Shown here: positions 1 through 55,787 of the stretch, piece after piece | Layout of the letters: each line of letters opens with the position of its first letter | How positions within the stretch are numbered: position 1 is the stretch's first letter | IMG/VR virus record: IMGVR_UViG_3300036852_000461 | Coordinates: 1 to 55,787 of that record | From: a virus | Taxonomy: Duplodnaviria; Caudoviricetes | Length of the DNA: 55,787 bases | Strand: one strand, 5' to 3' | Program-made: the position numbers and the translations under genes | Notes under the pieces: generated by a model | Seen by the model: the letters and a program-made list of their open reading frames with translations, nothing else | What the model was told of the DNA's origin: nothing | Databases searched by the model: none

Positions 1-261
1 TTTGACCAAACGCCGGGCGAGTCGCGAGACCTCCCACACGAACAGCACGTTGGCCTCGTGCAACCGGGCGAGCATCTCGTCGAAGACAGGCCGCTTCACT
101 GCTCGATAGGCGGAGCGGTCCCGCTCCTCGAACCACTCGGTGACGTTCAGACCCTTCGCCGCGGCGACGCGCTCGATCTCAGAGCGCTGGCGTTGCGGCG
201 AGAGCGATATGCGCCGCGGATCGTGGGAGATGCGCAGATAGGCGAAGGCGCGGGGTGTCAC
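1..261 (-). CDS. int: Large serine integrase, N-terminal catalytic part (continues at 55787)
   Basis: GTG at 261 overlaps the upstream TGA. Translates MTPRAFAYLRISHD...QRQ...RPVFDEML...VLFVWEVSRLARRLVK, the resolvase motifs YxRxS and SRLAR. Open to base 1. Confidence 0.93.
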   Translation of the reverse strand, partial: MTPRAFAYLRISHDPRRISLSPQRQRSEIERVAAAKGLNVTEWFEERDRSAYRAVKRPVFDEMLARLHEANVLFVWEVSRLARRLVK

Positions 262-485
262 TCTGGTTTGTTGTGGCCCTGACGATCACGAAGCTCTCTG
301 AGCTGCCGCTTGCGAAGCTCGGTCTTCTCGGAGGCTTCGACGTATCCGCCGAGGAATATCACTCCGCCTAGGACTGCACCCACGATGTTGACCCATGTGG
401 CGGTCGTTCCGAACAGCGCCACCATAAAGCCGACCACGAACCAGCCAGCGATCGCACCGAGCATGAAGACCAGGAGCTTGCCCAT
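258..485 (-). CDS. Small two-TM membrane protein in the immunity operon
   Basis: 75 aa, two hydrophobic helices, SD GGAGGAG upstream, coupled to int. Confidence 0.8.
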   Translation of the reverse strand: MGKLLVFMLGAIAGWFVVGFMVALFGTTATWVNIVGAVLGGVIFLGGYVEASEKTELRKRQLRELRDRQGHNKPE

Positions 486-528
486 TTCCTATTCCTCCTC
501 CGTCGCTCGCAAGGCGCTCACGCCGCGT

Positions 529-897
529 TCAACTGAACCCACACTCCGACTTCGTGAACGACTCGATCTTGTCGCGCGCTCTTCGGAAGCGCGCACCCTC
601 GGAGGGCTTGGTCAGCTGACCCCTCGGGCGTTGGTAGTAGGCGATCAGGTCGGCGTACGCATCGCGCACCTGCGTTGGTGCGACCGCTTCGCGCTTCCGG
701 TACTCCGCCACGAGGTCGGCGCTCCCCTTGTCACTGGTCGCATCGACGCCTGACATCACGGTGGCGATGTCGATGTCGTGCTGGGTGTCGTCGTAGACCG
801 CGCAATAGGCCTTGACTTCGGCGGCGTTCTTTCTTCCTCCGCCACATGCGACGGTGAGGATCAGGAGGACAGTAAGGACCGGCACGACGCGGTTCAT
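529..897 (-). CDS. Lipoprotein, candidate superinfection exclusion
   Basis: Signal peptide with lipobox LTVAC; ATGA overlap with the repressor stop. Confidence 0.75.
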   Translation of the reverse strand: MNRVVPVLTVLLILTVACGGGRKNAAEVKAYCAVYDDTQHDIDIATVMSGVDATSDKGSADLVAEYRKREAVAPTQVRDAYADLIAYYQRPRGQLTKPSEGARFRRARDKIESFTKSECGFS

Positions 898-1286
898 CTG
901 ATGGCTTCCTCGCTTGCGCGGAGCATCCGCAGATAGTCGAGCGCCTTCGTCTTCGCCTCCTGCGTGAGGGTGGGATCGGCCGTGATCCCAAGTTCTGCGG
1001 TGCTTGGTATTCCTGGCACGCTGCTCCGACCGACATGAGCAAGATGGCTGAACATCGCGTCGTAGTCGGAGCGCTCAAAGAGTTCCTCAAGCTGCGACGC
1101 GGTCGCACCAAGCGCTCGGGCCATTTTCCAGAGCGTGTTCGCTGGCGGAACGTCCCCCGTCTCTACCTGGCGCCAACGACTATGGCTGATACCACTATCC
1201 CGTGACATCTGCCGTACCGAGCGGTCTCCTCGAAGTTCACGGATGTAGTTTCCCAGATCAGACGAACGCCTTTGCCTCGCGGTCAC
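894..1286 (-). CDS. Immunity repressor, XRE/cI-type HTH
   Basis: LGNYIRELRGDRSVRQMSRDSGISHSRWRQVETG HTH, divergent from cro. GTG 1286 chosen because a TACGTT -10 lies just upstream; ATG 1322 is the alternative. Confidence 0.8.
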   Translation of the reverse strand: MTARQRRSSDLGNYIRELRGDRSVRQMSRDSGISHSRWRQVETGDVPPANTLWKMARALGATASQLEELFERSDYDAMFSHLAHVGRSSVPGIPSTAELGITADPTLTQEAKTKALDYLRMLRASEEAIR

Positions 1287-1312
1287 TCCGAAAACGTACC
1301 GCGCGCCCAGAA

Positions 1313-1463
1313 AATTCGCCATAACTCGCCAGCGAACCCAGCGAATTAGCGCTGCTTGAACATGCTGACCAGGGGTTACATCCCTGTGTTTCGGCTGGCT
1401 AGGGGTCCTCTTGTTACTCATTGGGCGAACCTCTTGACTTTCGCTGCCATTCGCCAGTAAGCT
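1313..1463. promoter_or_regulatory. Divergent switch region: rightward promoter and candidate operators
   Basis: TTGACT(1434)-18-TAAGCT(1458) just before the cro ATG. GCGAA/TTCGC half-sites form inverted pairs AATTCGC..GCGAATT (1313-1347) and GCGAA-N10-TTCGC over the -35. Confidence 0.55.
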
Positions 1464-1471
1464 TTCCACGC

Positions 1472-1711
1472 ATGGACAGAACAATCAACCACCAAGCTCT
1501 CCGCCACATGCGCAAGCTCGGCGGGATCAAGGCCAACCGGCTCGCTGCAGCGGCTGGCATCTCGACCTCGTATCTCTGCGAGATCGAGCAGGGAAAAAAG
1601 AATCCTTCCTTCGATGTGGTGAAGCGTCTGGCTACCGCGCTCGGCACCGACGTCACTTCTCTTTTTTGGGTGAAACCGCAGAAAACTGACAAGGTGCGGC
1701 ATGCTTCCTAA
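1472..1711 (+). CDS. cro: Cro-like XRE HTH regulator
   Basis: LRHMRKLGGIKANRLAAAAGISTSYLCEIEQGKKNPSFDVVKRLATALG, a canonical HTH_3. Confidence 0.85.
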   Translation: MDRTINHQALRHMRKLGGIKANRLAAAAGISTSYLCEIEQGKKNPSFDVVKRLATALGTDVTSLFWVKPQKTDKVRHAS

Positions 1712-1892
1712 CCCCGCCGCGACCCTCGCACATTTGTGTGACATCGTTGAAAACCGTCTCCTTTCGTCCGAGGTCCCGAAGAACATTCCTCGTTCTTCGT
1801 CGGTTCAAAAGCGCCCATTTGAACCACGAACGTCTGTTCCTACCCAATCACTCTCCCGCGACAGGCGCAAAGCGGCTGGTGAGGTCGCATGA
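1701..1892 (+). CDS. Hypothetical protein
   Basis: Overlaps the cro end and is ATGA-coupled to the next ORF; contains an inverted repeat at 1796-1830. Confidence 0.4.
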   Translation: MLPNPAATLAHLCDIVENRLLSSEVPKNIPRSSSVQKRPFEPRTSVPTQSLSRDRRKAAGEVA

Positions 1893-2041
1893 AACGCACG
1901 GCCAATGCCTGTCGCGTATGCGGATCGGACAAGCCGCTCTCGTCTCGTCGCATGCCCGACGGCTTCTTCGCTCGGGTGTGTGACGACTGCGCCCCCCCCA
2001 GTCCGAACCCTCGGGACTGCGGGCACGGAGCCACCTCGTGA
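1889..2041 (+). CDS. Small Zn-ribbon protein (50 aa, not in ORF track)
   Basis: MKRTANACRVCGSDKPL...RVCDDCAP; SD GAGG; coupled at both ends. Confidence 0.55.
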   Translation: MKRTANACRVCGSDKPLSSRRMPDGFFARVCDDCAPPSPNPRDCGHGATS

Positions 2042-2090
2042 CGTTCAAAGAACGCGTCCAGGGCCGCATCAGCAGCCGGGCGGTGTCGGG

Positions 2091-2387
2091 ATGAATCTCG
2101 TCGTCGGACGTCGCTACCGGATCGCCTTCCGCGAGCCCGGCTTCGACGTCCTGATCGTCCGTGTGGGTGAGTACCTCGGCGACGAGCCCGGCCTGACCGT
2201 CGAGAGCGGTCACGCGTTCCGACTCGATGCGCACACGCACGCGTACCTGCTCATCACGCCGTCGCTGCTGATCGGCGCGGAAGAGATCGATGCGAACGAG
2301 AAGCAAACGCAGAGAGCGACCGCGCGAACGGTCGCTCTCAACGCGCGGCCAGCGGAGGTCGCGCGCGAACACAGTACCTCGGCTTAA
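2091..2387 (+). CDS. Hypothetical protein
   Basis: GC3-biased frame from ATG 2091. Confidence 0.65.
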   Translation: MNLVVGRRYRIAFREPGFDVLIVRVGEYLGDEPGLTVESGHAFRLDAHTHAYLLITPSLLIGAEEIDANEKQTQRATARTVALNARPAEVAREHSTSA

Positions 2388-2408
2388 GGCCGAGAGAAAG
2401 GCCAGCGG

Positions 2409-2657
2409 ATGAACTTGACCAAGGAACGCTTCCCAGCCGCGGTGGAGGTGGTGCGCGAGGTGTTCGGAGCCGATGCGACGGTCGTCGAGGATCCCGAGGT
2501 CTGCACGAAATGCGGTCTGAGATTCGACGAGCCGTTCCGACACCTGCCTGCCGAGTTGGGCGGTGGTTGCATCGATCTCGAAGACCCGACGTGCCCGATG
2601 TGCGGCGGCTTCCCGGGTTTCTGTTCGCAGTGGTGCGAGCTTGCGAGGCTGCGATGA
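2409..2657 (+). CDS. Cys-rich hypothetical protein
   Basis: SD GAAAGG, several CxxC motifs. Confidence 0.65.
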   Translation: MNLTKERFPAAVEVVREVFGADATVVEDPEVCTKCGLRFDEPFRHLPAELGGGCIDLEDPTCPMCGGFPGFCSQWCELARLR

Positions 2658-3232
2658 AGCGCGACCCAATGGAGCGGTTCCTTTCGTTCGTGCGGATCGA
2701 TGTCGATGGCTGCTGGATCTGGACGGGCTACATCACACCGGACGGGTATGGCCAGTTCTGGGCCGACGGAACGAACCACCGAGCGCACAAATGGATCTAC
2801 GAGCAAACACACGGCCCCGTGCCGTCCGGACGTGAACTCGACCACTTCAGATGCGATAAGCGCGCCTGTGCGCATCCCGACCACGTTCGCTCGGTCACAA
2901 CTCGCGAGAACGTCCTGCGCGGTCGGGGATCCGCAGCCAGGAAGCGCGCTCAGACGCATTGCGTCAACGGACATGAGTTCGACGAGGACAACACCTATAT
3001 CCGTTTGAACGGGGCGCGGAGCTGCATCGCATGCCAACGAGAACGCCAGCGTGCTCGTTACATCACACGCGCTCGTCGGGTTCCGACACATTGTCCCCAG
3101 GGCCACCCATACACGCCCGAGAACACCAGGGTCTACTGGACCAAACAGGGTCGGCGAAAGACCCGATGCCGGACTTGTCATCGCGAGAAGAGCAGAGCGC
3201 GACGTCGTGAATTGGCTCGGAGCGTGGCATGA
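2654..3232 (+). CDS. HNH homing endonuclease with two C-terminal Zn modules
   Basis: CWIWTG...GYG...AHK...ELDHFRCDKRAC..PDH...EN, followed by THCVNGH..CIAC and THCPQGH..CRTC. Confidence 0.9.
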   Translation: MKRDPMERFLSFVRIDVDGCWIWTGYITPDGYGQFWADGTNHRAHKWIYEQTHGPVPSGRELDHFRCDKRACAHPDHVRSVTTRENVLRGRGSAARKRAQTHCVNGHEFDEDNTYIRLNGARSCIACQRERQRARYITRARRVPTHCPQGHPYTPENTRVYWTKQGRRKTRCRTCHREKSRARRRELARSVA

Positions 3233-3441
3233 CGGCCTCGACGCGCTTTACGAAAGGCGATCTGGTCCAACTGCCACGTCGTCTCGGCAGCGGCGTGGGA
3301 GTCGTCGTTCAGTCATGGCGTCGACCGCTCGACGGCGCTGAGATTTGCACAGTCCAGCACGAGGTAGGCGATCACGCCCGGGCGACGGTCGTCTGTGAAG
3401 ACGAGCTTCTGCGCGTGGGGCGGATCGAGGTGCCCACATGA
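3229..3441 (+). CDS. Hypothetical protein (SH3/KOW-like start FTKGDLV)
   Basis: ATGA-coupled at both ends. Confidence 0.65.
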   Translation: MTASTRFTKGDLVQLPRRLGSGVGVVVQSWRRPLDGAEICTVQHEVGDHARATVVCEDELLRVGRIEVPT

Positions 3442-3809
3442 GCGAACGCACACAGTCGGCTGCGGTGCAGATTCATGTGCTCTCACCCGATGTCGACAAC
3501 ATCCGCTCCAACAGTTGGTACAAGGACGACGTAAGGACGATCTTCGCAACTCTGGGGTTCGGGATGGACCATGACTCACCGGAGCTGACAGTCAGCGGGC
3601 GCGACGACGAGTTGGCGGGATTCGCGCGCAAGCTCCGTGTCTTCGCCTCGCAGATCGATGCGACGGTCGACTGTGCCGAAGCGGCCGTCTGCTGCCCGGT
3701 GTGTGGTGAAGCGCTTCCCGAAGGTGACGCTGGCTGGGGTAGTTGTCCCCAAGCTTCCAATCATGACTCGCTGACTGCGGCCACCGAGCCCGCCGAGGTG
3801 TTGTCGTGA
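3438..3809 (+). CDS. Hypothetical protein
   Basis: Coupled, SD GAGG, CPVC motif. Confidence 0.65.
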   Translation: MSERTQSAAVQIHVLSPDVDNIRSNSWYKDDVRTIFATLGFGMDHDSPELTVSGRDDELAGFARKLRVFASQIDATVDCAEAAVCCPVCGEALPEGDAGWGSCPQASNHDSLTAATEPAEVLS

Positions 3810-4105
3810 CCGCCTCTTGTGAGTTCGACGCCGCCGCGCATGTCCTCCGTGCGCCGTGCCTGATCCACGCGACCGAGGCGCACATCGACGACAGCCGGTG
3901 CGACATCCAGTGGGAGTCGATTCTCGAGCTGCCGTGGTCGGACGGACAGCAGGTGCTGATCGATCTCGCCTTCGAGCTCTGGACCGGGCACAGCCGCGGG
4001 GAGTCGAGCTTCTGCGACCTGTTCCGTTACGTCGACGAGGAGTCGTTCGATCGTGCGGTGGACGCACTGCTCATCCGGCGTGGGCGCACGCAGGCGGTGG
4101 CGTAG
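3806..4105 (+). CDS. Hypothetical phage protein
   Basis: GTGA-coupled; WSDGQQVLIDLAFELW segment. Confidence 0.7.
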   Translation: MTASCEFDAAAHVLRAPCLIHATEAHIDDSRCDIQWESILELPWSDGQQVLIDLAFELWTGHSRGESSFCDLFRYVDEESFDRAVDALLIRRGRTQAVA

Positions 4106-4255
4106 GTGGGTCGTCAGGCCGAGCGCAACCGGATGTCGGCGATGCTCGCCCACGAGCCGCAGTGCACAGATGGACGACGCGAATGTCGGTCGTGCAGGGC
4201 GATTCGGGACCGCCAGAAGTGGGAGCGGCAGAAGGAGGCACGTCGTGCCGCGTAA
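4106..4255 (+). CDS. Small CxxC protein (49 aa, not in ORF track)
   Basis: VGRQAERNRMSAMLAHEPQC..ECRSCRAIR; fills the gap and overlaps the next start. Confidence 0.5.
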   Translation: MGRQAERNRMSAMLAHEPQCTDGRRECRSCRAIRDRQKWERQKEARRAA

Positions 4256-5183
4256 CGCGACGACGGGATCCGGCGGCCGGTACTACACGTGGAGAAAGGA
4301 GAAGTTCTGGAGCGTGACTACCCTCATCAGCCAGGGCCTCCCGAAGGGCGAGGTCCTCGTCAACTGGGCGAAGAAGTTCACCGCCGAGTACGCGTGCGCG
4401 AACATCGAGCAACTCAACGCGTTGCTCAAGCCGAACGCCGACGGCAAGATCGACCGTCAGGGCGCGATCGACTGGTTGAAGGAAGCATCGTTCCGTTCGC
4501 GGGACCGAGCCGCCGATATCGGCTCGAAGTTCCATGAAGCCGCCGAATCCTACAAGCTCGGAAAACCGCGGCCTCCATGGCCAGAAGAGATCCGTGGTCG
4601 CATGGCCGCCTTCGACAAGTGGCTTGCCGACTTCAAACCCGAGTTCAAGGTCGTCGAGGCTTCGGTCTACAACCGCTCCGAGCATTACGCCGGGACGATG
4701 GATGCGATCGTCACGCTGAAGGTCGATCGCGACGCGCTCGAGACGGTCTTCGCTTTCGATGGCGGTGGGCTGTTCGCGCCGGACATCGATCTCGATGCAG
4801 ATGGCGGACTAACCCTGCTCGTTGACTACAAGACCTCGAAGACCGGCATCTATCCCGAGGTCGGGCTCCAGCTGTGCGCCTACCGCAACGCCGAGTTCAT
4901 CGCCATGCCCGACGGCACTGAGGTCGTGATGCCGAAGGTGCATGGCTGCGCAGCCCTGCACATCAAGGACATGGACGATCCGATGACCGACCCCGACAAG
5001 CCGTACGACTTCATCGGGGTGGTGAGCGACGACGAAGTCTTCCGTGCCTTCCAGTACTGCCGCGAGAACTTCCGCTGGCGCGAGCAGCTGTCCAAGCGTG
5101 TGCTCGGTGGACACATCCTGCCCGGCCTGCCGGCCTCAGCCGCAGAGCAGGCCCGCGTGCTCGATCTGGAGGCGGCGAAGTGA
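4245..5183 (+). CDS. PD-(D/E)XK exonuclease (Cas4/RecB-like recombination nuclease)
   Basis: SVTT, G..FH, YAGTMD, LLVDYKTS and QLCAY motifs; SD AAGGAGG before GTG 4245. Confidence 0.85.
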   Translation: MPRNATTGSGGRYYTWRKEKFWSVTTLISQGLPKGEVLVNWAKKFTAEYACANIEQLNALLKPNADGKIDRQGAIDWLKEASFRSRDRAADIGSKFHEAAESYKLGKPRPPWPEEIRGRMAAFDKWLADFKPEFKVVEASVYNRSEHYAGTMDAIVTLKVDRDALETVFAFDGGGLFAPDIDLDADGGLTLLVDYKTSKTGIYPEVGLQLCAYRNAEFIAMPDGTEVVMPKVHGCAALHIKDMDDPMTDPDKPYDFIGVVSDDEVFRAFQYCRENFRWREQLSKRVLGGHILPGLPASAAEQARVLDLEAAK

Positions 5184-6271
5184 CCATCCAACCGATCGGC
5201 ATCCAGCAAGGCATGCGAGAACTCGGGCGGATCCGCCTGGGGAAGAAGGGCGACAAGGGCCAGCCGCAGAAGCTGACGAAGTTCCGGTTGACCTCGGCCT
5301 CGGAGTTCCTGATCGCCAAGGTCGCCGAGGTCTACGGCGGAACGTGCCAGCCGTGGCCAGACGCGCCCGACGAAGGCATGTTTCAGGTCTTCACCGACAG
5401 CAACGAACTTGAGGTGTTGCTCGTTCCGAAGGTTAACGACCACGGCGTTCTGTCCTTCGCGTACTCGCAGCACTACGAGATGTGGAGCGGCGGCGGGTGC
5501 AAGCGTCGGTGTGACGGCATCACCGAGATGCTGAGCGACAAGCCGTGCATGTGCGATCCCGATGATCGCAAGTGCGACATCACCACGAGGGCCTCTCTGA
5601 TGCTCCCGCGCATCCCGTCGCTCGGCGTATGGAGGCTGGACACCAAGGGATACTACGCGGCGACCGAGCTACCGGGGATCTTCAACCTCCTCGCGAGCTT
5701 CGCGCACTTGGGGCGGCCGTTGCCGGCGGTCCTTCGTCTCGAACAACGATCCGTGAAGCGACCCAAGCCCGACGGCAGCGGCGTGCAGACGCAGCGGTTC
5801 ATCGTTCCCGTCATCGACCTGCCCGGCGTGACGCTCGCAGATGCCGTGCCGCAGATGATGAGCTTCAACGCGCCGCTCCTTCCGCCGGCGGGCAAGCCCG
5901 AACTTCCGAGCGGCACTGGCCTGCCTGATGACGCGAGCTTCGATCGCTCGCCTCCGCTCGGTGACCAGCCGCCGCTTCCGCAGAACGGAGGCCAGAGGGC
6001 CGAGCCGTCGACCGGCGCCGTGGGCAACGGTGCCGGCGGCGAGCTCTTCGGTGACGCGAAGACTGTGGACGTCGACGCGCTGCGGAAGAAGATCTTTGCG
6101 CAGTTCAAGCACCTGCAGATCGGTACACCCGAGCGCAGAGCACTAGTCCAGAACCGCTACGCGCTCGACTCGTTCAGCGATCTGGACGCAAGCCAGATGT
6201 CCGACCTGAGCTCGTGGCTCGCCTCGGCGAGCGCCGACGAGCTGACCGCGGCCTTCAAGACAGGGTCGTAG
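5180..6271 (+). CDS. Gp3-like recombination directionality factor / recombination protein
   Basis: ELGRIRLG...KLTKFRLTS, RRCDG, C.CDP...C and GVWRLDTKGYYAA resemble the phiC31 gp3-like family; adjacent to the exonuclease. Confidence 0.7.
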   Translation: MTIQPIGIQQGMRELGRIRLGKKGDKGQPQKLTKFRLTSASEFLIAKVAEVYGGTCQPWPDAPDEGMFQVFTDSNELEVLLVPKVNDHGVLSFAYSQHYEMWSGGGCKRRCDGITEMLSDKPCMCDPDDRKCDITTRASLMLPRIPSLGVWRLDTKGYYAATELPGIFNLLASFAHLGRPLPAVLRLEQRSVKRPKPDGSGVQTQRFIVPVIDLPGVTLADAVPQMMSFNAPLLPPAGKPELPSGTGLPDDASFDRSPPLGDQPPLPQNGGQRAEPSTGAVGNGAGGELFGDAKTVDVDALRKKIFAQFKHLQIGTPERRALVQNRYALDSFSDLDASQMSDLSSWLASASADELTAAFKTGS

Positions 6272-6283
6272 ACGGGAACTCCC

Positions 6284-6565
6284 ATGACAAACCCCCGACG
6301 GGACATTTGCGCAGGTCAGAATGCCAATTCTGTAATTCGTCCACGCTCCATCCACAACGACGTCGGCATTGTCGACAGCTTCTCAACAGCCCTACGCGTC
6401 GGTTCCCACTACGACGTGAGCACCGTCGAGCACCACATCTATCTCCACGTCGAGTACGCCGGCGAGTCGCACGGCCATCACGTCTTCCTCGGAGCGCTGC
6501 CCGTCTTCCTTCGCAACGACCAGATCGCCAAGGTCGATCCGAGCGACCGGAGCTCGGCCGCATGA
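6284..6565 (+). CDS. Hypothetical protein
   Basis: GC3-biased 3' half, coupled to the next gene; start uncertain. Confidence 0.5.
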   Translation: MTNPRRDICAGQNANSVIRPRSIHNDVGIVDSFSTALRVGSHYDVSTVEHHIYLHVEYAGESHGHHVFLGALPVFLRNDQIAKVDPSDRSSAA

Positions 6566-6894
6566 CGATGGCACCCCGCCTCGGCAGAAGCGATCGCGAG
6601 CTGCTCGCGAAATACGCCCATCCCGATCGACCGCCAATGGCTCCCAGCTTCCAGACGCATCGCCCGCCAGCGCGTAGTGCGTTGCAGGCACGCGCTCCTC
6701 TGCATCGAGAGAAGCGCTACCGGGCCTCGCGTCGCGGCATCATCTTGTTCGTCTCAGTGATCGTCCTGGCGATCCTCGTCGTCGTCCTTCCGCACTCCCG
6801 AGCGCTGTGGTCGGTGCTCTTGATGGTCGACCTGCTCGCGCTCGTGCTTCACGCCCTGTGGGTCAATCCACCGAAAGAGTGGCGAGAGCGTTGA
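6562..6894 (+). CDS. Membrane protein (2 TM)
   Basis: ATGA start, C-terminal hydrophobic helices. Confidence 0.65.
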   Translation: MTMAPRLGRSDRELLAKYAHPDRPPMAPSFQTHRPPARSALQARAPLHREKRYRASRRGIILFVSVIVLAILVVVLPHSRALWSVLLMVDLLALVLHALWVNPPKEWRER

Positions 6895-7361
6895 CCGCGA
6901 TCGTCCTCATTCTGTCCCTCGCGGGCTGCTCGCCGCGGAATCACGCGACAGACGACTTCACGATGCGTCGCATCGTCACCACGCCAGTCCCAACGGCATC
7001 CCTCCGCCCGCCGAAGCGTCACGTCCGGCCTACCCCGCCTGCCAAACCAGATCGGTCGGGCGTGGCGCCTCGGCATACCTGGGAAGCCGTGCGCATGTCG
7101 TGGTACACGATGGGCAGGAGGACCGCCAGCGGAGAGTCCGTCGCTCCGGCCAAGCACAACTGCGCCGGTGCCGCGCGCTTTCCCCTTCGTTCGCACGTGA
7201 TGGTGCGCAATCCGGCCAACGGTCGCGTCGTGCGCGTGTGGATCAACGATCGCGGGGCATTCGAGCCGATGGGCCGGTCGCTCGATTGCATGCCGTCGGT
7301 CTGGGAGGCGTTGGGCTTCTCGCTCGGGGCGGGAGTGGTGAGTGTGGAAGTCGCCGCATGA
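6891..7361 (+). CDS. RlpA-like (double-psi beta-barrel) lytic transglycosylase lipoprotein
   Basis: Lipobox LAGC; SWY...TASGE...P..S.V.VRN..NGR.V.V.INDRG.F...R.LD. Start TTG 6891 or GTG 6879. Confidence 0.8.
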   Translation: MTAIVLILSLAGCSPRNHATDDFTMRRIVTTPVPTASLRPPKRHVRPTPPAKPDRSGVAPRHTWEAVRMSWYTMGRRTASGESVAPAKHNCAGAARFPLRSHVMVRNPANGRVVRVWINDRGAFEPMGRSLDCMPSVWEALGFSLGAGVVSVEVAA

Positions 7362-7828
7362 ACGACACCCTGCACAACGGGCTGATGATCGAGTTCTTCG
7401 TCCACGGCGTCCCCGTCGCGAAGGGCTCGACGCGCGCGTTCGTCCCGAAGGGCCACGAGCGGCCGATCATCACGAGTACAGCCAGGGGCCTCGCAGCCTG
7501 GTCGCGCCTCATCGCCGATGCCGCACAGTCGTACGCCCACATGTTCGAAGCCGGCGTCGGCGTGGAGTTGACGTTCCACATGCCGCGTCCCAAGTCGCTG
7601 CCCAAGTCCAAGCCCAAGCCGATGACTTCCCGACCGGACGCCGACAAGCTGCTGCGCGCCGCCCTCGATGCGCTCACCGGGATCTTCTACTCCGACGACT
7701 CCCGCGTCACCGACGTACATGTGTACAAGCGCTACGCGACGGTCGGAGGTCCGGTAGGCGTCGAGGTGAGGCTGTGGGAGCCGGATCTGCTGAAACTGCT
7801 CGCTGACAATCAGGAGGCGCGCGGGTGA
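7358..7828 (+). CDS. rusA: RusA Holliday junction resolvase
   Basis: GVPVAKGS..., RPDADKLLRAALDALTG..YSDDSRV. Confidence 0.9.
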   Translation: MNDTLHNGLMIEFFVHGVPVAKGSTRAFVPKGHERPIITSTARGLAAWSRLIADAAQSYAHMFEAGVGVELTFHMPRPKSLPKSKPKPMTSRPDADKLLRAALDALTGIFYSDDSRVTDVHVYKRYATVGGPVGVEVRLWEPDLLKLLADNQEARG

Positions 7829-8022
7829 ACGAGTGCATGCACGGGCTCGACCGCACGAGTTGTGTCATCTGCTCGTCGCCGGGTTCACACATCGAGCCCC
7901 GGAGGCTGCCCCTCACCGTCGCGAAGTTCGACACGCGCTGTCCCGCCTGCGACGAGCCGATTCGTGAGGGTGACCTCATCGTCCTCGACGACACGTTCTG
8001 GGTGCATTCGAGGTGCGCGTGA
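7825..8022 (+). CDS. Small Zn-finger protein
   Basis: CMHG..C.IC and AKFDTRCPAC..I..GD...WVH.RC. Confidence 0.7.
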   Translation: MNECMHGLDRTSCVICSSPGSHIEPRRLPLTVAKFDTRCPACDEPIREGDLIVLDDTFWVHSRCA

Positions 8023-8858
8023 TGCCGACGGCGATCGAGTGGACGCAGGAAACATGGAATCCGGTTACCGGGTGCGATCGCGTCTCCTCCGGATGCGACA
8101 ACTGTTACGCGCTCACGCTCGCCAAGCGTCTGAAGGCGATGGGCAACCCGCGCTATCAGAACGACGGACGCCCCGAGACGAGCGGCCCTGGGTTCAAGGT
8201 GACGATGCACCGCGACAAGCTCGACGATCCGCTGCGGTGGCGTTCGCCGAAGCACGTGTTCGTGGATTCGATGTCCGACCTCTTCCATCCGGCCGTCGAT
8301 GACGAGTTCGTCTTCCGCGTCTTCGAGACGATGGAGGCAACGCCGCAGCACACCTATCAGATCCTCACGAAGCGTCCCTCAAGGATGCGCGCGTTCGTCG
8401 GATGCCTCGGTGATGCGCACGGAGTCAGATACGGCAACCAGCCACCCGAGTTCCCGTGGCCGATCCCCAATGTGTGGCTCGGCGTGAGCGTCGAAGACCA
8501 GGAGCAGGCTGACAAGCGCATCCCGTTGCTGTTGGAGACGGATGCGGCGGTGCGGTTCCTGTCGTGCGAACCGCTACTCGGCCCGATCGACATCGAGGCC
8601 TACCTGGGCTATCACATCGGCGCGTCCGGCCGGTACTGGATGGGCGACAACGGAAGCGTCGGATGGGTGATCGTTGGCGGTGAGTCAGGGCCGCAAGCAC
8701 GGCCGATGGAGCCGGCCTGGGTGCTCGCACTCCGTGATCAGTGCATCGCCGCCGGTGTCCCGTTCTTTTTCAAGCAGCACGGCGGGCGCACACCGAAGGC
8801 GGGCGGCCGTGAACTCGATGGCCGCACGTGGGACGAGATGCCGGAGGTCGCTCAATGA
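8022..8858 (+). CDS. Phage Gp37/Gp68 (DUF5131) family protein
   Basis: IEWT..TWNPVTGC..VS.GC.NCYA, SMSDLFH, LTKRP, FLSCEPLLG, WVIVGGESG, FFFKQ. Confidence 0.92.
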   Translation: MPTAIEWTQETWNPVTGCDRVSSGCDNCYALTLAKRLKAMGNPRYQNDGRPETSGPGFKVTMHRDKLDDPLRWRSPKHVFVDSMSDLFHPAVDDEFVFRVFETMEATPQHTYQILTKRPSRMRAFVGCLGDAHGVRYGNQPPEFPWPIPNVWLGVSVEDQEQADKRIPLLLETDAAVRFLSCEPLLGPIDIEAYLGYHIGASGRYWMGDNGSVGWVIVGGESGPQARPMEPAWVLALRDQCIAAGVPFFFKQHGGRTPKAGGRELDGRTWDEMPEVAQ

Positions 8859-9040
8859 AGCGCGGCCTGCACAGCGAGTGCCGCCGGAAGAAACGGCACG
8901 CCACCTCAACCGAAGCCGACGATGCGCTTCGGAAGATGGTCGCGCGTGATGGCGACCGCAGTCTGCACGTCTATGCGTGTCTGTTCTGCGGCGGGTTCCA
9001 CGTTGGCCACAAGCCCGGATCGCGGAGGAAGGTCTCGTGA
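8855..9040 (+). CDS. Small Zn-binding protein
   Basis: C..K.R...EA...VYAC.FCGGFHVG. Confidence 0.7.
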   Translation: MKRGLHSECRRKKRHATSTEADDALRKMVARDGDRSLHVYACLFCGGFHVGHKPGSRRKVS

Positions 9041-9258
9041 GCGCCCCCCTCCCGAAGACAGTCGTGTGCTCGGCCTGCGGACATCCCAAGCCGACGATGC
9101 AGACGCGCCGTTACATCACCCTGTGGGCTCGTCCGGGCGGCGGCGGAAGCCTCAACGGCATCAAAGACCAGAAGGCCCACGACATCTTCAGATGTGACGA
9201 CTGCGTACGTGACGGGAAGTTCGCCGAATCGACCGCCGAACAGGAGGTGTTGCTTTGA
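9037..9258 (+). CDS. Small CxxC protein
   Basis: GTGA-coupled; CSAC...CDDC. Confidence 0.6.
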   Translation: MSAPLPKTVVCSACGHPKPTMQTRRYITLWARPGGGGSLNGIKDQKAHDIFRCDDCVRDGKFAESTAEQEVLL

Positions 9259-9521
9259 CGGATTTGGCTGTGGCCGCGGACAAGCTGCTCGAAGTTGAGC
9301 CCGACGTGGAGGAGTACGAGTTCAAGATCGTGGGCTGCACGGGTTTCGATGGCGGTAAGGACGTTCACATCGACGAGCAGGTGTCGATCTCGCTCGGCGG
9401 CATCGTGACCGGCATCGCCGTCGTGGTGAAGCAGCGCAAGAGCCAGGACGATGACGGCGAGCTCGAGGATTACCTCGTCCGCATCGTCACGGTCAAGGCG
9501 ACGGGAGCGCGGATCAAGTAG
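9255..9521 (+). CDS. Hypothetical protein
   Basis: SD AGGAGG, TTGA coupling. Confidence 0.7.
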   Translation: MTDLAVAADKLLEVEPDVEEYEFKIVGCTGFDGGKDVHIDEQVSISLGGIVTGIAVVVKQRKSQDDDGELEDYLVRIVTVKATGARIK

Positions 9522-9761
9522 ATGGCCACACCCGCCCGCGTCCAGCGCCGCAACAGCTCGGAGGTCGGCTTCCGCGGGCCCGATTGGGTTGCGGCCGTGC
9601 CGAATCTTCGGCTGTTGCACACGTTCACGAAAACGCTCGTCGACTTCGGGATCGTGGACGTCGCGGGCGTCGACATCGCGGATTTGCACGAGTTGGTCCA
9701 CGACCTGGCGCGAGCATTGGGTGCGCCGGATGGATGGCTGCACGAAGGGATGATTGAGTGA
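9522..9761 (+). CDS. Hypothetical protein
   Basis: Abuts the previous stop; coupled to the HNH. Confidence 0.6.
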   Translation: MATPARVQRRNSSEVGFRGPDWVAAVPNLRLLHTFTKTLVDFGIVDVAGVDIADLHELVHDLARALGAPDGWLHEGMIE

Positions 9762-10444
9762 TCGGGATCGTCAAGCGGCTAGAGCGCTTTCAAACGAGCT
9801 ACGCCCTTAACGACAACGGCTGCTGGGAATGGCAGCGAGGCAGGCGGCCCAATGGCTATGGCGTGCTGATGATCAATAGGAGTCCTCAATACGCGCATCG
9901 CGTCTCGTTCATGCTCCATGTCGGTCCAATCCCCGACGGGCTATGTGTCTTGCACCGTTGCGACAACCGATGCTGCGTCAACCCGGACCACCTGTTCCTC
10001 GGCACAAAGGGTGACAACAATCGCGACCGAGCAGCGAAGGGTCGGAGTGCTCCACGTCACGGCGAGTTCTCAGCGAGCCGGAAGCTGACGTGGGAGGACG
10101 TTCGGTTCATTCGCGCGAACTACCGGCGCGGTAGCCACACCTGGGGCCAGACCGCCCTCGGCCGTCGCTTCGGCGTGTGCCACGAGACCATCCGCAAGAT
10201 CATCAACGGCGATCATTGGATCAACGATCCCGCGCTCTCAGTTGCCGTCGGCCCTCCCACCGACACGCCCAGGCCGGGGTCGGCGGCAACCAAAAGCGTC
10301 GTGACGAGACTGGCCCCCTGCCCGGTATGCAGCATGCCAATCGCTGAGCACACCAACGACGCCGCGCGCGTGTGCATGGTGCGCATGGGGCTGGCTGGTG
10401 AACGGACCCCTCGCTTACCTACCGGGGGTAAGGCAGATGTCTAA
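9758..10444 (+). CDS. HNH homing endonuclease with HTH and C-terminal extension
   Basis: CWEW..GYG..AHRVS..VLHRCDNRCCVNPDHLFLGT..DN; KLT..DVR.IR HTH. Confidence 0.9.
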   Translation: MIGIVKRLERFQTSYALNDNGCWEWQRGRRPNGYGVLMINRSPQYAHRVSFMLHVGPIPDGLCVLHRCDNRCCVNPDHLFLGTKGDNNRDRAAKGRSAPRHGEFSASRKLTWEDVRFIRANYRRGSHTWGQTALGRRFGVCHETIRKIINGDHWINDPALSVAVGPPTDTPRPGSAATKSVVTRLAPCPVCSMPIAEHTNDAARVCMVRMGLAGERTPRLPTGGKADV

Positions 10445-10988
10445 CGCGCTCAAGGGCAAGGCGCCGACCAAGCGTGACTTCGAGCGGGCCTGGACCACGA
10501 CGCTCTCCGGCTGGTCTTGGTGGGGCGATTCATACATGGCGATCCGTGGGGTCCCGTTCTGGCCCGACCTTGAGGTCGAGGATCTCGAAGCGCGCCAGAA
10601 GAGATCCGATCGTCGCTTCTCGCCGACGAAGCTGCGAGCTGCGCTGCTGCGCGTCATCCGGCAGCACAACCGCGGGGAGACGTTGCCAATCCGAGTCTCG
10701 GATATCGCTACCTTCGAGTCCTTGGGCGGTCCGTACCCCGTTTGTGTCGCACGGTCGGCGCGAAACGGCCAGGCAATACGCGGCTCAGATGGTGGCCCAT
10801 GCGTCATCAATGCCGGGTTCGCTTCCCTGCTTGAGCGACGGATCAAGGACGGTCAGTGGTTCGTCTCCGCAGATCGGCAGATGTTCATCTACGACGTGGC
10901 CGGGCGCGCACGCGCGATCGTCATGGGCATCCGGACGGGCGGTAGGCCGGTCGTTCCTTCCCACTCCGCTACCGGGGACCAGGGGTGA
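10437..10988 (+). CDS. Hypothetical protein
   Basis: Overlapping start, coupled stop; ends AIVMGIR plus a repeat-encoded tail. Confidence 0.6.
   Translation: MSNALKGKAPTKRDFERAWTTTLSGWSWWGDSYMAIRGVPFWPDLEVEDLEARQKRSDRRFSPTKLRAALLRVIRQHNRGETLPIRVSDIATFESLGGPYPVCVARSARNGQAIRGSDGGPCVINAGFASLLERRIKDGQWFVSADRQMFIYDVAGRARAIVMGIRTGGRPVVPSHSATGDQG
10931..10969 (+). repeat. 39-bp direct repeat, copy 1
   Basis: CCGGACGGGCGGTAGGCCGGTCGTTCCTTCCCACTCCGC, identical to 12189-12227. Confidence 0.95.
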
Positions 10989-11536
10989 GCACGACGACCC
11001 TGTTCCCGGAGATCCCGCGCGTCGGCCGACGCTCGCAGTTCGTCGGCGGTGCCTCTGCTCGCCGCTCGCGCCAGCACGCCGCTGTCCGGATCGGCTCGGC
11101 GGAGAACGACACGCGCATCACGCCGGATGGCCTGTTCGCGTTGCTCGATGAGGAGTTCGGGTTCACCGTGGACGTGGCGGCTGCTCCCGACAACGCGAAG
11201 TGCGAGCGGTTCTACACCGAGGCCGACAACGGGCTGACGCAGGACTGGACGGGTGAGGTCGTCTGGATGAACCCGCCCTACTCGAACATCGAGCCGTGGA
11301 CGGCCAAGGCGGTCGCTGAGAGCCGCGCAGGGGCCGTTGTGGTGGGCCTGCTGCCCGTTCGCACCGATCTCCTGTGGTTCCACCGCGACGTGCTCGACGC
11401 GGGCGCTGAGGTCCGCTTCTGCCGGGGGCGGGTGAAGTTCGCGGGGATCGGTGCTCGAGCCAACGCGCCCTTCCCGTCGATGGTCGTCGTGTGGGGGCTG
11501 TATCCGTCCAAGACCCCGAGTCAGGCCGAGTCGTGA
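10985..11536 (+). CDS. Phage DNA N6-adenine methyltransferase (T1-Dam-like)
   Basis: TP..LF..LD.EF.FTVDVAA..DNAKC..FYT..NGL.QDW....WMNPPYS...LLP.RTD..WF. Confidence 0.9.
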   Translation: MSTTTLFPEIPRVGRRSQFVGGASARRSRQHAAVRIGSAENDTRITPDGLFALLDEEFGFTVDVAAAPDNAKCERFYTEADNGLTQDWTGEVVWMNPPYSNIEPWTAKAVAESRAGAVVVGLLPVRTDLLWFHRDVLDAGAEVRFCRGRVKFAGIGARANAPFPSMVVVWGLYPSKTPSQAES

Positions 11537-11775
11537 GTCGCCACGGGTTTCCGCGCTCCCAGAAGGGTCCGAAGACGGCGCACCCGATCGCGAAGGGCAT
11601 CGCCCGTCGCATGAAGGACGCGGCGCGTGCGGAAGCGGAGGCCAGAAAGGCCGAGCGCAGCAACCGGACAGTAGAGGAGCAGCTTGCCCGCCTCGATGCT
11701 GGCGGGTTCGCCGCATGTCGTGAGCGCAAGCGACTCGCGGAGTCGCAGGGATACAGCCCCAAGGAGGAGAGATGA
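11533..11775 (+). CDS. Basic hypothetical protein
   Basis: Coupled at both ends. Confidence 0.6.
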   Translation: MSRHGFPRSQKGPKTAHPIAKGIARRMKDAARAEAEARKAERSNRTVEEQLARLDAGGFAACRERKRLAESQGYSPKEER

Positions 11776-11927
11776 ACGAACAGACCGTGAAGTGCCCGAT
11801 CTGCGGGGAGCCGTACGTCTTCTATGCCTTCAAGGCTGGGGACCAATCGGCCTGCCCGAAGTGCCAGAGCAAAGCCCGGGGCGGCTCGCTCCGGGACCGC
11901 ATCGCAAGAGCAAGAGGAGGTAAGTGA
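11772..11927 (+). CDS. Small Zn-ribbon protein (51 aa, not in ORF track)
   Basis: SD AAGGAGG; MNEQTVKCPICGEPY...ACPKCQ. Confidence 0.65.
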   Translation: MNEQTVKCPICGEPYVFYAFKAGDQSACPKCQSKARGGSLRDRIARARGGK

Positions 11928-12148
11928 TGACCGTCACAGCAAAGTTCACCGTTCGCGCCGCGGAAACGAAGTACGAAGGCGGTCCCGTTCACGTTCGGCT
12001 GACGCCCGACTACGGAACAGCCGAAGCTCCGAAGAACGCCGAGTGGGCGAAGGCCACGCCGAGCGGTGAGATCACGATGGTGATCGACAACCCGGCTGCC
12101 GCGGAGCAGTTCACGCCGGGCCGCGAGTTCACGGTGACGTTCGAGTAG
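11927..12148 (+). CDS. Hypothetical phage protein
   Basis: AKF.V...EN..WAKATPSGEITMVIDNPAA..F..G.EF.V.F. Confidence 0.8.
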   Translation: MTVTAKFTVRAAETKYEGGPVHVRLTPDYGTAEAPKNAEWAKATPSGEITMVIDNPAAAEQFTPGREFTVTFE

Positions 12149-12188
12149 GCGTGGGCGACTTCTACGACCTCCTGTCGGACGATGTCCG

Positions 12189-12227
12189 CCGGACGGGCGG
12201 TAGGCCGGTCGTTCCTTCCCACTCCGC
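12189..12227 (+). repeat. 39-bp direct repeat, copy 2
   Basis: Identical to 10931-10969; lies in the 34-codon ORF 12151-12255. Confidence 0.95.
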
Positions 12228-12251
12228 GAGTCGACCCAACGGGGGCACGGT

Positions 12252-13163
12252 ATGAGGCCGCCGTTCACGTATTACGGCGGAAAGATCGGCATGGCCGATC
12301 GCATCATCGAGATCATGCCGGCGCACCGTGTCTACATCGAGCCCTTCCTTGGTTCCGGCGCGGTCTTCTTCGCGAAGCCTCCCGTCACACACGAGATTCT
12401 CAACGACATCGATGGGGCAGTCGTGGCGTTCTTTGCCGTGCTCCGCGAGCGGCCCGAGGACCTGGCTCGCGTCTGTCGCCTGACGCCCTACGCCCGCGAG
12501 GAGTACGCGGCCGCCGACTGTGGCGCACCGGGCCTCGATGATCTTGAGATCGCCCGTCGCTTCTGGGTTCGGGTCAATCAGTCATTCGCCAAGACAGCGG
12601 GCCCTCGGACGGGCTGGTCTATCACAACGGCCCGGACGCAGTCGGTCTCCGGCTCGGTAGCCGGCCGCTTAGATCGGTTCGCAGCGTGCGCCGAGAGGCT
12701 CTCGCAAGCCGCTATCGAGTGTTGTGACGGGGCGGACCTCGTAGCGCGTCTCGCGACCCCTGACAGCGTCGTGTACGTCGATCCGCCCTACCTCGGCACG
12801 ACTCGTTCAGGGATGACCAAGAGAGGCGACTACCGGCACGAGATGGGAAGCCGCGAGGATCACGAGCGGCTCGCGGAGGTCCTCCATCGGACCCCGGCGA
12901 CTGTGCTCCTGTCGGGCTATCCCTCGCCGCTCTACGAGGACCTCTACGCCGACTGGCCGAGGCTCGAGACGGCGGTTCTGGCGCATTCGTCGAACGCCGT
13001 CACGTCGGAGCGCGGCGACCGCATGGAGGTCCTCTGGATGAACCGAGAGCTCGACCGCGGACTGTTTGCGGTCTCTCATCCGCGGCGTGGTGGCTTCGGA
13101 GGTGAAAACGCTGGTCTCTTCCAGTCCGCTCGGCCAGCGGAGTCCAAGGAAGCTGGCGCCTGA
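12252..13163 (+). CDS. DNA adenine methyltransferase (D12 class, Dam-like)
   Basis: YYGGK, YIEPFLGSGAV, EILND, YVDPPY. Confidence 0.92.
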   Translation: MRPPFTYYGGKIGMADRIIEIMPAHRVYIEPFLGSGAVFFAKPPVTHEILNDIDGAVVAFFAVLRERPEDLARVCRLTPYAREEYAAADCGAPGLDDLEIARRFWVRVNQSFAKTAGPRTGWSITTARTQSVSGSVAGRLDRFAACAERLSQAAIECCDGADLVARLATPDSVVYVDPPYLGTTRSGMTKRGDYRHEMGSREDHERLAEVLHRTPATVLLSGYPSPLYEDLYADWPRLETAVLAHSSNAVTSERGDRMEVLWMNRELDRGLFAVSHPRRGGFGGENAGLFQSARPAESKEAGA

Positions 13164-13738
13164 TGTCCCTCGAGGCGCGTACGGTGGAGATGTCTGGGGT
13201 TACCGCTCGAACGCCGGCGGACTCGGCGCTGACGAATGACGCCGGCGGCAGCGAGGGCGGTAACCCCAGGCGCTCCCCTCCGCTCCGCGCCAGGCCCGTC
13301 ACGCTCGAGGACGCGAACGTGTTCATCCGGGCGCTGCACCGGCATCACAAGCCGGTCCCCGGAGCCAAGTTCGCGATCGGGGCGACAACCGGGGAAGAGC
13401 TTGTCGGGGTCGCTGTCGTCTCGCGCCCCGTCGCCCGTCTGACCGATCAGTACGCCGTTGCTGAAGTCACCCGCCTCTGCACGAACGGCCACAAGAACGC
13501 CTGCTCGTTCCTGTACGGCGCCTGCGCCCGCGCAGCGAAGGCGATGGGGTACGACGCCATCCAGACATTCACGCTGCCGGAGGAGGGCGGTGCGTCGCTT
13601 CGCGCCGCCGGCTTCGAGAAGGTGCCCAACGACTCAGGTGGGAAGTGGGGGCGCCCGTCGCGAGTCCGCCTCAACGACGGGCAGCAACCGCTCGCGATCA
13701 AAGACAAGTGGGTCCGGATACTGCGGGAGGACGCGTGA
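13163..13738 (+). CDS. XF1762-family protein (GNAT/Mom-like)
   Basis: AN.FI..LHRHHKP..G.KFAIG...GVAVV.RPVAR...EVTRLCT.G.KNACSFLYGA..RAAKAMGY...T.TL..E.GASLRA.G. Confidence 0.8.
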   Translation: MSLEARTVEMSGVTARTPADSALTNDAGGSEGGNPRRSPPLRARPVTLEDANVFIRALHRHHKPVPGAKFAIGATTGEELVGVAVVSRPVARLTDQYAVAEVTRLCTNGHKNACSFLYGACARAAKAMGYDAIQTFTLPEEGGASLRAAGFEKVPNDSGGKWGRPSRVRLNDGQQPLAIKDKWVRILREDA

Positions 13739-13929
13739 GCAAGTACGAGTGCGCCCGCTGCGGCCGATCTGGCACACACGGGTTCACGATTGAAGTCGAA
13801 TCCGGCGAGCGGAGGACGGTGTGCCAGTCGTGGGCCGCGTGTTACCGGCGACAGCGGTCCTACAAGCAGGCGACGGCCGACTACCAACTGCGGGAGAAGT
13901 CCGGTCCGTCGCAGGGAGACGGCGCATGA
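13735..13929 (+). CDS. Small Cys-rich protein
   Basis: SD GGAGG, coupled. Confidence 0.6.
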   Translation: MSKYECARCGRSGTHGFTIEVESGERRTVCQSWAACYRRQRSYKQATADYQLREKSGPSQGDGA

Positions 13930-14150
13930 CCGGCCGCATCGTGATTGACGAGCGCCCGCCCTGTAAGGCCGAGGGCATCTACGCAGGCGACCCGGTGCCG
14001 TGCGACCTGCACGAGGGACACGAGGGCAAGCACGAGTGGACGAAGCCTCTGATGGGGCCGACCTACGTCTGGACCGACTCGCGTCCGCAGGTGCGCGAAC
14101 CATCTGTCCGCAGGGAAACGCCCTCCGATCCGGCCGGGGGTGTCCGATGA
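13926..14150 (+). CDS. Small protein with C..C...GH.G.H motif
   Basis: ATGA-coupled at both ends. Confidence 0.6.
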   Translation: MTGRIVIDERPPCKAEGIYAGDPVPCDLHEGHEGKHEWTKPLMGPTYVWTDSRPQVREPSVRRETPSDPAGGVR

Positions 14151-14791
14151 GAAAACGGAATCGGAATGGGGTCAAGCTGCCGCACACGTGCTGCGGCGAG
14201 GTCTTCACAACGTCGCAGCTCTGGTCGGCGCACAAGCGAAGGGTCCACGGTCCACCGGGCGGGTATCCGTGCCCACACTGTGATCTCGTCTCGACGGAGC
14301 CCGGCGCGCTCGGTCGTCACCTGGAGACGCACGATCCTGTCGCCCAGCACAACCGCTTCTGGTCTCGTGTGGACAAGGACGGCCCGGTTCCCGAGCACGC
14401 CCCCGAGCTTGGCCCGTGCTGGGTGTGGACGGCGTCCCGTAACCGCAACGGCTACGGCAACTTCAAGTGGCCCGGCACGGGCACCGGCCTCGGCGGCAAG
14501 TACGCGAGCGCCCACGTCTACGCCTACACGACGCTTGTCGGGTCCATCCCTGACGGCCTGACGCTCGATCACCTCTGCCGCAATCGACCGTGCGTGAACC
14601 CTGCACATCTTGAGCCCTGTACGCAGGAAGAGAACTTCGAGCGCTACCTGGTCACCCGCGAGCAGGTTCGATGTGGAGTCTGCGGGTTCATGGCCTTCGG
14701 CACCGTCGGTCTCTCCACGCACGCGAGGATGAAACACGAACTGACGCTGGCAGCGGTTTCGGAGACAGCTACCGGAGGCGACGATGCCTAA
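14147..14791 (+). CDS. HNH endonuclease flanked by C2H2 zinc fingers
   Basis: Two N-terminal and one C-terminal C2H2-like fingers; RFWSRVDK..CWVW..GYG..LDHLCRNRPCVNPAHLE. Confidence 0.88.
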   Translation: MRKRNRNGVKLPHTCCGEVFTTSQLWSAHKRRVHGPPGGYPCPHCDLVSTEPGALGRHLETHDPVAQHNRFWSRVDKDGPVPEHAPELGPCWVWTASRNRNGYGNFKWPGTGTGLGGKYASAHVYAYTTLVGSIPDGLTLDHLCRNRPCVNPAHLEPCTQEENFERYLVTREQVRCGVCGFMAFGTVGLSTHARMKHELTLAAVSETATGGDDA

Positions 14792-15023
14792 GCGCTCGTT
14801 CTTCTGCGGTCTCTGTGATGCGACGGTCGAGCACGACGCGCCTGAGGACAGCGTGTACGAGGGCATCGCTGCGGCGGCCGGGCACTTTCGCCTTATACAC
14901 CCCGAGGCGTACGAGGAGTTGCAGCGGTGGCCGGACGGCTCGCCCGTCGTGGTGGACGAGTCGATCGACCCGGACGACTTCAAGTCCGATGGTTCTTCGA
15001 CAACGGACACGGAGGCAGAGTGA
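14784..15023 (+). CDS. Hypothetical Zn-binding protein
   Basis: SD GGAGG; CGLC...HFRLIH. Confidence 0.65.
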   Translation: MPKRSFFCGLCDATVEHDAPEDSVYEGIAAAAGHFRLIHPEAYEELQRWPDGSPVVVDESIDPDDFKSDGSSTTDTEAE

Positions 15024-15463
15024 ACGAGCAGGAGATGCGGGAAGCCCAAGCTCCGACCCCCGAGACGGTCGAAGAGCTGGCTGAGTACGTCCGGTCCCTC
15101 GTGGATCGCGAGCACGACTACGGAACCTGCGTCTACGCGATGAGCCTCGCTGCGGTGGCTGCCTTCAACCACGTCGCCCACAAGCTCGGCGTGACGGGCT
15201 TCCAGGCGTCCTGCGCCGATCTCGACATCATCAAGCGGACGCGACGGATGAAGGGGCCGTTCATCGTTCTGGACGGAGCCGATCTGCTCTACCCACAGTA
15301 CGACCTGCGAGCGCGCCTCGACGAGTTCATAACCGAGGTCGAGCAGGAGTGGGCGCCGGACGAGGCGCGGAAGCTGCTCGCTGAGGAACGCGGTGTCGAG
15401 GCCGTGCGTGCCCACTGGGAGCGGCTGGCGTCCGTTCCTTCAAGCGGAACGGACGCCGAGTGA
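15020..15463 (+). CDS. Hypothetical phage protein
   Basis: HDYGTCVYA...GVTGFQASC...LLYPQYD...V.AHW. Confidence 0.75.
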   Translation: MNEQEMREAQAPTPETVEELAEYVRSLVDREHDYGTCVYAMSLAAVAAFNHVAHKLGVTGFQASCADLDIIKRTRRMKGPFIVLDGADLLYPQYDLRARLDEFITEVEQEWAPDEARKLLAEERGVEAVRAHWERLASVPSSGTDAE

Positions 15464-16030
15464 TGAATCTGAGGACGGCCAACACGCCGAAGATCGGGCG
15501 ATCGGACGACTGGTTCACGCCCGCGCGCATCATCGAAGCTCTCGGGCCGTTCGACCTCGATCCGGCGACTAGCGAGGCTCGTCCGTTTCGATACGGCGCG
15601 AGAGCACTACTGGCTCGCCAACGGCCAGGACGGGCTTGCGCTTCCTTGGCATGGTCGCGTATGGCTGAACCCGCCGTATTCCGATCCGAAGCCCTGGATG
15701 GAACGGCTGGCGGATCATGGCGACGGCATCGCGCTGATCTTCGCTCGCACGGATACGGGCTGGTTCCGCTCACAGATATGGGCTCGCGCTGATTGCTTGC
15801 TGTTCCTCGACAAGCGCGTTGCCTTCATGCGAGCAGGCGGGGATTCGCGCAACCCCGGAGGCGGCGCGGGTGGAGGGTCTCCGTCGGTGCTAGTTGGATA
15901 CGGGAAATGGGCGACGTACAAGCTTGGCGTGAGCGGGCTCCACGGCTGGTTCACAACGGGATGGAAGCGCGTCGAGAGCCCGGGCCTGCTCGGCAAACCG
16001 TCCCGAAACCCACACCCGGACGACTGCTGA
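15460..16030 (+). pseudogene. Phage N6-adenine methyltransferase split by a +1 frameshift at about 15586-15589
   Basis: Frame 1 gives DDWFTP.IIEALGPFDLDPA..RP; the +1 frame continues FDTAREHY..DGL..PWHGRVWLNPPYS...GIALIFARTDT.WF. Confidence 0.85.
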
Positions 16031-16245
16031 TGGATCACAGCGAGTTCATAGACGCTGTGCGGACGCTCTGTGAGCGTCTTCGGATGCACGGTATAGGAGG
16101 AAGCCGTACCGAAGCATTGGAACGTGTGGAGGCGATGTTGGCCGAGTTCGACGCAGGCGACGAGGACGAATACGGCGACCGTCCCATCCCACCGAATGCG
16201 GTGGTTATCGCTGAGACCGTGCTGTCTGAACGAGAGGAAACATGA
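16030..16245 (+). CDS. Hypothetical protein
   Basis: TGATG and ATGA coupling. Confidence 0.6.
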   Translation: MDHSEFIDAVRTLCERLRMHGIGGSRTEALERVEAMLAEFDAGDEDEYGDRPIPPNAVVIAETVLSEREET

Positions 16246-17690
16246 GCGAGCCGCTACGCGAAGCGATGAAGGCACTAGAGCGCGCAGAGGCGATCGTGCG
16301 TGACCTCCTGGCCGATGGTTCAGCATCATCGGACTCCGACCGTCAAGCCAACGATGTCGCGGCTATCGCGTACGAGCAGGGTCGCGAGGACGAGCGCGCC
16401 AACATCGGGAAGACGTGGGTTTACTATCGCTGTTCGCGGTGTGGGAAGGTTTCGCCACCCTACCAGCGTGAACCGGGCGACGATGCTCCCCCCAAGATCG
16501 AATGCCGTTGCTTCATAGGCGCGAAATGGGAGCGGGTCATCGTCGGTCAGTCGCTTCCTCAAACGGAAGTTCCCACAGAAACAGACGGCGGTAACGTCGA
16601 GCTCACAAGCAATCAGGGAGGCGACGGTGGACGAGGACGGACCGAGGAAGCGCGACCCGATAAGGATCACGCTCACGACGGCCGAGTTCCTGTACGTGAG
16701 GAACGGCCTGGCCGCGCTGATGAACAGCGGCTACCCGGAGGACGCGGTAGCGGAGATCCAAGCGCTGGACGCCCGGCTCAAAGAAGCGGCCGGCTACAGG
16801 AGCTAGGTGCGAGGACCGACGAGGGGGGTGGAGTCGCCGGGCGTGAGTGGCGATCCTCCACCACAGACCCCTCGTCAGTTGGCAGCAGCACGGTAGCACC
16901 GGCCAAGGACGGTCCCGAGGCAGAGCTGGGCGTGGCTCCCTCGGGGCCGTCTGAGTCCGGTCGCGAGGCAACCACCAGCGAAGTACCAGGAACGACCGGG
17001 TTGGTATCTGCGATCGCAGCCATCCTTGGGGAGCGCAAGACGCTGAACGCGAGCGGTGTCGAAGCGATCCGTAAGGTCCTTGGCGCTGCCGGTGTCCAGT
17101 CGGATGCCCCCTCAGCCAGCACGCTGACCAGGCCGGATACGTCCCTGAGTTCCGCTGATGTCTTCGTTAGTGTCCAATCAGACCTCCGTGAGTACGCTGA
17201 CCTCGCTGAACCGACGGGACCCGAGTGTGATCCGCCCCGAGCAGCGGAGGACCAATCCCCTGCCGTCTGGTTCTGCAAGATTGGTGAGGTCGAACGTGAG
17301 GCGCTTCCGAACGGTGCTGACCTTCCTTTGCGCCTCGCCGTGGAGCGGGCGTACCGCGAGCTGACAGGGCACGGCCCGACGTTCTGTTTCAGTGGTTGGA
17401 ACGGGACGCTAACAGAGCCAGAGCGGGCGGTAGTCGAGGACCGGGAGCCACACCGACCGGCTGACGGTCCATCAGCGGACGCCTACACGCAGAACATCGT
17501 GACGGCGGCGAGGGCGATGGTCGCTCACAAGAAGCTGACATGGGATTCGTGGGAGTACGAGTGCGCGAACTGCAACATGGGGCAATGCGATGTGTTCGGA
17601 GCGCTGTGGCGTGACCTACGAGAAGCGGTCGCTGACCACGCTCAAGCGACGGCGGTTACCTCGAACTCCGTGAGTCGGGAGAACACATGA
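16242..17690 (+). CDS. Mosaic hypothetical protein (fused modules)
   Basis: 482-aa frame with globular ends (CSRC; WFCKIG..GAD.P.R.AV..AY..TG...F.FSGW) and a low-complexity middle. Confidence 0.55.
   Translation: MSEPLREAMKALERAEAIVRDLLADGSASSDSDRQANDVAAIAYEQGREDERANIGKTWVYYRCSRCGKVSPPYQREPGDDAPPKIECRCFIGAKWERVIVGQSLPQTEVPTETDGGNVELTSNQGGDGGRGRTEEARPDKDHAHDGRVPVREERPGRADEQRLPGGRGSGDPSAGRPAQRSGRLQELGARTDEGGGVAGREWRSSTTDPSSVGSSTVAPAKDGPEAELGVAPSGPSESGREATTSEVPGTTGLVSAIAAILGERKTLNASGVEAIRKVLGAAGVQSDAPSASTLTRPDTSLSSADVFVSVQSDLREYADLAEPTGPECDPPRAAEDQSPAVWFCKIGEVEREALPNGADLPLRLAVERAYRELTGHGPTFCFSGWNGTLTEPERAVVEDREPHRPADGPSADAYTQNIVTAARAMVAHKKLTWDSWEYECANCNMGQCDVFGALWRDLREAVADHAQATAVTSNSVSRENT
16627..16806 (+). 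CDS. Nested 59-aa ORF in the +1 frame
   Basis: SD GGGAGG then GTG; protein-like MDEDGPRKRDPIRITLTTAEFLYVRNGLAALMNSGYPEDAVAEIQALDARLKEAAGYRS. Confidence 0.55.
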   Translation: MDEDGPRKRDPIRITLTTAEFLYVRNGLAALMNSGYPEDAVAEIQALDARLKEAAGYRS

Positions 17691-18004
17691 GCGAGACGGT
17701 GTATCTCCGAGGCGGGCCGCTCGATGGTATGACCATCCCAAAGGCGAACTTCTGCGGGAACGAGTCTCTGATGCTCGGCGGGATGCGGCTCGGTCGCTAC
17801 CGCAGCCTTCGTCCGATGGCGAGCGGCCAACGACAGGCTGAGTGGAGCGGGTTGGGGGACGCGTCCACGTCCTGCCCTGAGTGCGGCGGGAAACCGTGTT
17901 ACATGGGCCACACGGGCACCAAGCCGCCGGACGACGAAGGTCACATCGAGTCCGAGTTCGCTGACTATCGGGCGTCCGTTGTCGATGCAGGAGCGGAATC
18001 GTGA
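17687..18004 (+). CDS. Hypothetical protein
   Basis: LRGGPLDG start motif; CPECG. Confidence 0.65.
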   Translation: MSETVYLRGGPLDGMTIPKANFCGNESLMLGGMRLGRYRSLRPMASGQRQAEWSGLGDASTSCPECGGKPCYMGHTGTKPPDDEGHIESEFADYRASVVDAGAES

Positions 18005-18192
18005 GCGGCCCCTTGACGGTCTGCCGCGTCGATGACTTCCACCCCTACGAGTGCGACGGACCGGGGCTCTGCCCAAGGTGCCCGAAACCGAGGACCGATC
18101 TCGATGCTGGTTACGTTGCTCTCAAGTTGGCGCTCTTGGCCGACCGGAGGAAACGACCAGGGGACGACGTATCAGATGGCGGTGCGAAGTGA
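18001..18192 (+). CDS. Hypothetical protein
   Basis: GTGA-coupled. Confidence 0.55.
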   Translation: MSGPLTVCRVDDFHPYECDGPGLCPRCPKPRTDLDAGYVALKLALLADRRKRPGDDVSDGGAK

Positions 18193-18404
18193 GGCTCCGC
18201 GACCATCTTCGCGGCACGAAGGAGGTCCAGTGGCGCGGCAAGGCCATTGCCGTCATTGAAGAAGGGCGTCGTGTCCACGCATTCAAGTTGCTGCACGATG
18301 TTCATGTAGGCGTCTGTCGGAGCTTCGAGAGCTACTACGCCTATGCGATGGCCGACCGACAGGGCGACGCACTCGCGGATAGCGCAGGAGACGGCGATGC
18401 CTGA
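18189..18404 (+). CDS. Hypothetical protein
   Basis: GTGA-coupled. Confidence 0.55.
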   Translation: MRLRDHLRGTKEVQWRGKAIAVIEEGRRVHAFKLLHDVHVGVCRSFESYYAYAMADRQGDALADSAGDGDA

Positions 18405-18633
18405 CCGGCTCTATGAGCTTGTGCGACGTGCCTGCGACGAGCAGGACAGCACGGTGGAGATCATCATCGAACGCTCGCTGGACGTGCCGGCGGCCTCGCG
18501 GGTGAACGTCGAGGGCGACATGCTCTCGCTGACAATCGATGTGACCGACGCGCTGGCGGCGAGCATCGACGAGGAGGCGTTCGTGGAGTGGTTCCGGGAG
18601 AAGCTCGCGGACAGGGCAGGAGACGGCTCGTGA
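18397..18633 (+). CDS. Hypothetical protein
   Basis: SD AGGAG, GC3-biased. Confidence 0.65.
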   Translation: MPDRLYELVRRACDEQDSTVEIIIERSLDVPAASRVNVEGDMLSLTIDVTDALAASIDEEAFVEWFREKLADRAGDGS

Positions 18634-18914
18634 AGGTCGCCTACCGGGTTGAGCGCGTCTGTCCGAACGGATGGGAGGCGACCGGCGATCAGGACTGCGC
18701 GAACGGCGGCCATTTCTGCGACCGCAAGGCCGGACACGCCGGACGTTGTCGCTGTCCCTGCGGGACGACATCGACGACGAGGCCGCCGCCTGGATGGGTT
18801 GGGAGCGGACTCGCGGACCGAGGCGACAGTTTCGAGCTGGTCGGCGACCTCATCGACCATCCGGAGCCACGCCTGCCGTCATATCCCAGCAACGTAGACA
18901 GCCGGGAGGACTAG
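18630..18914 (+). CDS. Cys-rich hypothetical protein
   Basis: Coupled; C...GH.G.C.C.CG. Confidence 0.6.
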   Translation: MKVAYRVERVCPNGWEATGDQDCANGGHFCDRKAGHAGRCRCPCGTTSTTRPPPGWVGSGLADRGDSFELVGDLIDHPEPRLPSYPSNVDSRED

Positions 18915-19411
18915 TGGCGACGTACGCGAAGACGACGACCGTCAGCCCCGAGAAGTCGCGCATGGAGATCGAGCAGATTCTCACGCGCTATGGGGCCGAG
19001 AAGTTCATGTACGCCACCGAGCCGGGTCGAGCGATGGTCATGTTCGAGATCAAGGACCGAACCGTTCGCTTCGTCATCCCGATCCCCGCCGCGTCCGACT
19101 TCGCTCGCTTCAAGACCTCCGACGGGTACACGAGAACCCGCACGGCCAAGCAGCGGGACGATGCCTGGGCGCAGGAGCTTCGCCGCCGCTGGCGTGCGCT
19201 CTGCCTGTGCATCAAGGCTCGCCTTGAGGGCGTCGAGAGCGGCATAGAAACGCTCGAAGAGGCGTTCCTGGCCCACATGGTGCTCACGGATGGCAGGAGC
19301 TTCGCAGAGTGGGCTACACCGCAGCTCGCGGCGCTTGGAACGACCATGCCGCCGATGCTTCCTGGTGAGGTGGAGGCCGAGATCATCGACATCGAGGAGG
19401 CGCGGAGTTGA
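18914..19411 (+). CDS. Hypothetical phage protein
   Basis: YA..TTV..EKSR.EIE..L.RYGA...RRRWRAL.L.IKA.LE.VESGI.T.EE.FLAH; SD GGAGG. Confidence 0.8.
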   Translation: MATYAKTTTVSPEKSRMEIEQILTRYGAEKFMYATEPGRAMVMFEIKDRTVRFVIPIPAASDFARFKTSDGYTRTRTAKQRDDAWAQELRRRWRALCLCIKARLEGVESGIETLEEAFLAHMVLTDGRSFAEWATPQLAALGTTMPPMLPGEVEAEIIDIEEARS

Positions 19412-19454
19412 GCGTCATGCACTCAAGGCGAGCCGTCTCTCAGGAAACGGACGC

Positions 19455-19748
19455 ATGACTGAGGCGCTCTTGACCATGAAGGTTTGGTGGCACGATTTGA
19501 GCAAGGACCAGCGCCAGCAGGTTTTGGATTGGGCTACCAGTGAGGGAGTGCCTACGAGACGAACGTTCGCCCTTCTGTTCGGAGAAGGGCGTTGCACGGT
19601 CTTCGCCTACGACGAGCCGCTGAGGATGAATCTGATTCGCACCGGGGCTGTCGAGGCGGAGCCGAAAGTCTTTCGCACGAAAACCCCGCCACCTCTCGAC
19701 GCCCTTCGAGTGGTCATCGCCAACATGCAGGGGGAGGCGCACATCTGA
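19455..19748 (+). CDS. Hypothetical protein
   Basis: TGATG-coupled to the replication gene. Confidence 0.6.
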   Translation: MTEALLTMKVWWHDLSKDQRQQVLDWATSEGVPTRRTFALLFGEGRCTVFAYDEPLRMNLIRTGAVEAEPKVFRTKTPPPLDALRVVIANMQGEAHI

Positions 19749-20446
19749 TGGCGCGTATCCGCTCGGTCAAACCGGACTTCTTTCGGTCGCGCAAGATTCG
19801 GTCGCTCCCGTACGAGGCGCGCTGGCTGTTCGAAGCGATGTGGACGGAGTCCGACGATCCAAATGGGGTGATGCCGTGCACCGCGGCGATGCTGCGAGGG
19901 ATGTTCTTCGACACCGACCCGAAGGCCACTGAGAGAAAGGTCGAGGGCTGGATCAAGATGCTCGAGGCGAAGAAACTCCTGATCCTCTACGAGGTGGATG
20001 GACAGCGGTACTCGAAGATCACGGGATGGCACCACCAGCGCATAAACAAGCCGCAGGAGGCGAAGTATCCCCCGCCCCCGCCGGACACCCTGTTCCCACT
20101 GGATTCCGTGAACGGTTCCGGGACCGGTTCCGGGAGTCATTCCGGGACCGATTCCGGGAATAGGTCCAGGACCCATTCATCGCGTGGATTAAGGAAGGGA
20201 TTAAGGAAGGGAGAAAAGCAAGATCAAGATCTTGACTCTGGACTCATCGACCAAGAGCACGAACTACAGTCCGCGCCTCCCGACTGCTCGGATCCACCGG
20301 TCCAACCGCTGAAGATCGAACCCGGCTCGATCGAGGAACGAGCGGTATCTGTGCTGGTCAGCCACGGAAAGACACACGACGGAGCCGTGGAGACGGTCGC
20401 GGCCATCGGTGCCGAAGCCGTGCTGCAGAGCCTGGAGGCGTCGTGA
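19748..20446 (+). CDS. Phage replication initiator
   Basis: MARIRSVKPDFF.S.KI...ARWLF.....DD..G...Y.VDG..Y..I.GW.HQRINKP; contains iteron-like repeats. Confidence 0.85.
   Translation: MARIRSVKPDFFRSRKIRSLPYEARWLFEAMWTESDDPNGVMPCTAAMLRGMFFDTDPKATERKVEGWIKMLEAKKLLILYEVDGQRYSKITGWHHQRINKPQEAKYPPPPPDTLFPLDSVNGSGTGSGSHSGTDSGNRSRTHSSRGLRKGLRKGEKQDQDLDSGLIDQEHELQSAPPDCSDPPVQPLKIEPGSIEERAVSVLVSHGKTHDGAVETVAAIGAEAVLQSLEAS
20102..20211 (+). repeat. Iteron-like tandem 12-mers (probable replication origin)
   Basis: Six degenerate NNTTCCGGGANN units at 20102-20173, then GGATTAAGGAAG twice. Confidence 0.7.
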
Positions 20447-20814
20447 CGCGCGACGAAGCGACGGCGCTGGTCAGACGGCTGAGCGCGTTCTTCCCGCCGG
20501 CGGTCCCGGACGTTACGATCTCCGCGTACTCGGAGCGTCTCGTGCGGTTCAGGCACAGCACCGTGGTCGATATCGTCGAGCGCTGGATCGACAACGAGAA
20601 CCACTTCCCGGCGTGGTCAGAGCTGCGCAAACTGGTGATGCGGATGCCGAGATCGCTGTCCGAACAGGCGAGCCAGACGTCGAGCATCGTGCGTGAGATC
20701 GAGTCGGCAGATTCACCAGAGAAGGCTCGTGCGGTGCTCGACCGTCACGAGAAAACGAGCGGTTCTTCGAAGGAAAATCGCGAAACAGTGAGAACTTCTG
20801 TGTCGGAGTCGTAG
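20443..20814 (+). CDS. Helicase loader/inhibitor-like protein (G39P-like)
   Basis: MTRDEA..LV..L.A.FP...W......FP...ELR, directly after the initiator. Confidence 0.6.
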   Translation: MTRDEATALVRRLSAFFPPAVPDVTISAYSERLVRFRHSTVVDIVERWIDNENHFPAWSELRKLVMRMPRSLSEQASQTSSIVREIESADSPEKARAVLDRHEKTSGSSKENRETVRTSVSES

Positions 20815-20901
20815 GGCTGTTCGTGAGGGAAGTCGAGAAGAAAGTTTCCAGGAAATGCGAATATTCCGAGGATACCCAGACGACGGTCGTAGGCTGAGGT
20901 C

Positions 20902-21402
20902 ATGGCGCGGCGCGAGTACAGCGACGAGGAGAAGGCCAAGGCGCTCGAGTTGCTGCGCGATGTATCGCTCTCGTACTATGAGGTCAGGGACAAGACGGGC
21001 GTTCCGGTGGGGACGCTGCACTCCTGGGCGAGGGCGAACGACATCGAGAGACGTTCGGACCCGAAACAAACGCGCGCAGCGACTGAGCGGCGCATCGAGC
21101 GCCTGGCCGCCAAACGGGAGGCGCTCACCGAGAAGATGTTCGACGTTGCGGACCTATTCGTGGATAAGGCCTCCGACTTGGCCGAGGGCGTCGTCGAGGT
21201 GAGGGAAGGCGTGTTCATCTCCGGCGGACGCGACGCGCGAGAGTTGATGACGGCGGCTGCGATCGCCATCGACAAGGGCCGGTTGGAGCTAGGGGAGGCG
21301 ACGTCGGTCAACGAGACCCGTGGCGACGCCGGCCGGGCCCGGACCACCGTCGAGCAAGCACTGGATGAGTTGGCTGCCAAGCGCAAGGCGAAGGCGTCGT
21401 GA
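20902..21402 (+). CDS. terS: Terminase small subunit (HTH)
   Basis: YSDEEKAKAL...TGVPVGTLHSW HTH, IAIDK..L..GEATS; upstream of terL. Confidence 0.75.
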   Translation: MARREYSDEEKAKALELLRDVSLSYYEVRDKTGVPVGTLHSWARANDIERRSDPKQTRAATERRIERLAAKREALTEKMFDVADLFVDKASDLAEGVVEVREGVFISGGRDARELMTAAAIAIDKGRLELGEATSVNETRGDAGRARTTVEQALDELAAKRKAKAS

Positions 21403-21668
21403 TCCGCCCCATGGCGCTGCTGTGCGAGCAACTCGGCGAGTCCGCTGATCGAGTCGATATCGAGGCGTATCACATGGCTGTGTCGGTCGAGGACTCAAGT
21501 GGCCCGACACCACTGTTCGGAGACCTCAATGCCTTCGTCGTGATGGCACGCAAGGGCCTCGTGATGTTCATGCGTGTCGTCCCGCCGAGCGTCATCGACG
21601 ACGAGGGTGTGTTGGTCGCGTTCGGGCAGATGCTGCACGGGGACCTCGTCCGTGCCGTCGCTGGCTGA
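21399..21668 (+). CDS. Hypothetical protein
   Basis: GTGA-coupled, between terS and terL. Confidence 0.55.
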   Translation: MIRPMALLCEQLGESADRVDIEAYHMAVSVEDSSGPTPLFGDLNAFVVMARKGLVMFMRVVPPSVIDDEGVLVAFGQMLHGDLVRAVAG

Positions 21669-22989
21669 ACGTCTCGCGGATCTCGACACCGACGACCGTC
21701 ACGCCGTCCTAGAGTTGCTCGACCCCGACGACCGGGAGGCGCTCTTGCGCGACTGGTCGTTCTGGGCGCGCCCCGAACAGCTCCTGCCGGATGACTTCGA
21801 GACGATCTGGCTCGGGGGCGGCCGCGGCTCAGGCAAGACGCGAGCCGGGGCAGAGGGCGCGGCCCAGCTTGCGCGCCAACACCCAGACGTCGACGGTGCC
21901 GTCGTCGCTCCGACGTTCCAGGCGGATGCGCTGCGCAAGTGCGTGGAGGGCGAGAGCGGCTTGCTGCGCGCGCTCGGTGGTGTAGGTGGTCCGCATGTCC
22001 GTGCGTTCAACCGTTCCGAGGGCGTTATCTACCTCCGCAGCGGTGCGTCGATCTTCGCGACGGGTTCGGACAATGGTGCCGTCCGGGTGCAAGGCGAGAA
22101 CCTCGGCTGGTGTTGGGTGGACGAGCCCGGCTTGTGGAAACGCACCACTTGGAAGCTCGCTTGGGAGGAATCGATCCAGTTCGCGGTGCGTCGGGCGCCG
22201 GCGAAGAAGATCGTGACGGGCACCCCGAAGGCTGGCCATCCGCTCGTGAAGCTACTCGACGAGGATCCGACCGTGGTGAAGGTCCGGATGCGTACAGCCG
22301 ACAACTTCGCGAACCTCGACACCGATTGGGTGACCAAGATCATCGCGAAGTACGACGGCACGCGTCTGGGCGCGCAGGAACTTGACGGCGTCCTGATCCC
22401 CGAAGTCGAGGGCGCGCTATGGCTGTGGGTGTGGATCGAGCGCAACCGCTGGAAGCTCGCCGCTCCCCCGCCCCTGCTGCGTGTCGTGGTTGGGTGCGAC
22501 CCCTCTGGTGGTGCCAACGAGATCGGCATCGTGGGAGCCGGGCGCATCATCTCGCCGTGTCCGTGTGGGGGCGAGGATGAGCACGGCGCGCACTTCGCGG
22601 TGCTGGACGACCGCTCGCTCGTGGCTTCGCCGGAACGCTGGGGGCGCACGACGATCGACCTCTACGACGAGCTCGAGGGAGACCGCGTCATCGCGGAGCG
22701 CAACTTCGGTGGGGACATGGTCGAGTCCACGATCAGGGTGGCCGACCCGACTGTTCCGGTGAAGGTCATCACCGCTTCGAGGGGCAAGACCCAACGCGCC
22801 GAGCCCATCTCGGCCCTGTACGAACAGAACCGGGTTCACCACGTCGGCGTCTTCGCCGAGCTTGAGACGGAGTACACCTCGTGGGTGCCGGGCGACGACT
22901 GGTCGCCCAACAGACTCGACGCCGGCGTCTGGGCCCTGACCGAGCTGCTCGGCCCGCAGAGCAAGATGCCCCGCTACCGCGTGCGCTGA
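21652..22989 (+). CDS. terL: Terminase large subunit
   Basis: Walker A GGRGSGKTRAGAE, Walker B WVDE, TGTP, nuclease VGCDP, ERNFGG, SPNRLDA.VW. Confidence 0.95.
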   Translation: MPSLAERLADLDTDDRHAVLELLDPDDREALLRDWSFWARPEQLLPDDFETIWLGGGRGSGKTRAGAEGAAQLARQHPDVDGAVVAPTFQADALRKCVEGESGLLRALGGVGGPHVRAFNRSEGVIYLRSGASIFATGSDNGAVRVQGENLGWCWVDEPGLWKRTTWKLAWEESIQFAVRRAPAKKIVTGTPKAGHPLVKLLDEDPTVVKVRMRTADNFANLDTDWVTKIIAKYDGTRLGAQELDGVLIPEVEGALWLWVWIERNRWKLAAPPPLLRVVVGCDPSGGANEIGIVGAGRIISPCPCGGEDEHGAHFAVLDDRSLVASPERWGRTTIDLYDELEGDRVIAERNFGGDMVESTIRVADPTVPVKVITASRGKTQRAEPISALYEQNRVHHVGVFAELETEYTSWVPGDDWSPNRLDAGVWALTELLGPQSKMPRYRVR

Positions 22990-22993
22990 TTCG

Positions 22994-23022
22994 TTCCCAC
23001 CGTCCCGGCGCGGGGGTACGCT
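22994..23022 (+). promoter_or_regulatory. Putative promoter of the head operon
   Basis: TTCCCA-17-TACGCT; same -10 hexamer as the promoters at 35370 and 41455. Confidence 0.5.
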
Positions 23023-23062
23023 CGTCGCGACCGGATGTCAACGAACTGCGAGGCGGTAGCAG

Positions 23063-23230
23063 GTGGCTGAGCGCTACGCGCGCGTCATCACGTGGGTGCA
23101 GATCGTCTGCGCTGCGGCGACTGTCGTCTCGTCGGCGCTGGCTGGTTTCCTCATCTCGCCGGCGGGCGGCTTCCTCGGCATCGCCACATCGAGCTTCGCG
23201 CTGTTCCTCGTGGCGGTCGTCTACGCGTGA
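23063..23230 (+). CDS. Small membrane protein (55 aa, not in ORF track)
   Basis: Two hydrophobic helices; GTGA-coupled to the portal. Confidence 0.65.
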   Translation: MAERYARVITWVQIVCAAATVVSSALAGFLISPAGGFLGIATSSFALFLVAVVYA

Positions 23231-25416
23231 GCCTGCTGCCGGCGCTGCGCTCTGCAGCTGAGCCTGAGACCAAGGCGGCGACGTCGAGCACGCCGTTTCT
23301 TCCCCAGAGCCGCCAGGGCCGTCCTTACCGCGACGACTGGGACATCGAGCGAGCGATCCGCGACGGCTACAAGCGCATCACGTGGGTGTTCCGGGCCGTG
23401 CACATCCGAGCGACCAAGAGCGCGGGGCTGCCCCTGGTCATGCGCAAGGATGATCCCGAGACCGGCGACGAGGTCCCGCACAACTTGCTGCCGCTGCTCA
23501 ACGCCTATCCGAACGACGAGGAGTCGGCCTACGTCTTCCGCTACCGTCTGTCGGCACAGGTCGACCTCAACCGCCGCGGAGCGTTCGTGGAGATCCAGCG
23601 CGCGCGTCTGGGAAGCGACGCTGTGGCGCTGCGGCTGCTGCCGTCCACGACCGTGCCCGTCCCGGGAACCGGCGGTGCGTTCCTCGATCGCTTCGAGGTG
23701 ATGCTCGAGGGTCGCAAGGTCAAAGAGCTGGCACCCTCCGATGTCGTGTGGGTCCGCCATCCGCATCCGACCGACCCGTACGGCGGGATGACGCCGCTCG
23801 AGGCCGCCGGCATCGCCGTGGACAGCGAGTGGCTGGCCAAGCTCTTTCAGCGGTCGTTCATGCAGAACAACGCTGCGCTCGGAAAGCTCGTGCTCGTCGC
23901 CGGCGCCGAGAACATCCAGGAGTTGCAGGCGCGCTTCGACGCGCGCAGCGGCCCCGCTCAGTCCGGACGAACGGTCGTGCTCGAAGCCTCGGCCATGGAC
24001 GACGACGGTCCGACCGGGAAACTCGGTGGCGTGAACGTCATCGACATGTCGGCCTCCCCGAGGGAAGCCTCGTTCATCGAGATGCGCAAGTACACCAAGG
24101 AAGAGATCTTCGGTGCCTACGGCGTGGCCATCTCGATCGGTGTAGCCAACGCGGCAGATAGAACGTTCGACAACGCCGGGGTTGAAGAACTCGGCTTCTG
24201 GCGACACACGATGATCGACCACTGTCGCCTGCTCGACCGGCCGTGGGACCGCATCGACGGCGACCCGTCCACGTTCCTCGCCCACGACTTCTCCTCGGTG
24301 TGGGTGCTGCAGCGCGACGAGGTCGAGCGTGAGAACCATTTGCTCGAACAGGTCAAGGAACGAGTGCTTGTGCCCGATGAGTTCCGTAAGGAGGTTGGTC
24401 GCGAGCCGTTCGCGCAAGGCGGCGACGTCGCCCTCGCCTCTATCACCCTCTACCCCGTCGCCTCCATCACCCCGGACGCCATCGGCGCGTCGACGTCGGG
24501 TGCGAAGTCGGCCTCAGCGGACAGCGACCTGGTGACGTGGGGTCCGTTCCGCGTCGATGCCAAGCGGCTGTCGTCACGTCGCGCGGAGCGCCTGCGGCAG
24601 ATCACCTCGTGGGAGAAGCAGGCCAAGCGCATCACCGTGCGCTTCTTCGATCGCCAGGAGCGCACGGTCGTCGAGAAGCTTCGTGGCCGCAAGGCGCGCG
24701 AGGGCACACGGCATTGGCGCATCGACGGAGCCGAGCCCAAGGTGCCCGCGATCGTCGGCGGTGACGGCACGAAGGTCATCGCGGTCGATGACATCTTCGA
24801 CATCGACCGTTGGAACGAGCAGCTCGTGGCCGATCTCGGCGGCGTGGTGCAGTCGGTCGTCGAGCACTTCGGCGAGGACGCCTACGACGCCATCACCTCG
24901 GCCAAGACGGCCGTGGCCACCGAGACCAAGGCGGAGGGCGGGTTCGATCCGTCTTCGCGCGCCGTCACGCAGTTCATCCTGAACCGGCAGAACAAGATCA
25001 CCGGTGTGAACGACACCACCTACGCCGCCATCGTCGACGCGCTGGCCGAAGGGGAAGCGGCGGGCGCGACGATCGACGGACTGGCCGATCTCGTCACGGC
25101 GGTGTTCGACCAGGCCCGCGGGTATCGGGCCGAGACGATCGCGCGCACGGAGGTCGTGAGCGCAGCCAATGCGGGTGCGAAGGAAGGCGCCGTGCAGTCG
25201 GGAGTCGTCGAGACGCAGTCGTGGCTTGCGACCGAGGACGAGCGCACGCGCGAGACACACGCCGAGGCCGACGGGCAGACGGTCGGCTTGGACGAGACGT
25301 TCACGGTGGGCGATGCGGAACTCGCCTACCCCGGTGATCCGGACGGGCCGCCCGAGGAGACCATCGCATGTAGGTGCTCAATCACTTTTGGAACAGACGA
25401 AGGGCCGATTCTCTAA
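23227..25416 (+). CDS. Portal protein fused to a MuF/SPP1-gp7 head morphogenesis domain
   Basis: HK97-type portal motifs (WV.RAV...A, G.AF, PYGG.PL, G..VLE, EI..AYGV); C-terminal RAETIARTE..W.AT.DERTR.TH...DG...PGDP.....CRC. Confidence 0.9.
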   Translation: MSLLPALRSAAEPETKAATSSTPFLPQSRQGRPYRDDWDIERAIRDGYKRITWVFRAVHIRATKSAGLPLVMRKDDPETGDEVPHNLLPLLNAYPNDEESAYVFRYRLSAQVDLNRRGAFVEIQRARLGSDAVALRLLPSTTVPVPGTGGAFLDRFEVMLEGRKVKELAPSDVVWVRHPHPTDPYGGMTPLEAAGIAVDSEWLAKLFQRSFMQNNAALGKLVLVAGAENIQELQARFDARSGPAQSGRTVVLEASAMDDDGPTGKLGGVNVIDMSASPREASFIEMRKYTKEEIFGAYGVAISIGVANAADRTFDNAGVEELGFWRHTMIDHCRLLDRPWDRIDGDPSTFLAHDFSSVWVLQRDEVERENHLLEQVKERVLVPDEFRKEVGREPFAQGGDVALASITLYPVASITPDAIGASTSGAKSASADSDLVTWGPFRVDAKRLSSRRAERLRQITSWEKQAKRITVRFFDRQERTVVEKLRGRKAREGTRHWRIDGAEPKVPAIVGGDGTKVIAVDDIFDIDRWNEQLVADLGGVVQSVVEHFGEDAYDAITSAKTAVATETKAEGGFDPSSRAVTQFILNRQNKITGVNDTTYAAIVDALAEGEAAGATIDGLADLVTAVFDQARGYRAETIARTEVVSAANAGAKEGAVQSGVVETQSWLATEDERTRETHAEADGQTVGLDETFTVGDAELAYPGDPDGPPEETIACRCSITFGTDEGPIL

Positions 25417-25910
25417 TGACCGCGCGCAGGGTGGTCGAGAGGGAAGGCTTCGAACGACTGTGGTTTGGTTCCCTGCCCACGACGGTTCAGCACTCTGGTC
25501 TGAGCCCAGCGCCGCAGTTGCTCTTCGTAGATGACGTCATCGATTGCAAGTTTTCCCCCCTTCGATTGACGAGGAAAGCTCACAACTATTTCGGCGAGTT
25601 CTCGCTTGAGCACGAGGTATGGGATAAGAGGCTCAAGCAGCCGCCGAGCTTGATCTCCGACCACTTGCCATCGGTGCACCAGCGACCACTCAGGCTTTCC
25701 TGCACTCTTGGCGCGGTAAGTAATACCGAGGCCGGTCACGTCGCGGAGGAACCCGATCAGACCCGCGTGGCTGTTCGTGACCATCACGAGTCCACGCATG
25801 CCCCACTCGCGGCCCTGGCCCTTTGTTCCTCGACCCTTCGTGCGCTGAATCGTGATGACGCCTTCACCATCAATCATCGCTGCTACGTAAGCGCAAGTGA
25901 CGGGCTTCAT
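25413..25910 (-). CDS. Free-standing LAGLIDADG homing endonuclease (antisense)
   Basis: AYVAAMIDGEG.I.I..., LL..L.PYLVLK...A; TACGTT 6 nt upstream of the ATG suggests a leaderless start. Confidence 0.88.
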   Translation of the reverse strand: MKPVTCAYVAAMIDGEGVITIQRTKGRGTKGQGREWGMRGLVMVTNSHAGLIGFLRDVTGLGITYRAKSAGKPEWSLVHRWQVVGDQARRLLEPLIPYLVLKRELAEIVVSFPRQSKGGKLAIDDVIYEEQLRRWAQTRVLNRRGQGTKPQSFEAFPLDHPARGH

Positions 25911-25981
25911 TGCAACAACGTACTGCTTGCCAGAGACACGCTTATCGTGTCGTTCTGGATGCTGATGCACGGAGCCATGCC

Positions 25982-26167
25982 GTGAGCCCGCAACCGATGG
26001 TCGTCAAGGTCGGGACGCGTGTGGTCGGCTCGCAGTGGATGAAGCCGTCGCTGCTCGTGCTCCGCCTGGGCGCGTGGATGCTCTCGCGCGTGAACGTCGA
26101 GATCACCTGCGACGGCAAGGTCGTGCGTATAGCGCGTCCGCACGTGGCGGTCGAGCTCAAGCTTTAA
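25982..26167 (+). CDS. Hypothetical protein
   Basis: SD GGAG, GTG start, GC3-biased. Confidence 0.55.
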   Translation: MSPQPMVVKVGTRVVGSQWMKPSLLVLRLGAWMLSRVNVEITCDGKVVRIARPHVAVELKL

Positions 26168-26192
26168 GCTTTAGAAAGCGAGGAGGGTGAAC

Positions 26193-28772
26193 ATGGGCGG
26201 CACGAAGACGGCGGTCAAGGACGGGGACTACACCGCGCTCGAGGGCTTCGAGCGCAAGGTCGTATCGGTGACCGGCGTCAAGGTCCTGGACGACGCCAAG
26301 GGCATCGTCCAGGCCTACGTCGCGGGCATCGGCAACGTGGACGCGGGTGACGACATCATCGAGCCCGGCTTCTTCGAGTCCTCGCTCAACAAGCACCTGA
26401 AGAAGAACCCCAAGGGCGTCTATGCCCACATCTGGGAGCGGCCGGTCTCGAAGATGCTGGAGACGCGCACCGTTGCGGCCGGCTCGCCCGAGCTCCCGGA
26501 CCGGATCAAGGCGGCGGGCGCCGGCGGCCAGTACGTGAAGATGCAGTACATCCTCACCACCCAGGGCGGACGCGACGCGTTCGAAGAGGTCAAGTTCTTC
26601 GGCGATGAGCAGGAGTGGTGCGTCGACGAGGACACCGAAATCCTCACGACGCGCGGGTGGTTGCGATACGATGAGCTGACGACCGAGGACGAGGCGTACG
26701 TCCTGGACCCGCAGACCTTGACCGGTCGGTTCGAACCGGTTCAGGCCGTCAACGTATGGCCACGGAAGCGCCGGACCATGCGTCTGATCGAGACGGGTGG
26801 GCACTCATCGTTGACCACGCTCAATCACCGCTGGCTCGCTTGGCGGCGGGAGAAGAATCGCTACGCCGTCGCGTGGCGCACTACCGAGCAGTTGAACGCT
26901 GCGGCGGGTATCTTCCGCACGGCCCCGCGAGCCGATGTCGTGGACACGCCGAAGTGGTCGGATGCGTTCGTGGAGATCGTCGCGTGGTTCTTCACCGAGG
27001 GATGGCTGTCACGGGGCGCCGTCTACATTGGCCAATCGGAGAGGAAGAACCCGGCTCACGTGGCGGCGATCCGCGCGGCACTGACGTCTGAGTTCCCCGG
27101 CGGGTTCACCGAGCACGCTCGCAAGGACGATATGTCGCGGTTCTACCTGCGTGCCGATGCGTCCGAAGCGATCCGTGCTGTCACATCAAAGAACAAGGCC
27201 CCGAGCGCGGCGTTCCTGTGTTCGCTCACCCAAGCCCAACTCGTGCTCTTCATTGCTCGATGCATCGATGGCGACGGTCACCGTGGACACGGAGGTGTGT
27301 GCTTCTACCAGTCCGACGAGAACGCCTCAAAGATGTTCGAGATGGCCTGCGCCCTCGCTGGCGCGCCGACGAACAGCTACCCCGGCAAGGACTACGGCAA
27401 TCGGTTCGGTCGGGCACCATTCGTGACGCGATTGCTGAAATCCTCGGTCGCCAAGCCGCTGGACGCGATCCGGGTGAAGACGTACAACGACAAGCCGCGC
27501 CGGACGCCCGCGACGGACGAGCTTGTGGAGCACGTCGGCATTGTCTGGTGCCCGACTACGCCGTCAGGTACATGGCTCGCACGACGTCGCGGAACCGTCT
27601 ACTTCACGGGCAACTCTGTCGGGTACGTGCCCATCGGCGCCTACCGCGACAAAGAAGGCAAGCGTCACCTGCCCGAGAGCGAGTGGTACGAGTGGTCGCA
27701 GGTACTGTTCGGGATGAACCCGATCACCGCGACCATCGGCGTCAAGGCCCTGGCCGAGCAGGCCAACCTCTCGTTCGAAGCGGCTCTGGAGCGCCTGCGC
27801 AAGATGGCCGCCGACGAGACCAACGGCGAGAAGGTCCGCGCGATGATCGCCGAGCTCGGCTCGGTCGACTCCAAGGCGGCCATCGCCCGGCACAAGACGG
27901 CGACCTCCGATGACGCGTGGGACGGTCCGGCCAACGAGGCGCGCCTGTCCAACGACGCCGGGGCCGCCACCTTCCGCAAGGCGTTCGCCTGGGTTGATTC
28001 GGACAAGGATGCCGACACCAAGGCGGCGTATCGATTCGTCCATCATGAAGTCGACTCCGATGGCAAGGTGGGAGCGGCCAACGTGAAGGCGTGTACGACG
28101 GGCGTCGGCGTGCTGAACGGTGGCCGCGGCGGTACGACCATCCCCGACGACGACGTCGAGGGCGTCTACCGCCATCTGGCCGGCCACATCACCGACTCGG
28201 GCGCAGAGCCTCCGGAGCTGAAGACCTCGGGCGACGGCGAAACGAAGACGAACGAGACGGAGACCAAGCAACTCGCCGGCTCCATTGAGGAGCGCCTCGT
28301 GGCGATCTCCGATGCGATCGACGCGTGGGTGAACGACACCTACCCGGCCGAGGCAGAGACGAACGAGCGCTCGGTCTACGGGTGGTCGGTCGCCACGTGG
28401 GACGCTCACGTCGTGGCGTGCGTCGTCGACTACGGAGCCGAGACGGCCGCCGAGCGCCGCCGGTTCTTCGACTTCCCCTATGTCGTTCAGACCGACGGGA
28501 CGGTCGTCCTCGGTGCGCCGACTGAGGTGCAGCTCGAAACCGTCGTGACACCGAAGTCGTTGGTGGCCGCGCTCGAATGCAAGGAAGGCCGGCGCCATTC
28601 GGCCAAGGACACCGAGGCGCTACAGAGCATCCACGACGCCGCGGTGGTGCTCGGTGCTGCATGCGGTGCCGAGGACGAGAAGGTCGTCACGGCCGATGAG
28701 TTGACCGGCAAGTCGTTCATCCCGGTGAGCGCGTTCATGGAGCTGGAGTTGGCCCGCGCGCGCTTGCAGTGA
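26193..28772 (+). CDS. HK97-family prohead protease with intein and long C-terminal extension
   Basis: GNVD..DDII.PG.F, H at YAHIW, EW|S.GY, EWSQVLFGMNP; SD AGGAGG. Confidence 0.9.
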   Translation: MGGTKTAVKDGDYTALEGFERKVVSVTGVKVLDDAKGIVQAYVAGIGNVDAGDDIIEPGFFESSLNKHLKKNPKGVYAHIWERPVSKMLETRTVAAGSPELPDRIKAAGAGGQYVKMQYILTTQGGRDAFEEVKFFGDEQEWCVDEDTEILTTRGWLRYDELTTEDEAYVLDPQTLTGRFEPVQAVNVWPRKRRTMRLIETGGHSSLTTLNHRWLAWRREKNRYAVAWRTTEQLNAAAGIFRTAPRADVVDTPKWSDAFVEIVAWFFTEGWLSRGAVYIGQSERKNPAHVAAIRAALTSEFPGGFTEHARKDDMSRFYLRADASEAIRAVTSKNKAPSAAFLCSLTQAQLVLFIARCIDGDGHRGHGGVCFYQSDENASKMFEMACALAGAPTNSYPGKDYGNRFGRAPFVTRLLKSSVAKPLDAIRVKTYNDKPRRTPATDELVEHVGIVWCPTTPSGTWLARRRGTVYFTGNSVGYVPIGAYRDKEGKRHLPESEWYEWSQVLFGMNPITATIGVKALAEQANLSFEAALERLRKMAADETNGEKVRAMIAELGSVDSKAAIARHKTATSDDAWDGPANEARLSNDAGAATFRKAFAWVDSDKDADTKAAYRFVHHEVDSDGKVGAANVKACTTGVGVLNGGRGGTTIPDDDVEGVYRHLAGHITDSGAEPPELKTSGDGETKTNETETKQLAGSIEERLVAISDAIDAWVNDTYPAEAETNERSVYGWSVATWDAHVVACVVDYGAETAAERRRFFDFPYVVQTDGTVVLGAPTEVQLETVVTPKSLVAALECKEGRRHSAKDTEALQSIHDAAVVLGAACGAEDEKVVTADELTGKSFIPVSAFMELELARARLQ
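26619..27614 (+). mobile_element. Intein (332 aa) with LAGLIDADG endonuclease
   Basis: Begins CVDEDTEILTTRGW; block B TTLNHRW; AWFFTEG and CIDGDG motifs; ends VWCPTT...FTGN followed by Ser. Confidence 0.93.
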
Positions 28773-28784
28773 GCGGGCGAACCG

Positions 28785-28813
28785 TTGACCGTTCCAGCCA
28801 GCGCTGTTAGCGT
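28785..28813 (+). promoter_or_regulatory. Promoter upstream of capsid
   Basis: TTGACC-17-TAGCGT with TG extension. Confidence 0.7.
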
Positions 28814-28836
28814 CGGCACGTAACGCACGAGCCCGC

Positions 28837-28895
28837 CCGCGGGTGCTGACCCGTGGAGGCGACGTGATCCACGTCGTTTCCTCAGGAGGTCAGCA
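28837..28895 (+). ncRNA. Structured leader motif, copy 1 (capsid)
   Basis: CCGCGGG-TGCTGA-CCCGTGG-AGGCGACG, second hairpin, then AGGAGGTCAGCA. Confidence 0.7.
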
Positions 28896-28898
28896 ACG

Positions 28899-30398
28899 AT
28901 GCGCATCCTCTCCAAGCTCTGGGAGCTGTGGCTGTGGCTCCGACTCCTCACCGGCGCGGCCGTCGCTCCCCCGGCTGGCGGTCTCGCCGCAAGCTTCCGT
29001 CCGATCGGCGGCGGTGAATCCGATGCCGCGATCAAGGAACGCCTCAAGGAACTGAAGGTCGCCGCCAAGACGGCCCTGGACGCAGCCACCGAGGCGGGAC
29101 TCAACGCATCGGCGAAAACGATCGAGGTCGAAGCTCCCGACGGTTCAAAGGTCGCGGCCATGGTCGTCGAGCCCGAGCACAAGGCGGCCTACGACACTGC
29201 GATGGGGCAGTTCAACGAGCTGCAGCCGGAGATCGAGAAGCTCGAGGCACTGCTGAAGGGCCACGAGTGGGGCAACCAGCCCGGCGCGCCGTCGGTCGCG
29301 CTGGACGCAGCCGCCATCGCGGAGATCATGAAGAACGCCGGCGGGCATTCGCGCGAACGCAAGACGCTCGGGCGGATGTTCGTCGAGTCCGAGGAGTACC
29401 AGGCGGCCAAGGCCGCCAACGTTCCGCACATGCAGAAGGCGTTCGAGTTCAAGGGGACGCTTCCCGATCCAATCCTGCGCAAGGACGTGTACTCGACGCT
29501 TCCCGGCGGAGATGCGCCGTGGCAGAGCTTCGGCTCGATCCAGACGGACCCGTTCGTCGAGTCGCCGCACCGCACCCAGCGCATCCGCGATCTGTTCGGC
29601 GTGCGCAATACCAGCTCGCCGCTCCTGCGGTACTTCCGGGTGCTCGGCTACCTGGCCGAGGGCGGGGCGACCAATGCCGCCTCGACGGTCGGCCAGCGCA
29701 ACGAGGCCAACGACGGCTTCCAGAGCAAGCCGCACACCAGCCTCAAGTTCGAGCCCAAGATCGCCAACGCGGCGCGCATCGCGCACTACGAGCTTGCGCA
29801 CCGCGACGCCCTGACCGACGAGCCGCAGCTGCGCGGCATCATCGACTCCGAGCTGCTGTACGGGCTGCAGATCGTCGAGGATGCGCAGATCCTGTACGGC
29901 ACGGGGACGGGCGACGACCTCGAGGGCATCCTCACCGTCGGCGGCGTGCAGGGCTTCGTGCTCGGCACCGACGGTCCGGCACCGTCGACCGACAACATCG
30001 CCGATGCCCTGCGGCGTTCGATGACGCTGGTGACGCTCGCGGAGTTCGAAGCCACGGGCGTCGTGATGCATCCGAGCGACCTCGAGAACCTCGAGCTGTT
30101 GCGCTCGGATGGTGATGAGCGGTTCTACCTGTTCGCCGCCACTATCCAGGCCGGAGGCGAGCCGCGCGTGTGGCGCGTGCCCGTCGTGCAGTCCCAGGCC
30201 ATCGTGGCCGGGACGGCCCTGGTCGGTGCGTTCGGGCTCGGGGCGCAACTGTACGACCTCGAGCAAGCGAACATCCGCATCTCCGACCAGCACGACAAGC
30301 TGTTCGTGGAAAACGGGATCGCCATCCTGGCTGAGGAAAGGCTGCTTGTAGCCACCAAGCGTCCGGAGGCCTTCGTCCTTTGCAGCAACCTCGCGTAG
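28899..30398 (+). CDS. Major capsid protein (HK97 fold) with N-terminal scaffold/delta domain
   Basis: KTLG..FVES, RIRDLF, KP...L.F, IAH, D.PQL..II...L.YGL...ED.QIL.G.G, F..N..AILAEER.....RPEAF. Confidence 0.95.
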   Translation: MRILSKLWELWLWLRLLTGAAVAPPAGGLAASFRPIGGGESDAAIKERLKELKVAAKTALDAATEAGLNASAKTIEVEAPDGSKVAAMVVEPEHKAAYDTAMGQFNELQPEIEKLEALLKGHEWGNQPGAPSVALDAAAIAEIMKNAGGHSRERKTLGRMFVESEEYQAAKAANVPHMQKAFEFKGTLPDPILRKDVYSTLPGGDAPWQSFGSIQTDPFVESPHRTQRIRDLFGVRNTSSPLLRYFRVLGYLAEGGATNAASTVGQRNEANDGFQSKPHTSLKFEPKIANAARIAHYELAHRDALTDEPQLRGIIDSELLYGLQIVEDAQILYGTGTGDDLEGILTVGGVQGFVLGTDGPAPSTDNIADALRRSMTLVTLAEFEATGVVMHPSDLENLELLRSDGDERFYLFAATIQAGGEPRVWRVPVVQSQAIVAGTALVGAFGLGAQLYDLEQANIRISDQHDKLFVENGIAILAEERLLVATKRPEAFVLCSNLA

Positions 30399-30468
30399 TT
30401 ACCTTGCGCGAGTAGCACTGCACCGTTCTACGAGATACACTGGCCCCCTCCAAGTGAGGGGGTCAGTC

Positions 30469-31158
30469 GTGTCCAGGGATAGATCGATGGTTGAGCGAGT
30501 CACCGTTACCTGCGTGAGATGCGGCAAATCGGTGCAACGGTATGCGAGCGACGTCGCTCGTCGGAAGACCCCGCGATCGTTCTGCTCGCATGAGTGCAGG
30601 AACTTGTTGGGCGCCAAACCGCGCCGAGGTGCTGAGGTGACGTGCGCGCTGCCGGGGTGCTCCAACACGTTCTACGTTGGACCGAGCAAGAAGCGGAAGT
30701 TCTGTTCAACGAGGTGCCTCAACGACTCGAACAAACGACCCCGGGACGATCGAACATGCGAGCACTGCGGCAAGGGCTTCGCAATCCTCAAATCGCAGCT
30801 CCGTTGGAACGCCGGGCGGTTCTGCTCATCGAAATGTTCAAGCGCATTCCGCTATGCAGCCACCATCGGGGTGCGTAAGAAGCGCTCCGATGGTTATGTG
30901 GACGTGCGCCAGCCCGACCATCCAGACGCGCAGGCGACGGGTTGGATCTCCGAGCATCGGCTGGTCATGGAGAAGAAGGTCGGGCGACGACTGCTCCCCG
31001 ACGAGACAGTCCATCACATAAACGGTGCGCGTGACGACAACCGGCCCGCGAACCTTGAGCTTTGGGTGAGCAGACATCCTCCCGGTCAGCGTGTCAAAGA
31101 CATCGTCGCCTGGTCGGTCGAGATGCTTTCCCGCTACGCCCCCGAACGCCTAGCCTGA
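30469..31158 (+). CDS. HNH endonuclease with N-terminal Cys-rich (CxxC..FCSxxC) repeats
   Basis: Three CxxC..FCS..C repeats; EHRLVME...GR.L...E.VHHING.RDDNRP.NLELW. Confidence 0.9.
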   Translation: MSRDRSMVERVTVTCVRCGKSVQRYASDVARRKTPRSFCSHECRNLLGAKPRRGAEVTCALPGCSNTFYVGPSKKRKFCSTRCLNDSNKRPRDDRTCEHCGKGFAILKSQLRWNAGRFCSSKCSSAFRYAATIGVRKKRSDGYVDVRQPDHPDAQATGWISEHRLVMEKKVGRRLLPDETVHHINGARDDNRPANLELWVSRHPPGQRVKDIVAWSVEMLSRYAPERLA

Positions 31159-31175
31159 CTCCGCGCACCTCACGC

Positions 31176-31222
31176 GCGACGAGCCCCCGACGGACCTCTT
31201 CATCCCGCCGGGGGCTCGTCGC
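31176..31222 (+). terminator. Intrinsic terminator-like hairpin
   Basis: 14-bp perfect stem GCGACGAGCCCCCG/CGGGGGCTCGTCGC followed by AGCTTCTT. Confidence 0.7.
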
Positions 31223-31265
31223 AGCTTCTTAACGTCTCGTCGCAGCGCGCTGCTATCCTCGCGGC

Positions 31266-31568
31266 GTGAGTGAAGCGCACGAGCGGCCGCGGCCCCTGCT
31301 GTTCTCGGGCTGGAAGGATGACCCGCGCAAGCCGGGGCCACCGATGGTCACCTTGACCGAGGACGTCTGGGAGATGGTTCGTCACATCAACGCCCCACGA
31401 CAGCACAGACGCCTGGTTGGGAGAGCGGGCTCGAAGATCCCGATGAGCGAAGCCGTCCGCCTCGGTTTGGTCGAACCGCAGGCCGAGCAGGCCGCGATAG
31501 AGACACAGGACATCAAGAACATTGAAACCCAAGATGTTCGCCCTCCCCGAAGGGGGCGACGCCGATGA
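31266..31568 (+). CDS. Small capsid-associated hypothetical protein
   Basis: LV..AG..IP..EA.RLGLV motif, IETQD twice; TGcTATCCT just upstream of the GTG. Confidence 0.65.
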   Translation: MSEAHERPRPLLFSGWKDDPRKPGPPMVTLTEDVWEMVRHINAPRQHRRLVGRAGSKIPMSEAVRLGLVEPQAEQAAIETQDIKNIETQDVRPPRRGRRR

Positions 31569-32071
31569 GCAGGATACGTTCGGTGTCCGCCTATCCAGAT
31601 TTTATGCAGCGGGCAATCGCTCAGCTCGCTAGTAAATCGATCGTGGTCGGAGACTGTCGATTCTGGACCGGCGCACTGAATGAACACGGTTATGGGGTTA
31701 TGTCTGGGCCAGGGGGACGAGATCGAGCGCGCCCTCTCTTGGTTCATCGAGTTGCCTACGAGATTGCGCACGGCGGAATCGATGAGGAACAGATGGTCCT
31801 GCATTCGTGCGACCAGCGGCAGTGCTTTGAGGTATCACACCTGAGACAAGGGGTAGCGGCAGACAACACCCACGACATGGTCGTACGCGGCCGAGGCCGC
31901 GGCATGAATTCCGGCAAGACTCATTGCAAACGTGGACACCTGCTAGCGCTCGACAACGTTCACATCGATAAGAACGGTCGTCGCCATTGCCGCGAGTGCG
32001 GACGAATTCGTGATCACGTGCGTGTTCGTGAAAGCGGATGGGCGCGTCAGCGCGCTCGTCAGGGATCATGA
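31565..32071 (+). CDS. HNH endonuclease
   Basis: C.FWTG...GYG..VHRVAY..VLHSCD...C....HL; KTHCKRGH..CREC. Confidence 0.85.
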   Translation: MSRIRSVSAYPDFMQRAIAQLASKSIVVGDCRFWTGALNEHGYGVMSGPGGRDRARPLLVHRVAYEIAHGGIDEEQMVLHSCDQRQCFEVSHLRQGVAADNTHDMVVRGRGRGMNSGKTHCKRGHLLALDNVHIDKNGRRHCRECGRIRDHVRVRESGWARQRARQGS

Positions 32072-32111
32072 AGGGTGCTGTCCCGCATCGAGTCGGTCTC
32101 GGAGGGAACGG

Positions 32112-32693
32112 ATGAGCGTGACGGTCGTCACACCCTCCATCCCGTCGCGGCGCGAGATGCTGCTTGAGGCCATGGCCTCGGTCGACGAGCAGACGCTTGC
32201 GCCCGCAGCTCACATCGTCGTGATCGATCACGCCGGGATTGGCGGCGAAACGACCCGCAATCAGGGTCTGGACGCGGTGCGCACGGAATGGGTCGCCTTC
32301 CTCGATGATGACGACAGGTTCCTGCCGCAGCATCTCGAACGTCTGGTCGCTCATCAGCAGGCCACCGGAGCCGACCTCGTCTACCCCTGGTTCGAGATGG
32401 ACGGGATCACAGACGAGCTAGGCTGGTTCGGCTGGTTCGGCAAGGAGTTCGACGGCGACGTCCTGCGCACGTCCAACTACATCCCGAGCACGACCCTGGT
32501 CCGGACCAGCCTCGCGCGCGAGGTCGACGGCTTTCCGACGCTCGAATCGAAGGCGTGGCCGTTCGACCACTCGGCCGACTGGGGCTTCCTGCTCCGCCTG
32601 CTCGATGCCGGTGCGATCTTCTCCCACCTACCCGAGAAGACTTGGATCTGGCGGCGCTGGCGCGGCAACCTCGGCGGAAGGAACTGGCGGTGA
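32112..32693 (+). CDS. Glycosyltransferase family 2
   Basis: VTVVTP..R..L.EA..SV..QT, RN.GL, WVAFLDDDD, DW.FLLR. Confidence 0.9.
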   Translation: MSVTVVTPSIPSRREMLLEAMASVDEQTLAPAAHIVVIDHAGIGGETTRNQGLDAVRTEWVAFLDDDDRFLPQHLERLVAHQQATGADLVYPWFEMDGITDELGWFGWFGKEFDGDVLRTSNYIPSTTLVRTSLAREVDGFPTLESKAWPFDHSADWGFLLRLLDAGAIFSHLPEKTWIWRRWRGNLGGRNWR

Positions 32694-33499
32694 CGGTTCT
32701 CGTCGCCACAACAATCGCCGGCTGGTGCTGCGATGGCATGAAGGAGTTGTCGTGGCTTCGGTCGGCCGAGTTGATGCGCGAGCACTCGCCGGTCGACCTG
32801 GAGTTCTTCTGCGCCATTCAGCACGACGATGCCCATCCCGGCATCCCCTCGGAGTGTGCATCCCTCGTTGGGCGACTCAGCGATGTGGTTCCGAGCGTCG
32901 TGGATCGTGAGCGCCTGTCATGGTGGCTGTTTTCGATCGACTCCGAGGCGTGGAGGCCGACGACTCGCGACCGTCTCATCGGCATCACCACCGGTCGCAA
33001 TCTCATCCGTGAGTACGCGCTGCGCGACACCGACGCCACGCACGTCCTGTTCCTCGATGCCGATGTCGAACCCGACCCGATGTGCATCCCGAAGCTGCTC
33101 GAACTCGAGCATCCCGTCGTCGGTGGTGACGTGCCGTCGTATTGCTTGGCAGGTCCACGTGTGCTCTGTCGCAACGGCCACACACGCCAGAAGTTGCCGC
33201 GAGGGAAGGCAGCGTACGTCGATGGGGAGGAGACCGAGTACTGCTCATATGTTCGGAGCTACGGGGTCGTGTGTGATCCCCTCGCCGTTCACGTCCAGGA
33301 ACACTGGAACACCGCAGGTTTCCTCCTCGTCCGACGCGATGTCCTCCGTCAGGTCGCATGGCGATGGGACCCCGACGAGACGATCACCGACGACCCGTGC
33401 TTCGCGCAGGACGTCGAGCGCGCAGGGTTCGGCAAGACGTGGGTGCGCAAGGATTGCATCGGCAAACACGCGCGGCTCATCCCCGTCGAAGCGCGATGA
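32690..33499 (+). CDS. GT-A fold glycosyltransferase
   Basis: GRN.IRE.A....THVLFLDAD, AGFLLVRRDV, DDPCF. Confidence 0.8.
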   Translation: MTVLVATTIAGWCCDGMKELSWLRSAELMREHSPVDLEFFCAIQHDDAHPGIPSECASLVGRLSDVVPSVVDRERLSWWLFSIDSEAWRPTTRDRLIGITTGRNLIREYALRDTDATHVLFLDADVEPDPMCIPKLLELEHPVVGGDVPSYCLAGPRVLCRNGHTRQKLPRGKAAYVDGEETEYCSYVRSYGVVCDPLAVHVQEHWNTAGFLLVRRDVLRQVAWRWDPDETITDDPCFAQDVERAGFGKTWVRKDCIGKHARLIPVEAR

Positions 33500-34194
33500 T
33501 CTACGCGGTCATTCCCGTCAAGGATGAAGCCGCACTCGCGTGCAACGTGGTCGCGCTCGCCATCCGTGAACGTGATGTCTACGTGCGGGTCTGTGACAAC
33601 GACTCGACCGAATCCACCCGCAGCGCTCTGAAAGAGTTCGGCAGCGAGCGGTGCGAGGTCATCGACGCGGCAGGCAAGGGTCTGTACCAGATGTGGGACG
33701 AAGCATGGTCGGCTGCCCACCAGCAGAGCGCCGGCGAGCCATACGAGATCGCCTTCCTCAATTCGGACATCGACTTCCTGCCCTGCACGCTGGCCGCGAT
33801 GCGCTACCTGCTCCGGCGCGAGGGCTTCGATGCGGTCTGTCCCAACTACCAGCGGCGCGTCAGCGAAGGCACCGGCGTCTTTCCCGAGCACACCGTGGCT
33901 GTCGGCGTCCACACGGTGCATGGTTCCTACCGTCACGGGGGTCTCGCTGGCTGGTGCTTCATGGTGCGCGGCGAACTGCGCGATCGAGGAATCAAGGTCG
34001 ATACGTCCTTCCGCTGGTGGGCGGGCGACGATGATCTCTTCTTCCAGATCGAGGAGGCAGGCGGGAAGCTCGGCATCATCGAGGCGCTTCCGCTCGACCA
34101 CATCGGCGAAGCGACAGCGCGGCATTACCCCTGGACCGAAACTGCGAAGGCTCGCGACATGGCGCGCCTGCGTACCAAGTGGGGCACGCGGTGA
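33496..34194 (+). CDS. Glycosyltransferase family 2
   Basis: AVIPVK, VCDNDS, IAFLNSD, GWCFM, F.WW.GDDDL, H.G. Confidence 0.85.
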   Translation: MIYAVIPVKDEAALACNVVALAIRERDVYVRVCDNDSTESTRSALKEFGSERCEVIDAAGKGLYQMWDEAWSAAHQQSAGEPYEIAFLNSDIDFLPCTLAAMRYLLRREGFDAVCPNYQRRVSEGTGVFPEHTVAVGVHTVHGSYRHGGLAGWCFMVRGELRDRGIKVDTSFRWWAGDDDLFFQIEEAGGKLGIIEALPLDHIGEATARHYPWTETAKARDMARLRTKWGTR

Positions 34195-35342
34195 GGATCC
34201 TGTTCGTCTCGTCCGATCAGGGCGGCTGCCGCTATTACCGCTGTCTGCTCCCCGCCCAGGAGCTCAGTCGTCAAGGCGGCCACGAGGTGCTCGTCGCCGG
34301 CTCCCTCGCCCAACTTCGGTCCGGCGAGATCGTCGCGCCGTCGGCAGACGACCCCCGAACCTTCACACGCGGGTTCGAACTCGTCGTCCTGCAACGCTGG
34401 ATGCATCAGGATGCAGCCGAGGTCACACGCATGGCGCGAGCGTACGGTCAGATCGTCATCAACGACGTGGACGACTGGTTCTTCGGCATTCCGACCTCGA
34501 ATGCAGCCTTCCGCGGGTCGCACAAGTCGAACGACCCGACGTGGAACATCGAGCATTACCGACGCGTCCTCGCAGCGTCGTCCGCACTCACCGTCTCCAC
34601 GCCCTATCTCGCTGAGCGCCTGACGTCCCTGGGACGTCCGGTCTACACCATCCGCAACCACATCGACATCGAGCGCTGGACGCCGGCGACGGTCGCTCCG
34701 AGGTCACTCGTCCTGGGATGGGTCGGACACATGGCGCATCGCGCGGCAGGAGACTTGGGGCAACTCGCCGGGGTGCTCGGCCCGTGGATGAGCAGATATC
34801 AGCATGCACGGTTCCTGCACGCCGGATCAGATGGTGAAGCGGATCACGAAGCGATGCTGAAGCTGCTCGCGGTCACACCCGATCGACTGATGACCCGCGG
34901 GCTTCGCAACATCCGGTTTCTGCCCCAACTCATTCACGGTATGGACATCGGCCTGGCACCACTCGAGGAATGCCCCTTCAACTTCGCCAAATCAAACGTG
35001 AAGGTGCTCGAGTACGGGGCAGCGGGCGTACCCGCGATCGCGTCGGATCGGCCGGAGTATCGGCAGTTCGGTGCCGTGGCGCTCTGCAAGACCGCCTCCG
35101 ACTGGACGGCTGCGCTGGACCGCCTGGCCGATCCCGGCGAGCGTCTAGCGGCTGCTGTGGCCGCCCGCGCGCGCGCCAGGGAGTTCGACATCCGCGCCGG
35201 CTGGTCACAGTGGGAGTCGGTCTACGAGCGTGTGATCGCCGATGCAAAGGGCGAGAGCCTCGGTTCACCATCACGCCCATCCCTGATCGTCCCCGCCTCA
35301 TCGTTCCGGCGTCGCAAGCCCAAGAGGCGCGCGAGGACCTGA
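34191..35342 (+). CDS. GT-B (family 4-like) glycosyltransferase
   Basis: GC.YYR..LP, LQR, DVDD, VSTPYL, GWVG, DIGLAPL...FN..KS.VK.LEYGAAG.P.IAS. Confidence 0.88.
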   Translation: MRILFVSSDQGGCRYYRCLLPAQELSRQGGHEVLVAGSLAQLRSGEIVAPSADDPRTFTRGFELVVLQRWMHQDAAEVTRMARAYGQIVINDVDDWFFGIPTSNAAFRGSHKSNDPTWNIEHYRRVLAASSALTVSTPYLAERLTSLGRPVYTIRNHIDIERWTPATVAPRSLVLGWVGHMAHRAAGDLGQLAGVLGPWMSRYQHARFLHAGSDGEADHEAMLKLLAVTPDRLMTRGLRNIRFLPQLIHGMDIGLAPLEECPFNFAKSNVKVLEYGAAGVPAIASDRPEYRQFGAVALCKTASDWTAALDRLADPGERLAAAVAARARAREFDIRAGWSQWESVYERVIADAKGESLGSPSRPSLIVPASSFRRRKPKRRART

Positions 35343-35346
35343 GTCG

Positions 35347-35375
35347 TTGACCGGGTCGGCATGCGCTCCTACGCT
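35347..35375 (+). promoter_or_regulatory. Promoter upstream of the 993-aa gene
   Basis: TTGACC-17-TACGCT. Confidence 0.72.
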
Positions 35376-35394
35376 TGGACCGTCTGACGCGAGG

Positions 35395-35457
35395 CCCCGG
35401 GTGCTGACCGCGGGGAAGCGACGGGCGACGACCTGGTCGTCTGCGAAAGGTCAGCGC
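35395..35457 (+). ncRNA. Structured leader motif, copy 2
   Basis: CCCCGGG-TGCTGA-CCGCGGGG-AAGCGACG...GAAAGGTCAGCGC. Confidence 0.7.
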
Positions 35458-35492
35458 GTGTTGCCTTCCCCCGTCCGTCTGGTCGCTATCTG

Positions 35493-38474
35493 ATGCGCGC
35501 CAAGTTCCGTGACGCTGTCCTGGATCGCCGCGGGCATGGCATCGAGGCGACGATCGAGGTGCGCGAGCCCGGAACGACAACGCCCGTCGCGGCTGCGCTG
35601 TACGACGAGGCTGGCAACGTCCTCGCCAATCCGATCACCGCGAATACCGCCGGCGAGTTCGAGTTCTATATGGACGACGCCCAGCGGGTCGACCTCTTCG
35701 TCTCGAAGGACACCTTCACCGCAGAGACGCAACAGGTGGACGTTCTTGGCCCCGACCCCGCGCCCGTTCAGTCCGTCTTCGGCCGAACGGGCGACGTCGT
35801 TCCCCAACTGGCCGACTACAACGGCTTCTTCCTCACTCCGGCAGAAGGCGATGCCGCCTACGATCCCTTCGGTGCGGCTGCGTCAGCACTGTCGACCGCC
35901 GAGTCCTACATCGACACATCAGTTGCGAACTACGTCCCGCTCTCGCAGAAGGGCGCCGCGAGCGGAGTCGCAACACTCGACTCGGGCTCGAAGATCCCCA
36001 TCACGCAGCTTCCCGCCCTCGCCATCACCAGTACGTCGGTCGTCGCGTCGCAGGCCGCGATGCTTGCCCTGACGGCCCAGGAGGGTGACGTCGCGATCCG
36101 CAGCGACGAGAAGAAGACGTACATCCTCTCGACGAGCGACCCGACGCAGCTCGCGAACTGGCTGTGGTTGCAGACGCCCGACGACGCGGTGTCGAGCTTC
36201 AACGGCCGCGTCGGCGCCGTGATGCCTCTCCAAGCCGACTATGACGGGTTTTTCTTGACTCCGGCCGAGGGTGATGCTGCTTATCTCGCCAAGGGTGCGT
36301 TGACGGACGGTTCCGTGCTCTTCGCGGCTAGCGGTCAGGTGCAGCAGAATAACGCGCATCTGTTCTGGGACGACGCGAAGAATCGTCTTGGGATCGGGAC
36401 AGCCGCGCCCCTCGTACGACTGCACGTATCGGATGGAGCTTCCGTCGCATCGGCGCTTCTCACGACGGACGCCATCTCGCTCACCGACCAGTCCGGCAAT
36501 CTCACAACGGCATCGCTCATCTCCGTGACGGATGTGGCCGGGACGCGCGGCGTCGTCAAGGGCGTCCGGGCGCGAGGAACGCTCTCCGCCCCAACCGTCC
36601 CGAATACCGACGACGAGGTGTTCGCTTTCCTGGGCTCCATCTACGACGGAGCCACGACGCAAGGTACGGCTGGCGTGTTCTTCCGCGTGGACGGGGCCGT
36701 TTCGGCGGGCGTGGCTCCCCAACGTATCTCGTTCGTCACGAGCGCGACGACAGCCGCCGCGCGCACCGAGAAGGTCACGATCAAGTCCGACGGCAAGGTC
36801 GGCATCGGGATCACCGAACCGACCTCCATGCTGCACGTCGCCGACTCGTCGAGTTCGTCTCCTCGCGGGATCACCAGCGGGCAGTACAACACGGGCCCGG
36901 ACGGCGCGCGCCTGCACACGCGGAAGGCACGAGGGACCTATACGACACCTCTGAGCGTTGCGGCGGGAGACACACTCGGTCGCTGGGTCGCCGACGGATA
37001 CGACGGCACGAACTACCTCGATATGGGTGCCATCGCCTTCGAGTCAGAAGGGACGGTCGCCTCGACACGCATCCCGACGCGCCTCGTGTTCCTCACGGCT
37101 ACCAACGCGGCGCCGTCCGTTCTCACGGAAGCCATGCGGATCACTTCCGACCAGTGGGTTGGTATCGGGACGACGGCCCCGCTCCGGCGGTTGGCCGTTG
37201 CCGATGCGAGCGCGAACACGATGGTCGTCCTGCGTTCCGTGGCGAGCGGCGCGGCCACCAACGGGCTGACGATCGGCCGCATCTACTTCGGAACGAACAG
37301 CACCAGCGCTCCGGGAGCGGTACTGGAGACGGCGAGCATCCTCGGCGTCGCGACCGAAGCGTGGACCGTCGGTACGGCGCAAGGATCAGGCGTCCGCATC
37401 CAAGGAACCCAGAACGGCACCACATCGACCATCAGCGTCCTCGAGAGCAGTGGGCGTCAATACCTGTGGATCGACCCAGACGCGAATAGCACGAGTTCTG
37501 CGCAGGGAATCGCATTCGGAACCTCACGAGACACGCAGATATACCGATCGGGGGTCGGCATCGTTCTGCTCAACAACAGCCTCGGGATCGGCCAAAGTCG
37601 ACAGCGGCTCGCCGCCCTGAGCGTGCTGCCTCTCGCTACCCCCAACGGCGGTTCGACCGCGCTGGCTTCCGGTGGCGTCATCACCGCCCAGACCGTGACG
37701 TACGGGACCACGGCCCAGACGGGCGACGTCTCCGCCTTCCTCATCGAGCAGCAGACCTACGCTTCCACCCCCGCCTCAACCGTCATCCCCGATCTCTCCG
37801 GACTGCGCATCAAGGGTCCTGTCACTTCCGGCGCTAACGCTTCTGCCACGAGGACGCAGGCGTTGCTCATCGAGACGGGGGCGGATGCCAACAACGGCGT
37901 GGTGATCAGGCAGAACTCGGGCACGCAGTCCGCTCCATTGATCTTGTTCCAGAATTCCTCGGCCGGGACCATCGCGACCATCGGTGGAGACGGGAAGTTC
38001 ACCAGCAAAGATGGAACCGCAACGACTCCGGGCCACGCCTTCATCAGCGAGACCACCCTCGGCACCTACCGCATCTCCGCTGGCATCCTCGGATTCACCG
38101 CCAACGCCGAACTCGCCCGCATGTCCGCCTCTCTGTTTCAGCTCGCCGCAGGCGTCATGCTCACGCTCAATCAGGACACCTCGGCTGCCCAGACCATCGT
38201 GGCGGGCACAACGAACGGTCTCAAGATCGGAACGGCAACAAACCAGAAGCTCGGCTTCTTCAACGCAGCGCCTGTTATTCAGCCAGTGCGCGCCGCGACA
38301 CTGACCAACAACGTGACGGTCGGGGGAACCGACGACAGGATCGACGACATCACGGCTGCATCCGTGGACACGACGGCCGCCAAGCTGACCGACACGCGCA
38401 ATGCGATCTACCAGTTGGCGCGAGCTATCCGCGCTCATGATGTTGGACTTCGCGCACTTGGGCTGCTGAGCTGA
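35493..38474 (+). CDS. Fibre-like virion protein (993 aa)
   Basis: Ser/Thr/Gly-rich beta repeats, (L/V)GIG...P three times, duplicated V.S..GR.G.V...ADY.GFFLTPAEGDAAY, C-terminal LRALGLL. Confidence 0.75.
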   Translation: MRAKFRDAVLDRRGHGIEATIEVREPGTTTPVAAALYDEAGNVLANPITANTAGEFEFYMDDAQRVDLFVSKDTFTAETQQVDVLGPDPAPVQSVFGRTGDVVPQLADYNGFFLTPAEGDAAYDPFGAAASALSTAESYIDTSVANYVPLSQKGAASGVATLDSGSKIPITQLPALAITSTSVVASQAAMLALTAQEGDVAIRSDEKKTYILSTSDPTQLANWLWLQTPDDAVSSFNGRVGAVMPLQADYDGFFLTPAEGDAAYLAKGALTDGSVLFAASGQVQQNNAHLFWDDAKNRLGIGTAAPLVRLHVSDGASVASALLTTDAISLTDQSGNLTTASLISVTDVAGTRGVVKGVRARGTLSAPTVPNTDDEVFAFLGSIYDGATTQGTAGVFFRVDGAVSAGVAPQRISFVTSATTAAARTEKVTIKSDGKVGIGITEPTSMLHVADSSSSSPRGITSGQYNTGPDGARLHTRKARGTYTTPLSVAAGDTLGRWVADGYDGTNYLDMGAIAFESEGTVASTRIPTRLVFLTATNAAPSVLTEAMRITSDQWVGIGTTAPLRRLAVADASANTMVVLRSVASGAATNGLTIGRIYFGTNSTSAPGAVLETASILGVATEAWTVGTAQGSGVRIQGTQNGTTSTISVLESSGRQYLWIDPDANSTSSAQGIAFGTSRDTQIYRSGVGIVLLNNSLGIGQSRQRLAALSVLPLATPNGGSTALASGGVITAQTVTYGTTAQTGDVSAFLIEQQTYASTPASTVIPDLSGLRIKGPVTSGANASATRTQALLIETGADANNGVVIRQNSGTQSAPLILFQNSSAGTIATIGGDGKFTSKDGTATTPGHAFISETTLGTYRISAGILGFTANAELARMSASLFQLAAGVMLTLNQDTSAAQTIVAGTTNGLKIGTATNQKLGFFNAAPVIQPVRAATLTNNVTVGGTDDRIDDITAASVDTTAAKLTDTRNAIYQLARAIRAHDVGLRALGLLS

Positions 38475-38974
38475 TGAAAAGAGCCTGGGTCCTCATCCCG
38501 CTAATCTTCTTCCTCGCCTCCCCAGTCGTGGCGCGCGTCAAGCCTCAGGCAGCCTCCGGGTTCGCCCATGCCCGTCAGTCGCCGCGTACTCCGATTACCA
38601 TCCAGCGTTCCGAGGAGCCGCGCGTGCTCGCAGCGATGGACTACTGGAACCTCGCGGCACGTTGGCAACTCTTTGTAGTGGCTGATGCGCCCGAGATCAC
38701 CATGGAGGAGACGGACTGCTGCTGGGCTCGGTGGGGTTCGGAGCCTCCATACGAGTCATGTCACATCGCCATCGGCTCAGATCAGAGCTTCGGCGAATGG
38801 CAACTCATCGCGCACGAGCTTGGTCACTGCCTGGGCTGGGGACAAGACGCCGATACATTCGGCAAGGGAGTCCTGGGAGGGGAAGACCTCGACATGGTTT
38901 ACGATCGCCGACAGCTCAAGCATGCTGGTTACATGGCTGAGCGTATCTGCGATCCGGAGTGTCACGATGAATGA
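38474..38974 (+). CDS. Secreted zincin metallopeptidase-like protein
   Basis: Signal peptide; AM.YWN; IAHELGHCLG (HExxH). Confidence 0.7.
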   Translation: MKRAWVLIPLIFFLASPVVARVKPQAASGFAHARQSPRTPITIQRSEEPRVLAAMDYWNLAARWQLFVVADAPEITMEETDCCWARWGSEPPYESCHIAIGSDQSFGEWQLIAHELGHCLGWGQDADTFGKGVLGGEDLDMVYDRRQLKHAGYMAERICDPECHDE

Positions 38975-39010
38975 AGGGGTCCTCGGTAACGTCAAGAAAA
39001 GAGGAAGCGA

Positions 39011-39337
39011 ATGACCACTCGCAAGCTCGCCTTCGTGATCGTGCGTCCCGGGTTTATCGATGTGGATGAGGACGGAGAGGTTGAGAATGGTCCCTATCAT
39101 CTCGCACATCCTCAGACGCAACAGCCGATCGAGTTCACCGTCTCCGCGAAGCAATGGAAGGCGGGCTGGTCACTGGATGATGCCGTCAAGAATGTTGACG
39201 CCCAACTCGCCGCGATGGGCGTCGCGTCCGGAGACGTCAAGCCCAACCGGGCAGCACGGCGCAAGGCCATCCAACTGAAGAAGACGGTTGGCAAGCCCAC
39301 AACTCGTAAGGCGGCCAAGCCGAAGGCGAAGAGGTAG
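39011..39337 (+). CDS. Hypothetical protein with basic tail
   Basis: SD AGAGGA; PNRAARR and a Lys-rich C-terminus. Confidence 0.7.
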   Translation: MTTRKLAFVIVRPGFIDVDEDGEVENGPYHLAHPQTQQPIEFTVSAKQWKAGWSLDDAVKNVDAQLAAMGVASGDVKPNRAARRKAIQLKKTVGKPTTRKAAKPKAKR

Positions 39338-39344
39338 CCAAGCG

Positions 39345-39980
39345 ATGAGCCCGATCATCCTCGACAGCACGCTGGAGGTCATCGACACCGACGACCTCAT
39401 CGTCGAGTACTACGAGCTTGCCAGCTACATGAAGGCGGACTGCGACGACGCGGCCAGCGTGGAAGCCTTGGAGATCATCTCGGGCGCACAGTCAGAACTC
39501 GAATCCCATCTCGGCCGGCCGATCACGCCACGTGATTTCGTGGACACCATCGATGTGCCGTCAGCGGATGCAGCCTGGGTCGATGGCAATCTCTACCGCC
39601 CCGCCAACCTTTACTTCCCCCGCACTCCCGTTCACGCGATCGACTACCTCAAGGCCGATGGGGTGACACAGGACCTCACCGATCAGCAGATCACCACGTG
39701 GGGCATCCGCGGATACTCGGGGTCGGTCGGAAAGCTCGGCACCGTGCTCGTGAGCTACCGCGCGGGAATCGACGGCCGAGCACCCGAGCACACCGTCCTC
39801 AAGACCCTCGTCAAACGACGTGCGGCGCGCGAGATGATCGCGCGCGCCGACAATGCCCAGGGTGCCGAGAGCATCAACGATGAGGGCTATTCGGTGAAGT
39901 ACGTGGCGGCCGACGGCGGCTACACCGCGGCGGAGCTTCGCTCGGTCAGGTCCTACCATCGCCGGGTTGTGTCTGTCTGA
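39345..39980 (+). CDS. Head-tail adaptor
   Basis: Synteny; LESHLGR, PV..I, V.YRAG, E....YSV.Y, E...V..Y.R. Confidence 0.7.
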   Translation: MSPIILDSTLEVIDTDDLIVEYYELASYMKADCDDAASVEALEIISGAQSELESHLGRPITPRDFVDTIDVPSADAAWVDGNLYRPANLYFPRTPVHAIDYLKADGVTQDLTDQQITTWGIRGYSGSVGKLGTVLVSYRAGIDGRAPEHTVLKTLVKRRAAREMIARADNAQGAESINDEGYSVKYVAADGGYTAAELRSVRSYHRRVVSV

Positions 39981-40327
39981 TGCGCGGGCGTCTGTTCACA
40001 TTGAAGATCGAGCGCGATCCGGCCTCGGATACCTCCGACGCCGAGGGTCGAGCGACCGTCGCCGCACCGAGCGTCACGCAGTATTGCGGCACGTTCGCCT
40101 ACCTGTCCACGAATGAAGCCTTCCGCGCGCAGCACTACGGTCAGCACATCGAGGCCGTGTCGGGCGCACCCCATGGAACCGATGTTCGCCACACTGATCG
40201 CATCGTGGTCGACGAGGCGCTGAATCCATGCGTACCACCCGAGTTCGTCGGGACGTGGATTGTGGAGGCCGTCAAGTATCGGCGCACGCGATTGCGCGTC
40301 CTAGTTCGTCGCGAGGACCATCCCTGA
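39980..40327 (+). CDS. Head-tail stopper/closure protein
   Basis: Synteny and size; TDV..TDRI.V. Confidence 0.65.
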   Translation: MRGRLFTLKIERDPASDTSDAEGRATVAAPSVTQYCGTFAYLSTNEAFRAQHYGQHIEAVSGAPHGTDVRHTDRIVVDEALNPCVPPEFVGTWIVEAVKYRRTRLRVLVRREDHP

Positions 40328-40785
40328 TGGCAGCCGATGTCTTCACCCAGGCCGGGCACAACCTCGCCGTGGTTATCCGGGCCGGGCCGCAGGCAGGTGA
40401 GCCCGCCTTGCAACGGGTGGGCGCGCTGCTCGATGCACAGATCAAGCGCAAGCTCTCAGAGCCGGGTCGCGGTCGAATCTACGTGCGCCGCAGTCGTGTG
40501 CATCAGGCGTCGGCTCCTGGTGATCCGCCGGCCGTCGATACAGGCAAGTACCGCGCGTCATGGTCGTGGGTCGTGCACAAGGTTGGCGAGGCCCTCGAGC
40601 TGATCGTCGGCACGCCCGACATCCGCGGACCGTCGCTCGAATACGGGACCTCGCGCATGGACAAGCGTCCCCATCTACGCCCAGTCGTCGAAGCCGCGCG
40701 CGCCGCCGGGACGATCTCCAAGACGATCGCCGGCTTCATCAGTGAGTTCCAGCGTCGAAGGGTCGGAGGCCTGCGTGGTCGATAA
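40327..40785 (+). CDS. HK97 gp10-like neck protein
   Basis: HQASAPG.PPAVDTG..RAS, LEYGTSRM..RP.LRP. Confidence 0.85.
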   Translation: MAADVFTQAGHNLAVVIRAGPQAGEPALQRVGALLDAQIKRKLSEPGRGRIYVRRSRVHQASAPGDPPAVDTGKYRASWSWVVHKVGEALELIVGTPDIRGPSLEYGTSRMDKRPHLRPVVEAARAAGTISKTIAGFISEFQRRRVGGLRGR

Positions 40786-41179
40786 GCCGTCGATCGCAGG
40801 AGCGGTCAAGGCCGCCGTCGTCACCTCGAATCTGGTGGCCGGACGCATCTGGCGTTCCGACAAGGTGCCCGAGAGCCCGACCTTCCCGTACGTGACCCTC
40901 GACGACATGATCAGCGACACGGTGGCGCTCGATGGCGACTGCGACGTGCTAGCCCTGGTCATGCTGCTCCAGATCGATCTGTGGCAGAAGGCGAAGGACG
41001 AGTCCTTCACGTTGCCCGTCGCGCTGCGCAACGCGGTCAGCGGCGCGGTGCTGGTGGCCAACCAGAAGGTCTACAAATGCAAGGTCATCGACTCGCAGCG
41101 CCTGCCCGATCCCGACGTATCGCTCGTGCATCACGCTCTGACGGTCCGGGCGGTCCATGCGGCCGCACTGACCCCATGA
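40775..41179 (+). CDS. Tail terminator (DUF3168-like)
   Basis: GRI...VP..PTFPYVT, QIDLW; upstream of the major tail gene. Confidence 0.75.
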   Translation: MVDKPSIAGAVKAAVVTSNLVAGRIWRSDKVPESPTFPYVTLDDMISDTVALDGDCDVLALVMLLQIDLWQKAKDESFTLPVALRNAVSGAVLVANQKVYKCKVIDSQRLPDPDVSLVHHALTVRAVHAAALTP

Positions 41180-41406
41180 AACTGCGACGTCGGCGCCAGC
41201 GGGCTGCTACAAGCCCACCACAGCCCCAGGAGCGGCCCCAGGCCGCTTCCTGCCCCCGGGGGCACGTCCTGACGCCCAAGATCGTCTTCCGTACCCGCAA
41301 CGACGATTACCAGTGCCGCGCCTGCTGGGCCGAGGGGATCGTCCCGGCCGAGATCCCGGCCGAGTCGTTGACCGGGCTGAACATCACCTCACAGAACAAA
41401 GCTTAA
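41176..41406 (+). CDS. Small protein with a stand-alone CPxGH..CxxC Zn module
   Basis: ATGA-coupled; CPRGH...CRAC. Confidence 0.55.
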   Translation: MKLRRRRQRAATSPPQPQERPQAASCPRGHVLTPKIVFRTRNDDYQCRACWAEGIVPAEIPAESLTGLNITSQNKA

Positions 41407-41418
41407 GCGAATGCGATG

Positions 41419-41460
41419 GAGTGACAGAATCTTGTCACTCACACGGAAACGTCGTACGCT
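41419..41460 (+). promoter_or_regulatory. Tail promoter with palindrome over the -35
   Basis: TTGTCA(41432)-17-TACGCT(41455); GAGTGACA-N6-TGTCACTC at 41419-41440. Confidence 0.7.
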
Positions 41461-41514
41461 TCACCCGTCCGGGGCTGAGCAGAACCGGATGTGAGCACGA
41501 CCCCGAAGCATGGT

Positions 41515-41581
41515 CCCCGGGTGCTGACCCGGTGGAAGCGAAGGGCGCCAGTCCAACGCATCCGCTAGCAGGAGGTCAGCA
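41515..41581 (+). ncRNA. Structured leader motif, copy 3 (major tail)
   Basis: CCCCGGG-TGCTGA-CCCGGTGG-AAGCGAAG...AGGAGGTCAGCA. Confidence 0.7.
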
Positions 41582-41583
41582 AG

Positions 41584-42165
41584 GTGGTCAACGCACAAGA
41601 GACCGTCGTCTTCGACATCTGCGACGGCAAGGTCTACGAGATGTACGCCGATACGGCTGGAGCTTCGGCAGGCCCGTCATACGGAGAGGCCATCGATCTG
41701 CCTGGCATCGGGGCTCTCTCGGGCTTCGACCCGCAGATCGTCTCGGCCGAGCTGAAGGGCGATTGCCGTGTCATCGCCCGTCAGGGGCGCATCGACAGCG
41801 TGAACGCGTCGATCACCTACGGCAAGATTGCGATCCCCGTCCTCACGGCCCTGCACGACATGCAAGCGTTCTCGAGCGGGCTGATCGAGGGCGCGCGCAT
41901 CAAGGGTGGTGCGGAGATCAAGTACTTCAAGTTCACGGGCACCATCACCGGCACCGATGCTGGCGTGGACGACGTACAGGTCATCTTCTACAAGGCCCAG
42001 CTCACCTCCGAAACGCTGTTCGATCAGGCGAGCGATCAGTTCGGCCAGCCGAAGTTCGACATGAGCGCGATCGGCATCGATAGCGGCGCGGCCGAAGGCG
42101 TGGGGCCCTATCCCGGGCTCGAGGTCGCAACGCTCGCGGACATCCTCATCACCTCGGAGGCCTAG
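41584..42165 (+). CDS. Major tail (tube) protein
   Basis: Synteny; ELKGD, YFK..G, V.FYKA; strong SD. Confidence 0.8.
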   Translation: MVNAQETVVFDICDGKVYEMYADTAGASAGPSYGEAIDLPGIGALSGFDPQIVSAELKGDCRVIARQGRIDSVNASITYGKIAIPVLTALHDMQAFSSGLIEGARIKGGAEIKYFKFTGTITGTDAGVDDVQVIFYKAQLTSETLFDQASDQFGQPKFDMSAIGIDSGAAEGVGPYPGLEVATLADILITSEA

Positions 42166-42167
42166 CC

Positions 42168-42698
42168 GTGGCTGGAGCCGAGGCGGTAGAAGATCGCTTT
42201 CCGGCGAGCGCGTATCTGCGTGGCCGGGAGGTGGCCGTGCGTTTGGTGCCATCGGGAGGCGGCGACCCCGAGCCCGTCTGGTTCAGGTTCAGCCAGAACC
42301 ACGTGGCAGCCATCGAGGAGGAGTTCGGCGGCGTCATCGCCTTCGATGAATCCTTCGTAGTGCGGGGCGCGACCACGATCCGGAAGGTTCTCGCGATCGT
42401 TCTCGGCGAGCCGCTCGATACCGAGGGTCTTGCCCGTATCGGCGATCGGATGTTGGCCGAGGAGTTCCCGGCCTATCTGGCTGCGATCGAGTCGGCGTGG
42501 CTGCTTGCGCACGGGTCCTCGGAGGAAGAGGCGGGAAAAGCGTGGGCGGGCCGGTTGGAGCTCGCGGCCAACGGGACGGCCAGCGTCGCCGCGGCGTTCC
42601 AGAAAATCCTGGATCGGAGCGTAACCGCTTCGACTGGGAACAACGGCTCGCGCGCTGGGAGGCGACAGGGCACGGCACCGAAGAGTTCTGGCGGCTGA
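42168..42698 (+). CDS. Tail assembly chaperone (G)
   Basis: Between tail tube and tape measure; IEEEFG. Confidence 0.75.
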   Translation: MAGAEAVEDRFPASAYLRGREVAVRLVPSGGGDPEPVWFRFSQNHVAAIEEEFGGVIAFDESFVVRGATTIRKVLAIVLGEPLDTEGLARIGDRMLAEEFPAYLAAIESAWLLAHGSSEEEAGKAWAGRLELAANGTASVAAAFQKILDRSVTASTGNNGSRAGRRQGTAPKSSGG

Positions 42699-42871
42699 CC
42701 CCGGCGCAGGCCGACGTGATCATGCGCCTGCATGAGGGACGCCCCAGAAGATCGGAGCCGGTCGATCCGAGCCGACCGATGCTGCCTGCGGGCGCGCGCC
42801 GTGGTTCGCCGGCAGAGTTCGTAGCCCGAGCCAGGGCCGCCGGTCTGCGCGTGATCGAGGGCGGAGGCTGA
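42533..42871 (+). CDS. Tail assembly chaperone -1 frameshift extension (T)
   Basis: Slippery G GGA AAA at 42533-42539 in frame; the -1 frame encodes EEFWRLTPAQ. Confidence 0.7.
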   Translation, partial: GKSVGGPVGARGQRDGQRRRGVPENPGSERNRFDWEQRLARWEATGHGTEEFWRLTPAQADVIMRLHEGRPRRSEPVDPSRPMLPAGARRGSPAEFVARARAAGLRVIEGGG

Positions 42872-42872
42872 C

Positions 42873-45791
42873 ATGGCCGGAACGCTGAGCCTGCCGACAT
42901 TGCTCCAGCGTGTACGCCTCGACACAAGCGATGTCCAGAAGAATGCGCGGTCAGCAGAAGGATCACTCACGCGCGCAGGCCGAGCATCACGCGCGTTGGC
43001 CACCGAGACCGAGCGCGCAGGGCGGGGCTTCCGGGGTTCCTCGCTCGCCATCGCCGCCGGCGCGACACTGGTTCTCGCGGGCATCCGCAAGGCAATCCAC
43101 GTCGCCGAAGACTACGCGGGCACAATCCGCAAGCTGTCGTCCTTCACCGGCGAATCGGCCGAGAACTCATCGAAGCTCGCCTTCGTGCTCGGGCGCTTCG
43201 GAATCGACGCCAATGCCGCTCTTCGCCCGATCGCGATCCTGTCCAAGACGATCCAACAGGGCGGCGGTCACCTCAAGGACTTCTTCGACGAGACCACGCT
43301 CGCGCGGTTCAAGACCCAGCCACTGATCGAGACGCTGCTCGACATCAACGACAAGTACCACTCGTTGAACACCGCCCAGGAGAAGAACGCGCTCCTGCAG
43401 GTCGCGGTCGGGCGCGGGGCGATCTCGCTCCGGCGCTTCTTCTCGGCCACGCGCGAGGAGATCACGCGCACGGCCAACGAGGCGCAGCGCTTCGGTCTGG
43501 TCCTCACCCAGGACAACCTCGACGCCTTCAAGCGGTTCAGCGACGGCGAGCGAGAGCTCGGACAGGCCGTCAAGGGGCTGCAAGTCCAGATCGGGCTCGC
43601 GCTGATCCCGCTGTTCGAGAAGGCGGCGGAGGGGACGACGGTCCTGCTCACGGAATTCCAGAAGCTCTCCCCGGGGATCAAGACCGCTGCCGTCGGCATC
43701 CTGACCGGTGTCGCCGCTATCGGTCTGCTCTCCCAAGCGCTCAGCTTCCTGAAGGTCGGGGCTACGATCGCGGCCCTGAGGACTGCAGGTGCCGCTGCTA
43801 TCGCCTTCGCTGGCGATCTGTTCCTCACCGAGACCTCGCTCGTCAACATGGACCTGCAGATCGGGGTCACCGAGGCCGAACTCGCCGGGTTGACCGCGTC
43901 GATGGAGGGTGGAACGATCGCCGCAGCCGGGATGACGGCGGCCCTGGCTGGTGTGGCCGGTGCCTTGGTGGCGGGACTTGCCATCGGCACCGAGATCAAC
44001 AAGCACTTCGTCGCGCCGATGATTGCGGCGAAGGAGGCCGAGCACGATCTGCACGCGCAGACGGCAGCGAACATCGCGGTGTTCAAGGAGCTGAATACCA
44101 CCGGAAGGATCACCGACGGTGCTTACCGCACGATCACCAAGACGCTGGAAGATATGCGCCGAGCCGGCCAGCTCACCGACGAAGCGCAGGAGCACTTGTT
44201 CAGCGCTTCGGCCATCACGCTGATCCGGCGCACCGCAGCTGCGCACGGCGACGTCGTGACGGTGATGCATCTACTGGCTGAGGGTCACGAGGATGCGGCC
44301 CGTAAGGCTGCGGCTCATGCCGGCGCAGAAGCGAACGTATCGACGGCGCTTGAAGGCGAGACAGCCCAAGTGCTTGCCTCGATCGATGCCACGCGCGCGG
44401 ACATCGTGGCAAAGGATGCCTTCACCGCCACCCTCGACAAGGTCGGCGCACGATCGACAGCCGGACAGCGCGTGATCGAGGCATATACACGCGAACTTCT
44501 GGCACAGCACCAAGCCGAGATCGACGGTGCGAAGGACGGCACCGAGAAGCAGAAGATCATCGATGGGATCACGAAGTCGGTAACCGATCTCGTTTCCGCA
44601 GAAGAGGAACAGCGTAAGAAGGCGATCGAGGCGAACACCGCCACCATCGCCTCCTTCGACAAGCTCTCGGAGAGCGTGAAGGGCAGCGCTGAAGACTTCC
44701 GCATCGCCACGGCTGCGAACACGCAGCGCATCTTGGACTTCGTCGACGACCTCAAGACCATCGCTGCCCGCGGTGCGCCGGCTCTCGCGAGCGAACTATC
44801 GAAGATGGGCCCAGCTGCGTCCAAGGCGGCGCGCCAAGCCGCTCAGGCGGGCGGCAAGGGTCTGGCGACGCTCGAGGACGTCGCGCGTGATGCCGTGGTC
44901 GCCGCGAAGAAGCAAGCCGATGCGAAGTTCGACGAGTGGGACCCGAACTTCCGAACCAAGGGCGCTGCGGCCGGGACGGCGGCGGTGCAAGGCACGAAGG
45001 TCGCGCTCTCGAAGATCGGCGACATGCTCAACAACGACATCGGCCCCATCGTCGACCGGGGCGCACAGGAGATCGCCGACAACGTGAAGACTCCGATCAT
45101 CAAGGCGGGCGGCGAGGTCGTCGAGCAGCTCCAGAAGTCGACGGGCGAGGTCGTGACGGTCTTCGCCGATGCGCGCGGTCGCCTGAACGTCCAAACACAG
45201 GGGATCAAGGGCGATCTGCTCTCGATCGCCACCGTCGACTTCAGCACGACACGCATCGGTGCCAAAGAGCTCGCCACCGCCCTCGGCATCCCGCTTACGC
45301 AAGCTCAGAAGCTGCTCGACAAGCTGAACGCTATCGACGGTCTGCACGTGAGCGCGGAGGTCGGTCTCAAGATCGACAAGACATCTGACAAGGTCGTCCT
45401 CACGGGCCCAATGGCACCGGCTGGTCATTCAGGCGAGATCGTCGGCATCACCACCGAACATCGCGGCGGCTGGATCATGCACGCAGGCGGGCGGGTCCCG
45501 CGCATGCACGACGGTGGCCTGCGCAACGACGAGCGCATGACGATCCTGCAGACTCGGGAGTTCGTCGTGCGCCGTTCGGTGGCTGAGCGCAATCGTGGGA
45601 ATCTCGAGGCGCTGAATGCGACCGGTCAGTGGCCCACCAAGGACCTGCTCGCGATGATCCGAGTCATGGCCCGCGAGATCGCGAGCCTTTTGGCCTCGCG
45701 CCAACCACCGATCTTCAACGTCTCGCACAGCGATCCGTGGGCGCTGAGCAAAGACGTCGCTTATCTGATGGGCGTGGAGGCGACCCGGTGA
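42873..45791 (+). CDS. Tape measure protein
   Basis: 972 aa, Ala-rich helical, central hydrophobic segments, C-terminal H.GG..ILQ..EFV..N...LEALN. Confidence 0.92.
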   Translation: MAGTLSLPTLLQRVRLDTSDVQKNARSAEGSLTRAGRASRALATETERAGRGFRGSSLAIAAGATLVLAGIRKAIHVAEDYAGTIRKLSSFTGESAENSSKLAFVLGRFGIDANAALRPIAILSKTIQQGGGHLKDFFDETTLARFKTQPLIETLLDINDKYHSLNTAQEKNALLQVAVGRGAISLRRFFSATREEITRTANEAQRFGLVLTQDNLDAFKRFSDGERELGQAVKGLQVQIGLALIPLFEKAAEGTTVLLTEFQKLSPGIKTAAVGILTGVAAIGLLSQALSFLKVGATIAALRTAGAAAIAFAGDLFLTETSLVNMDLQIGVTEAELAGLTASMEGGTIAAAGMTAALAGVAGALVAGLAIGTEINKHFVAPMIAAKEAEHDLHAQTAANIAVFKELNTTGRITDGAYRTITKTLEDMRRAGQLTDEAQEHLFSASAITLIRRTAAAHGDVVTVMHLLAEGHEDAARKAAAHAGAEANVSTALEGETAQVLASIDATRADIVAKDAFTATLDKVGARSTAGQRVIEAYTRELLAQHQAEIDGAKDGTEKQKIIDGITKSVTDLVSAEEEQRKKAIEANTATIASFDKLSESVKGSAEDFRIATAANTQRILDFVDDLKTIAARGAPALASELSKMGPAASKAARQAAQAGGKGLATLEDVARDAVVAAKKQADAKFDEWDPNFRTKGAAAGTAAVQGTKVALSKIGDMLNNDIGPIVDRGAQEIADNVKTPIIKAGGEVVEQLQKSTGEVVTVFADARGRLNVQTQGIKGDLLSIATVDFSTTRIGAKELATALGIPLTQAQKLLDKLNAIDGLHVSAEVGLKIDKTSDKVVLTGPMAPAGHSGEIVGITTEHRGGWIMHAGGRVPRMHDGGLRNDERMTILQTREFVVRRSVAERNRGNLEALNATGQWPTKDLLAMIRVMAREIASLLASRQPPIFNVSHSDPWALSKDVAYLMGVEATR

Positions 45792-46834
45792 AGCTGCCGG
45801 CCTATGCATGCCTGGACGGCACCGAGATCATGAACGAGGTCCGCACCCAGACCTATCTGAATGCCGGCCTGGTCAAGACCGTGCGGGGCTTCGGGCGAGT
45901 GTGTCCGGCCCTGAACGACGGATTCGTGTCCCCGACCGACGATCCGGCGCCCTGGTACGACTCGGACCATCCTGAGTCGGCTGGGTTCATGGGCATCCTC
46001 GCCGACGGTGTGGAATTGTCGCCGGTCCTATCGGCTTCGAGCACGCCTCGTCTGGACGAGGGTGCCGTGATCGGAGCAGAAGTACATGGTGCACGGGGCG
46101 TGCTCGTGCAGGGCTGGATGGTCGCCACCGATCAGCGCGCGATGTATTGGGGCGAGCGCTGGCTGAATGAGGCACTCCGTGGGACGAACTGCGGCTGCGG
46201 TGGCAGCGATCTCGAGCTTCTCTCGTCGTGCTCGCTTGGCGGCGCACCCTACGACGACGATTTCCGCTTGCTGCCGGGAGCGAAGCTCATCTCGCCTCCC
46301 ATCCCTTCGCCCATAGAGATCCTCTCGGACTGCAAGACGCAGAACGTCCAGTTCCAGATGCAGGCTCCTTCGCCGTGGCTGTTCTCGCTGCCGACGGTGG
46401 CTGTCGACGACGTGACGGTCGTGGATGGGTCGGGCGATGGCGTGGTGTTCGCCACCGAGGACTGGCGCAGCGAGGCGCTGGTCATCACGGTCTCGACCGA
46501 TGCGGGTTTCGATGACGGGGCGATGATCACCATCACCGAGTCGCTGGATGGCGCGACGTGTCCCGAAGATCGCGTGGCCGCCTCGGCCATCTACGAGCTT
46601 CTCGACCTGGCACCTGAATCCTCACTTGAGATCGACGCGATGCGCACGGCGGTGACCTACGCCAATCCCACGAGCCATCTCAACGTCCCAGGCTTCGACA
46701 AGCTCTCACGAGAGACGCGCGTGCCTTTCTGCTGGCCGACGATCCCGCGCTGCAACACCGTTTGCGTCTATCTCACCAACGAGACCGGCGATGACGTGGT
46801 GTGGAGGGTCGAGCGCCGCAAGCGGGAGCTATAA
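45788..46834 (+). CDS. Distal tail/baseplate-like protein
   Basis: Follows the tape measure; EI.N..RT..Y, D.APWYD...PES..F.G. Confidence 0.7.
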   Translation: MKLPAYACLDGTEIMNEVRTQTYLNAGLVKTVRGFGRVCPALNDGFVSPTDDPAPWYDSDHPESAGFMGILADGVELSPVLSASSTPRLDEGAVIGAEVHGARGVLVQGWMVATDQRAMYWGERWLNEALRGTNCGCGGSDLELLSSCSLGGAPYDDDFRLLPGAKLISPPIPSPIEILSDCKTQNVQFQMQAPSPWLFSLPTVAVDDVTVVDGSGDGVVFATEDWRSEALVITVSTDAGFDDGAMITITESLDGATCPEDRVAASAIYELLDLAPESSLEIDAMRTAVTYANPTSHLNVPGFDKLSRETRVPFCWPTIPRCNTVCVYLTNETGDDVVWRVERRKREL

Positions 46835-47887
46835 ATGTCGTACTCAGCCGGCGGCACCCTCGGTTGCGGCTCCTGGAGGGCGCGCCTGCTTGAGCGCGGC
46901 GGAAGTCGGACGATCCTCGAATTGCCTGCGACCTCGGCTCGGCACACGCGGGCGCGGTCAACGTTCTCGACAGGGTCGTGCTTCGTGGCCCTGTCCGAGG
47001 TGCCGGACTACTGCTACGGGCCACTGGCAAAGATCAGACCGTGGGAGCACGAGCTTGAGCTGGTGCGGGACGGTGAGACGAAGTGGCTCGGCCCGATCTC
47101 GGAGGGTCTGGGATTCTCACGCGCCGGCGTGGCCATCCGTGCGCGGGACTGCTCGCACTGGGGCGAGCGACGCGTGCATCCGGTCGACCGCAACATCACC
47201 GACGATCTCGCCCGCATCTTCGAGCTGTTCGTGGCCGACGCCATGCTCGAGGACCCCTCACCAGGTCTGAGCGTGGATCTCGTCGAACTCGGCACAATCG
47301 GTAACCGGACGGTGCTGCGCAGCGAGGCCAAGTACGTGGCCGATTCGCTTCGCGAACTCGCCGACAGCGGCCTCTATTACACGACGCTGCTGCGGCAGAT
47401 CCGCGTGCGCCCGGACGGGGTAGGCGAGACGGTCGGGACCCTGCTCGATGCCCATGTGCAGATCGAGTCCGAAGCGACCCTGGACGGACTGTCGTTTGCC
47501 TCGGAGTTCATCGTGGTCGGTGAGCAGCCTGCGGACGCCACGAGCAGCACGCCAATCGTAGGACGCGCCGGCGGTTTCGACGAGCGCACGGGTCTGGTGC
47601 AGATCACCGATCGCCAGACGGGCTCGAACAACACCCTCGATGCCACCCATGCCGCGCAGGCGGGTCTGGCCGAGGCGAGCACCGAGCCGGTGGCCCTACC
47701 GGTGAAGCTGCAGCAGACGACCCCTCTCGATTACGACGATCTCGTACCCGGCAACCACGTCCCGGTATTGCTGACGCTCGGTGTCTATGTCCTGAACGAA
47801 ACTCTGACCATCGACTCGATGTCGATGGATGCCGCACTGAGCGAGCAGATCACGCTGAACCTCGTGCGCAAGGTAGAGGCGGCCTGA
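46835..47887 (+). CDS. Minor tail (hub-like) protein
   Basis: LGCG, PW.HEL...RDGE..W.GPI, DLVPG. Confidence 0.7.
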   Translation: MSYSAGGTLGCGSWRARLLERGGSRTILELPATSARHTRARSTFSTGSCFVALSEVPDYCYGPLAKIRPWEHELELVRDGETKWLGPISEGLGFSRAGVAIRARDCSHWGERRVHPVDRNITDDLARIFELFVADAMLEDPSPGLSVDLVELGTIGNRTVLRSEAKYVADSLRELADSGLYYTTLLRQIRVRPDGVGETVGTLLDAHVQIESEATLDGLSFASEFIVVGEQPADATSSTPIVGRAGGFDERTGLVQITDRQTGSNNTLDATHAAQAGLAEASTEPVALPVKLQQTTPLDYDDLVPGNHVPVLLTLGVYVLNETLTIDSMSMDAALSEQITLNLVRKVEAA

Positions 47888-48354
47888 TGCCCCGTCGCCC
47901 GCGAGCGCTGCCCGATCGTGTCGCACATCTGGAGCAGCTGTTTCGCAACCTGCGCACGGGTGCTGGTGTACCCGGTGAGACGGGAGCGACCGGATCCCCA
48001 GGCGCAGACGGTGTGGGCAAGGCGGCCTACGACTGGACGAACAATGCCACTCTCGTTCGCGTCGGCTTCGGGCAGCGCAAGTATGCCGATCGCGACGGAA
48101 CGATCCTCTACGTGCGAGCCGAGCGCAGCGCAGGCGATGGCAGCGGCGCGGCAACCTTCGATGTCACGAAGAACGGGGTGTCGATCTTCCCGTCCGCGAC
48201 CAAGCCGACCATCCCCGCATCCTCATTCCTCGGTACGGAGCGCGTGCCCGATGACGTCGACTTCGTCAAGGGCGATTACTTCCAGATTCACACTGAGACG
48301 ACGGGCAACGGCACCGGACCGGTGGTCGTGACCATATTTTTCCAGGAGGTCTAG
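47887..48354 (+). CDS. Minor tail protein
   Basis: Short Gly-X-Y stretch; FDV.KNG.SIF...KPTI. Confidence 0.7.
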   Translation: MPRRPRALPDRVAHLEQLFRNLRTGAGVPGETGATGSPGADGVGKAAYDWTNNATLVRVGFGQRKYADRDGTILYVRAERSAGDGSGAATFDVTKNGVSIFPSATKPTIPASSFLGTERVPDDVDFVKGDYFQIHTETTGNGTGPVVVTIFFQEV

Positions 48355-48360
48355 ATGGCG

Positions 48361-48813
48361 TTATCGAAGACCGCGCGCGCGACGCCGTCGCTGAGCGAGT
48401 TTGGTCCTCTCGCGATGGCAGATCGAACAGACTCGGTGATTCGGGCGCGAGGGGAAGAATGTGTCATATGGATGCCCCTTCGGGCAATGCGTCTTGCGTG
48501 TTTCCTTGCTCCGTCGCTTCCGCGCGGAGTCGCGCATGTTGTCGCTCCGCGTTCCGAGGAACAGGTGCGCCGGGTTGCAGCACGCCCGGTTGTCGCATCG
48601 GTGACAGACGTGCAGGCCGTTTGGGATCGGACCATAGACCAATTCGTACGAGACGCGATGCGCGCCTACGGCTCCGCCGTATTTCCCCCCTCTCCCAATA
48701 GCTCCATAACCATTCGCGTACCTTGCGCCAGTCCACTCCCAGCATTGCGTCCAATGGCGCTTATCGACCTTGGGCCAGAACCGTTCCTCGATAGGTCGAG
48801 CGGGACAGGACAT
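48361..48813 (-). CDS. HNH endonuclease (antisense)
   Basis: [50 protein letters not shown]. Confidence 0.92.
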
Positions 48814-48844
48814 CGGCAGTTGTTATCACGAGGAGGTAAACGCC

Positions 48845-49831
48845 ATTAGCTTCGATTCAGGAGTGATCACCAGCGCCACCCCGCACGCGGCGCTCGCGAC
48901 GAAGATCAAGGCGCTTTTCGGTGGGTCGGGCGTCGCCAACTGGTCGTTCGTCGAGAACATCCCGGCCGGGACGGGGGCAGGTCAGTCGGGCTCGGCGTCC
49001 TACTCGATCGACGTCTACAAGTGCGCGGGAAGCGGGACCGACGCGAACGACGCGGCGACGGACTGGTACGTAGCGTGGCGGCTGCCGGTGACGGACGGTG
49101 CTGTGAGTTCCAATTTCAATGTGTTCGAAGACTACGAGGGTGGTACGAACAAGCGGTTCAAGCGTCCAGTTGCAGGGCCCGCTGTTCAAGCCCCAACGGG
49201 TACGGGGTTCTGGCGTTCTGACACTTATGCCGCCGCTGCAAGCGTGGTCGGTGTCCAGCAGGAGACCATTTTCACGCTCAACACGACTGGCTTCTCGTAT
49301 TGGATCAAACTGACAAAGAATGGCATCTGGGTAACGTGCCAAGTCGGTAGCACTCTCGGAACCCACATCGCTCTGCTCGGTGACACGATGGTCGCCTCAG
49401 GTGTCGCGACGGACTCGTGTCCACTCTTTGCGCACGGAGCCGGAGGCGGTTCGGGTATCGAAGCGTCCAGAGAACCTGGTGTGACTGACGGTACGAAAAC
49501 AAAATGGAACTATGGAGAATGTGCTCCTTGGACTCTGTTAGCAGGAAGCAACGCACCAAACAACAACGATCTCTTCCAAGGGAATAAGGTTGCCCTTTCA
49601 CGCATCTGCGTCCTGAGGACAGGGGGAGCAGGAGTGATCAACCTCATTGGTGCCTTCCGGGCATTGCTGAAACCAGAATTGATCCTCTGTTTCCAGACGG
49701 GTGGGACGGTGAACATCGGCGACACGATAGTCATCAACGGCGTCACTTACGTTGTGATGTGGCCCGGTACGGGAACGTTCGGAGCCTTCATAGTCACGAA
49801 CGCCTTCGTGTTGGTGACCCCTCAAACCTGA
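48845..49831 (+). CDS. Minor tail/receptor-binding-like protein
   Basis: Gly/Ser/Thr-rich frame ending GDTI.ING.TY.V. Start uncertain: ATT 48845 after GAGGAGG, or GTG 48863. Confidence 0.7.
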   Translation: MSFDSGVITSATPHAALATKIKALFGGSGVANWSFVENIPAGTGAGQSGSASYSIDVYKCAGSGTDANDAATDWYVAWRLPVTDGAVSSNFNVFEDYEGGTNKRFKRPVAGPAVQAPTGTGFWRSDTYAAAASVVGVQQETIFTLNTTGFSYWIKLTKNGIWVTCQVGSTLGTHIALLGDTMVASGVATDSCPLFAHGAGGGSGIEASREPGVTDGTKTKWNYGECAPWTLLAGSNAPNNNDLFQGNKVALSRICVLRTGGAGVINLIGAFRALLKPELILCFQTGGTVNIGDTIVINGVTYVVMWPGTGTFGAFIVTNAFVLVTPQT

Positions 49832-50139
49832 TGGCCGTCCTCACGCCGGGCGAGAGCGTCTTCGTGGGTGACTACGCCGATGCGGGCGATGCGACCGTGC
49901 AGGCGGGAAGCGCCAGCTCGGGCTGGCAGGTCTGGGACAGCTACACCTTCGTCCCGTCCGCGACGTTCGCACTCACACCAGGCGAGGCCGTCTTCGTCGG
50001 GGACTACGCGGACAAGGACGACGAGACCGTCAAGGCTCACGAGGCCGACTCAGGATGGAAGATCTGGGGCGACTACGTCTTCATGGGCGAGTTCCCGACC
50101 AACAAGCCGTGTCCGGACGTGTGGGCGGTCATCGGATGA
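49831..50139 (+). CDS. Small protein of two tandem ~45-aa repeats
   Basis: LTPGE.VFVGDYAD..D.TV.A....SGW..W..Y.F twice. Confidence 0.75.
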   Translation: MAVLTPGESVFVGDYADAGDATVQAGSASSGWQVWDSYTFVPSATFALTPGEAVFVGDYADKDDETVKAHEADSGWKIWGDYVFMGEFPTNKPCPDVWAVIG

Positions 50140-50146
50140 AGGACGG

Positions 50147-50175
50147 TTGAGTCCAGCACCCGTCTGACGTAGCCT
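50147..50175 (+). promoter_or_regulatory. Promoter upstream of leader motif copy 4
   Basis: TTGAGT-17-TAGCCT. Confidence 0.6.
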
Positions 50176-50192
50176 GACCTGGTAGCCACGGC

Positions 50193-50258
50193 CCGTGGGT
50201 GCTGACCTGCGGAGGCGACGAGGCCGTTTCGTCGTGTTCCGAAGGAGGACCCACCCGG
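50193..50258 (+). ncRNA. Structured leader motif, copy 4
   Basis: CCGTGGG-TGCTGA-CCTGCGG-AGGCGACG, second hairpin, then AAGGAGG; lacks GGTCAGC. Confidence 0.65.
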
Positions 50259-50282
50259 ATGCCCTGTGGATGCGTGGAACCA

Positions 50283-50924
50283 CTACGAACTCTGTTCTCG
50301 CAAACGCGCACGCCGCTCGCGCGTCTTCTCGCGAAGGCACGCAAGGCAGTATGGGATGCCTCGATAGGTTCGCCGTTGATGCTCCGAACGCAGATGGCCG
50401 CGCGGACAGTAGAGGTCGGGTTCCTTCGGTGGCTGAGCGGCTCGTCGGGCGGCGCGGTACTTCTCTGCGCGCATCCTCGAGCAGGTCTTGCAGAGTCGGT
50501 TTCCATTGGAGAGCCGCGTGGTGTTGGCCTCGTCGAACGGATGCCCGCGCAGGCAATGCGTGAGGCCGCGCCACTTCGCGGCTCCACCTTGTCGTCCAGC
50601 GAGCCAGTTCTCGCGCTGCGTTGTGATCCGGAGGTGGTCGAGTTCGTAGCACCGGCGATGCGGACAGAGCCCTTCGGCCACGACGCAGAGGCCGAGTGCC
50701 GCCGCTTCGTTGTGGCAGGTGTGGTCGAGCGTCATCCCATCTGGGATCGGCCCGCGCATCTTCGTCCAAACGTAGCGGTGGACGACCCAGACCCTTCCTT
50801 CGACCTTCACTCGTCCATATCCGAGTCCGTTCATGTAGCCCTTCCAGAGCAGACAGCCCTCGGGCGTCCGCTCGCCGTTGGCGAGGACTTCGTCGAGCGT
50901 CCAGGGCTTGTTGCGTCGAGCCAT
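50283..50924 (-). CDS. HNH endonuclease (antisense) with two Zn modules
   Basis: GCLLW.G..GYG..VHR..LDHTCHN..C..DHL...REN; THCLRGH and YCPRGH. TGtTATGCT 8 nt upstream of the ATG. Confidence 0.9.
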   Translation of the reverse strand: MARRNKPWTLDEVLANGERTPEGCLLWKGYMNGLGYGRVKVEGRVWVVHRYVWTKMRGPIPDGMTLDHTCHNEAAALGLCVVAEGLCPHRRCYELDHLRITTQRENWLAGRQGGAAKWRGLTHCLRGHPFDEANTTRLSNGNRLCKTCSRMRAEKYRAARRAAQPPKEPDLYCPRGHLRSEHQRRTYRGIPYCLACLREKTRERRARLREQSS

Positions 50925-50947
50925 CGGGAAGGAGCATAACACACCCC

Positions 50948-51613
50948 ATGCCATGCGGATGCGTCGAGGCTTCTATACTTGGGTGCCAGTGCGTGACCGA
51001 AGACTCGGACACGATCAAGTGGTCGGGCGCGGGAAGCTCAAGCTCCAAGTGGAAGGTCGATGCCATCATCGACCCTCTCGCGCGCAACCTGCTCTCGAAG
51101 AGTTCATCGGGCCTGCTGGTCGATCCGAACGATATCCCCGACTTCATGCGCATCCTCGGTGGCAACTACGGCGACGGCCCGTCGCCCGGATGGGTGCTCA
51201 GCGGCGATACATACGAGGACTGGGGTGGGACGGACTTCACGCGCAAGAGCTTCACCAAGGTCGGCAGCGACAGTGAGACCGATCTGCTGATCCTGTTCGC
51301 GGTCTCAGGCTTTCTCATCGACACCGGCCAGACCGGATCATGCGTGGTGGATGTCGGCGTGGAGGTCGGAGCGGGCAACGACGTCGGGACCCGGCCGTTC
51401 GGTCTGAGTTGGCCCACCGCAGTGAACGCCGACGGCTCGCAGATGTACGAGCACTACACGAACTTCGTGGCGGAGAGCGATGTCCCTGCCGGCGCGCTCA
51501 ACATCCAGCTCCGGGGAAAGATCCGCGAGAGCGACCACCAGTTCAAAGCCGACCTCAACTCCGGTTTCGCGTTCCTGGTCATCGAGGTTCCCGCATCGGT
51601 GACGTTCTCGTGA
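50948..51613 (+). CDS. Minor tail/structural protein
   Basis: SD GAAGGAG; CGC...C.C...DSDTI..SG.G.......NLL....GLLV. Confidence 0.7.
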   Translation: MPCGCVEASILGCQCVTEDSDTIKWSGAGSSSSKWKVDAIIDPLARNLLSKSSSGLLVDPNDIPDFMRILGGNYGDGPSPGWVLSGDTYEDWGGTDFTRKSFTKVGSDSETDLLILFAVSGFLIDTGQTGSCVVDVGVEVGAGNDVGTRPFGLSWPTAVNADGSQMYEHYTNFVAESDVPAGALNIQLRGKIRESDHQFKADLNSGFAFLVIEVPASVTFS

Positions 51614-51987
51614 TCACTCACCCCGCGGGATACGCCGTACTCCTTGCTTTCATTGGTCTCGCCTCTTACGGCATGCAACGAGTGGTGACCGCAGACGATT
51701 GGCCGCCCTCGGTGCGACTACGTGCGTGGCTGCGAGACCACAAGACGATCGAGCAGCGTGCGCACCCAGGTCCGGGGCGTTGGCTCTACGCCTACGCGTT
51801 GATGACCTGCGCCTGGTGCTTCGGCTCGTGGACTACGTTCATCATCGTCGCCAGTGTCTGGCATTACGTGCCGCTGCCGCTTCCCGGCCTGTGGTTTCCG
51901 GCCGCGCGAGTGATCGTCGGCGTTCTCGGCGATTGGGAAGACCGTGGTTCCACACATGTCCACGCCGTTGGTGTCGAGGAGTCATGA
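51610..51987 (+). CDS. DUF1360-like membrane protein
   Basis: A.Y...RVVT.D.....LR, L.TC.WC..SW. Confidence 0.75.
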   Translation: MITHPAGYAVLLAFIGLASYGMQRVVTADDWPPSVRLRAWLRDHKTIEQRAHPGPGRWLYAYALMTCAWCFGSWTTFIIVASVWHYVPLPLPGLWFPAARVIVGVLGDWEDRGSTHVHAVGVEES

Positions 51988-51990
51988 ACG

Positions 51991-53274
51991 GTGTCCACGC
52001 CCATCCTGCATGCTCCGCGCGCCACCGAATCGCAGGCCGCCGTGTGGGCCTCATCCAAGGGCGCACCGAGCTACTGGCTCACGCTCATCCCCACGTTCTG
52101 GCGGGTAGCGCAGAGCGTCGGCGTCGACCCGGCCGTCGCCTTCGCGCAGAGCTGCAAAGAGACGGCCTTCGGTCTGTTCGGCGGTGTCATCGACGCGACC
52201 TACCACAACCCGGCCGGGATCAAGCGAGCCGTCGGCGGTGGCAACTACGACCCGAACGCTCATATGCGCTTCGCGTCGTGGGCCGAGGGGATCGCCGCCT
52301 TCGTCCATCACCTCGCGTTGTACGCCGGCGCGTCCGGCTTCCCGCTCGCCGTCACACCGGACCCGCGCCACTTCGCCTCGCTGCTCGGCACCGCGCCGAG
52401 CGTCGAGGACCTGGGCGGCAAGTGGGCGCCGAACAGTGCCTACGGACACGAGGTCGTCGCGATGGTGCGCGAGATGTCAGGCGAGCAGGAGTCGGCGATG
52501 GTCGGTGATTCCCCGCTGGTGACCTCGTTCCTCCAAGCGCGGTTCTTCGGCGGGGACAACGGCACCGTCACGCGAATCGTCGTTCATGACGAGGAATACG
52601 CCGAAGGTCCGAACAGCGCCGAGCAAATCGCGCAGTACTTCCACACGATGCCGGACGGACGCAAGGCGAGCGCGACCTACGTCGTCGATCGCGACAGCAT
52701 CGTGCAGTGCGTTCGTGAGAGCCGTATCGCCTACCACGCGCCACCGAATGCGGGTTCGATCGGGATCGAGCACGACGGCTACATGCACCAGACCCGGGCC
52801 GAATGGCTCGATGCCGAGAACGGGGTCCTGACGCTCAAGCGCTCGGCCGCGCTGGTCGCCGATATCTGCAAGCGCCACGCCATCCCGGTCGTCCGTCTGT
52901 CGGTCGCCGATCTCAAGGCGGGCAAGCGCGGACTGTGTGGGCACGTCGACGTCAGCAACGCATGGCACCAGACCGACCACGGCGACCCGGGCCCGAACTT
53001 TCCGTGGGATGTGTATCTCGGATGGGTCACGCAGGCCGCGAACGGAGAGGAGCTACCGGTGGACCAGGACAAGTTCAACGCTTTGATGGACGCCTACTAC
53101 ACCGACGCCAAGACCAAGGGCGGGCAGGTCTGGAAGGCGCTGTTCTCCAAGCTCGCCGTCGGGCCGAACGGCGAGAAGCAGGACGTCGAGCTCGACACGA
53201 TCGTCAAGGCCGTCGCCAAGCAACAGGGCATCGACGTGACGGCCGCCGTGAAGGCATACCTAGGGGGTTCGTGA
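51991..53274 (+). CDS. Endolysin: glucosaminidase-like domain plus Amidase_2
   Basis: AQS.KET.FG.FGG..HNP.GIK...F.SW..GI..HL..YAG..DPRH...L.GKWAP..YG; then IVVH, SA.Y.VD, AYHA..N..SIGIE, GH.D, H.DPG..FPW. Confidence 0.9.
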   Translation: MSTPILHAPRATESQAAVWASSKGAPSYWLTLIPTFWRVAQSVGVDPAVAFAQSCKETAFGLFGGVIDATYHNPAGIKRAVGGGNYDPNAHMRFASWAEGIAAFVHHLALYAGASGFPLAVTPDPRHFASLLGTAPSVEDLGGKWAPNSAYGHEVVAMVREMSGEQESAMVGDSPLVTSFLQARFFGGDNGTVTRIVVHDEEYAEGPNSAEQIAQYFHTMPDGRKASATYVVDRDSIVQCVRESRIAYHAPPNAGSIGIEHDGYMHQTRAEWLDAENGVLTLKRSAALVADICKRHAIPVVRLSVADLKAGKRGLCGHVDVSNAWHQTDHGDPGPNFPWDVYLGWVTQAANGEELPVDQDKFNALMDAYYTDAKTKGGQVWKALFSKLAVGPNGEKQDVELDTIVKAVAKQQGIDVTAAVKAYLGGS

Positions 53275-53744
53275 GCGGCCAGCCGGTCAATTTCCGCCTC
53301 TCTTACCTCATCCGCCGGGGTGGGTTCTTCGTCCTGCTCTTCACCGTCTTCCTGACCTTCGGCTGGGCGGTTCTGTTCGCGACGGCGGTGGGAGAGCTGA
53401 ACACCACCCCTACGACCTATCTCATCGCACTCGTCGGGCAACGGCCGTGGGGAGTGGTCGTCCTACTCGTAACGGCTGCGCTCGGAGCGTACGGTCTTCG
53501 CCATCCAGGGATGAGCTTGAAGGGCATCGGCACGATGGTCCCTCAGATCGCGCTGCTCTTCATGAGCGCGTTCTCGGCCCTCTTCTCCGCGTGGGCGGGG
53601 CACTACCCGGACGGGACTATCCCCGCCTCGCCTCACCAGTTCATCGGCGCCGACCACCTGCTCACGGTCCTGTACGCGTTCCTCTACGCGTGCTGCGCAG
53701 CGGTCTACAACGGAGGCGGCGCGTGGTCTATCTCTCGGCGCTGA
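53271..53744 (+). CDS. Four-TM membrane protein (holin candidate)
   Basis: GTGA-coupled to the endolysin; four hydrophobic helices. Confidence 0.7.
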   Translation: MSGQPVNFRLSYLIRRGGFFVLLFTVFLTFGWAVLFATAVGELNTTPTTYLIALVGQRPWGVVVLLVTAALGAYGLRHPGMSLKGIGTMVPQIALLFMSAFSALFSAWAGHYPDGTIPASPHQFIGADHLLTVLYAFLYACCAAVYNGGGAWSISRR

Positions 53745-54199
53745 CACAAGGTTCGATCGATCCCGGTTCGGGTCTGGGCGCGGTCATCGCCGTTACTGCG
53801 GCCATCTCCACCGTTGTGACCGTCGTCGCAGGAGGAATCCTCAATCGACGCAAGGGCAAGGGCGACTTCACCGGTGAGGTCATGAAGGAGATGGAGTACT
53901 ACCGGGCCAAGACGCACGAGCAATCCAGAGCTCTTGCCGAACGAGACACAGAGATCGTCAAGCTCAACGAGCAGAACCGGCAGCTCGGCCAGGAGAACGC
54001 CCGGCTCGTTCGCGAAGAGCACAAGGAAGTCCTCGAACGTCTCGAAGCTCTCATCACCAAGGCCGAGGTGACCCGGGTCGGCACCAGTGGGACGAACACC
54101 AAGCTGGATGAGATTCATGCTCTGGTCAACGACCGGCTGGACAGGGCGCTCAACAAGATCGAAGCCCTCGAGCAAGCGCTCTCGAAGAAGGACGAATGA
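53723..54199 (+). CDS. Single-TM coiled-coil lysis-cassette protein
   Basis: SD GGAGG; N-terminal TM, KLDEIH.LVN coiled coil. Confidence 0.65.
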   Translation: MVYLSALTQGSIDPGSGLGAVIAVTAAISTVVTVVAGGILNRRKGKGDFTGEVMKEMEYYRAKTHEQSRALAERDTEIVKLNEQNRQLGQENARLVREEHKEVLERLEALITKAEVTRVGTSGTNTKLDEIHALVNDRLDRALNKIEALEQALSKKDE

Positions 54200-54537
54200 C
54201 AACCCAGCCCGAGTCGACGACGAGCATCTGGGACCGCGTCGGCGGACGGTCGTTCGTCGCCTTCCTGGCTGCGGTGCTTGCGTGGGCCGTCGCGACGGGT
54301 GGCGTGTTCCTCAAGGCGACGAAGCTGCCCTCGCTCGACACCGGTGCGCTCCTCGCTGCCTCGGGCATCCTGACCGGCGGCGCGTCGGTCTACGCTCTGC
54401 GCAGCGCTGCGAGCGACCTGTCGGCGCGTCCGCAGATCGTCCAGCCGCCGGCGCCGACCACGACCATTGTCCAGGCGAGCCCGTCTGCGGGCAACGGCGA
54501 TCCGGCAGGTGCGGTCGCGGCCGACCCTGACGGCTGA
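54196..54537 (+). CDS. Two-TM membrane protein (holin candidate)
   Basis: ATGA-coupled; two hydrophobic helices. Confidence 0.65.
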   Translation: MTTQPESTTSIWDRVGGRSFVAFLAAVLAWAVATGGVFLKATKLPSLDTGALLAASGILTGGASVYALRSAASDLSARPQIVQPPAPTTTIVQASPSAGNGDPAGAVAADPDG

Positions 54538-54641
54538 GCGCCGTTAGGGGCTCGTCTGAGAGCCGCTGTGGTGGCCCAGGAGGCCGCATAGCTCCCGAGG
54601 GGTGCCGGGACCTATCCATACGACATTAGGAAGTCGTGGCG
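54538..54641. other. Candidate attP region
   Basis: Only non-coding gap adjacent to int; weak inverted repeat ACGAC-N8-GTCGT at 54620-54637. Confidence 0.3.
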
Positions 54642-55787
54642 CTACGTCAGGCGCTCTGTGAGGGACACCCAGTCGTCGCTCGGTCCGACCCCCCGCGGCC
54701 GTCGGCGCACCTCGATCCGGTCGATGTACGCGCCCAGCGCGGTTCGCTTCTCCGGGATCGTGAAGTAAGGCCAGAGGGCATCGACCGAGCGTGGAGGGAT
54801 CGCCGCCTTGAGGACCCGGCCCTCTTCGCTGGCCCGGATCTTCTCCTGCACGATCTCGAGGTGTCCCTCGATCTCATCGACACCCTGCCGGTAGATGTCG
54901 AGGCTGACCTCCGAGTGGACGGCGTAGGCGTCCCGGAGGCGCGTCATCGCAGCCTCAAGCCGTGCTTTCTCTGAACGAAGCGCCTGATTGGGCGAGTCTT
55001 GCTCGTCAGCCGATCGCCGTCTGGCGGCCACGTCTTCGCGGTCGATGTGGTCGAAGAACCACTTCTGCGCGTAGTCGTCCAGCCACGCCCGGCTCATGGT
55101 GGCGCGCTCCTCGCAGGGCAGACCAGAGTCATAGCCTCGTGTGCATCGATACGATCCCCATCGGCCGGGGTCGTTCACCGACATGGGGCCACCACATCCG
55201 GCACACCGCACGATCCCGTAGAGCAGGTGCCCCTCGCTTCTGCTCGGTCGCCGCTGGGCCCTCCGGCGTATCGAGCGCGTGGCCTGCACCGCATCCCACA
55301 TCTGCTGGTCGACGATCGCCGGGATGCCGTCGCCGACGACGCGGCTCTTGTAGGTCACCAGGCCCGCGCGGATTGGTGAGGTCAAGAGGCGCGCCACGCT
55401 CGACGTCCCCCACGCTTGGCCGCGCAGCGGCGGAACGGGCGCGCCGGCGAGCCGCCCGTCATTGAGCTCCCGAGCTATCTGCGCGTCGCCGGCGCCCGTG
55501 AGATAGCGCTCGAAGATGAGCCTGACGACGCGTGCCTCCTCGGCGTGGATCTCGAGCGACTTGGACGCCGGGTCGTAGTTGTATCCGTACATCCGGTGGG
55601 CGCTGACCGGTTGACCGAGCTTGAGCGCGGTGTACTGGTGTGCCAGGGAGACGCGCCTGCTCTTCTCCCGGCTCTCCTGAGCCGCCAGGCTGAACATCAC
55701 CTCCAGGACGAACCGAGGGACCTCTTCGGAGTCGCCCTCCGTCACGGACACGAGCCGCACGCCGAGCTCTTCGAGCCGGTCGAGCAG
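54642..55787 (-). CDS. int: Large serine integrase, C-terminal part (recombinase, Zn-ribbon, coiled coil)
   Basis: LLDRLEELGVRLVSVTE...AQESREKSRR...YGY...IARELN...LLYGIVRCAGCGGPM...YRC. In frame with 1..261 across the junction, about 468 aa in total. Confidence 0.93.
   Translation of the reverse strand: MLDRLEELGVRLVSVTEGDSEEVPRFVLEVMFSLAAQESREKSRRVSLAHQYTALKLGQPVSAHRMYGYNYDPASKSLEIHAEEARVVRLIFERYLTGAGDAQIARELNDGRLAGAPVPPLRGQAWGTSSVARLLTSPIRAGLVTYKSRVVGDGIPAIVDQQMWDAVQATRSIRRRAQRRPSRSEGHLLYGIVRCAGCGGPMSVNDPGRWGSYRCTRGYDSGLPCEERATMSRAWLDDYAQKWFFDHIDREDVAARRRSADEQDSPNQALRSEKARLEAAMTRLRDAYAVHSEVSLDIYRQGVDEIEGHLEIVQEKIRASEEGRVLKAAIPPRSVDALWPYFTIPEKRTALGAYIDRIEVRRRPRGVGPSDDWVSLTERLT

Follow-up and report, generated by a model that had tools for sequence, protein, structure and literature searches.

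Introduction

Inteins within the MuF proteins of Gordonia phages carry anti-sense LAGLIDADG endonucleases (Gosselin, Arsenault & Gogarten, bioRxiv 10.1101/2025.01.02.630785). The accessible part of that preprint cites earlier cases, Synechocystis dnaX and a Chloroflexus SpoVR-like gene (Gorbalenya 1998; Gogarten 2002), proposes that such inteins originated through the invasion of an intein by a free-standing HEN and, supplements aside, contains no free-standing relative at the MuF CRC site. In fractured genes, as set out in the available portion of the source, split inteins have a free-standing homing endonuclease gene (HEG) between their halves (Dassa et al. 2009, PMC2677866). The consulted portion of a review on phage HEGs stresses that a HEG entering a new site has to disturb the flanking genes as little as possible, and reports from T4 stop/start overlaps, UAAUGA at nrdA/mobE among them, as well as one HEG in antisense orientation, segD (Edgell, Gibb & Belfort 2010, PMC2988022). 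A stop-free, doubly coupled ORF opposite a HEG is not described in that portion of the review. There is only a partial understanding of how free-standing HEGs invade densely packed essential operons and leave the phage viable.

Of all selfish elements in phages, the free-standing HEG is the most common. Bonocora & Shub in 2009 and Zeng et al. in 2009 reportedly described 'collaborative homing', in which a free-standing phage HEG cuts the intron or intein site of a neighbouring gene. I-CreI, I-MsoI and I-CvuI, homodimeric enzymes with a single LAGLIDADG helix, come from group I introns in the chloroplast rDNA of algae.

The locus described here lies within a 55,787-nt stretch from a soil-metagenome phage (IMG/VR record IMGVR_UViG_3300036852_000461; the window), where an antisense LAGLIDADG HEG follows a portal-MuF fusion gene and is overlaid by a sense ORF. 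It shares with the Gordonia-type inteins the HEG lineage, the MuF host gene, the CRC site, the antisense orientation with the HEG 3' end towards the N-terminal part of MuF, and a stop-free sense frame. It differs in having no intein: MuF runs on to a stop codon, the free-standing HEG lies 36 nt beyond the site on the downstream side, and the sense frame, instead of serving as an intein linker, forms an ORF with a start and a stop of its own. Collaborative homing has in common a free-standing HEG beside a conserved self-splicing-element site and a co-converted flank, here putative, but in our case an intein takes the place of the intron, a coupled sense ORF overlies the antisense HEG, and cleavage is predicted. 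Fractured genes likewise have a free-standing HEG at an intein site, but in the available portion of that work the host gene is split and rejoined by trans-splicing, whereas the host gene in the window is whole. For the T4 HEGs, the consulted portion of the review has coupling serving the HEG's own same-strand translation. PMC8966425 was considered as a precedent and set aside, 'opposite strand' in the part available referring to cleavage sites. Across open-access papers and bioRxiv, supplements aside, no account was found of a sense ORF spanning antisense HEGs, or of polarity or coupling there.

Results

The portal-MuF fusion gene (23092..25416, plus strand; 774 codons from GTG 23092) matches Phage_portal (1.2e-33) and Phage_Mu_F (1.3e-14) in Pfam and the portal family phrog_2662 (4e-105) in PHROG, and has a GC3 of 0.83. 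Behind it on the minus strand lies a HEG of 165 codons (25413..25910), which runs from ATG 25910 to TAG 25413 in a frame open upstream as far as GTG 25970. Its homologues are 165-170 aa long, with the alignment beginning at M21, and the LAGLIDADG motif reads VAAMIDGEG, in which D34, E36 and G37 are invariant in 7/7 and also in 9/9 family members. The product matches no Pfam family, LAGLIDADG models included, and its PHROG match (phrog_5046, 3.9e-15) is labelled 'HNH endonuclease'. A family profile searched against the PDB finds I-MsoI (5.4e-9 as tandem chain, 7.8e-4 as monomer) and I-CreI (2e-3). The AF2 model (pLDDT 86.7, pTM 0.81; elements H-E-E-H-E-E-H) has the alpha-beta-beta-alpha-beta-beta-alpha core fold over its full length, and its best Foldseek matches are I-CreI variants, I-CvuI and I-MsoI (E 4e-9 to 1e-8, TM 0.66-0.75). 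By motif, profile and modelled fold, the product is an I-CreI-like, homodimer-type LAGLIDADG homing endonuclease, with cleavage predicted. It has in common with I-CreI, I-MsoI and I-CvuI the single LAGLIDADG helix, the acidic catalytic residue and the full-length fold match, but is free-standing in a phage and only 16-22% identical in sequence.

Free-standing status is indicated by an ORF of its own, a foreign composition (GC3 0.61-0.63 against 0.83 for portal-MuF) and sporadic presence behind MuF: the HEG follows MuF in the window and in the surveyed locus L158, and is absent from four loci with the same MuF ending.

The sense ORF (25416..25985, plus strand; 189 codons) is codon-aligned with the minus-strand ORF 25413..25970. 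The initial annotation had the portal stop overlapping ATG 25416 and the frame running open to TGA 25985 over GTG 25982, and the sequence and ORF list bear out both. At TAATG (25414..25418) the MuF stop TAA (25414-25416) shares its last base with the ATG (25416-25418); the TAG of the HEG (25415..25413, minus) overlaps the same MuF stop, and ATG 25416 is the complement of the last codon of the HEG, CAT. This ATG is without a clear Shine-Dalgarno sequence. At the other end the stop TGA (25983-25985) overlaps GTG 25982 as GTGA, with GGAG (25971-25974) 7 nt upstream (the whole element 25971..25985), so that both ends have translational-coupling geometry. Given the GGAG and the high GC3 that follows, GTG 25982 is probably the start of the next gene, a 61-codon ORF (25982..26167, plus; GC3 0.89) that matches no Pfam or PHROG family. 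It is absent from L020, where the protease gene directly follows MuF. Here the head maturation protease gene (phrog_80, 8e-12) of the same operon lies at 26187..28772 on the plus strand. Read by eye, it has an intein-like insertion at 26619-27614, which has no Pfam or PDB sequence match.

The composition of this region defines a mobile cassette. GC3 of MuF is 0.75-1.0 up to 25365 and then falls to 7/16 codons (binomial P 3.6e-4 vs 0.83), the breakpoint lying exactly at ATC/GCA TGT AGG TGC; on the right side GC3 is 0.92-1.0 from 25982, and GC falls to 0.58-0.60 in between. The low-GC3 cassette of ~616 bp (25366..25981) takes in a version of its own of the final 16 codons of MuF, the antisense HEG and the HEG 5' spacer, and its left boundary falls at the MuF CRC motif (TGT AGG TGC, 25369..25377, plus). 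In relatives this motif is the intein insertion point, directly before Cys. Six surveyed loci have extein junctions of the form I[NQ]/CRCT, four inteinless ones read INCRC, and the window reads ETIA/CRCS. In five of the six the HEG is nested antisense in the MuF intein (I[NQ]/C..HN/CRCT), as it is in L157, where the C-junction alone was verified. The window reads ETIACRCSITFGTDEGPIL to the MuF stop and then the HEG, where these relatives read IN/CLTDPD, the HEG, and HN/CRCT. No Hint blocks lie beside the window HEG and MuF is uninterrupted, so that it does not qualify as an intein with anti-sense HEN. The same arrangement as in the window is found in L158, a free-standing convergent HEG behind MuF ending in GCRCVVLTVE. 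This antisense MuF-intein home of the nearest relatives, recognised by sequence comparison and an architecture already published, is a point that the initial annotation had missed.

Composition and homology make the CRC motif, 36 nt upstream of the HEG 3' end, the likely target of the enzyme. HEG-less MuF alleles would be cut at or near the CRC codons, and repair would copy the HEG together with a short MuF tail as a co-conversion tract. The cassette boundaries rest on composition rather than on an empty-site allele because no close empty-site relative was found, whether by megablast against phages, which returned no match, or with a single query of viral contigs. Portal-MuF relatives are at most 47% identical and none has the 61-codon ORF; the one run listed with the stretch, probably that from which it was assembled, is of DNA rather than RNA, and its contigs showed no HEG-less joint. 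A 19-nt repeat at 25996 and 26207 (79% identical) is probably due to chance, and no convincing cassette-flanking repeats were seen.

Seven HNH_3 matches are present in the window, two of them on the minus strand, and each of these two is also covered by a sense ORF. The first (48355..48849, plus) overlies an HNH_3 gene at 48361..48813 (minus; Pfam 1.3e-16); its ATG 48355 stands immediately behind the upstream gene's TAG, with AGGAGG 5 nt upstream, and it ends at TAG 48849. The other (50259..50939, plus) overlies an HNH_3 gene at 50283..50924/50954 (minus) and runs from ATG 50259 to TAA 50939, 8 nt before ATG 50948; that ATG opens the next gene, whose beginning is duplicated in the first 7 codons (MPCGCVE) of the shadow ORF. 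All three antisense endonucleases of the window, one LAGLIDADG and two HNH_3, do therefore have shadow ORFs, as had been proposed. Counting TTA, CTA and TCA codons, a check suggested at the same time, gave 1 in 558 codons of the antisense HEGs and 14 in 1133 codons of the five sense HNH genes (Fisher p 0.028).

GC-rich DNA often leaves aligned antisense frames open, a caveat raised from the outset, and across 12 long host genes such a frame is found in 26.5% of the 190-codon windows; under host codon usage P(open) for the LAGLIDADG HEG is 0.28, and among the five sense HNH genes there is a stop-free one too. The HEGs have a lower GC3, however, and when each HEG's own 4-fold third bases are permuted, the LAGLIDADG HEG has 0 TTA/CTA/TCA in 165 codons against 3.0 expected. 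The probability of having none is 0.023 for this gene, 0.106 for HNH 48361 and 0.0047 for HNH 50283, and ~1e-5 for the three jointly. Among 20000 shuffles, 268, 328 and 6 gave a sense ORF coupled at both ends (1.3%, 1.6% and 0.03%; same order), which upholds the exact placement of starts and stops as the signal in all three antisense HEGs. The open frame across the LAGLIDADG HEG is more than chance.

HNH relatives in IMG/VR were surveyed at 124 loci, 114 of them non-redundant after 10 were removed at >90% identity; because de-replication was only at this level, the counts are inflated by relatedness. Flank orientation came from a GC-position heuristic rather than gene calls, with ORFs overlapping the HEG left out against circularity, and 60 of the 114 loci fall outside the ++/-- comparison (43 for an ambiguous flank, 12 because one flank was unknown, 4 as divergent or convergent, 1 as unknown). 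The 15 antisense-placed HNH genes have 21 aligned-frame stops against 38.5 expected, and 8 lack any such stop where 2.3 would be expected to (P 5e-5). For the 39 sense-placed genes the figures are 106 against 114.9, with 8 stop-free against 5.2 expected (8/15 vs 8/39, Fisher p 0.043). The depletion is confined to the aligned frame (0.80 vs 1.55 per 100 codons), the other frames giving 2.99/2.99 and 3.18/3.13; the 43 ambiguous-flank loci show a stop-free excess as well (11 vs 4.9). Junction syntax recurs in unrelated phages, as ATGA in two loci, one of them L152, as TGATG in L154, as a stop, 3 nt and ATG in L049, and as an upstream stop, 2 nt and ATG in L072 and again L152. Among the genes flanking the surveyed loci, some have been confirmed as late ones, namely tail spike, major head and endolysin genes. 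The initial suggestion of a general strategy is supported to the extent that enrichment and junctions recur in IMG/VR. Generality itself is not supported, and the strategy is not obligatory, since stops occur in the aligned frame of 7/15 antisense-placed HNH relatives (10 in L061) and of two antisense-placed LAGLIDADG relatives (6 in L158, 7 in L165).

Discussion

Our results suggest a model in which the sense ORF is a bridge, putatively translated, that preserves expression of the operon, a reading to which we give about even chances. The HEG appears to sit backwards within a late operon of terminase, portal-MuF, protease and capsid genes, and for this reason late mRNA must cross ~570 nt of antisense HEG. 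The cassette keeps this distance stop-free in one frame. Because that frame opens on the MuF stop and closes on the start of the following gene, ribosomes leaving MuF could re-initiate at TAATG, translate across and pass to the next gene at GTGA. The product would probably be a meaningless peptide, and the selected trait would be ribosome occupancy (no long untranslated gap, no Rho-type polarity, kept coupling) rather than a protein. The junction geometry may in part be a relic, with TGA 25983 possibly the ancestral MuF stop and ATG 25416 no more than the mirror image of the HEG's final CAT codon.

The stop-free property would also let such HEGs survive an antisense landing in an ORF or intein. 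More tentatively, backward HEGs in late operons may be selected for a coupled stop-free bridge that pre-adapts them to nest antisense in ORFs and inteins, the window then holding a free-standing MuF-intein endonuclease at its target as a precursor of antisense-HEN inteins; we consider this possible while leaning somewhat against it. If true, it would provide a concrete route from free-standing HEGs to 'non-canonical' antisense-endonuclease inteins, so far a verbal model only. A frame-specific purge of antisense stops combined with operon-style junctions would be a simple, sequence-readable rule that explains tolerated antisense insertions and improves phage annotation, indicating which strand is the gene and why there is a second ORF. 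It makes testable the idea that translation of a meaningless ORF can be selected purely for protecting downstream transcription.

Alternatively, the open frame may be a legacy of intein life. The HEG lineage lives mostly antisense in MuF inteins, where the sense frame has to stay open because any antisense stop kills MuF, and this offers a rival origin: the window copy would be a recent escapee, or alternate between the two states, and its shadow ORF would have no function. Six of the eight close relatives (41-48% identity) do lie within antisense-open frames of 840-1978 codons, the architecture being that of the published inteins, and the HEG may be a recent arrival because its GC3 is foreign (0.61 vs 0.83). 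We nevertheless regard this origin as unlikely. It leaves unexplained the start on the MuF stop and the stop on the next start, seen together in 1.3% of shuffles, and the same layout at two unrelated HNH HEGs here and at IMG/VR HNH loci. Silent sites are saturated at 41-48% protein identity, so stop-freeness has not been passively inherited from the sampled relatives. Hint remnants are missing beside the HEG, which follows the CRC motif and the MuF stop rather than lying between splice junctions. L158, the closest free-standing LAGLIDADG relative, has a GC3 of 0.62 like the window HEG, yet 6 stops.

Less probable still is that the bridge-like arrangement arose by chance, aligned antisense frames being often open in GC-rich DNA, tight junctions normal in compact phages, and the start and stop conceivably relics of gene ends. 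The host-gene windows, the host codon usage and the stop-free sense HNH gene speak for it, but the HEG's own third-base composition, the joint probability for the three HEGs, the rarity of double coupling in shuffles and a depletion that is frame-specific and replicates in IMG/VR already disfavour it.

That the sense ORF encodes a functional protein, making a true overlapping gene pair, is very improbable despite its start, stop and operon-like junctions, since it matches no PHROG family and no Pfam family above cut-off, its codon-position GC (0.61/0.45/0.69, host genes ~0.68/0.47/0.85) is no coding signature of its own but mirrors the HEG (its GC3 of 0.69 is simply the HEG's GC1), its similarity to the Nordenberg sense frame (31% over 68 aa only) is weaker than, and explained by, that of the conserved HEG frame (41% over 162 aa, E 2e-37), and the three shadow peptides of the window overlie different HEG families. 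Assignment as a DUF3740 protein was rejected, the match being sub-threshold (16.8 bits against a cut-off of 25).

A scan of 25000-26400 on both strands returned no promoters or terminators. Read by eye, a TACGTT that precedes ATG 25910 by 6 nt on the minus strand could be a -10 element giving a leaderless mRNA.

An antisense LAGLIDADG endonuclease gene within a late operon

The 55,787-bp IMG/VR virus contig (GC 64.6%, completeness estimate 76%) carries a rightward late operon that includes the LAGLIDADG region. Its plus-strand genes encode the terminase large subunit (21574-22989; Pfam Terminase_6N/6C), a portal-MuF fusion (23092-25416; Phage_portal, 1.2e-33; Phage_Mu_F, 1.3e-14), a 61-codon ORF (25982-26167), a head maturation protease (26187-28772; phrog_80) and a 499-codon ORF (28899-30398). 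An HTH_31 repressor-like gene at one contig end (894-1484, minus strand) and a large serine recombinase at the other (54642-55760, minus strand; Recombinase and Zn_ribbon_recom) suggest that the phage is probably temperate.

Between MuF and the 61-codon ORF lies a minus-strand ORF, 25413..25970, containing the motif AAMIDGEG. Homologs are 165-170 aa long and their alignment begins at Met21, so ATG 25910 is most likely the real start of this homing endonuclease gene (HEG). The protein collection entry P0007 (25413-25877, minus strand) has a 154 aa protein beginning at the Met of the LAGLIDADG helix (MIDGEG), 11 codons downstream of the start that the homologs indicate. The family profile matches I-MsoI (5.4e-9), I-CreI and I-CvuI in the PDB, and an AlphaFold model built from nine sequences (pLDDT 86.7) matches the same enzymes over its full length (TM 0.66-0.75, E ~4e-9). 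The HEG, whose identity and orientation are both established, is therefore a free-standing, single-motif LAGLIDADG gene of the I-CreI type. The protein matched no Pfam family, and the 'HNH' label of its matching PHROG is a mislabelling. No Shine-Dalgarno sequence precedes ATG 25910 and a promoter scan at the locus found nothing. The hexamer TACGTT stands 6 nt upstream of the ATG (25911-25930, minus strand). Leaderless mRNA is common in actinobacteria, and TACGTT could be a candidate -10 element for a leaderless HEG mRNA.

Three antisense endonuclease genes are overlaid by coupled sense ORFs

The initial annotation described a sense ORF coupled to its neighbours at both ends, and the geometry is as claimed. 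The MuF stop (TAA 25414-16) overlaps ATG 25416, the frame runs open for 189 codons in codon alignment with the HEG, and its TGA (25983-85) overlaps GTG 25982, the likely start of the next gene. The HEG's own TAG (25415..25413) also overlaps the MuF TAA. GTG 25982 is a credible gene start, with GGAG 7 nt upstream and a GC3 of 0.92-1.0 from the first codons of its ORF.

Seven HNH_3 genes are found in the window, five in sense (2780-2914, 9890-10024, 14510-14635, 30955-31062 and 31739-31867, plus strand) and two antisense (48532-48666 and 50709-50783, minus strand). Both antisense genes are likewise overlaid end to end, so that the pattern extends to all three antisense endonucleases as proposed. 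The second shadow ORF covers HNH 48361..48813(-) and runs from ATG 48355, which immediately follows a TAG and has AGGAGG 5 nt upstream, to TAG 48849. The third covers HNH 50283..50954(-) and runs from ATG 50259, with GAAGGAGG upstream, to TAA 50939, which precedes ATG 50948 by 8 nt.

The HNH cassette 50283-50954 is also flanked by a duplicated ribosome-binding site, ATG and seven codons, MPCGCVE (50241-50285 and 50927-50970). The copy at ATG 50259 opens the third shadow ORF and that at ATG 50948 the real downstream gene (to 51613); they show four differences in 21 coding bases, all at synonymous third positions. This duplication resembles the outcome of one-sided homing in which the 5' end of the target gene was duplicated.

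An imported cassette at the MuF intein site

A tblastn search with the HEG matched 17 phage records (Gordonia 9, Caulobacter 6, Xylella 2). All nine from Gordonia (Nordenberg, SchottB, Barsten, Lennon, Sitar, Thing3) are antisense to a gene annotated as 'MuF-like minor capsid'. In Nordenberg gp9 an intein splits the MuF domain (..HEVIN/CLTDPDTPITT ... LACHN/CRCTMLIY.., junctions marked by slashes), with the HEG homolog (41% identity over 162 aa) placed antisense between the Hint halves. MuF inteins with an antisense HEG also occur in two IMG/VR records (L012, L013) and a Microbispora oryzae genome (L018), and probably also on L157, a metagenome contig verified at the C-junction alone; open aligned antisense frames of 840-1978 codons accompany this architecture. 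A 2025 preprint (10.1101/2025.01.02.630785) describes antisense HEGs in MuF inteins and cites earlier antisense cases in dnaX, and the dnaX case is treated in a 2026 preprint.

In contrast to these relatives, the window MuF is an inteinless allele (..ETIA/CRCSITFGTDEGPIL, then stop), with the free-standing HEG located 36 nt past the CRC (Cys-Arg-Cys) site. MuF GC3 falls from 0.75-1.0 to 7/16 exactly at ..ATC/GCA TGT AGG TGC.. (P 3.6e-4) and host-like GC3 is back at GTG 25982, which defines an imported cassette, 25366-25981, beginning at the intein insertion point. The enzyme probably targets the MuF CRC site; the cassette has the form expected of a co-conversion tract that begins where the enzyme cuts, and the several differences between the window CRC codons (GCA TGT AGG TGC TCA) and those of relatives (AAC TGC CGN TGC ACN) are consistent with a self-resistant site.

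Metagenome contig L158 (2776-3745) provides a second, independent free-standing case. Its HEG, 43% identical, converges with a 14-nt overlap on a MuF gene ending ..EERCGCRCVVLTVE and a stop (..GCRCVVLTVE). The aligned sense frame has 6 stops, and ~400 nt precede the following gene on the strand of MuF, making L158 a natural comparison case with no bridging ORF.

The main alternative explanation is that the open frame is a legacy of intein-nested life. This accounts for a stop-free frame in the LAGLIDADG lineage but leaves the junctions and the two HNH cases unexplained, and we consider it unlikely.

Open frames and junctions exceed chance expectation

The caveat that aligned antisense frames are often open in GC-rich DNA is fair. 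Such a frame is open in 26.5% of 190-codon windows from 12 long host genes, and with host codon usage the LAGLIDADG HEG would lack stops in 28% of cases. Its composition is foreign, with GC3 0.61 and A3 0.18 versus a host GC3 of 0.83-0.89. Third bases were permuted among each HEG's own four-fold codons, and TTA, CTA and TCA, which read as stops in the aligned opposite frame, were counted. Expected numbers were 3.0 for the LAGLIDADG HEG (P of none 0.023), 1.9 for HNH 48361..48813(-) (0.106) and 4.3 for HNH 50283..50924(-) (0.0047). The L158 homolog, of equal GC3, has 6 such codons, which indicates that the null expectation is realistic. Coupling was assessed by shuffling synonymous third bases and the HEG 5' spacer with flanks held, success being a sense ORF with its start close to the stop of the upstream gene and its stop close to the start of the following one; 268, 328 and 6 of 20000 trials each succeeded for the three HEGs. 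Across this phage the antisense HEGs have one TTA/CTA/TCA in 558 codons, lying upstream of the probable start, versus 14 in 1133 for the five sense HNH genes, which serve as an internal control (Fisher p 0.028). The sense frame is open and doubly coupled, in statistical excess over these controls, and chance, despite the frequency of open frames in host genes, is a rather improbable explanation.

A frame-specific depletion in other phages

The comparison drew on 124 IMG/VR loci with a relative of either antisense HNH gene, of which 114 were kept once near-duplicates had been removed. The strand of the flanking genes was assigned from GC content by codon position, a heuristic that disregarded ORFs overlapping the HEG; this gave a main comparison of 39 sense and 15 antisense loci, with 60 left outside and relatedness only crudely controlled. 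Sense-placed genes had 106 TTA/CTA/TCA against 114.9 expected and 8 were stop-free against 5.2 (P 0.12), while antisense-placed genes had 21 against 38.5 and 8 were stop-free against 2.3 (P 5e-5; 8/15 versus 8/39, Fisher p 0.043). Rates per 100 codons, antisense versus sense, were 0.80 and 1.55 in the aligned frame, compared with 2.99 and 2.99, and 3.18 and 3.13, in the other two. The depletion in other phages is thus specific to one frame, a pattern that speaks against any general strand or trinucleotide bias.

The junction types of the window recur among the eight antisense loci without stops. At the next start the junction is ATGA in L152 and L098 and TGATG in L154; L049 has a stop, 3 nt and then ATG, and also TTGA, and L072 an 11-nt overlap. 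In L072 and L152 an ATG lies 2 nt after the upstream stop. Some neighbours are confirmed late genes, encoding a tail spike-like protein, a major head protein and an endolysin. The proposal that this strategy for entering operons is a general one is not supported: of the 15 antisense relatives eight are stop-free and seven contain stops (10 in L061).

A proposed translational bridge

We propose a model in which ribosomes ending MuF would re-initiate at the overlapping ATG of the shadow ORF, cover 570 nt of late mRNA that would otherwise go untranslated, and end translation at the start of the next gene. In this way the downstream protease and capsid genes would be spared Rho-type polarity. This is the favoured reading of the sequence statistics, with about even odds that ribosomes do use the sense frame as a bridge. 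HEGs that are stop-free in this way would also be pre-adapted to nesting within inteins. Selection would act on the absence of stops and not on the peptide: conservation is lower in the sense-frame translation (31% over 68 aa) than in the HEG frame (41% over 162 aa), and the shadow ORF lacks an independent coding signature; that the open ORF encodes a functional overlapping protein is highly improbable. Silencing of the HEG in antisense by late mRNA is speculation.

Free-standing HEGs and antisense HEGs within inteins, MuF inteins included, are already known, and the general idea that an HEG has to be accommodated within the expression of its host appears in a T4 review (PMC2988022). Open-access papers and bioRxiv yielded no report of a frame-specific antisense-stop purge with operon-style junctions in free-standing antisense HEGs, of a free-standing relative of MuF-intein HEGs that occupies their site together with a co-conversion tract, or of a link between the two.

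Other selfish elements

The selfish-element load is very high for 55.8 kb, with seven HNH_3 genes, the LAGLIDADG gene and a possible protease intein. The latter, recognised by eye only, is an intein-like insertion at 26619-27614 (+), starting ..EQEW/CVDEDTEILTTRGW and ending ..GTVYFTGN/SVGY. It has two sense-strand LAGLIDADG-like stretches by eye, VAWFFTEGW and IARCIDGDGH, and matched neither Pfam (E up to 1) nor any PDB sequence.

In a lower-GC phage, L024, an intein occupies the MuF CRC site (..ETIN/CFTGDTLV ... GGIISQN/CRC..). This intein contains a 287-codon antisense ORF (3623-4486, minus strand, within 2885-4591, plus strand) that by eye resembles a VSR-type nuclease, and the sense frame is without stops over ~290 AT-rich codons. 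The inteinless allele in L025 has an identical C-terminus (CRCVQLFLAAD, then stop).

Follow-up and report, generated by a model that had tools for sequence, protein, structure and literature searches.

A short hairpin in the leaders of phage capsid and tail genes, found in four copies in one phage genome

Several described systems resemble parts of the element analyzed here. In the T7 gene 10 leader and the E. coli ompA 5′ hairpin, a GC stem near the mRNA 5′ end precedes an unstructured spacer and a strong Shine–Dalgarno (SD) sequence, with about 50–60 nt to the start of an abundant protein. The Mu mom leader, acted on by Com, and the rpoS leader can each fold in two ways, one of them blocking the site where the ribosome lands, and a trans factor could tip the balance. 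The lambda nut boxB and HK022 put sites are small promoter-proximal hairpins with a constant loop in phage transcripts. Mycobacteriophage L5 stoperators and the cluster K start-associated sequences (SAS/ESAS) are short asymmetric intergenic actinophage sequences, present in one orientation near gene starts; they are DNA sites or start-codon-adjacent sequences in many copies. Finally, the Rfam Mu-gpT-DE RNA (RF03012) is a structured phage RNA associated with a major capsid gene, downstream of which it lies.

The present hairpin departs from each of the first four groups. In contrast to T7 gene 10 and ompA, its tip is conserved across distant phages and complements the ribosome-binding region (RBS) in GC-rich lineages, and in the window (the whole 55,787-nt stretch of viral DNA that was analyzed) it does not lie at the predicted 5′ end. 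Compared with mom/Com and rpoS, the occluding strand would be the tip of a family-wide conserved hairpin, and the trans factor is putative. Unlike nut boxB and put, it has no boxA-like element and no GNRA-like loop, it stands before the capsid gene rather than at the operon start, and it can pair with the RBS. Unlike the stoperators and SAS/ESAS, its core is flanked by a covarying stem and occurs in one to four copies, mainly before the capsid gene.

Four leader cassettes in the window

The arrangement stem-TGCTGA-stem-ARGCGAMG occurs in four copies, all on the + strand and all intergenic, with stems beginning at 28837, 35395, 41515 and 50193, exactly where the initial annotation had placed them. 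The pattern GGTGCTGACC-N4-8-RGCGA has exactly four matches in the window, again all on the + strand (28842, 35400, 41520 and 50198), against 0.01 expected, and none of 100 shuffles reached four. A fifth exact GGTGCTGACC, at 17313, lies within an ORF and has no stem. When the window was scanned with the family model R2, only the four copies were recovered (17.9–22.8 bits; next match 13.0).

Each copy lies downstream of a promoter-like site, as had been claimed. The pattern TTGNNN-N17-TANNNT occurs at only four sites on the + strand of the window (28785, 35347, 41432 and 50147), each upstream of one hairpin; these are pattern matches only, and an E. coli-type consensus promoter scanner made no call at them. 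From the end of the −10-like site to the stem there are 17–23 nt in three copies and 54 nt in copy 3, a variation that argues against a fixed DNA promoter element. The conserved hairpin (P1) and the ARGCGAMG block are followed in all four leaders by a second predicted hairpin (P2) toward the SD, in agreement with the initial description. The features of the first three cassettes are as follows.

28785–28813, +: promoter-like site 1, TTGACC-17-TAGCGT, beginning 13 nt past the stop codon of an 861-aa head gene
28837–28856, +: hairpin P1, copy 1, CCGCGGG / loop TGCTGA / CCCGTGG (R2, 17.9 bits)
28855–28881, +: block AGGCGACG (28857–28864) and P2, copy 1 (predicted folds)
28884–28901, +: SD AGGAGG, tip partner GGTCAGCA (28888–28895) and capsid ATG at 28899
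28899–30398, +: major capsid protein gene, 499 aa (phrog_10, E 4e-50; PF05065 homologues)
35347–35375, +: promoter-like site 2, TTGACC-17-TACGCT (pattern match)
35395–35415, +: hairpin P1, copy 2, CCCCGGG / TGCTGA / CC(G)CGGGG (R2, 22.2 bits)
35416–35444, +: block AAGCGACG and second hairpin, copy 2 (predicted fold)
35449–35495, +: tip partner GGTCAGC (35449–35455; 7-nt complement) and upstream ORF region, copy 2
35493–38474, +: 993-aa virion protein gene, tail or fibre-like (PHROG tail, tail-fibre and virion structural matches only)
41432–41460, +: promoter-like site 3, TTGTCA-17-TACGCT (pattern match)
41515–41535, +: hairpin P1, copy 3, CCCCGGG / TGCTGA / CCCGG(T)GG (R2, 19.4 bits)
41536–41559, +: block AAGCGAAG and second hairpin, copy 3 (predicted fold)
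41570–41586, +: SD AGGAGG, tip partner GGTCAGCA (41574–41581) and major tail GTG at 41584
41584–42165, +: major tail protein gene, 193 aa (phrog_4971)

The second leader contains an 11-codon upstream ORF, from GTG 35458 to TGA 35491–35493. The stop codon of this ORF overlaps the start of the 993-aa gene, ATG 35493. Read from the sequence, this ATG has no SD directly before it. The 993-aa protein has no Pfam match. The downstream genes named initially are retained for the first three copies, as capsid, tail or fibre-like protein and major tail, but the fourth copy does not simply precede a last tail gene, since a 226-aa ORF with an HNH_3 ORF antisense to it follows there.

A capsid-leader hairpin family with covarying stems

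All four window hairpins are instances of a short RNA hairpin that many actinobacterial phages carry ahead of the major capsid gene. The element is not private to this phage; as a rule, genomes of the family have a single copy, placed before the capsid gene. A hairpin in which two G/C pairs close the loop UGCU(G/U/C)A was found upstream of the capsid gene in 80 of 80 IMG/VR capsid relatives (54 distinct sequences; capsid identity 41–47%), with 40–76 nt from the loop to the capsid start. The core motif is common to phages with G+C from 41 to 68%. It was found in 50 of the 77 loci of a second set and is absent from the other 27, as well as from Cantare, OnionKnight, Melville, Abidatro and Nicky22. 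The Gordonia phages GMA6, DalanDe, Chidiebere and FlyingTortilla carry the hairpin before the capsid gene, and the Streptomyces phage Gilgamesh has it with the variant loop UGCUGG. The loop described as invariant is indeed TGCTGA in the four window copies, but across the family it varies, with UGCUUA, UGCUCA, UGAUGA and UGUUGA in addition to the Gilgamesh form.

One relative, G003, has two copies, one before the capsid gene and one before a major tail homologue. Capsid and major tail genes are served both there and in the present phage; their products are the most abundant virion proteins. No Rfam family matched the hairpin, in keeping with the initial view that it is not a described one. The only match of RF03012, to the leader of one relative (L173), scores 11.5 bits against a gathering threshold of 49 and falls in the spacer, outside the hairpin.

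The placing of the family bears on a reading raised at the outset, processive antitermination of the nut boxB or put kind, in which the nascent hairpin would alter RNA polymerase and lead to terminator read-through in virion operons. A promoter-proximal hairpin on the transcribed strand, with a GC stem and a constant small loop and with one copy per promoter-like site, has the expected form. However, in two near-complete genomes of 145 and 158 kb the sole strong model match is the capsid site, not an operon start. A search of the four leaders with the boxA consensus found no boxA-like sequence, terminator-like sites show no excess over chance (13 against 9.6 and 5 against 7.3) and just three are on the + strand, and pairing with the RBS points to translation. 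With nothing further in its favor, we consider antitermination highly improbable.

The arms of the four window copies base-pair despite their sequence changes, with G-U pairs and single bulges, as first noted. Covariation, which had been suggested for checking in homologues, was scored against shuffles. Across 59 distinct hairpins, the paired fraction of cells is 81.4%, compared with 73.9% in shuffles, and the covariation score is 0.239 against 0.129; none of 500 shuffles reached either value, in a control that ignores relatedness although many family members are close kin. Slid registers gave at most 50.7% pairing. Pair 10–23 occurs as UA, UG, CG, AU and GC, and pair 12–21 is GC in 57 sequences and CG in 2. 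For the 32-nt segment, the minimum free energy (MFE) fold is the hairpin in 56 of 62 sequences. The tip G-UGCU-A-C is constant in all 59 aligned hairpins while the stems vary. Judged from the sequences, covarying stems around a constant tip support the initial view that the element acts as RNA and not as a symmetric DNA operator.

Arms whose changes preserve pairing, and which include G-U pairs and bulges, would also be meaningless for an asymmetric operator in duplex DNA. Such an operator would be a site of some 10 bp, like the L5 stoperators, to which a repressor or late regulator binds, with a second, inverted copy at the RBS. The core is shared at 41–47% capsid identity and across the whole G+C range, whereas immunity operators usually diverge fast; the RBS partner overlaps the core in different registers by lineage, and there are only four copies, not dozens. 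We therefore regard such an operator as very improbable, the least probable of the readings considered, even though the phage is temperate (it encodes an integrase and a Gp3-like directionality factor) and its promoters before virion genes would need silencing in the lysogen. The asymmetry and single orientation of the constant core would also suit an operator, and concordant changes of core and partner, described below for L403 and L478, are expected as well if the specificity of one protein shifts.

Complementarity of the tip to the ribosome-binding region

Complementarity was measured as the longest exact complement of the 12-nt tip within positions −24 to +18 around the start codon. Of 11 GC-rich leaders, 9 have a complement of 7 nt or more and 10 have one of 6 nt or more, whereas of 88 control windows inside ORFs, 7 nt is reached in 2 and 6 nt in 7. 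The partner GGTCAGCA of copy 1 is an 8-nt complement to TGCTGACC, and the same partner in copy 3 is likewise an 8-nt complement of the tip. In both leaders, and in L224a and L224b, the long-range helix is the MFE fold, and forcing P1 costs 0.6–6.5 kcal/mol. In the GC-rich lineages the partner, 6–9 nt long, adjoins the SD, lies between SD and start, or follows just past the start codon. Its position differs by lineage, from −23 to +5, which suggests selection for pairing and not one shared sequence. Changes in the loop are matched by changes in the partner: UGAUGA by CAUCACCG in L403 and UGUUGA by GUCAAC in L478. The loop UGCUGG of Gilgamesh is matched by CCAGCAC, a weak case because complements of 7 and 8 nt also occur in the control windows from this phage.

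We tentatively propose, with a little less than even confidence, that the hairpin is a cis-acting 5′-UTR RNA element of highly expressed virion genes, in which pairing between tip and RBS acts on translation initiation and which is probably read by a factor. Since the tip can pair with the ribosome-binding region, the hairpin probably sets the amount of virion protein made. The window would thus hold four paralogous cassettes, each with a host-type promoter-like site, at which transcription presumably starts, P1 with its GC-rich stem and tip G-UGCUGA-C, the lineage-specific ARGCGAMG block that begins the second hairpin, and the SD. Because the tip is complementary to the ribosome landing zone, the leader can take two folds: an open fold, in which P1 would be formed and the RBS free, and a closed fold, in which the tip would be paired with the RBS region. 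The pairing may set or gate translation initiation and, with it, the fate of the mRNA. A putative host or phage factor reading the near-constant tip could choose between the folds, possibly late in infection, and the effect could be activation or repression. The post-transcriptional gate suggested initially fits this complementarity to the SD and start region.

In the AT-richer majority of the family, complementarity between tip and RBS is not enriched (mostly 3–5 nt, like controls), and there is no conserved tip partner within 2 kb downstream; therefore, pairing cannot explain the conservation of the tip there. In these relatives the hairpin comes immediately after a −10-like TATAAC or TGATAAC (read by eye), which would place it at or near the mRNA 5′ end, and it is followed by a spacer of 71% A+C and 5% G and then the SD. 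Together with the fairly constant distance from hairpin to start and the abundance of the encoded proteins, this is what a passive high-expression leader would look like, with P1 as a 5′-proximal stabilizing hairpin that shields abundant late mRNAs from 5′-end-dependent decay, with no factor and no switch. However, a stabilizer needs a stem and not a fixed tip, and the tip does not vary among the aligned hairpins. The window stems lie 17–54 nt past the −10-like site and so are not 5′-terminal, and a passive leader fails to predict the complementarity in GC-rich lineages with its matching changes. We find this explanation rather unlikely.

In all family members the hairpin has the protease gene on one side and the capsid gene on the other. 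It could mark or bound an endonuclease cut by which stable mRNAs for capsid and tail are freed from long late transcripts, with the conserved tip as a possible nuclease determinant. Such a processing site is improbable: with a promoter-like site ahead of every window copy, no cut is needed to make a 5′ end, and the partner sequence at the RBS is left unexplained.

The fourth copy and its downstream locus

The features of the fourth cassette and of the region behind it are as follows.

50147–50175, +: promoter-like site 4, TTGAGT-17-TAGCCT (pattern match)
50193–50212, +: hairpin P1, copy 4, CCGTGGG / TGCTGA / CCTGCGG (R2, 22.8 bits)
50213–50235, +: block AGGCGACG and second hairpin, copy 4 (predicted fold)
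50244–50261, +: SD GGAGGA, ACCCACCC (50249–50256) and ATG at 50259
50283–50954, −: HNH_3 endonuclease ORF (PF13392, E 1.7e-8; coding-type GC3)
50948–51613, +: 221-aa ORF (no Pfam or PHROG match)

In this leader, ACCCACCC complements the 5′ arm of P1 and not the loop, and GUGGGU is paired with ACCCAC in the MFE fold; the match to the 12-nt tip is limited to 5 nt. The 226-aa ORF opened by ATG 50259 has no family match, and the HNH_3 ORF, antisense to it, lies between leader 4 and the 221-aa ORF. About 31 nt around this ATG (50249–50279), comprising the first 7 codons and about 10 nt upstream, are repeated at 50948. The 221-aa ORF is likely the original target gene of leader 4. The endolysin gene follows at 51991.

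Leader cassettes in the phage genome

The four hairpin copies of the window are real elements. The pattern GGTGCTGACC-N4-8-RGCGA matches four times, all on the + strand, against 0.01 matches expected. The stems start at 28837, 35395, 41515 and 50193, and their arms pair as the initial annotation had described. In each leader, the family hairpin (P1) is followed by an ARGCGAMG block that supplies the 5' side of a second hairpin with a variable loop of 3 to 6 nt, and then by the SD. The pattern TTGNNN-N17-TANNNT occurs at only four sites on the + strand of the window, each upstream of one hairpin, and we therefore treat the promoter-like site and the hairpin as one cassette. The spacing from the -10-like site to P1 is 17 to 54 nt. 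These sites are pattern matches, and an E. coli-type promoter scanner calls none of the four. The window copies score 17.9-22.8 bits with the hairpin-family model R2, of whose seed they are part. A fifth exact GGTGCTGACC, at 17313-17322, lies without a flanking stem inside a 482-aa ORF (16242-17690) and is probably a chance occurrence.

The window, an entire IMG/VR virus record of 55,787 nt, is estimated to be 76% complete, has a G+C content of 64.6% and holds nearly all of its genes on the + strand; no tRNA genes were found in it. The genes that orient the cassettes are listed below.

Genes located in the window
5180-6271, Gp3-like recombination directionality factor (PF18897)
21574-22989, large terminase
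23092-25416, portal
28899-30398, major capsid
41584-42165, major tail protein
51991-53274, endolysin
54642-55760, - strand, integrase (phrog_95)

Also identified were an 861-aa head protein with a protease-like segment, a tape measure protein, the 993-aa tail or fibre-like protein, an exonuclease, a RusA-like resolvase and a replication initiator. The phage is therefore temperate, given its integrase and Gp3-like recombination directionality factor. No prophage relatives appeared among the genome contigs scanned with the capsid alignment, which returned only two distant loci (Pleomorphomonas and Winogradskyella). The 166-aa protein encoded before the large terminase was considered as a regulator and dropped, as its position suggests a small terminase; it has a weak sigma-factor PHROG match (E 5.4e-7) and sub-threshold HTH Pfam matches.

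Copies 2 and 4 differ from the first reading of their downstream genes. Copy 2 had been placed before the 993-aa gene; the SD-proximal start is GTG 35458, not the ATG of that gene. This GTG opens an 11-codon upstream ORF (35458-35495) whose TGA stop shares bases with ATG 35493, the start of the 993-aa gene (TGATG); this ATG lacks an SD of its own. The arrangement, as read from the sequence, suggests translational coupling between the two. Copy 4 had been assigned to the last tail gene and the lysis block; the ATG at 50259 opens an ORF without a family match, and an HNH_3 endonuclease ORF runs antisense across it. About 31 nt around this ATG (50249-50279), including the MPCGCVE codons with synonymous differences, recur at 50938-50968, before a 221-aa ORF starting at 50948, and the HNH_3 ORF (50283-50954, - strand) lies antisense between both repeat copies. 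Leader 4 looks like one that a homing-endonuclease insertion parted from its gene.

Five HNH endonuclease ORFs occur in the ~56 kb: 2510-3232, 9758-10444, 14000-14791, 30454-31158 (+) and 50283-50954 (-). The one at 30454-31158 directly follows the capsid gene. The HNH ORFs adjoining leaders 1 and 4 show no similarity to each other.

The hairpin family in related phages

The hairpin is a family element and is not private to this phage. Among cultured phages, the closest capsids, those of the Gordonia phages Chidiebere and GMA6 and the Brevibacterium phage Cantare, are ~41% identical, and the closest capsid homologues, P0002 (74% identity) and P0003 (61%), are both on short Logan contigs only. 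No near-identical DNA was found in cultured phages, and a single-protein search of IMG/VR gave no close capsid relatives. GGTGCTGACC lies ~65-80 nt before the capsid ATG in the Gordonia phages Chidiebere, FlyingTortilla, GMA6 and DalanDe, on stems that differ yet pair (CGTGG/CCACG in GMA6, CATGG/CCATG in DalanDe).

For the hairpin-family models R1 and R2, membership required a UGCUNA loop closed by two G/C stem pairs, lying on the coding strand and 40-90 nt ahead of where a virion gene starts. The four window copies belong to the capsid-leader hairpin family so defined. Our IMG/VR capsid-alignment set comprised 80 loci of 576 confirmed relatives (41-47% identity to the window capsid, G+C 0.41-0.68). 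The exact loop TGCTGA is present in 5 of the 80, and a ten-hairpin model gave weaker matches at the corresponding place in ~30 more. In a direct scan, every one of the 80 loci had, ahead of its capsid start, a TGCT(T/G/C)A loop on two G/C closing pairs. These hairpins amount to 54 distinct sequences, whose loops precede the start codon by 40-76 nt; close kin are numerous among the family members.

Most of these phages are AT-richer, and their core is GGCTGGG-TGCTTA-CCT(A/G)AGCC, with a 71% A+C spacer after it. The AT-richer phages are marked as actinophages by their cultured relatives and by the WhiB genes of three of them, G001, G002 and G004; the window has no WhiB gene. The WhiB genes lie at 108590-108808 and 16670-16861 in G001, 71920-72138 and 8008-8199 in G002, and 35877-36095 in G004, with one gene per record ~8 kb downstream of, and on the same strand as, the capsid leader.

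In the two near-complete genomes (145 and 158 kb), the model has no strong match besides the capsid site. G003, a 26-kb fragment of 68% G+C, carries the hairpin twice, ahead of the capsid gene and ahead of a homologue of the window's major tail gene, and both leaders follow a common promoter-like block. Capsid and major tail genes carry the hairpin in both the window and G003. In G003 (locus L224, 9750-9800 and 19398-19445), a near-identical ~40-nt block ends in TATACT before each leader; it lacks a TTGACA-like -35 and could be a phage-specific promoter or activator site.

In a second relative set, the core is present in 50 of 77 loci, and the remaining 27 lack the UGCUNA hairpin. All nine motif-less loci sampled (L410, L418, L423, L429, L440, L459, L460, L473 and L483) carry a different conserved leader, GACTGGTG...TTGGGTCGCCTGTCATTA, which follows a TAGCATAAT-like -10 and is located ~100 nt ahead of the capsid start. 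This may be a second capsid-leader motif. The hairpin motif is absent from the capsid genes of Cantare, OnionKnight, Melville, Abidatro and Nicky22 and from loci L404-L408. A model match at 89569 in the Streptomyces phage Gilgamesh, inside a CDS, was treated as chance. The same holds for an IMG/VR scan with GGGTGCTGACC-N4-8-RGCGA, which gave 117 loci with one match each, almost all coding-like and stemless by eye.

Hairpin structure and comparison with known classes

A gap-free alignment of 59 distinct hairpins has G13, U14, G15, C16, U17, A19 and C20 constant. If one 3' base is allowed to bulge, 81.4% of cells pair, compared with 73.9% after shuffling, and the covariation score is 0.239 against 0.129; none of 500 shuffles reached either value. 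The shuffle control ignores relatedness, a weakness of which the slid-register control is free, and slid registers pair in at most 50.7% of cells. Single pairs undergo genuine base exchanges: pair 10-23 is found as UA, UG, CG, AU and GC, pair 11-22 as GU, GC and UA, and pair 12-21 as 57 GC and 2 CG. For 56 of 62 sequences, RNAfold gave the hairpin, with U-A drawn as the closing pair of a GCUN tetraloop. A constant asymmetric tip on varying, pairing arms is the reverse of the dimeric DNA operator pattern, and we consider a DNA operator less likely. From the covarying arms, the constant tip and the variable spacing to the -10, we conclude that the element works as RNA.

The initial annotation had recognised no described family here, and Rfam 15 bears this out: no covariance model reaches its family's gathering score anywhere in the window. 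Permissive scans of leader 1 and of the leader of relative L173 gave chance-level scores only (7.9-14.7 bits against gathering scores of 40-90). Full-text literature searching found no description of the motif, and one in a subscription journal or a supplement is possible. The hairpin is therefore filed here as an undescribed motif within a known general kind, the cis-acting leader RNAs. Comparisons with T7, ompA, Mu Com, nut/put, ANTAR, stoperators and SAS draw on general background.

The hairpin does not fit several known classes. The boxB of a lambda-type nut site has a GNRA-like pentaloop. P1 does not match such a site: its loop is UGCUGA (or GCUG closed by U-A), which is not GNRA-like, and no boxA accompanies the hairpin. 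The boxA consensus YGCTCTTWA, with up to one mismatch, has 12 matches in the window against 13.6 expected, none of them in the leaders. Antitermination, which had been proposed as one form of a post-transcriptional late-gene gate, is accordingly a less likely reading. ANTAR targets are two tandem hairpins whose hexaloops begin with A and have G as the fourth base; in the P1 hexaloop, U occupies both places, and the second-hairpin loop varies in length. L5-type stoperators are spread over the genome in many copies and are read as duplex DNA. The window has only four structured copies and one stemless 10-mer in an ORF, and the stems covary. None of the four hairpins is called as an intrinsic terminator, and they are followed by ARGCGAMG, not T runs. 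Anticodon-loop mimicry of tRNA, 16S rRNA complementarity, a Chi-like site and a DNA hairpin promoter were dropped as unsupported.

Predicted tip pairing with the ribosome-binding region

The hairpin is best read as the 5'-UTR RNA part of a high-expression virion-protein cassette. TGCTGACC is the reverse complement of GGTCAGCA, which follows the SD in copies 1 and 3, with GGTCAGC in copy 2. In full-leader folds of w1 and w3 (the leaders of copies 1 and 3) and of both G003 leaders, the MFE structure is a long-range helix between tip and RBS, and forcing P1 costs 0.6-6.5 kcal/mol.

For 11 GC-rich leaders, we looked for the longest exact complement of the 12-nt tip within positions -24 to +18 relative to the start codon. 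It measures 8, 7, 8 and 5 nt in w1 to w4, 9 and 6 nt in the G003 leaders L224a and L224b, 7 nt each in GMA6, DalanDe, Chidiebere and Gilgamesh, and 8 nt in L403. The 88 ORF-internal control windows include 7 that reach 6 nt and 2 that reach 7 nt; Gilgamesh accounts for both of the 7-nt cases. In Gilgamesh and L403 the partner is found 5' of the SD. The window and L224a have it over the SD 3' end and the spacer, L224b has it against the AUG, and the Gordonia phages have it at +5 to +11, positions that are all within the footprint of an initiating ribosome. Where the loop departs from the consensus, the partner matches it: L403 has UGAUGA with CAUCACCG, and L478 has UGUUGA with GUCAAC directly 3' of the SD. 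Two further 7-nt complements lie 3' of the start codon in L458 and L437. Copy 4 is an exception, its RBS region pairing with the P1 5' arm.

Of the 31 loci returned by an IMG/VR scan for the tip and GGTCAGCA at 30-60 nt, only the G003 contig is a real leader. A metagenome scan for the tip with GAGG-N0-1-TCAGCA, which is biased towards pairing, gave at least 118 loci (76 distinct sequences), and none of the matches listed has more than 5 ungapped stem pairs.

In GC-rich phages, the P1 tip would compete for, or close, the ribosome landing zone, and a leader closed in this way would have open and closed states. The predicted tip-RBS pairing supports a translational role, which agrees with the post-transcriptional gate that had been proposed. 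In the AT-richer majority, tip-RBS complementarity is not enriched and no conserved partner occurs within 2 kb. Since these phages keep the tip, which pairing does not explain, we infer a factor that reads it. A speculative extension, which we consider rather unlikely, is that the near-constant tip is the docking site of a conserved actinobacterial or phage RNA-binding factor that licenses translation of virion mRNAs. In GC-rich phages the unbound tip would close the RBS, so that host-type promoters could fire at any time and capsid and tail proteins would be made only with the factor. This would be an undescribed post-transcriptional control of late genes in a large actinophage clade.

Two rival readings are serious. 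The hairpin could passively stabilise the transcript: by eye, the core directly follows a -10-like TATAAC or TGATAAC in the AT-richer majority. A 5'-terminal stabiliser is placed within a few nt of the 5' end, and in the window the predicted -10 is 17-54 nt upstream of the hairpin. The constant tip on pairing arms could also be a processing site, a reading in which the tip-RBS complementarity of the GC-rich leaders has no part.

To our knowledge, little is understood about late-gene regulation in actinobacterial phages, and the cis-acting RNA elements described there are few. The element is short and easily recognised. The cultured phages GMA6, DalanDe, Chidiebere and Gilgamesh, whose hosts are laboratory strains, carry it, so that loop, partner and compensatory mutants are directly testable. 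If a factor reads the tip, a post-transcriptional layer of virion gene control would be revealed, together with a compact expression part for actinobacterial engineering. If the hairpin is only a stabiliser, it would still be of use in annotation, marking where capsid genes and their transcription units lie.

Other genes of the window touch on virion and DNA modification. Two glycosyltransferase genes (32010-32693 and 34179-35342) lie between the head genes and the 993-aa gene, making glycosylation of virion proteins possible. A DUF5131 protein is encoded at 8013-8858, and a DNA modification cluster at 10985-13738 has two DNA methyltransferase matches and a Mom-like protein.

What the first reader, a model, noticed from the sequence alone, without database searches (positions are those of the whole stretch)
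28837..28901. Leader loop is complementary to the SD-to-start spacer: a two-state switch or pseudoknot
Seen: TGCTGACC (28844-28851) is the exact reverse complement of GGTCAGCA (28888-28895), which overlaps SD AGGAGG (28884-28889) and ends 3 nt before the capsid ATG. The same 8-bp match exists in copy 3 (41522-41529 vs 41574-41581) and a 9-bp match with one G-U in copy 2 (35401-35409 vs 35449-35457). Inference: either the first hairpin forms and the SD is free, or the loop pairs with the spacer and blocks the ribosome, as in translational riboswitches.
Basis: partly seen in the sequence, partly recalled or inferred. Interest (0 to 1): 0.82.

Follow-up and report, generated by a model that had tools for sequence, protein, structure and literature searches.

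The report
Conserved capsid-leader RNA hairpin, RBS complement
The reported match is real, but its upstream half is the tip of a small RNA hairpin conserved in front of capsid genes in many related phages, and only some lineages, this phage included, also carry a ribosome-site segment that can pair with it and might gate translation.

Summary
The complementarity is present at the stated coordinates in copies 1-3. A fourth cassette (50147-50261) lacks it. Each copy is a promoter-like site, a hairpin and a ribosome-binding site, placed before the capsid, tail-fibre, major-tail and one further late gene.

The main result is that the "loop" TGCTGACC is the apex plus 3' arm of a hairpin, GGU[GCUN]ACC with a covarying outer stem. 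This hairpin lies 48-84 nt upstream of the capsid start in 80 of 80 IMG/VR relatives with 42-47% capsid identity and in 5 of 5 further loci at 38-46%. It is absent from 73 of 73 loci at 37% identity or less. Gordonia phages carry it, Streptomyces phage Gilgamesh carries a variant, and Brevibacterium phage Cantare lacks it. It matches no Rfam family, and my paper searches found no description.

The ribosome-site complement is not family-wide: 7 of 69 leaders reach p<=0.05. It does recur in different registers in several lineages. Folding favours the closed, SD-occluding helix by 0.3-6.9 kcal/mol.

My reading is an old sequence-specific leader hairpin with an unknown binding partner, onto which this phage has added a mutually exclusive ribosome-site-closing helix. 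It is neither a pseudoknot nor a riboswitch. The switch itself is plausible but unproven.

The parts
28785..28813 (+). Promoter-like site of cassette 1 (TTGACC-N17-TAGCGT)
   Evidence: TTG-N20-TASSST occurs 4 times in the window, each time upstream of a hairpin. The chance expectation is 0.59, and 0 of 100 shuffles reach 4. Promoter function is inferred. The E. coli consensus scan did not call it.
28837..28856 (+). Conserved leader hairpin, copy 1 (CCGCGGGU-GCUG-ACCCGUGG)
   Evidence: It has 8 enclosing pairs. The core GGUGCUGACC is shared with 85 IMG/VR loci and with Gordonia phages.
28855..28881 (+). Hairpin 2 of cassette 1. Its 5' arm is the second conserved block, GGAGGCGACG.
28884..28898 (+). 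SD AGGAGG plus spacer. GGTCAGCA (28888-28895) is complementary to the hairpin loop and 3' arm.
28899..30398 (+). Major capsid protein gene (HK97 fold)
   Evidence: phrog_10, E=4e-50. PF05065..
35347..35375 (+). Promoter-like site of cassette 2 (TTGACC-N17-TACGCT)
35395..35415 (+). Conserved leader hairpin, copy 2
   Evidence: 21.3 bits, E=5.9e-6.
35449..35457 (+). GGTCAGCGC, complementary to GUGCUGACC (9 bp, one G-U) and preceded by the SD-like AAAGG
35458..35493 (+). An 11-codon uORF (VLPSPVRLVAI*) whose TGA overlaps the ATG of the downstream gene
   Evidence: Whether it is translated is not known.
35493..38474 (+). 993-aa tail fibre or minor tail protein gene
   Evidence: phrog_26941, phrog_9942 and others.
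41432..41460 (+). Promoter-like site of cassette 3 (TTGTCA-N17-TACGCT)
41514..41536 (+). Conserved leader hairpin, copy 3
41570..41583 (+). SD AGGAGG plus spacer. GGTCAGCA (41574-41581) is complementary to the hairpin loop and 3' arm.
41584..42165 (+). Major tail protein gene (GTG start)
   Evidence: phrog_4971, E=9e-13; homolog in G004.
50147..50175 (+). Promoter-like site of cassette 4 (TTGAGT-N17-TAGCCT)
50192..50212 (+). Conserved leader hairpin, copy 4
   Evidence: 18.6 bits.
50249..50254 (+). ACCCAC in the spacer. In the minimum-energy fold it pairs with GUGGGU (50195-50200), a different register. There is no GGTCAGC here.
50283..50954 (-). HNH endonuclease gene inserted between cassette 4 and its gene
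   Evidence: PF13392; the start-codon segment is duplicated.
50948..51613 (+). 221-aa late gene that cassette 4 probably serves. It starts MPCGCVE, as does the relic start at 50259.
   Evidence: No family hit.

Best explanation
The element is a late-gene leader built in two layers.

Layer 1 is old and shown by comparison. It is a small RNA hairpin, a variable outer stem around the invariant apex GGU[GCUN]ACC, lying shortly downstream of a promoter-like site in the 5' leader of the major capsid gene across a large phage clade. Its sequence is invariant over hosts of 43-69% GC, its flanking stem covaries, and most genomes hold one copy. This points to recognition by a sequence-specific partner, most likely a protein. 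That partner would be either a head-module product (only capsid, portal and protease are shared) or a host factor. Protection of the mRNA 5' end may be a second role.

In this phage the promoter-plus-hairpin cassette stands before four late transcription units.

Layer 2 is lineage-specific and inferred. In three cassettes the SD-to-start spacer, GGUCAGC(A/G), is complementary to the hairpin's loop and 3' arm. The leader therefore has two mutually exclusive folds:
- Hairpin formed, ribosome site open.
- Hairpin opened, with the spacer and part of the SD locked into an extended irregular helix of about 20 bp that also stacks on hairpin 2.

The hairpin is transcribed first and should form first. 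Whatever binds or fails to bind it would then decide how much of the mRNA slips into the closed, poorly translated fold. This is a protein- or kinetics-governed translational gate, not a ligand riboswitch and not a pseudoknot.
For: The hairpin is real and conserved.
- GGT[G/A]CT[N]ACC lies upstream of the capsid gene in 80 of 80 IMG/VR loci and in 5 of 5 further loci at 38-46% identity.
- It is absent from the same upstream region in 73 of 73 loci at 37% identity or less.
- It is also present in Gordonia phages Chidiebere, UBSmoodge, GMA6, ChisanaKitsune and DalanDe, and as GGUGCUGGCC in Streptomyces phage Gilgamesh.
- The covariance model gives 85 matches at E<=0.01 in 88 sources.
- The outer stem has at least 4 enclosing pairs in 58 of 59 distinct sequences, with mean z of -1.13 against shuffled 3' flanks.
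- Of 8 pairs, 5 show compensatory changes, and 0 of 500 shuffles reach the observed covariation score or the observed percentage paired.

Copy number.
- There is one strong copy in each of 5 relatives' whole contigs and four in the window.
- Each window copy lies behind a TTG-N20-TASSST site, which occurs 4 times in the window, all at these places.

Two states.
- The minimum-energy folds of c1 and c3 pair GCUGACC with GGUCAGC (c1 z=-2.44).
- The closed fold is favoured by 5.4, 1.5, 0.3 and 6.9 kcal/mol, and mean P(unpaired) for positions -15 to -5 is 0.15-0.36. The median across 69 leaders is 0.47.

The complement recurs in other registers.
- L331, 11 bp, and L352, 10 bp (p=0.002 and 0.006).
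- L379, 9 bp (p=0.01).
- Gordonia phages pair UGGUGCU with AGCACCA or AGUACCA just before the AUG.
- Gilgamesh pairs GUGCUGG with CCAGCAC next to the SD (read by eye).
- All 10 high-GC leaders have negative z.

RNA rather than DNA. The distance between the two arms is 36, 39 and 44 nt in c1-c3, which speaks against a fixed two-half-site DNA operator.

Shared proteins. Among hairpin-bearing phages only the capsid protein, portal, protease and HNH endonucleases are shared.
Against: - There is no expression, 5'-end or probing data.
- The complement is absent from most relatives. It reaches p<=0.05 in 7 of 69 leaders, against about 3.5 expected. Across 52 clusters mean z is -0.34, with a t-test p of 0.07.
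- Per-copy significance in this GC-rich window is marginal, and c3 is not significant by duplex energy.
- c1 and c3 share CAGGAGGTCAGCAA and may be duplicates, so the three matches are not independent.
- The closest complete relative, G004, has GGAGGACAGACC and GGAGGACACCC at its ribosome sites. AGGAGG[T/A]C may therefore simply be this lineage's ribosome site.
- Cassette 4 lacks the complement, and an HNH insertion separates its ribosome site from the real gene.
- In c2 the complement abuts a uORF, not the main start.
- Nearest-neighbour folding gives P(hairpin)<0.5 in 49 of 69 leaders, including many with no ribosome-site complement. The energy model is therefore a weak judge here.
- No binding partner was identified.
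Confidence: 0.5

Rival explanations
1. The hairpin is functional but there is no switch. It acts alone as a 5' stabiliser or a protein-binding site. On this view the ribosome-site complement is a by-product: the cassettes were copied within the genome together with a strong ribosome site, AGGAGG[T/A]CAGC, and the match to the hairpin has no regulatory role.
For: - c1 and c3 share 14 identical ribosome-site bases.
- G004 has similar ribosome sites, GGAGGACAGACC and GGAGGACACCC, without a perfect match.
- 62 of 69 homologous leaders lack a significant complement.
- Cassette 4 works without it.
- Per-copy p-values are marginal.
Against: - Between the conserved hairpin block and the ribosome-site block, c1, c2 and c3 are not alignable. 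The ribosome-site block has therefore been kept while its surroundings diverged.
- Complements arise in different registers in unrelated lineages.
- All 10 high-GC leaders have negative z.
Confidence: 0.28
2. RNase III processing site. The extended, irregular helix of about 20 bp (basal GCUGACC/GGUCAGC helix stacked on hairpin 2) is cut by host RNase III. That would free the ribosome site or set mRNA stability, as at the T7 inter-genic sites and the lambda N leader (recalled).
For: The minimum-energy folds of c1, c3 and c4 give about two helical turns with internal loops. The sites stand before highly expressed late genes.
Against: Low-GC relatives have only the short hairpin followed by unstructured C/A-rich sequence. 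RNase III therefore cannot explain the conserved element. No cleavage data exist.
Confidence: 0.1
3. DNA-level operator. GCTGACC and GGTCAGC would be inverted half-sites bound by a dimeric late regulator on double-stranded DNA.
For: There is an inverted repeat downstream of a promoter-like site in 3 cassettes.
Against: - Half-site spacing varies (36, 39 and 44 nt).
- The flanks of the upstream half covary as an RNA stem.
- Most relatives have no second half-site.
Confidence: 0.04
4. One reading: an H-type pseudoknot or a ligand-sensing translational riboswitch.
For: An SD-adjacent complement is typical of riboswitch expression platforms.
Against: - The conserved part is one 8-bp hairpin with a 4-nt loop and no junction or pocket (A4 and A5).
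- Four of the 8 pairing bases are stem bases, so hairpin and long-range helix exclude each other.
- No Rfam family matches.
Confidence: 0.03

Closest known systems
Alternative mRNA structures of the phage lambda cIII leader (two folds, one of which exposes the ribosome site).
   Same: It is a phage mRNA leader with two mutually exclusive folds that open or close the SD and start region. No ligand is involved.
   Different: In lambda the switch lies in an early regulatory gene and spans the start of the coding sequence. Here one partner is a hairpin conserved across a whole phage clade, and the cassette is repeated before four late structural genes.
Lambda N / nut boxB and other small phage leader hairpins read by a phage protein (recalled)
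   Same: It is a short hairpin with an invariant loop, placed promoter-proximally in phage transcripts, with several copies per genome in this phage.
   Different: - The loop is GCUN closed by U-A, not a GNRA-like pentaloop.
- No boxA-like element was looked for.
- No N-like protein appeared among the 30 window proteins scanned.
- The genes are late structural genes.
- No terminator-like sites follow.
Translational operator hairpins (MS2 coat protein and replicase operator; T4 RegA, gp32 and gp43 operators). Recalled.
   Same: A sequence-specific hairpin in an mRNA leader is the presumed protein-binding site controlling translation of an abundant phage protein.
   Different: Those operators contain or abut the ribosome site. 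This hairpin lies 48-84 nt upstream of the start and touches the ribosome site only through the lineage-specific complement.
5'-terminal stabiliser hairpins (ompA leader, SP82 stabiliser). Recalled.
   Same: The hairpin lies within about 10-25 nt of the inferred transcription start of a very highly expressed mRNA.
   Different: Stabilisers need structure, not a fixed loop sequence. Here 10 apex bases are invariant or nearly so in 59 of 59 aligned sequences.
Start-associated sequences (SAS/ESAS) of Cluster K mycobacteriophages (recalled)
   Same: These are repeated conserved motifs next to translation starts of actinophage genes, with associated inverted repeats.
   Different: The SAS includes the SD itself and has a different sequence. 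No homology was tested or seen.
Candidate structured RNAs upstream of phage capsid genes reported in PMC10690425. I read one passage only.
   Same: That survey reports 5 candidates typically upstream of a major capsid protein family (PHA00201).
   Different: The passage gives no sequences. The supplements are closed, so I cannot tell whether this hairpin is among them.

Membership tests
Any Rfam 15 family | Match at or above the family's gathering score | tested here: not met
   There were 0 matches in the window. In 18 related loci the only match was one tRNA elsewhere. The leader region run at E<=10 gave only 4 chance-level hits.
Translational riboswitch | A conserved multi-helix aptamer able to form a ligand pocket | tested here: not met
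   The conserved part is a single hairpin of 8 pairs with a 4-nt loop.
Translational riboswitch | An expression platform in which an alternative helix sequesters the SD or start | tested here: met
   This holds in silico for c1-c3. It does not hold for most relatives.
Translational riboswitch | Ligand-dependent structural change | not testable with these tools
   It needs in-line or SHAPE probing.
H-type pseudoknot | Loop bases pair downstream while the hairpin stem stays intact | tested here: not met
   The 8-nt complement covers the closing U, the loop GCUG and the stem bases ACC. Only 4 bases are loop. No pseudoknot-aware folding program was available.
Lambda-type nut site (boxB plus boxA with an N protein) | A 5-bp stem with a GNRA-like pentaloop | tested here: not met
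   The loop is GCU[U/G/C], or ACUG in 2 loci, closed by U-A.
Lambda-type nut site (boxB plus boxA with an N protein) | A phage-encoded arginine-rich antiterminator | tested here: inconclusive
   There was no such hit among the 30 window proteins scanned against PHROGs or Pfam. Many small ORFs were not scanned.
Intrinsic terminator / attenuator | A GC-rich hairpin followed by a U-tract | tested here: not met
   None of the 8 terminator-like sites in 28000-42000 lies in a leader. The scan uses an E. coli-type rule.
RNase III substrate | About two turns of irregular duplex | tested here: inconclusive
   Predicted for c1, c3 and c4. Cleavage cannot be tested here.
Housekeeping-sigma promoter | TTGACA-like and TATAAT-like hexamers 16-18 nt apart | tested here: inconclusive
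   The strict E. coli scan calls none of the four. The relaxed TTG-N20-TASSST occurs 4 times in the window, all at the cassettes, and 0 of 100 shuffles reach 4. That TANNNT is the actinobacterial -10 form is recalled.
The GGU[GCUN]ACC capsid-leader hairpin class defined here | Core 10-mer with an enclosing stem, upstream of an HK97-fold capsid gene of this subclade | tested here: met
   All four window copies match model R1, at 21.3, 18.6, 14.9 and 13.5 bits. They were in the training set. Copy 1 precedes the capsid gene.

The most novel reading that the evidence does not exclude
GGU[GCUN]ACC would be an undescribed, widespread cis-regulatory RNA class that marks capsid mRNAs of a large, probably actinobacterial, phage clade. 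It would be read by a still unknown head-module or host protein. In high-GC members, this phage included, it would have been wired to the ribosome site through a toehold-like complement. Occupancy of the hairpin would then set the translation rate of capsid and tail genes together, a protein-gated RNA switch coordinating virion stoichiometry.
Probability: 0.3. Interest if true: 0.75.

Novelty: new variant of a known kind. Interest (0 to 1): 0.62.

Why it matters
Capsid protein is the most abundant product of a tailed phage, yet little is known about how its synthesis is set after transcription, especially in actinophages.

A 10-base RNA apex that stays invariant across phages of 43-69% GC, always in front of one capsid subclade, is a strong signal of a specific interaction that has not been described. 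It is directly testable in culturable, harmless systems such as Gordonia phages Chidiebere and GMA6 or Streptomyces phage Gilgamesh.

The window's phage is the informative outlier. It has copied the cassette to tail genes and added a ribosome-site complement. That offers a natural experiment on how a binding hairpin is turned into a two-state translational gate. The element could also serve as a compact, portable late-gene expression cassette.

Tried and rejected
Searches for close relatives of the leader.
- Strict DNA pattern in IMG/VR: 1 other contig, in a coding context.
- Looser pattern: 118 or more single matches, judged chance and not followed.
- Strict pattern in metagenomes (91 stretches) and in genomes (76 stretches). 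I listed 167 hits. Those I could see lie in recurring protein-coding contexts, and none carried the downstream GGTCAGC flag.
In hindsight a protein-based scan would have been the better use.
- Capsid protein alone in IMG/VR: no close relative.
- The closest capsid proteins, P0002 (74% identity) and P0003 (61%), exist only on short Logan contigs.
- BLAST of the window leader against cultured phages gave only chance hits.

Search for a partner.
- tblastn of all rough window ORFs against 4 hairpin-bearing contigs and Chidiebere gave only capsid, portal, protease and HNH endonucleases as widely shared proteins. No candidate RNA-binding protein emerged.
- Pfam and PHROGs scans of 30 proteins gave no RNA-binding or sigma-like hit.

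Ideas considered and dropped without a test: mimicry of the 16S 3' end or helix 18, mimicry of a tRNA anticodon arm or T-loop, and an S15-type G-U/G-C motif. All were resemblances from memory only.

Literature.
- 5 papers, none relevant by title or abstract.
- 236 papers contain one of the four 10-mers. The 20 listed are primers and unrelated constructs.
- 37 papers, 15 listed. I read one passage of PMC10690425.
- Supplements were not visible, so "not described" rests on these searches and on Rfam only.

Caveats on my own analyses.
- Gene calls in the window are my own GC3 heuristic.
- Several short and minus-strand calls are doubtful.
- In one search the automatic start finder mis-set the start of c4 and found none for GMA6. 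Both were set by hand.
Full report
**1. The observation**

The window is an IMG/VR virus record of 55,787 bp, estimated 76% complete, with 64.6% GC.
- Copy 1: TGCTGACC at 28844-28851 and GGTCAGCA at 28888-28895. The latter overlaps AGGAGG (28884-28889) and ends 3 nt before ATG 28899.
- Copy 3: the same 8-mers at 41522-41529 and 41574-41581, followed by GTG 41584.
- Copy 2: GTGCTGACC at 35401-35409 and GGTCAGCGC at 35449-35457, giving 9 bp with one G-U.

Three corrections are needed.
- GGGTGCTGACC occurs exactly four times, all on the + strand: 28841, 35399, 41519 and 50197. The fourth copy has no GGTCAGC; its spacer is GGAGGACCCACCC.
- In copy 2 the complement ends directly before GTG 35458, not before the gene's ATG 35493. 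That GTG opens an 11-codon frame (VLPSPVRLVAI*) whose TGA overlaps the ATG.
- Only GCUG of the "loop" is loop (see section 3).

**2. The setting**

All four copies have the same layout (alignment A1):
- a promoter-like site;
- the block GGGTGCTGACC...GGARGCGAMG;
- a second hairpin whose 3' arm differs between copies;
- then an SD.

The relaxed promoter pattern TTG-N20-TASSST occurs four times in the window, each time just upstream of a copy. The chance expectation is 0.59, and 0 of 100 shuffles reach 4. The strict E. coli-type scan does not call these sites, so promoter function is inferred.

The genes served are:
- the major capsid protein, 28899-30398 (phrog_10, E=4e-50);
- a 993-aa tail-fibre-like protein, 35493-38474;
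- the major tail protein, 41584-42165;
- for copy 4, a 221-aa protein at 50948-51613.

Copy 4 is separated from its gene by an HNH endonuclease gene on the minus strand, 50283-50954 (PF13392). The segment around the start codon is duplicated on either side of that insertion.

Upstream lie the terminase, a portal-MuF fusion and an 861-aa protease-like protein. The early region holds recombination and DNA-methylase genes. There are no tRNAs and no Rfam matches.

**3. What the upstream partner is**

Direct pattern searches found no close relative of the leader. The capsid protein led further.

Its best cultured relative is Gordonia phage Chidiebere, at 41% identity. The 135-nt gap before that phage's capsid gene holds TGGTGCTGACCA. 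UBSmoodge, GMA6, ChisanaKitsune and DalanDe carry the same. In GMA6 this stretch stays 87% identical while its flanks diverge.

Wider survey:
- A profile of capsid homologs retrieved 80 IMG/VR loci at 42-47% identity and 43-68% GC. All 80 carry GGTGCT[T/G/C]ACC, or in one case GGTACTGACC, at the expected place, 48-84 nt before the capsid start.
- A second scan added 5 loci at 38-46% identity, all with the motif. It also added 73 loci at 37% identity or less, none of which has the motif in that region. This serves as a built-in negative control.
- Streptomyces phage Gilgamesh (35% identity to the capsid protein of locus L333) has the variant GGUGCUGGCC.
- Brevibacterium phage Cantare (48% identity to the same protein) has none.

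The motif folds as GGU[GCUN]ACC inside a variable outer stem.
- On the 59-row alignment A4, 84.5% of cells pair, against 27-52% when the partner is slid by 1-3 columns.
- Of 8 pairs, 5 show changes on both sides.
- No shuffle out of 500 reaches the observed covariation score or percentage paired. The model-made alignment A5 behaves alike.
- Folding each sequence with the core enforced gives at least 4 enclosing pairs in 58 of 59 distinct sequences.
- Clear compensations occur, for example CGUGGU/ACCACG in GMA6 against CAUGGU/ACCAUG in DalanDe.

A covariance model (R1) finds 85 matches at E<=0.01 in 88 sources. It finds one strong copy in each of five relatives' whole contigs, and in the window only the four known copies.

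A TANNNT hexamer ends 11-32 nt upstream of the core in 61 of 62 distinct upstream regions. This is weak evidence in AT-rich DNA. It places the hairpin at or near the 5' end of the capsid mRNA, and that placement is inferred.

No Rfam family matches, and the paper searches found no description.

**4. Is the ribosome-site complement a family trait?**

No. I took the best antiparallel run between the 14-nt core and the leader downstream of it and compared it with shuffles. It reaches p<=0.05 in 7 of 69 leaders and p<=0.01 in 3. By duplex energy against dinucleotide shuffles, 52 clusters have mean z=-0.34 (t-test p=0.07), and 6 have z<-2.

The exceptions are nonetheless striking and use different registers:
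- L331, GGUGCUUACCU/AGGUGAGCACU, 11 bp;
- L352, 10 bp;
- L379, UGGGUGCUU/GAGUACCCA, 9 bp;
- the window, loop plus 3' arm;
- the Gordonia phages, 5' arm plus loop: UGGUGCU with AGCACCA or AGUACCA just before the AUG. AGUACC is kept in GMA6 although the rest of that leader is not alignable;
- Gilgamesh, GUGCUGG with CCAGCAC directly 5' of the SD (read by eye).

All ten high-GC leaders have negative z, but they are not independent.

A caution comes from the closest complete relative, G004 (68% GC). It has GGAGGACAGACC before its capsid gene and GGAGGACACCC before its major tail gene. The latter has no hairpin. Part of the window's spacer may therefore be inherited ribosome-site sequence.

**5. 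Energetics in the window**

The minimum-energy folds of c1 and c3 pair GCUGACC with GGUCAGC around hairpin 2. That of c4 pairs GUGGGU with ACCCAC. The z-scores are -2.44, -0.53, -1.56 and -1.43 for c1-c4.

I enforced the conserved hairpin and compared the result with the unconstrained fold, which in all four is the fold with the loop paired downstream. The closed fold is favoured by 5.4, 1.5, 0.3 and 6.9 kcal/mol. Mean P(unpaired) over positions -15 to -5 is 0.25, 0.31, 0.36 and 0.15. The median across the family is 0.47.

The hairpin is made first during transcription. The four loop bases could act as a toehold for the later-made spacer; this is inference.

The same model predicts P(hairpin)<0.5 in 49 of 69 leaders. 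This includes many with no ribosome-site complement, so the model underrates this small hairpin and is a weak arbiter.

**6. Mechanism**

Shown:
- a conserved, covarying RNA hairpin with an invariant apex, tied to one capsid subclade;
- four promoter-plus-hairpin cassettes in this phage;
- an exact 8-9 bp complement at three ribosome sites;
- mutually exclusive folds in silico.

Inferred:
- the apex is a recognition site for a protein;
- the complement gates translation.

Only capsid, portal, protease and HNH proteins are shared among hairpin-bearing phages. The partner is therefore either one of the head proteins or a host factor.

A pseudoknot is unlikely, because four of the eight pairing bases belong to the hairpin stem. 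A riboswitch is unlikely, because there is no aptamer. The variable arm spacing (36, 39 and 44 nt) and the RNA covariation speak against a DNA operator. RNase III cutting of the extended helix remains a live rival for this phage, but it cannot explain the short hairpin of the low-GC relatives.

**7. Comparison and novelty**

The window's arrangement works like the lambda cIII two-fold leader (recalled). The conserved hairpin resembles protein-read leader hairpins such as boxB or translational operators. It meets the defining features of none of them (see Membership tests).

I rate it a new variant of a known kind: an undescribed leader-hairpin class, with a lineage-specific ribosome-site-closing add-on. 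The supplements of PMC10690425, which lists candidate RNAs upstream of capsid genes (one passage read), could not be checked.

**8. Verdict**

- Observation: confirmed.
- Interpretation: partly supported.
- The more important finding is the conserved hairpin itself.
- Confidence that the hairpin is a real conserved RNA element: about 0.9.
- Confidence that the ribosome-site complement acts as a functional switch in this phage: about 0.45-0.5.

Noticed in passing
window 50244-50970: An HNH endonuclease gene on the minus strand (50283-50954, PF13392) sits between leader cassette 4 and its gene. About 30 nt around the start codon are duplicated on both sides. Seven codons (MPCGCVE) are identical in protein and differ at synonymous sites. 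This looks like a homing-endonuclease insertion with a target duplication.
   Followed up: partly
window 35458-35495: An 11-codon uORF (VLPSPVRLVAI*) starts right after the GGTCAGCGC complement. Its TGA overlaps the ATG of the 993-aa tail gene (TGATG), which lacks an SD of its own. This may be translational coupling.
   Followed up: partly
window 28855-28866, 35413-35424, 41534-41545, 50210-50221: A second conserved block, GGARGCGAMG, follows the hairpin in all four cassettes. It forms the 5' arm of a second hairpin whose 3' arm differs in each copy. It is SD-like (GGAGG), and its role is unexplained.
   Followed up: partly
loci L311-L390, about 50-63 nt upstream of the hairpin core: A TAGTTSCAC-like motif occurs 50-63 nt upstream of the core (once at 84 nt) in 26 of 62 distinct upstream regions. 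It lies about 20 nt before a (G)TTAYnnT element. This may be a late-promoter or activator site of the low-GC relatives.
   Followed up: partly
L406:1312-1400: This leader holds GAGCACG, then CGUGCUC, then GAGCACG directly before the SD GAGGAG. The arrangement allows three-way alternative pairing and also partly matches the hairpin core.
   Followed up: no
window 9758-13738 and 31565-32071, 48361-48813: The early region carries Dam, D12-class methyltransferase and Mom-like genes side by side. There is an HNH gene at 9758-10444. Rough ORFs at 31565-32071 (+) and 48361-48813 (-) hit the same regions of relatives as that HNH gene.
   Followed up: no
window 28899-29035: The capsid protein has about 45 extra N-terminal residues (MRILSKLWELWLWLRLL...) compared with most relatives. 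The 61%-identical homolog P0003 shares them. The region is GC3-rich, so ATG 28899 looks like the true start.
   Followed up: partly
L392 (Gordonia phage DalanDe) 1150-1195: In DalanDe the AGUACCA complement lies about 25 nt upstream of the annotated capsid start rather than next to it. Either the leader has an insertion or the annotated start deserves a second look.
   Followed up: no

Follow-up and report, generated by a model that had tools for sequence, protein, structure and literature searches.

Organization of the locus

The window analyzed here is the whole 55,787-nucleotide stretch of a virus record of IMG/VR (IMGVR_UViG_3300036852_000461; Duplodnaviria, Caudoviricetes). It contains a tail-region gene, hereafter the target gene, whose first seven residues, MPCGCVE, are encoded twice, on either side of an HNH endonuclease gene found on the opposite strand (Table 1). 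A sequence-only reading that preceded this analysis had placed the two copies at 50259 and 50948, each behind a GAAGGAG motif, and both positions were confirmed. The upstream copy, called the remnant start in the following, is preceded by the fourth copy of a leader sequence; it opens a sense frame, the shadow ORF, that crosses the HNH gene.

Table 1. Features of the target locus and of a second, similarly organized locus of the window.
Feature	Positions	Strand	Remarks
Second shadow ORF, 164 codons	48355-48849	+	In phase with the second HNH gene
Second antisense HNH endonuclease gene, 150 aa	48361-48813	-	
Gene after second HNH	48845-49831	+	ATT where relatives have Met, 8 nt after GAGGAGG (48830-48836)
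Leader copy 4	50186-50232	+	Core GGGTGCTGACC at 50197-50207
Shine-Dalgarno-like GAAGGAG of remnant start	50241-50247	+	
Native (remnant) start MPCGCVE, 7 codons, upstream of insert	50259-50279	+	ATG CCC TGT GGA TGC GTG GAA
Shadow ORF, 226 codons, from remnant start	50259-50939	+	In-phase, exact codon-for-codon antisense of HNH frame
HNH endonuclease gene, 213 aa	50283-50924	-	HNH_3 core and C-terminal zinc-ribbon-like repeats
GAAGGAG of functional start	50928-50934	+	3 nt from opposite-strand HNH start codon
Functional start MPCGCVE, rewritten codons 1-7	50948-50968	+	ATG CCA TGC GGA TGC GTC GAG
Target gene, 221 aa	50948-51613	+	Between minor tail gene and endolysin

The HNH gene, whose stop codon lies 3 nt past codon 7 of the remnant, codes for a protein that matches PF13392 (E-value 1.5e-8, 34.6 bits for a cut-off of 24.8) and phrog_826 (E-value 6.6e-41). 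A tblastn search with this protein matched 893 phage records, and among the 30 matches listed all are annotated as HNH endonucleases (one as endonuclease), except for one without annotation; the corresponding IMG/VR search returned 42 loci. When 11 antisense HNH genes were aligned, H49, R50, H68, C124, G127, H128, C145, and C148 (window numbering) were found to be invariant, so that the window protein retains the conserved His and the putative metal-binding Cys/His residues, and the window gene showed neither a stop nor a frameshift. By these comparisons, the gene is intact and belongs to a large HNH family of actinophages. Its start was set at the ATG at 50924, which matches the start of its closest relative; an ATG at 50954 was rejected, since the closest relatives align from 50924. 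No Rfam family reached its gathering score in the whole window. A group I or II intron was discarded on this basis, and because the repeats on either side represent a coding start present twice, not exon junctions. An intein was also discarded, given that the HNH gene is on the opposite strand and that the product of the sense frame has no Pfam match, ends before the gene start and is in another frame.

The N-terminal module of the target protein (CGC, six residues, GCQC) is conserved in its relatives, which identifies 50948 as the true start; the gene caller had made the gene 15 codons too short (P0001). One protein, P0002 from a Logan contig, is 51% identical to the target product. No relative of the window region or of the target gene was detected by megablast, blastn, and tblastn searches of 50,697 phage records, nor was a relative of the target found in IMG/VR with the target protein or in JGI metagenomes and GTDB genomes with a two-sequence alignment as the query. 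A degenerate DNA pattern for the module retrieved 38 IMG/VR stretches, one of which, L051, encodes it, and an IMG/VR search with the L051 target returned L051 alone. A candidate duplication in L051 was rejected because the repeat, ATG AGC and TTG AGT, is too short to count. As for sequencing runs, a single DNA run (X1) and no RNA run was listed as holding the stretch. In X1, with its 43,591-base contig, the whole stretch is covered without differences, this run being probably its own source and not an independent one. No form lacking the HNH gene was present among the X1 contigs, and a joint from 48582 to 50709 (side 20) was disregarded, as it links similar parts of the two HNH genes.

The leader core, GGGTGCTGACC, occurs without mismatch at four sites (28841, 35399, 41519, and 50197), and with one mismatch allowed it has eight matches, compared with 1.6 expected. 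The four leader copies are located some 58-65 nt upstream of starts, the distance being 58 nt for copy 1, 65 nt for copy 3, and 62 nt from copy 4 to the remnant start. Copy 4 is the sole copy without GGTCAGC, in agreement with the earlier description. The consensus fold of the four leaders is a weak hairpin (-14.1 kcal/mol) with double changes in 3 of 13 pairs, and the Rfam search of the window yielded no family that accounts for it. A consensus scan of positions 49900-51300 detected no promoter-like site on either strand and no terminator-like site; thus the suggestion that the stop of the shadow ORF overlaps the -10 box of an HNH promoter was not borne out.

A gene start encoded twice

The two MPCGCVE copies are 689 nt apart and identical at 17 of 21 nucleotides and at all seven residues. 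Codon comparison bore out the claim that their four differences, in as many codons, are all synonymous; none of the seven residues that follow is identical, and the spacers 5' of the two ATG codons are partly similar as well. Codons 2-7 allow 54 single changes, of which 12 are synonymous; with substitutions at random, four synonymous changes out of four have a P of about 0.002. The top flank-to-flank 7-mer score is 45, compared with a mean of 24 (sd 2.8, maximum 36) for 150 mismatched flank pairs, in a scan that misses the five-codon repeat of the L014 locus described below. The duplication in the window is real and non-random.

The second antisense HNH gene of the window has the same layout as the first. 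The ATG of its shadow ORF abuts the stop of the gene at 47887-48354 (TAGATG), and ATG GCG at 48355-48360 is a possible remnant start. At the other end, the stop of the shadow ORF (TAG, 48847-48849) overlaps the ATT at 48845, at which the following gene appears to start: of the 26 relatives examined, 23 have Met or Val as their first residue at this position, and the other three were called shorter. For the gene after one of the antisense HNH genes of the window (P0034), the caller used an internal GTG.

Related loci and alleles without the endonuclease

The same architecture was found, with related HNH genes, in three other IMG/VR phages. In L002 the target belongs to the same family as in the window, and its remnant and functional copies share 9 of 13 residues and 27 of 39 nucleotides. 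The target is a replication-initiator gene in L029 (13 of 17 residues shared by the two copies) and a phrog_644 gene in L014, where MAITA is present twice. HNH-free alleles were found for two of these loci, L163 for L029 and L166 for L014, and the HNH gene is thus present or absent between close relatives. The single start of L163 matches the L029 remnant at 21 of 22 residues; over the same stretch the functional copy of L029 matches L163 at 13 of 17 residues and 31 of 51 nucleotides, and just past the junction at 41 of 44 residues. Similarly, the first five codons of L166 are identical to the L014 remnant (15/15 nt). The functional copy of L014 agrees with codons 1-6 of L166 at 14 of 18 nucleotides, with four synonymous changes and all six residues conserved, and with codons 7-50 at 124 of 132 nucleotides.

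At both loci, then, the displaced native end resembles that of the insert-free relative, while the functional end is divergent in DNA and conserved in protein. As it is the remnant that agrees with the HNH-free allele, and the functional copy that has been rewritten, the inserted DNA includes a replacement for the gene start. In the sequence-only reading, the endonuclease had interrupted its target where the gene begins and had supplied a recoded start, and relatives devoid of the HNH gene were predicted to have a single start directly after the leader; at the two analogous loci the HNH-free alleles do have a single start, one that matches the upstream remnant, which supports this reading. For the window's own gene, the collections searched yielded no relative lacking the HNH gene, and for this reason the upstream copy is presumed to be native, and the downstream copy imported, solely from the leader and by analogy with the L029/L163 and L014/L166 pairs.

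The frame opposite antisense HNH genes

The 226-codon sense frame over the antisense HNH gene was confirmed, as was its stop 8 nt before the second start (TAA, 50937-50939, followed by ATG at 50948); counted from a GTG at 50199 it would have 246 codons. No Pfam family matches the shadow ORF, and its sequence is dictated by that of the HNH gene, so that it was rejected as a protein gene in its own right. By chance, an open in-phase antisense frame is expected with a probability of 0.32 for the first HNH gene and 0.42 for the second, and such a frame is also present in 3 of the 13 ordinary genes of the window that have 150-250 codons.

The frame was surveyed across HNH loci, with gene strands taken from G+C-based calls. 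Duplicates (L039 of L038, L035 of L005) and L082, which is on the same contig as L051, were removed, and four loci of unclear class were left out, one of them open (L013) and three closed (L098, L123, and L138). Among 19 HNH genes antisense to both neighbors, the in-phase frame is open over the core in 12, three of which (L029, L114, and L154) were classed by hand after being seen, compared with 4.9 expected from local codon usage (Poisson-binomial P 5e-5). In contrast, co-oriented HNH genes have 14 open frames out of 54, compared with 19.7 expected. With automatic classes only, 9 of 16 antisense frames are open versus 14 of 54 co-oriented ones (Fisher P 0.027). Open frames are found in loci of 52-61% G+C at which the probability of an open frame is 0.02-0.12; in L029, with 54% G+C, a 242-codon shadow ORF stops just 1 nt short of the new start, and this probability is 0.019. 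The frame is closed in 7 of the 19 antisense genes, including that of L002, the closest relative, whose remnant ORF has 18 codons and is out of phase.

The position of the stop was also considered. In 11 of the 14 open cases it falls at -4 to +8 nt relative to the downstream start, versus 2 of 14 for the control frame (Fisher P 9e-4); set against a one-in-two chance of a frame match, the same proportion has a P of 0.029. Such a stop beside a start could be the relic of an older gene junction. It had been proposed that the shadow ORF of the window carries ribosomes from the leader to the real gene. The window alone does not argue for this role (P ~0.3), while the survey does, through both the excess of open frames and the stops near starts. 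Judging from the codon usage of these loci, an open shadow frame is explicable by chance in the window taken alone and not across the loci.

A proposed cassette with a replacement start

The explanation that we favor, and regard as reasonably probable when taken as a whole, combines a cassette that carries a replacement start with a functional shadow ORF. Considerable confidence attaches to the first of these parts; for the second the chances appear about even. Under this explanation, the 689 nt from 50280 to 50968 would be a free-standing homing-endonuclease cassette of the HNH type that entered the target gene past its seventh codon, with the HNH gene in antisense. It would consist of the HNH gene, its own ribosome-binding site and the synonymously rewritten first seven codons; as a rewritten gene start comes with it, the gene would remain whole with no need of an intron or intein. 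What precedes the cassette, namely the native ribosome-binding site, the start and seven codons, would be a remnant that still follows leader copy 4. Rewriting probably shields the resident allele from recognition by the endonuclease, and it probably also prevents loss of the insert through recombination between the two direct repeats. From the remnant start would run a stop-free frame, the antisense mirror of the HNH codons, that ends 8 nt short of the functional start. Ribosomes that load at the native site may thus cross the insert along the shadow ORF and terminate next to the real start, which would preserve translational coupling and avoid polarity on the late operon.

A first alternative, which we consider rather unlikely, accepts the cassette and its replacement start, and attributes the shadow ORF, as a by-product, to high G+C together with a stop that dates from an old gene junction, gene 50948 being translated solely from its own GAAGGAG. 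The presence of that motif means that coupling is not needed for initiation, and the by-product view agrees with the probability of 0.32 and the similar ordinary genes of the window, with the closed frames of L002 and six other antisense cases, and with the P of only 0.029 for stop proximity. It is at odds with an excess of open frames that is restricted to antisense genes, with open frames in the loci of 52-61% G+C where they are improbable, and with a stop-start distance of at most 8 nt in 11 of 14 cases, as well as with the ATT at the start position of the gene after the second HNH gene.

An origin of the duplication in a local rearrangement that had no connection with homing, for instance unequal recombination, is improbable, as is the accompanying view of the HNH gene as resident or domesticated and not mobile. 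In the three phages with this target family the left junction falls after codon 2, 7, or ~14, a variation that would suit a rearrangement and that simple precise homing does not explain. Against it, the presence or absence of the HNH gene coincides exactly with the duplication boundary at two analogous loci, the HNH family adjoins unrelated genes in different phages, and differences that are synonymous in four cases out of four are not those of a decaying local duplicate. A chance resemblance or an assembly artefact, which the shortness of the repeat (21 nt, missed by a DNA repeat finder at default seeds) and the dependence on a run that is probably the source of the stretch might suggest, is scarcely credible for a score 7.5 sd above the mismatched-flank controls, with a start codon and the same ribosome-binding motif ahead of it in both copies, the same layout in three independent contigs and agreement throughout with the X1 contig, although the latter is not independent.

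Returning to the cassette with a functional shadow ORF, the survey suggests that a selfish gene is under selection on its non-coding strand, where a frame is kept open for the ribosomes of the host. A broader proposal, advanced tentatively and a little short of an even chance, is that antisense HNH genes in actinophage operons are selected for “translational transparency,” each having a mirror sense ORF that would run from the left edge of the insert to the start of the next gene. At the left edge there may often be a remnant of the interrupted gene start, or else a start that is coupled to the stop of the upstream gene. Some hosts may have become dependent on the bridge, as the ATT start overlapped by a shadow stop in the window might illustrate.

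Relation to known systems

To our knowledge, homing endonuclease genes are usually thought to persist in coding sequence only within a self-splicing intron or an intein, and otherwise between genes. In phages, the bypass insert of gene 60 moves together with MobA and makes the resident allele resistant to cleavage, and in Aeh1 mobE splits nrdA. Integrating elements carry replacement ends of their target genes, as with the tRNA genes that serve as phage attachment sites, for which the element supplies a 3' end. Like the cassette proposed here, they restore the interrupted gene with their own copy of its end and leave a displaced partial copy; however, they use site-specific recombinases and identical core repeats, in place of an endonuclease, presumed recombinational repair and diverged repeats.

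The closest analogues are the endonuclease ORFs of fungal mitochondria that come with duplicated gene ends. Such mORFs bring a foreign gene end to atp6 of Allomyces macrogynus and to atp6, atp9, cox2, and nad3 of Glomus (PMC3630166). As in the phages, an endonuclease ORF in a protein gene brings a duplicate of a terminal coding segment, the displaced native segment matches close relatives, the inserted segment is divergent in DNA and conserved in protein, and no splicing is needed (PMC3630166). In contrast, the fungal duplication concerns the 3' end, and hence the C-terminus, instead of the 5' end with a ribosome-binding site and a start; the endonucleases are LAGLIDADG or GIY-YIG proteins encoded on the same strand, often in phase, and not an HNH protein on the opposite one; and the genomes are mitochondrial (PMC3630166), whereas here a phage has a stop-free sense frame that bridges the insert.

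In the actinophage ShiLan, an HNH gene with zinc-finger flanks similarly resides inside a host coding sequence whose frame is stop-free across the insert, which is neither an intron nor an intein (PMC11855218). That HNH gene is on the same strand in another frame, in the middle of the gene, and is read through into the host protein (PMC11855218), whereas in the window the HNH gene is antisense at the gene start, the start is duplicated, and the read-through product would be separate from the host protein. The ShiLan text contains none of the words antisense, reverse, and opposite, nor any word beginning with duplicat- (PMC11855218). The seg and mob genes of T4-like phages are also free-standing endonuclease genes next to or inside conserved phage genes and, as here, must fit the expression program of the host; segD is antisense, and the stop-start overlap of nrdA and mobE has been proposed to mediate coupling (PMC2988022). 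This review describes neither a duplicated, rewritten gene start nor a stop-free frame that bridges an antisense endonuclease gene, and the word duplication is absent from it (PMC2988022).

Implications

The cassette proposed here would represent another route into coding sequence in phages, with an element that itself supplies rewritten first codons, a ribosome-binding site and a start, and for which empty and occupied alleles can be compared in two cases. The pairs of native and rewritten sequences point to likely recognition sites of these endonucleases. There are also consequences for annotation, since gene callers missed the true starts here, and remnant starts and shadow ORFs can be mistaken for genes. 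If the interpretation is correct, such an element can sit in an essential late operon, or in the first codons of a gene, without causing polarity, and selection on the open frame would link the biology of mobile elements to translational coupling and polarity. The combination of a rewritten start and a bridge would then be a third way for a homing endonuclease gene to live inside a gene, beside introns and inteins.

The Duplicated Start of the Target Gene

The target gene (221 aa) lies in the tail-to-lysis region of an IMG/VR virus record of 55,787 bases with an estimated completeness of 76%, and the beginning of its coding sequence is found on both sides of an intact HNH endonuclease gene that is oriented backwards. 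The claim, made from the sequence alone, that MPCGCVE is duplicated synonymously around this antisense gene was confirmed, as the two copies share 17/21 nt and 7/7 residues, and the four codons that differ are all synonymous. Among the 54 possible single changes in codons 2-7, 12 are synonymous, and four out of four would arise by random substitution with P ~0.002. The likeness extends into part of the spacer ahead of each ATG, and codons 8-14 have no residues in common. In a scan of both flanks of 42 related HNH loci and of the window, the best 7-mer between the flanks of the window HNH scored 45, compared with a mean of 24 (sd 2.8, maximum 36) for 150 mismatched flank pairs. The stop codon of the HNH gene is 3 nt past codon 7 of the upstream copy, hereafter the remnant, and its start codon is 3 nt from the second GAAGGAG.

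Features of the window discussed in this part
Feature	Position	Strand	Remarks
Leader motif, four copies	28841, 35399, 41519, 50197 (starts)		core GGGTGCTGACC
Minor tail gene	46835-47887		upstream of the region; phrog_837
Second HNH gene	48361-48813	-	backwards
Second mirror frame	ATG abuts stop of previous gene (TAGATG)	+	164 codons
Upstream start copy	50259-50279	+	ATG CCC TGT GGA TGC GTG GAA, preceded by GAAGGAG
Shadow ORF	from 50259; stop 50937-50939	+	226 codons; stop 8 nt before second ATG
HNH endonuclease gene	50283-50924	-	PF13392 (E 1.5e-8), phrog_826 (E 6.6e-41)
Second start copy	50948-50968	+	ATG CCA TGC GGA TGC GTC GAG, preceded by GAAGGAG
Endolysin	51991-53274		downstream of the region

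The second copy is the real start of the target gene, since the product shares its opening module with its only close homologue (P0002, 51% identical) and with approximately 15 more distant homologues; in this N-terminal module, Met and a few residues precede C-G-C, which six residues separate from G-C-Q-C. In four large proteins of 510-1059 aa (P0004, P0016, P0012 and P0019), the part of this module that follows the cysteine motif is repeated 5 to 12 times, which indicates a repeatable domain rather than just an N-terminal anchor. The public gene call of the target gene (P0001) begins 15 codons late, and that of the gene at 48845 (P0034) uses an internal GTG, too late; start calling seems to fail at both rearranged starts.

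The remnant lies where the native start is expected, given that it follows copy 4 of a leader motif of approximately 30 nt at a distance of 62 nt, close to the 58 and 65 nt that separate copies 1 and 3 from the starts of their genes. In copies 1-3, GGTCAGC directly follows the ribosome-binding site and complements part of the core. The leader, which had no match in Rfam and has a weak consensus fold, could serve as a phage-specific promoter or as a translational operator. Among other repeats, the repeat finder returned a perfect direct repeat of 39 nt (family D12) at 10931-10969 and 12189-12227, 1258 nt apart.

Related Loci and Empty Alleles

The window HNH is a member of a large family of actinophage HNH genes, with matches in 893 phage records and, for the family alignment, in 359 IMG/VR stretches. 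In the phage stretch L002, which carries its closest relative (53% identical), a backwards HNH gene precedes a homologue of the target gene, and a remnant on the far side of the HNH shares 9/13 residues and 27/39 nt with the start of that gene. L002 has tandem target-family paralogues after the HNH (2699-3346 and 3349-3957, minus strand), with HNH and remnant before the first only. A pattern search for the N-terminal motif retrieved one further phage (L051), in which a related backwards HNH directly precedes the gene. A more distant relative in L029 lies backwards ahead of a replication-initiator-like gene, its upstream remnant resembling the functional start at 13/17 residues, and in L014, where the HNH precedes a phrog_644 gene, MAITA is encoded twice. 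Backwards HNH genes also directly precede, without duplication, a tape-measure-like gene (L113, 2805-2811) and an amidase-like lysin gene (L011, 3812-3820), with mirror-frame stops 1 or 3 nt ahead of the ATG, which implies that the family also inserts between genes.

Comparison with HNH-free relatives gave the pattern foretold by the sequence-only reading, with a native upstream copy. L163, the empty counterpart of L029, has the same gene order, one start and no HNH. Over its first 22 residues it agrees with the L029 remnant at 21/22 positions, whereas the functional copy matches over a comparable stretch at only 13/17 residues and 31/51 nt; just past the junction the agreement is 41/44 residues. 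Similarly, L166 lacks the HNH, and its counterpart of the L014 target is 99% identical at the protein level. The first five codons in L166 are those of the L014 remnant (15/15 nt), while the functional copy differs at 4/18 nt in codons 1-6, all synonymously, and at 8/132 nt in codons 7-50. As the remnants match the empty alleles and the functional copies diverge, these alignments identify the upstream copy in L029 and L014 as the native start and the downstream one as a rewritten part of the insert. No HNH-free relative of the window's own locus was found in phage records, IMG/VR, JGI metagenomes or GTDB genomes. The proposal that the endonuclease split its target at the start and brought a recoded one is supported by allele pairs in L029 and L014, and for the window we infer by analogy that the upstream copy is native and the downstream copy rewritten. 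With these analogous pairs, insertion of the HNH in the gene start together with a replacement start is well supported.

This layout is consistent with an endonuclease cutting the insert-free gene within its first codons and with repair of the cut from an occupied allele. The rewritten segment has the same extent as the repeated one, and this coincidence suggests selection on it, for evading the resident enzyme, for blocking insert-deleting recombination between direct repeats, or for both. Among the three phages whose target gene is of this family, the left junction falls variously after codon 2, 7 or ~14, reflecting either independent non-homologous joins or later trimming of the remnants.

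The nearest described systems are mobile endonuclease ORFs of fungal mitochondria, which bring a foreign C-terminal gene segment, the displaced native segment matching close relatives (PMC3630166). Actinophage methylase genes can hide an out-of-frame HNH through which the host frame is stop-free; the terms antisense, reverse, opposite and duplicat- are absent from the text of that report (PMC11855218). The relevant sections of a T4 review cover antisense segD, promoter displacement and the stop-start coupling of mobE, without describing a duplicated start or a frame that bridges the insert (PMC2988022). A keyword full-text search of open-access main texts gave no account of a phage endonuclease gene lying backwards between a native and a rewritten start.

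The Frame Antisense to the Endonuclease

The sense frame opened by the remnant spans the HNH and ends just short of the second start, as had been claimed, and mirrors the HNH frame exactly, codon for codon. Only TTA, CTA and TCA produce stops in a mirror frame, and they make up 0.75% of codons in the window, where the mirror frame is open in 3/13 ordinary genes with a length of 150-250 codons; from its Leu and Ser content, the window HNH would have an open one with P 0.32. In the window alone, the open shadow ORF proves nothing.

With genes called from third-position G+C, HNH loci were classed according to the strands of their two neighbours, and expected openness was computed from the codon usage of each locus. 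The mirror frame was open in 12/19 HNH genes antisense to both neighbours (4.9 expected, P 5e-5) and in 14/54 co-oriented with both (19.7 expected). Three of the 12 were classed by hand, and automatic classes alone give 9/16 against 14/54 (Fisher P 0.027); four loci of ambiguous class, one open and three closed, were omitted. Several open antisense cases occur at 52-61% G+C with P(open) 0.02-0.12 (0.019 for L029). The deficit among co-oriented genes is expected if A/T-ending Leu and Ser codons are more frequent in them than in their hosts, and it renders the antisense excess conservative.

In 11/14 open cases, both window cases included, the mirror-frame stop falls between -4 and +8 nt relative to the start of the following gene, compared with 2/14 for a control frame (Fisher P 9e-4). 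The layouts are ATGA/TTGA (three), TGATG (two) and gaps of 1, 1, 2, 3, 5 and 8 nt. Treating the nearby stop as a relic that agrees in frame with a 1-in-2 chance gives P 0.029.

The second mirror frame of the window ends in a TAG that overlaps ATT 48845, itself 8 nt after GAGGAGG. In 23/26 relatives of the gene at 48845 (the other three being called shorter), an initial Met or Val is followed by a small residue, an aromatic one (W, F or Y) and, a few residues later, a conserved G-x-I-T; in register with these the gene reads ATT-S-F-D-S-G-V-I-T and seems to lack a canonical start. ATG GCG before the second HNH stop could be a remnant, two codons being too short as evidence. With ATT at its start position, this gene may rely on re-initiation after the second shadow ORF. 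Seven antisense cases, including L002, have a closed mirror frame, so the bridge would be frequent rather than universal; it is plausible, and backed by the statistics across loci, that shadow ORFs carry ribosomes to the gene beyond the insert.
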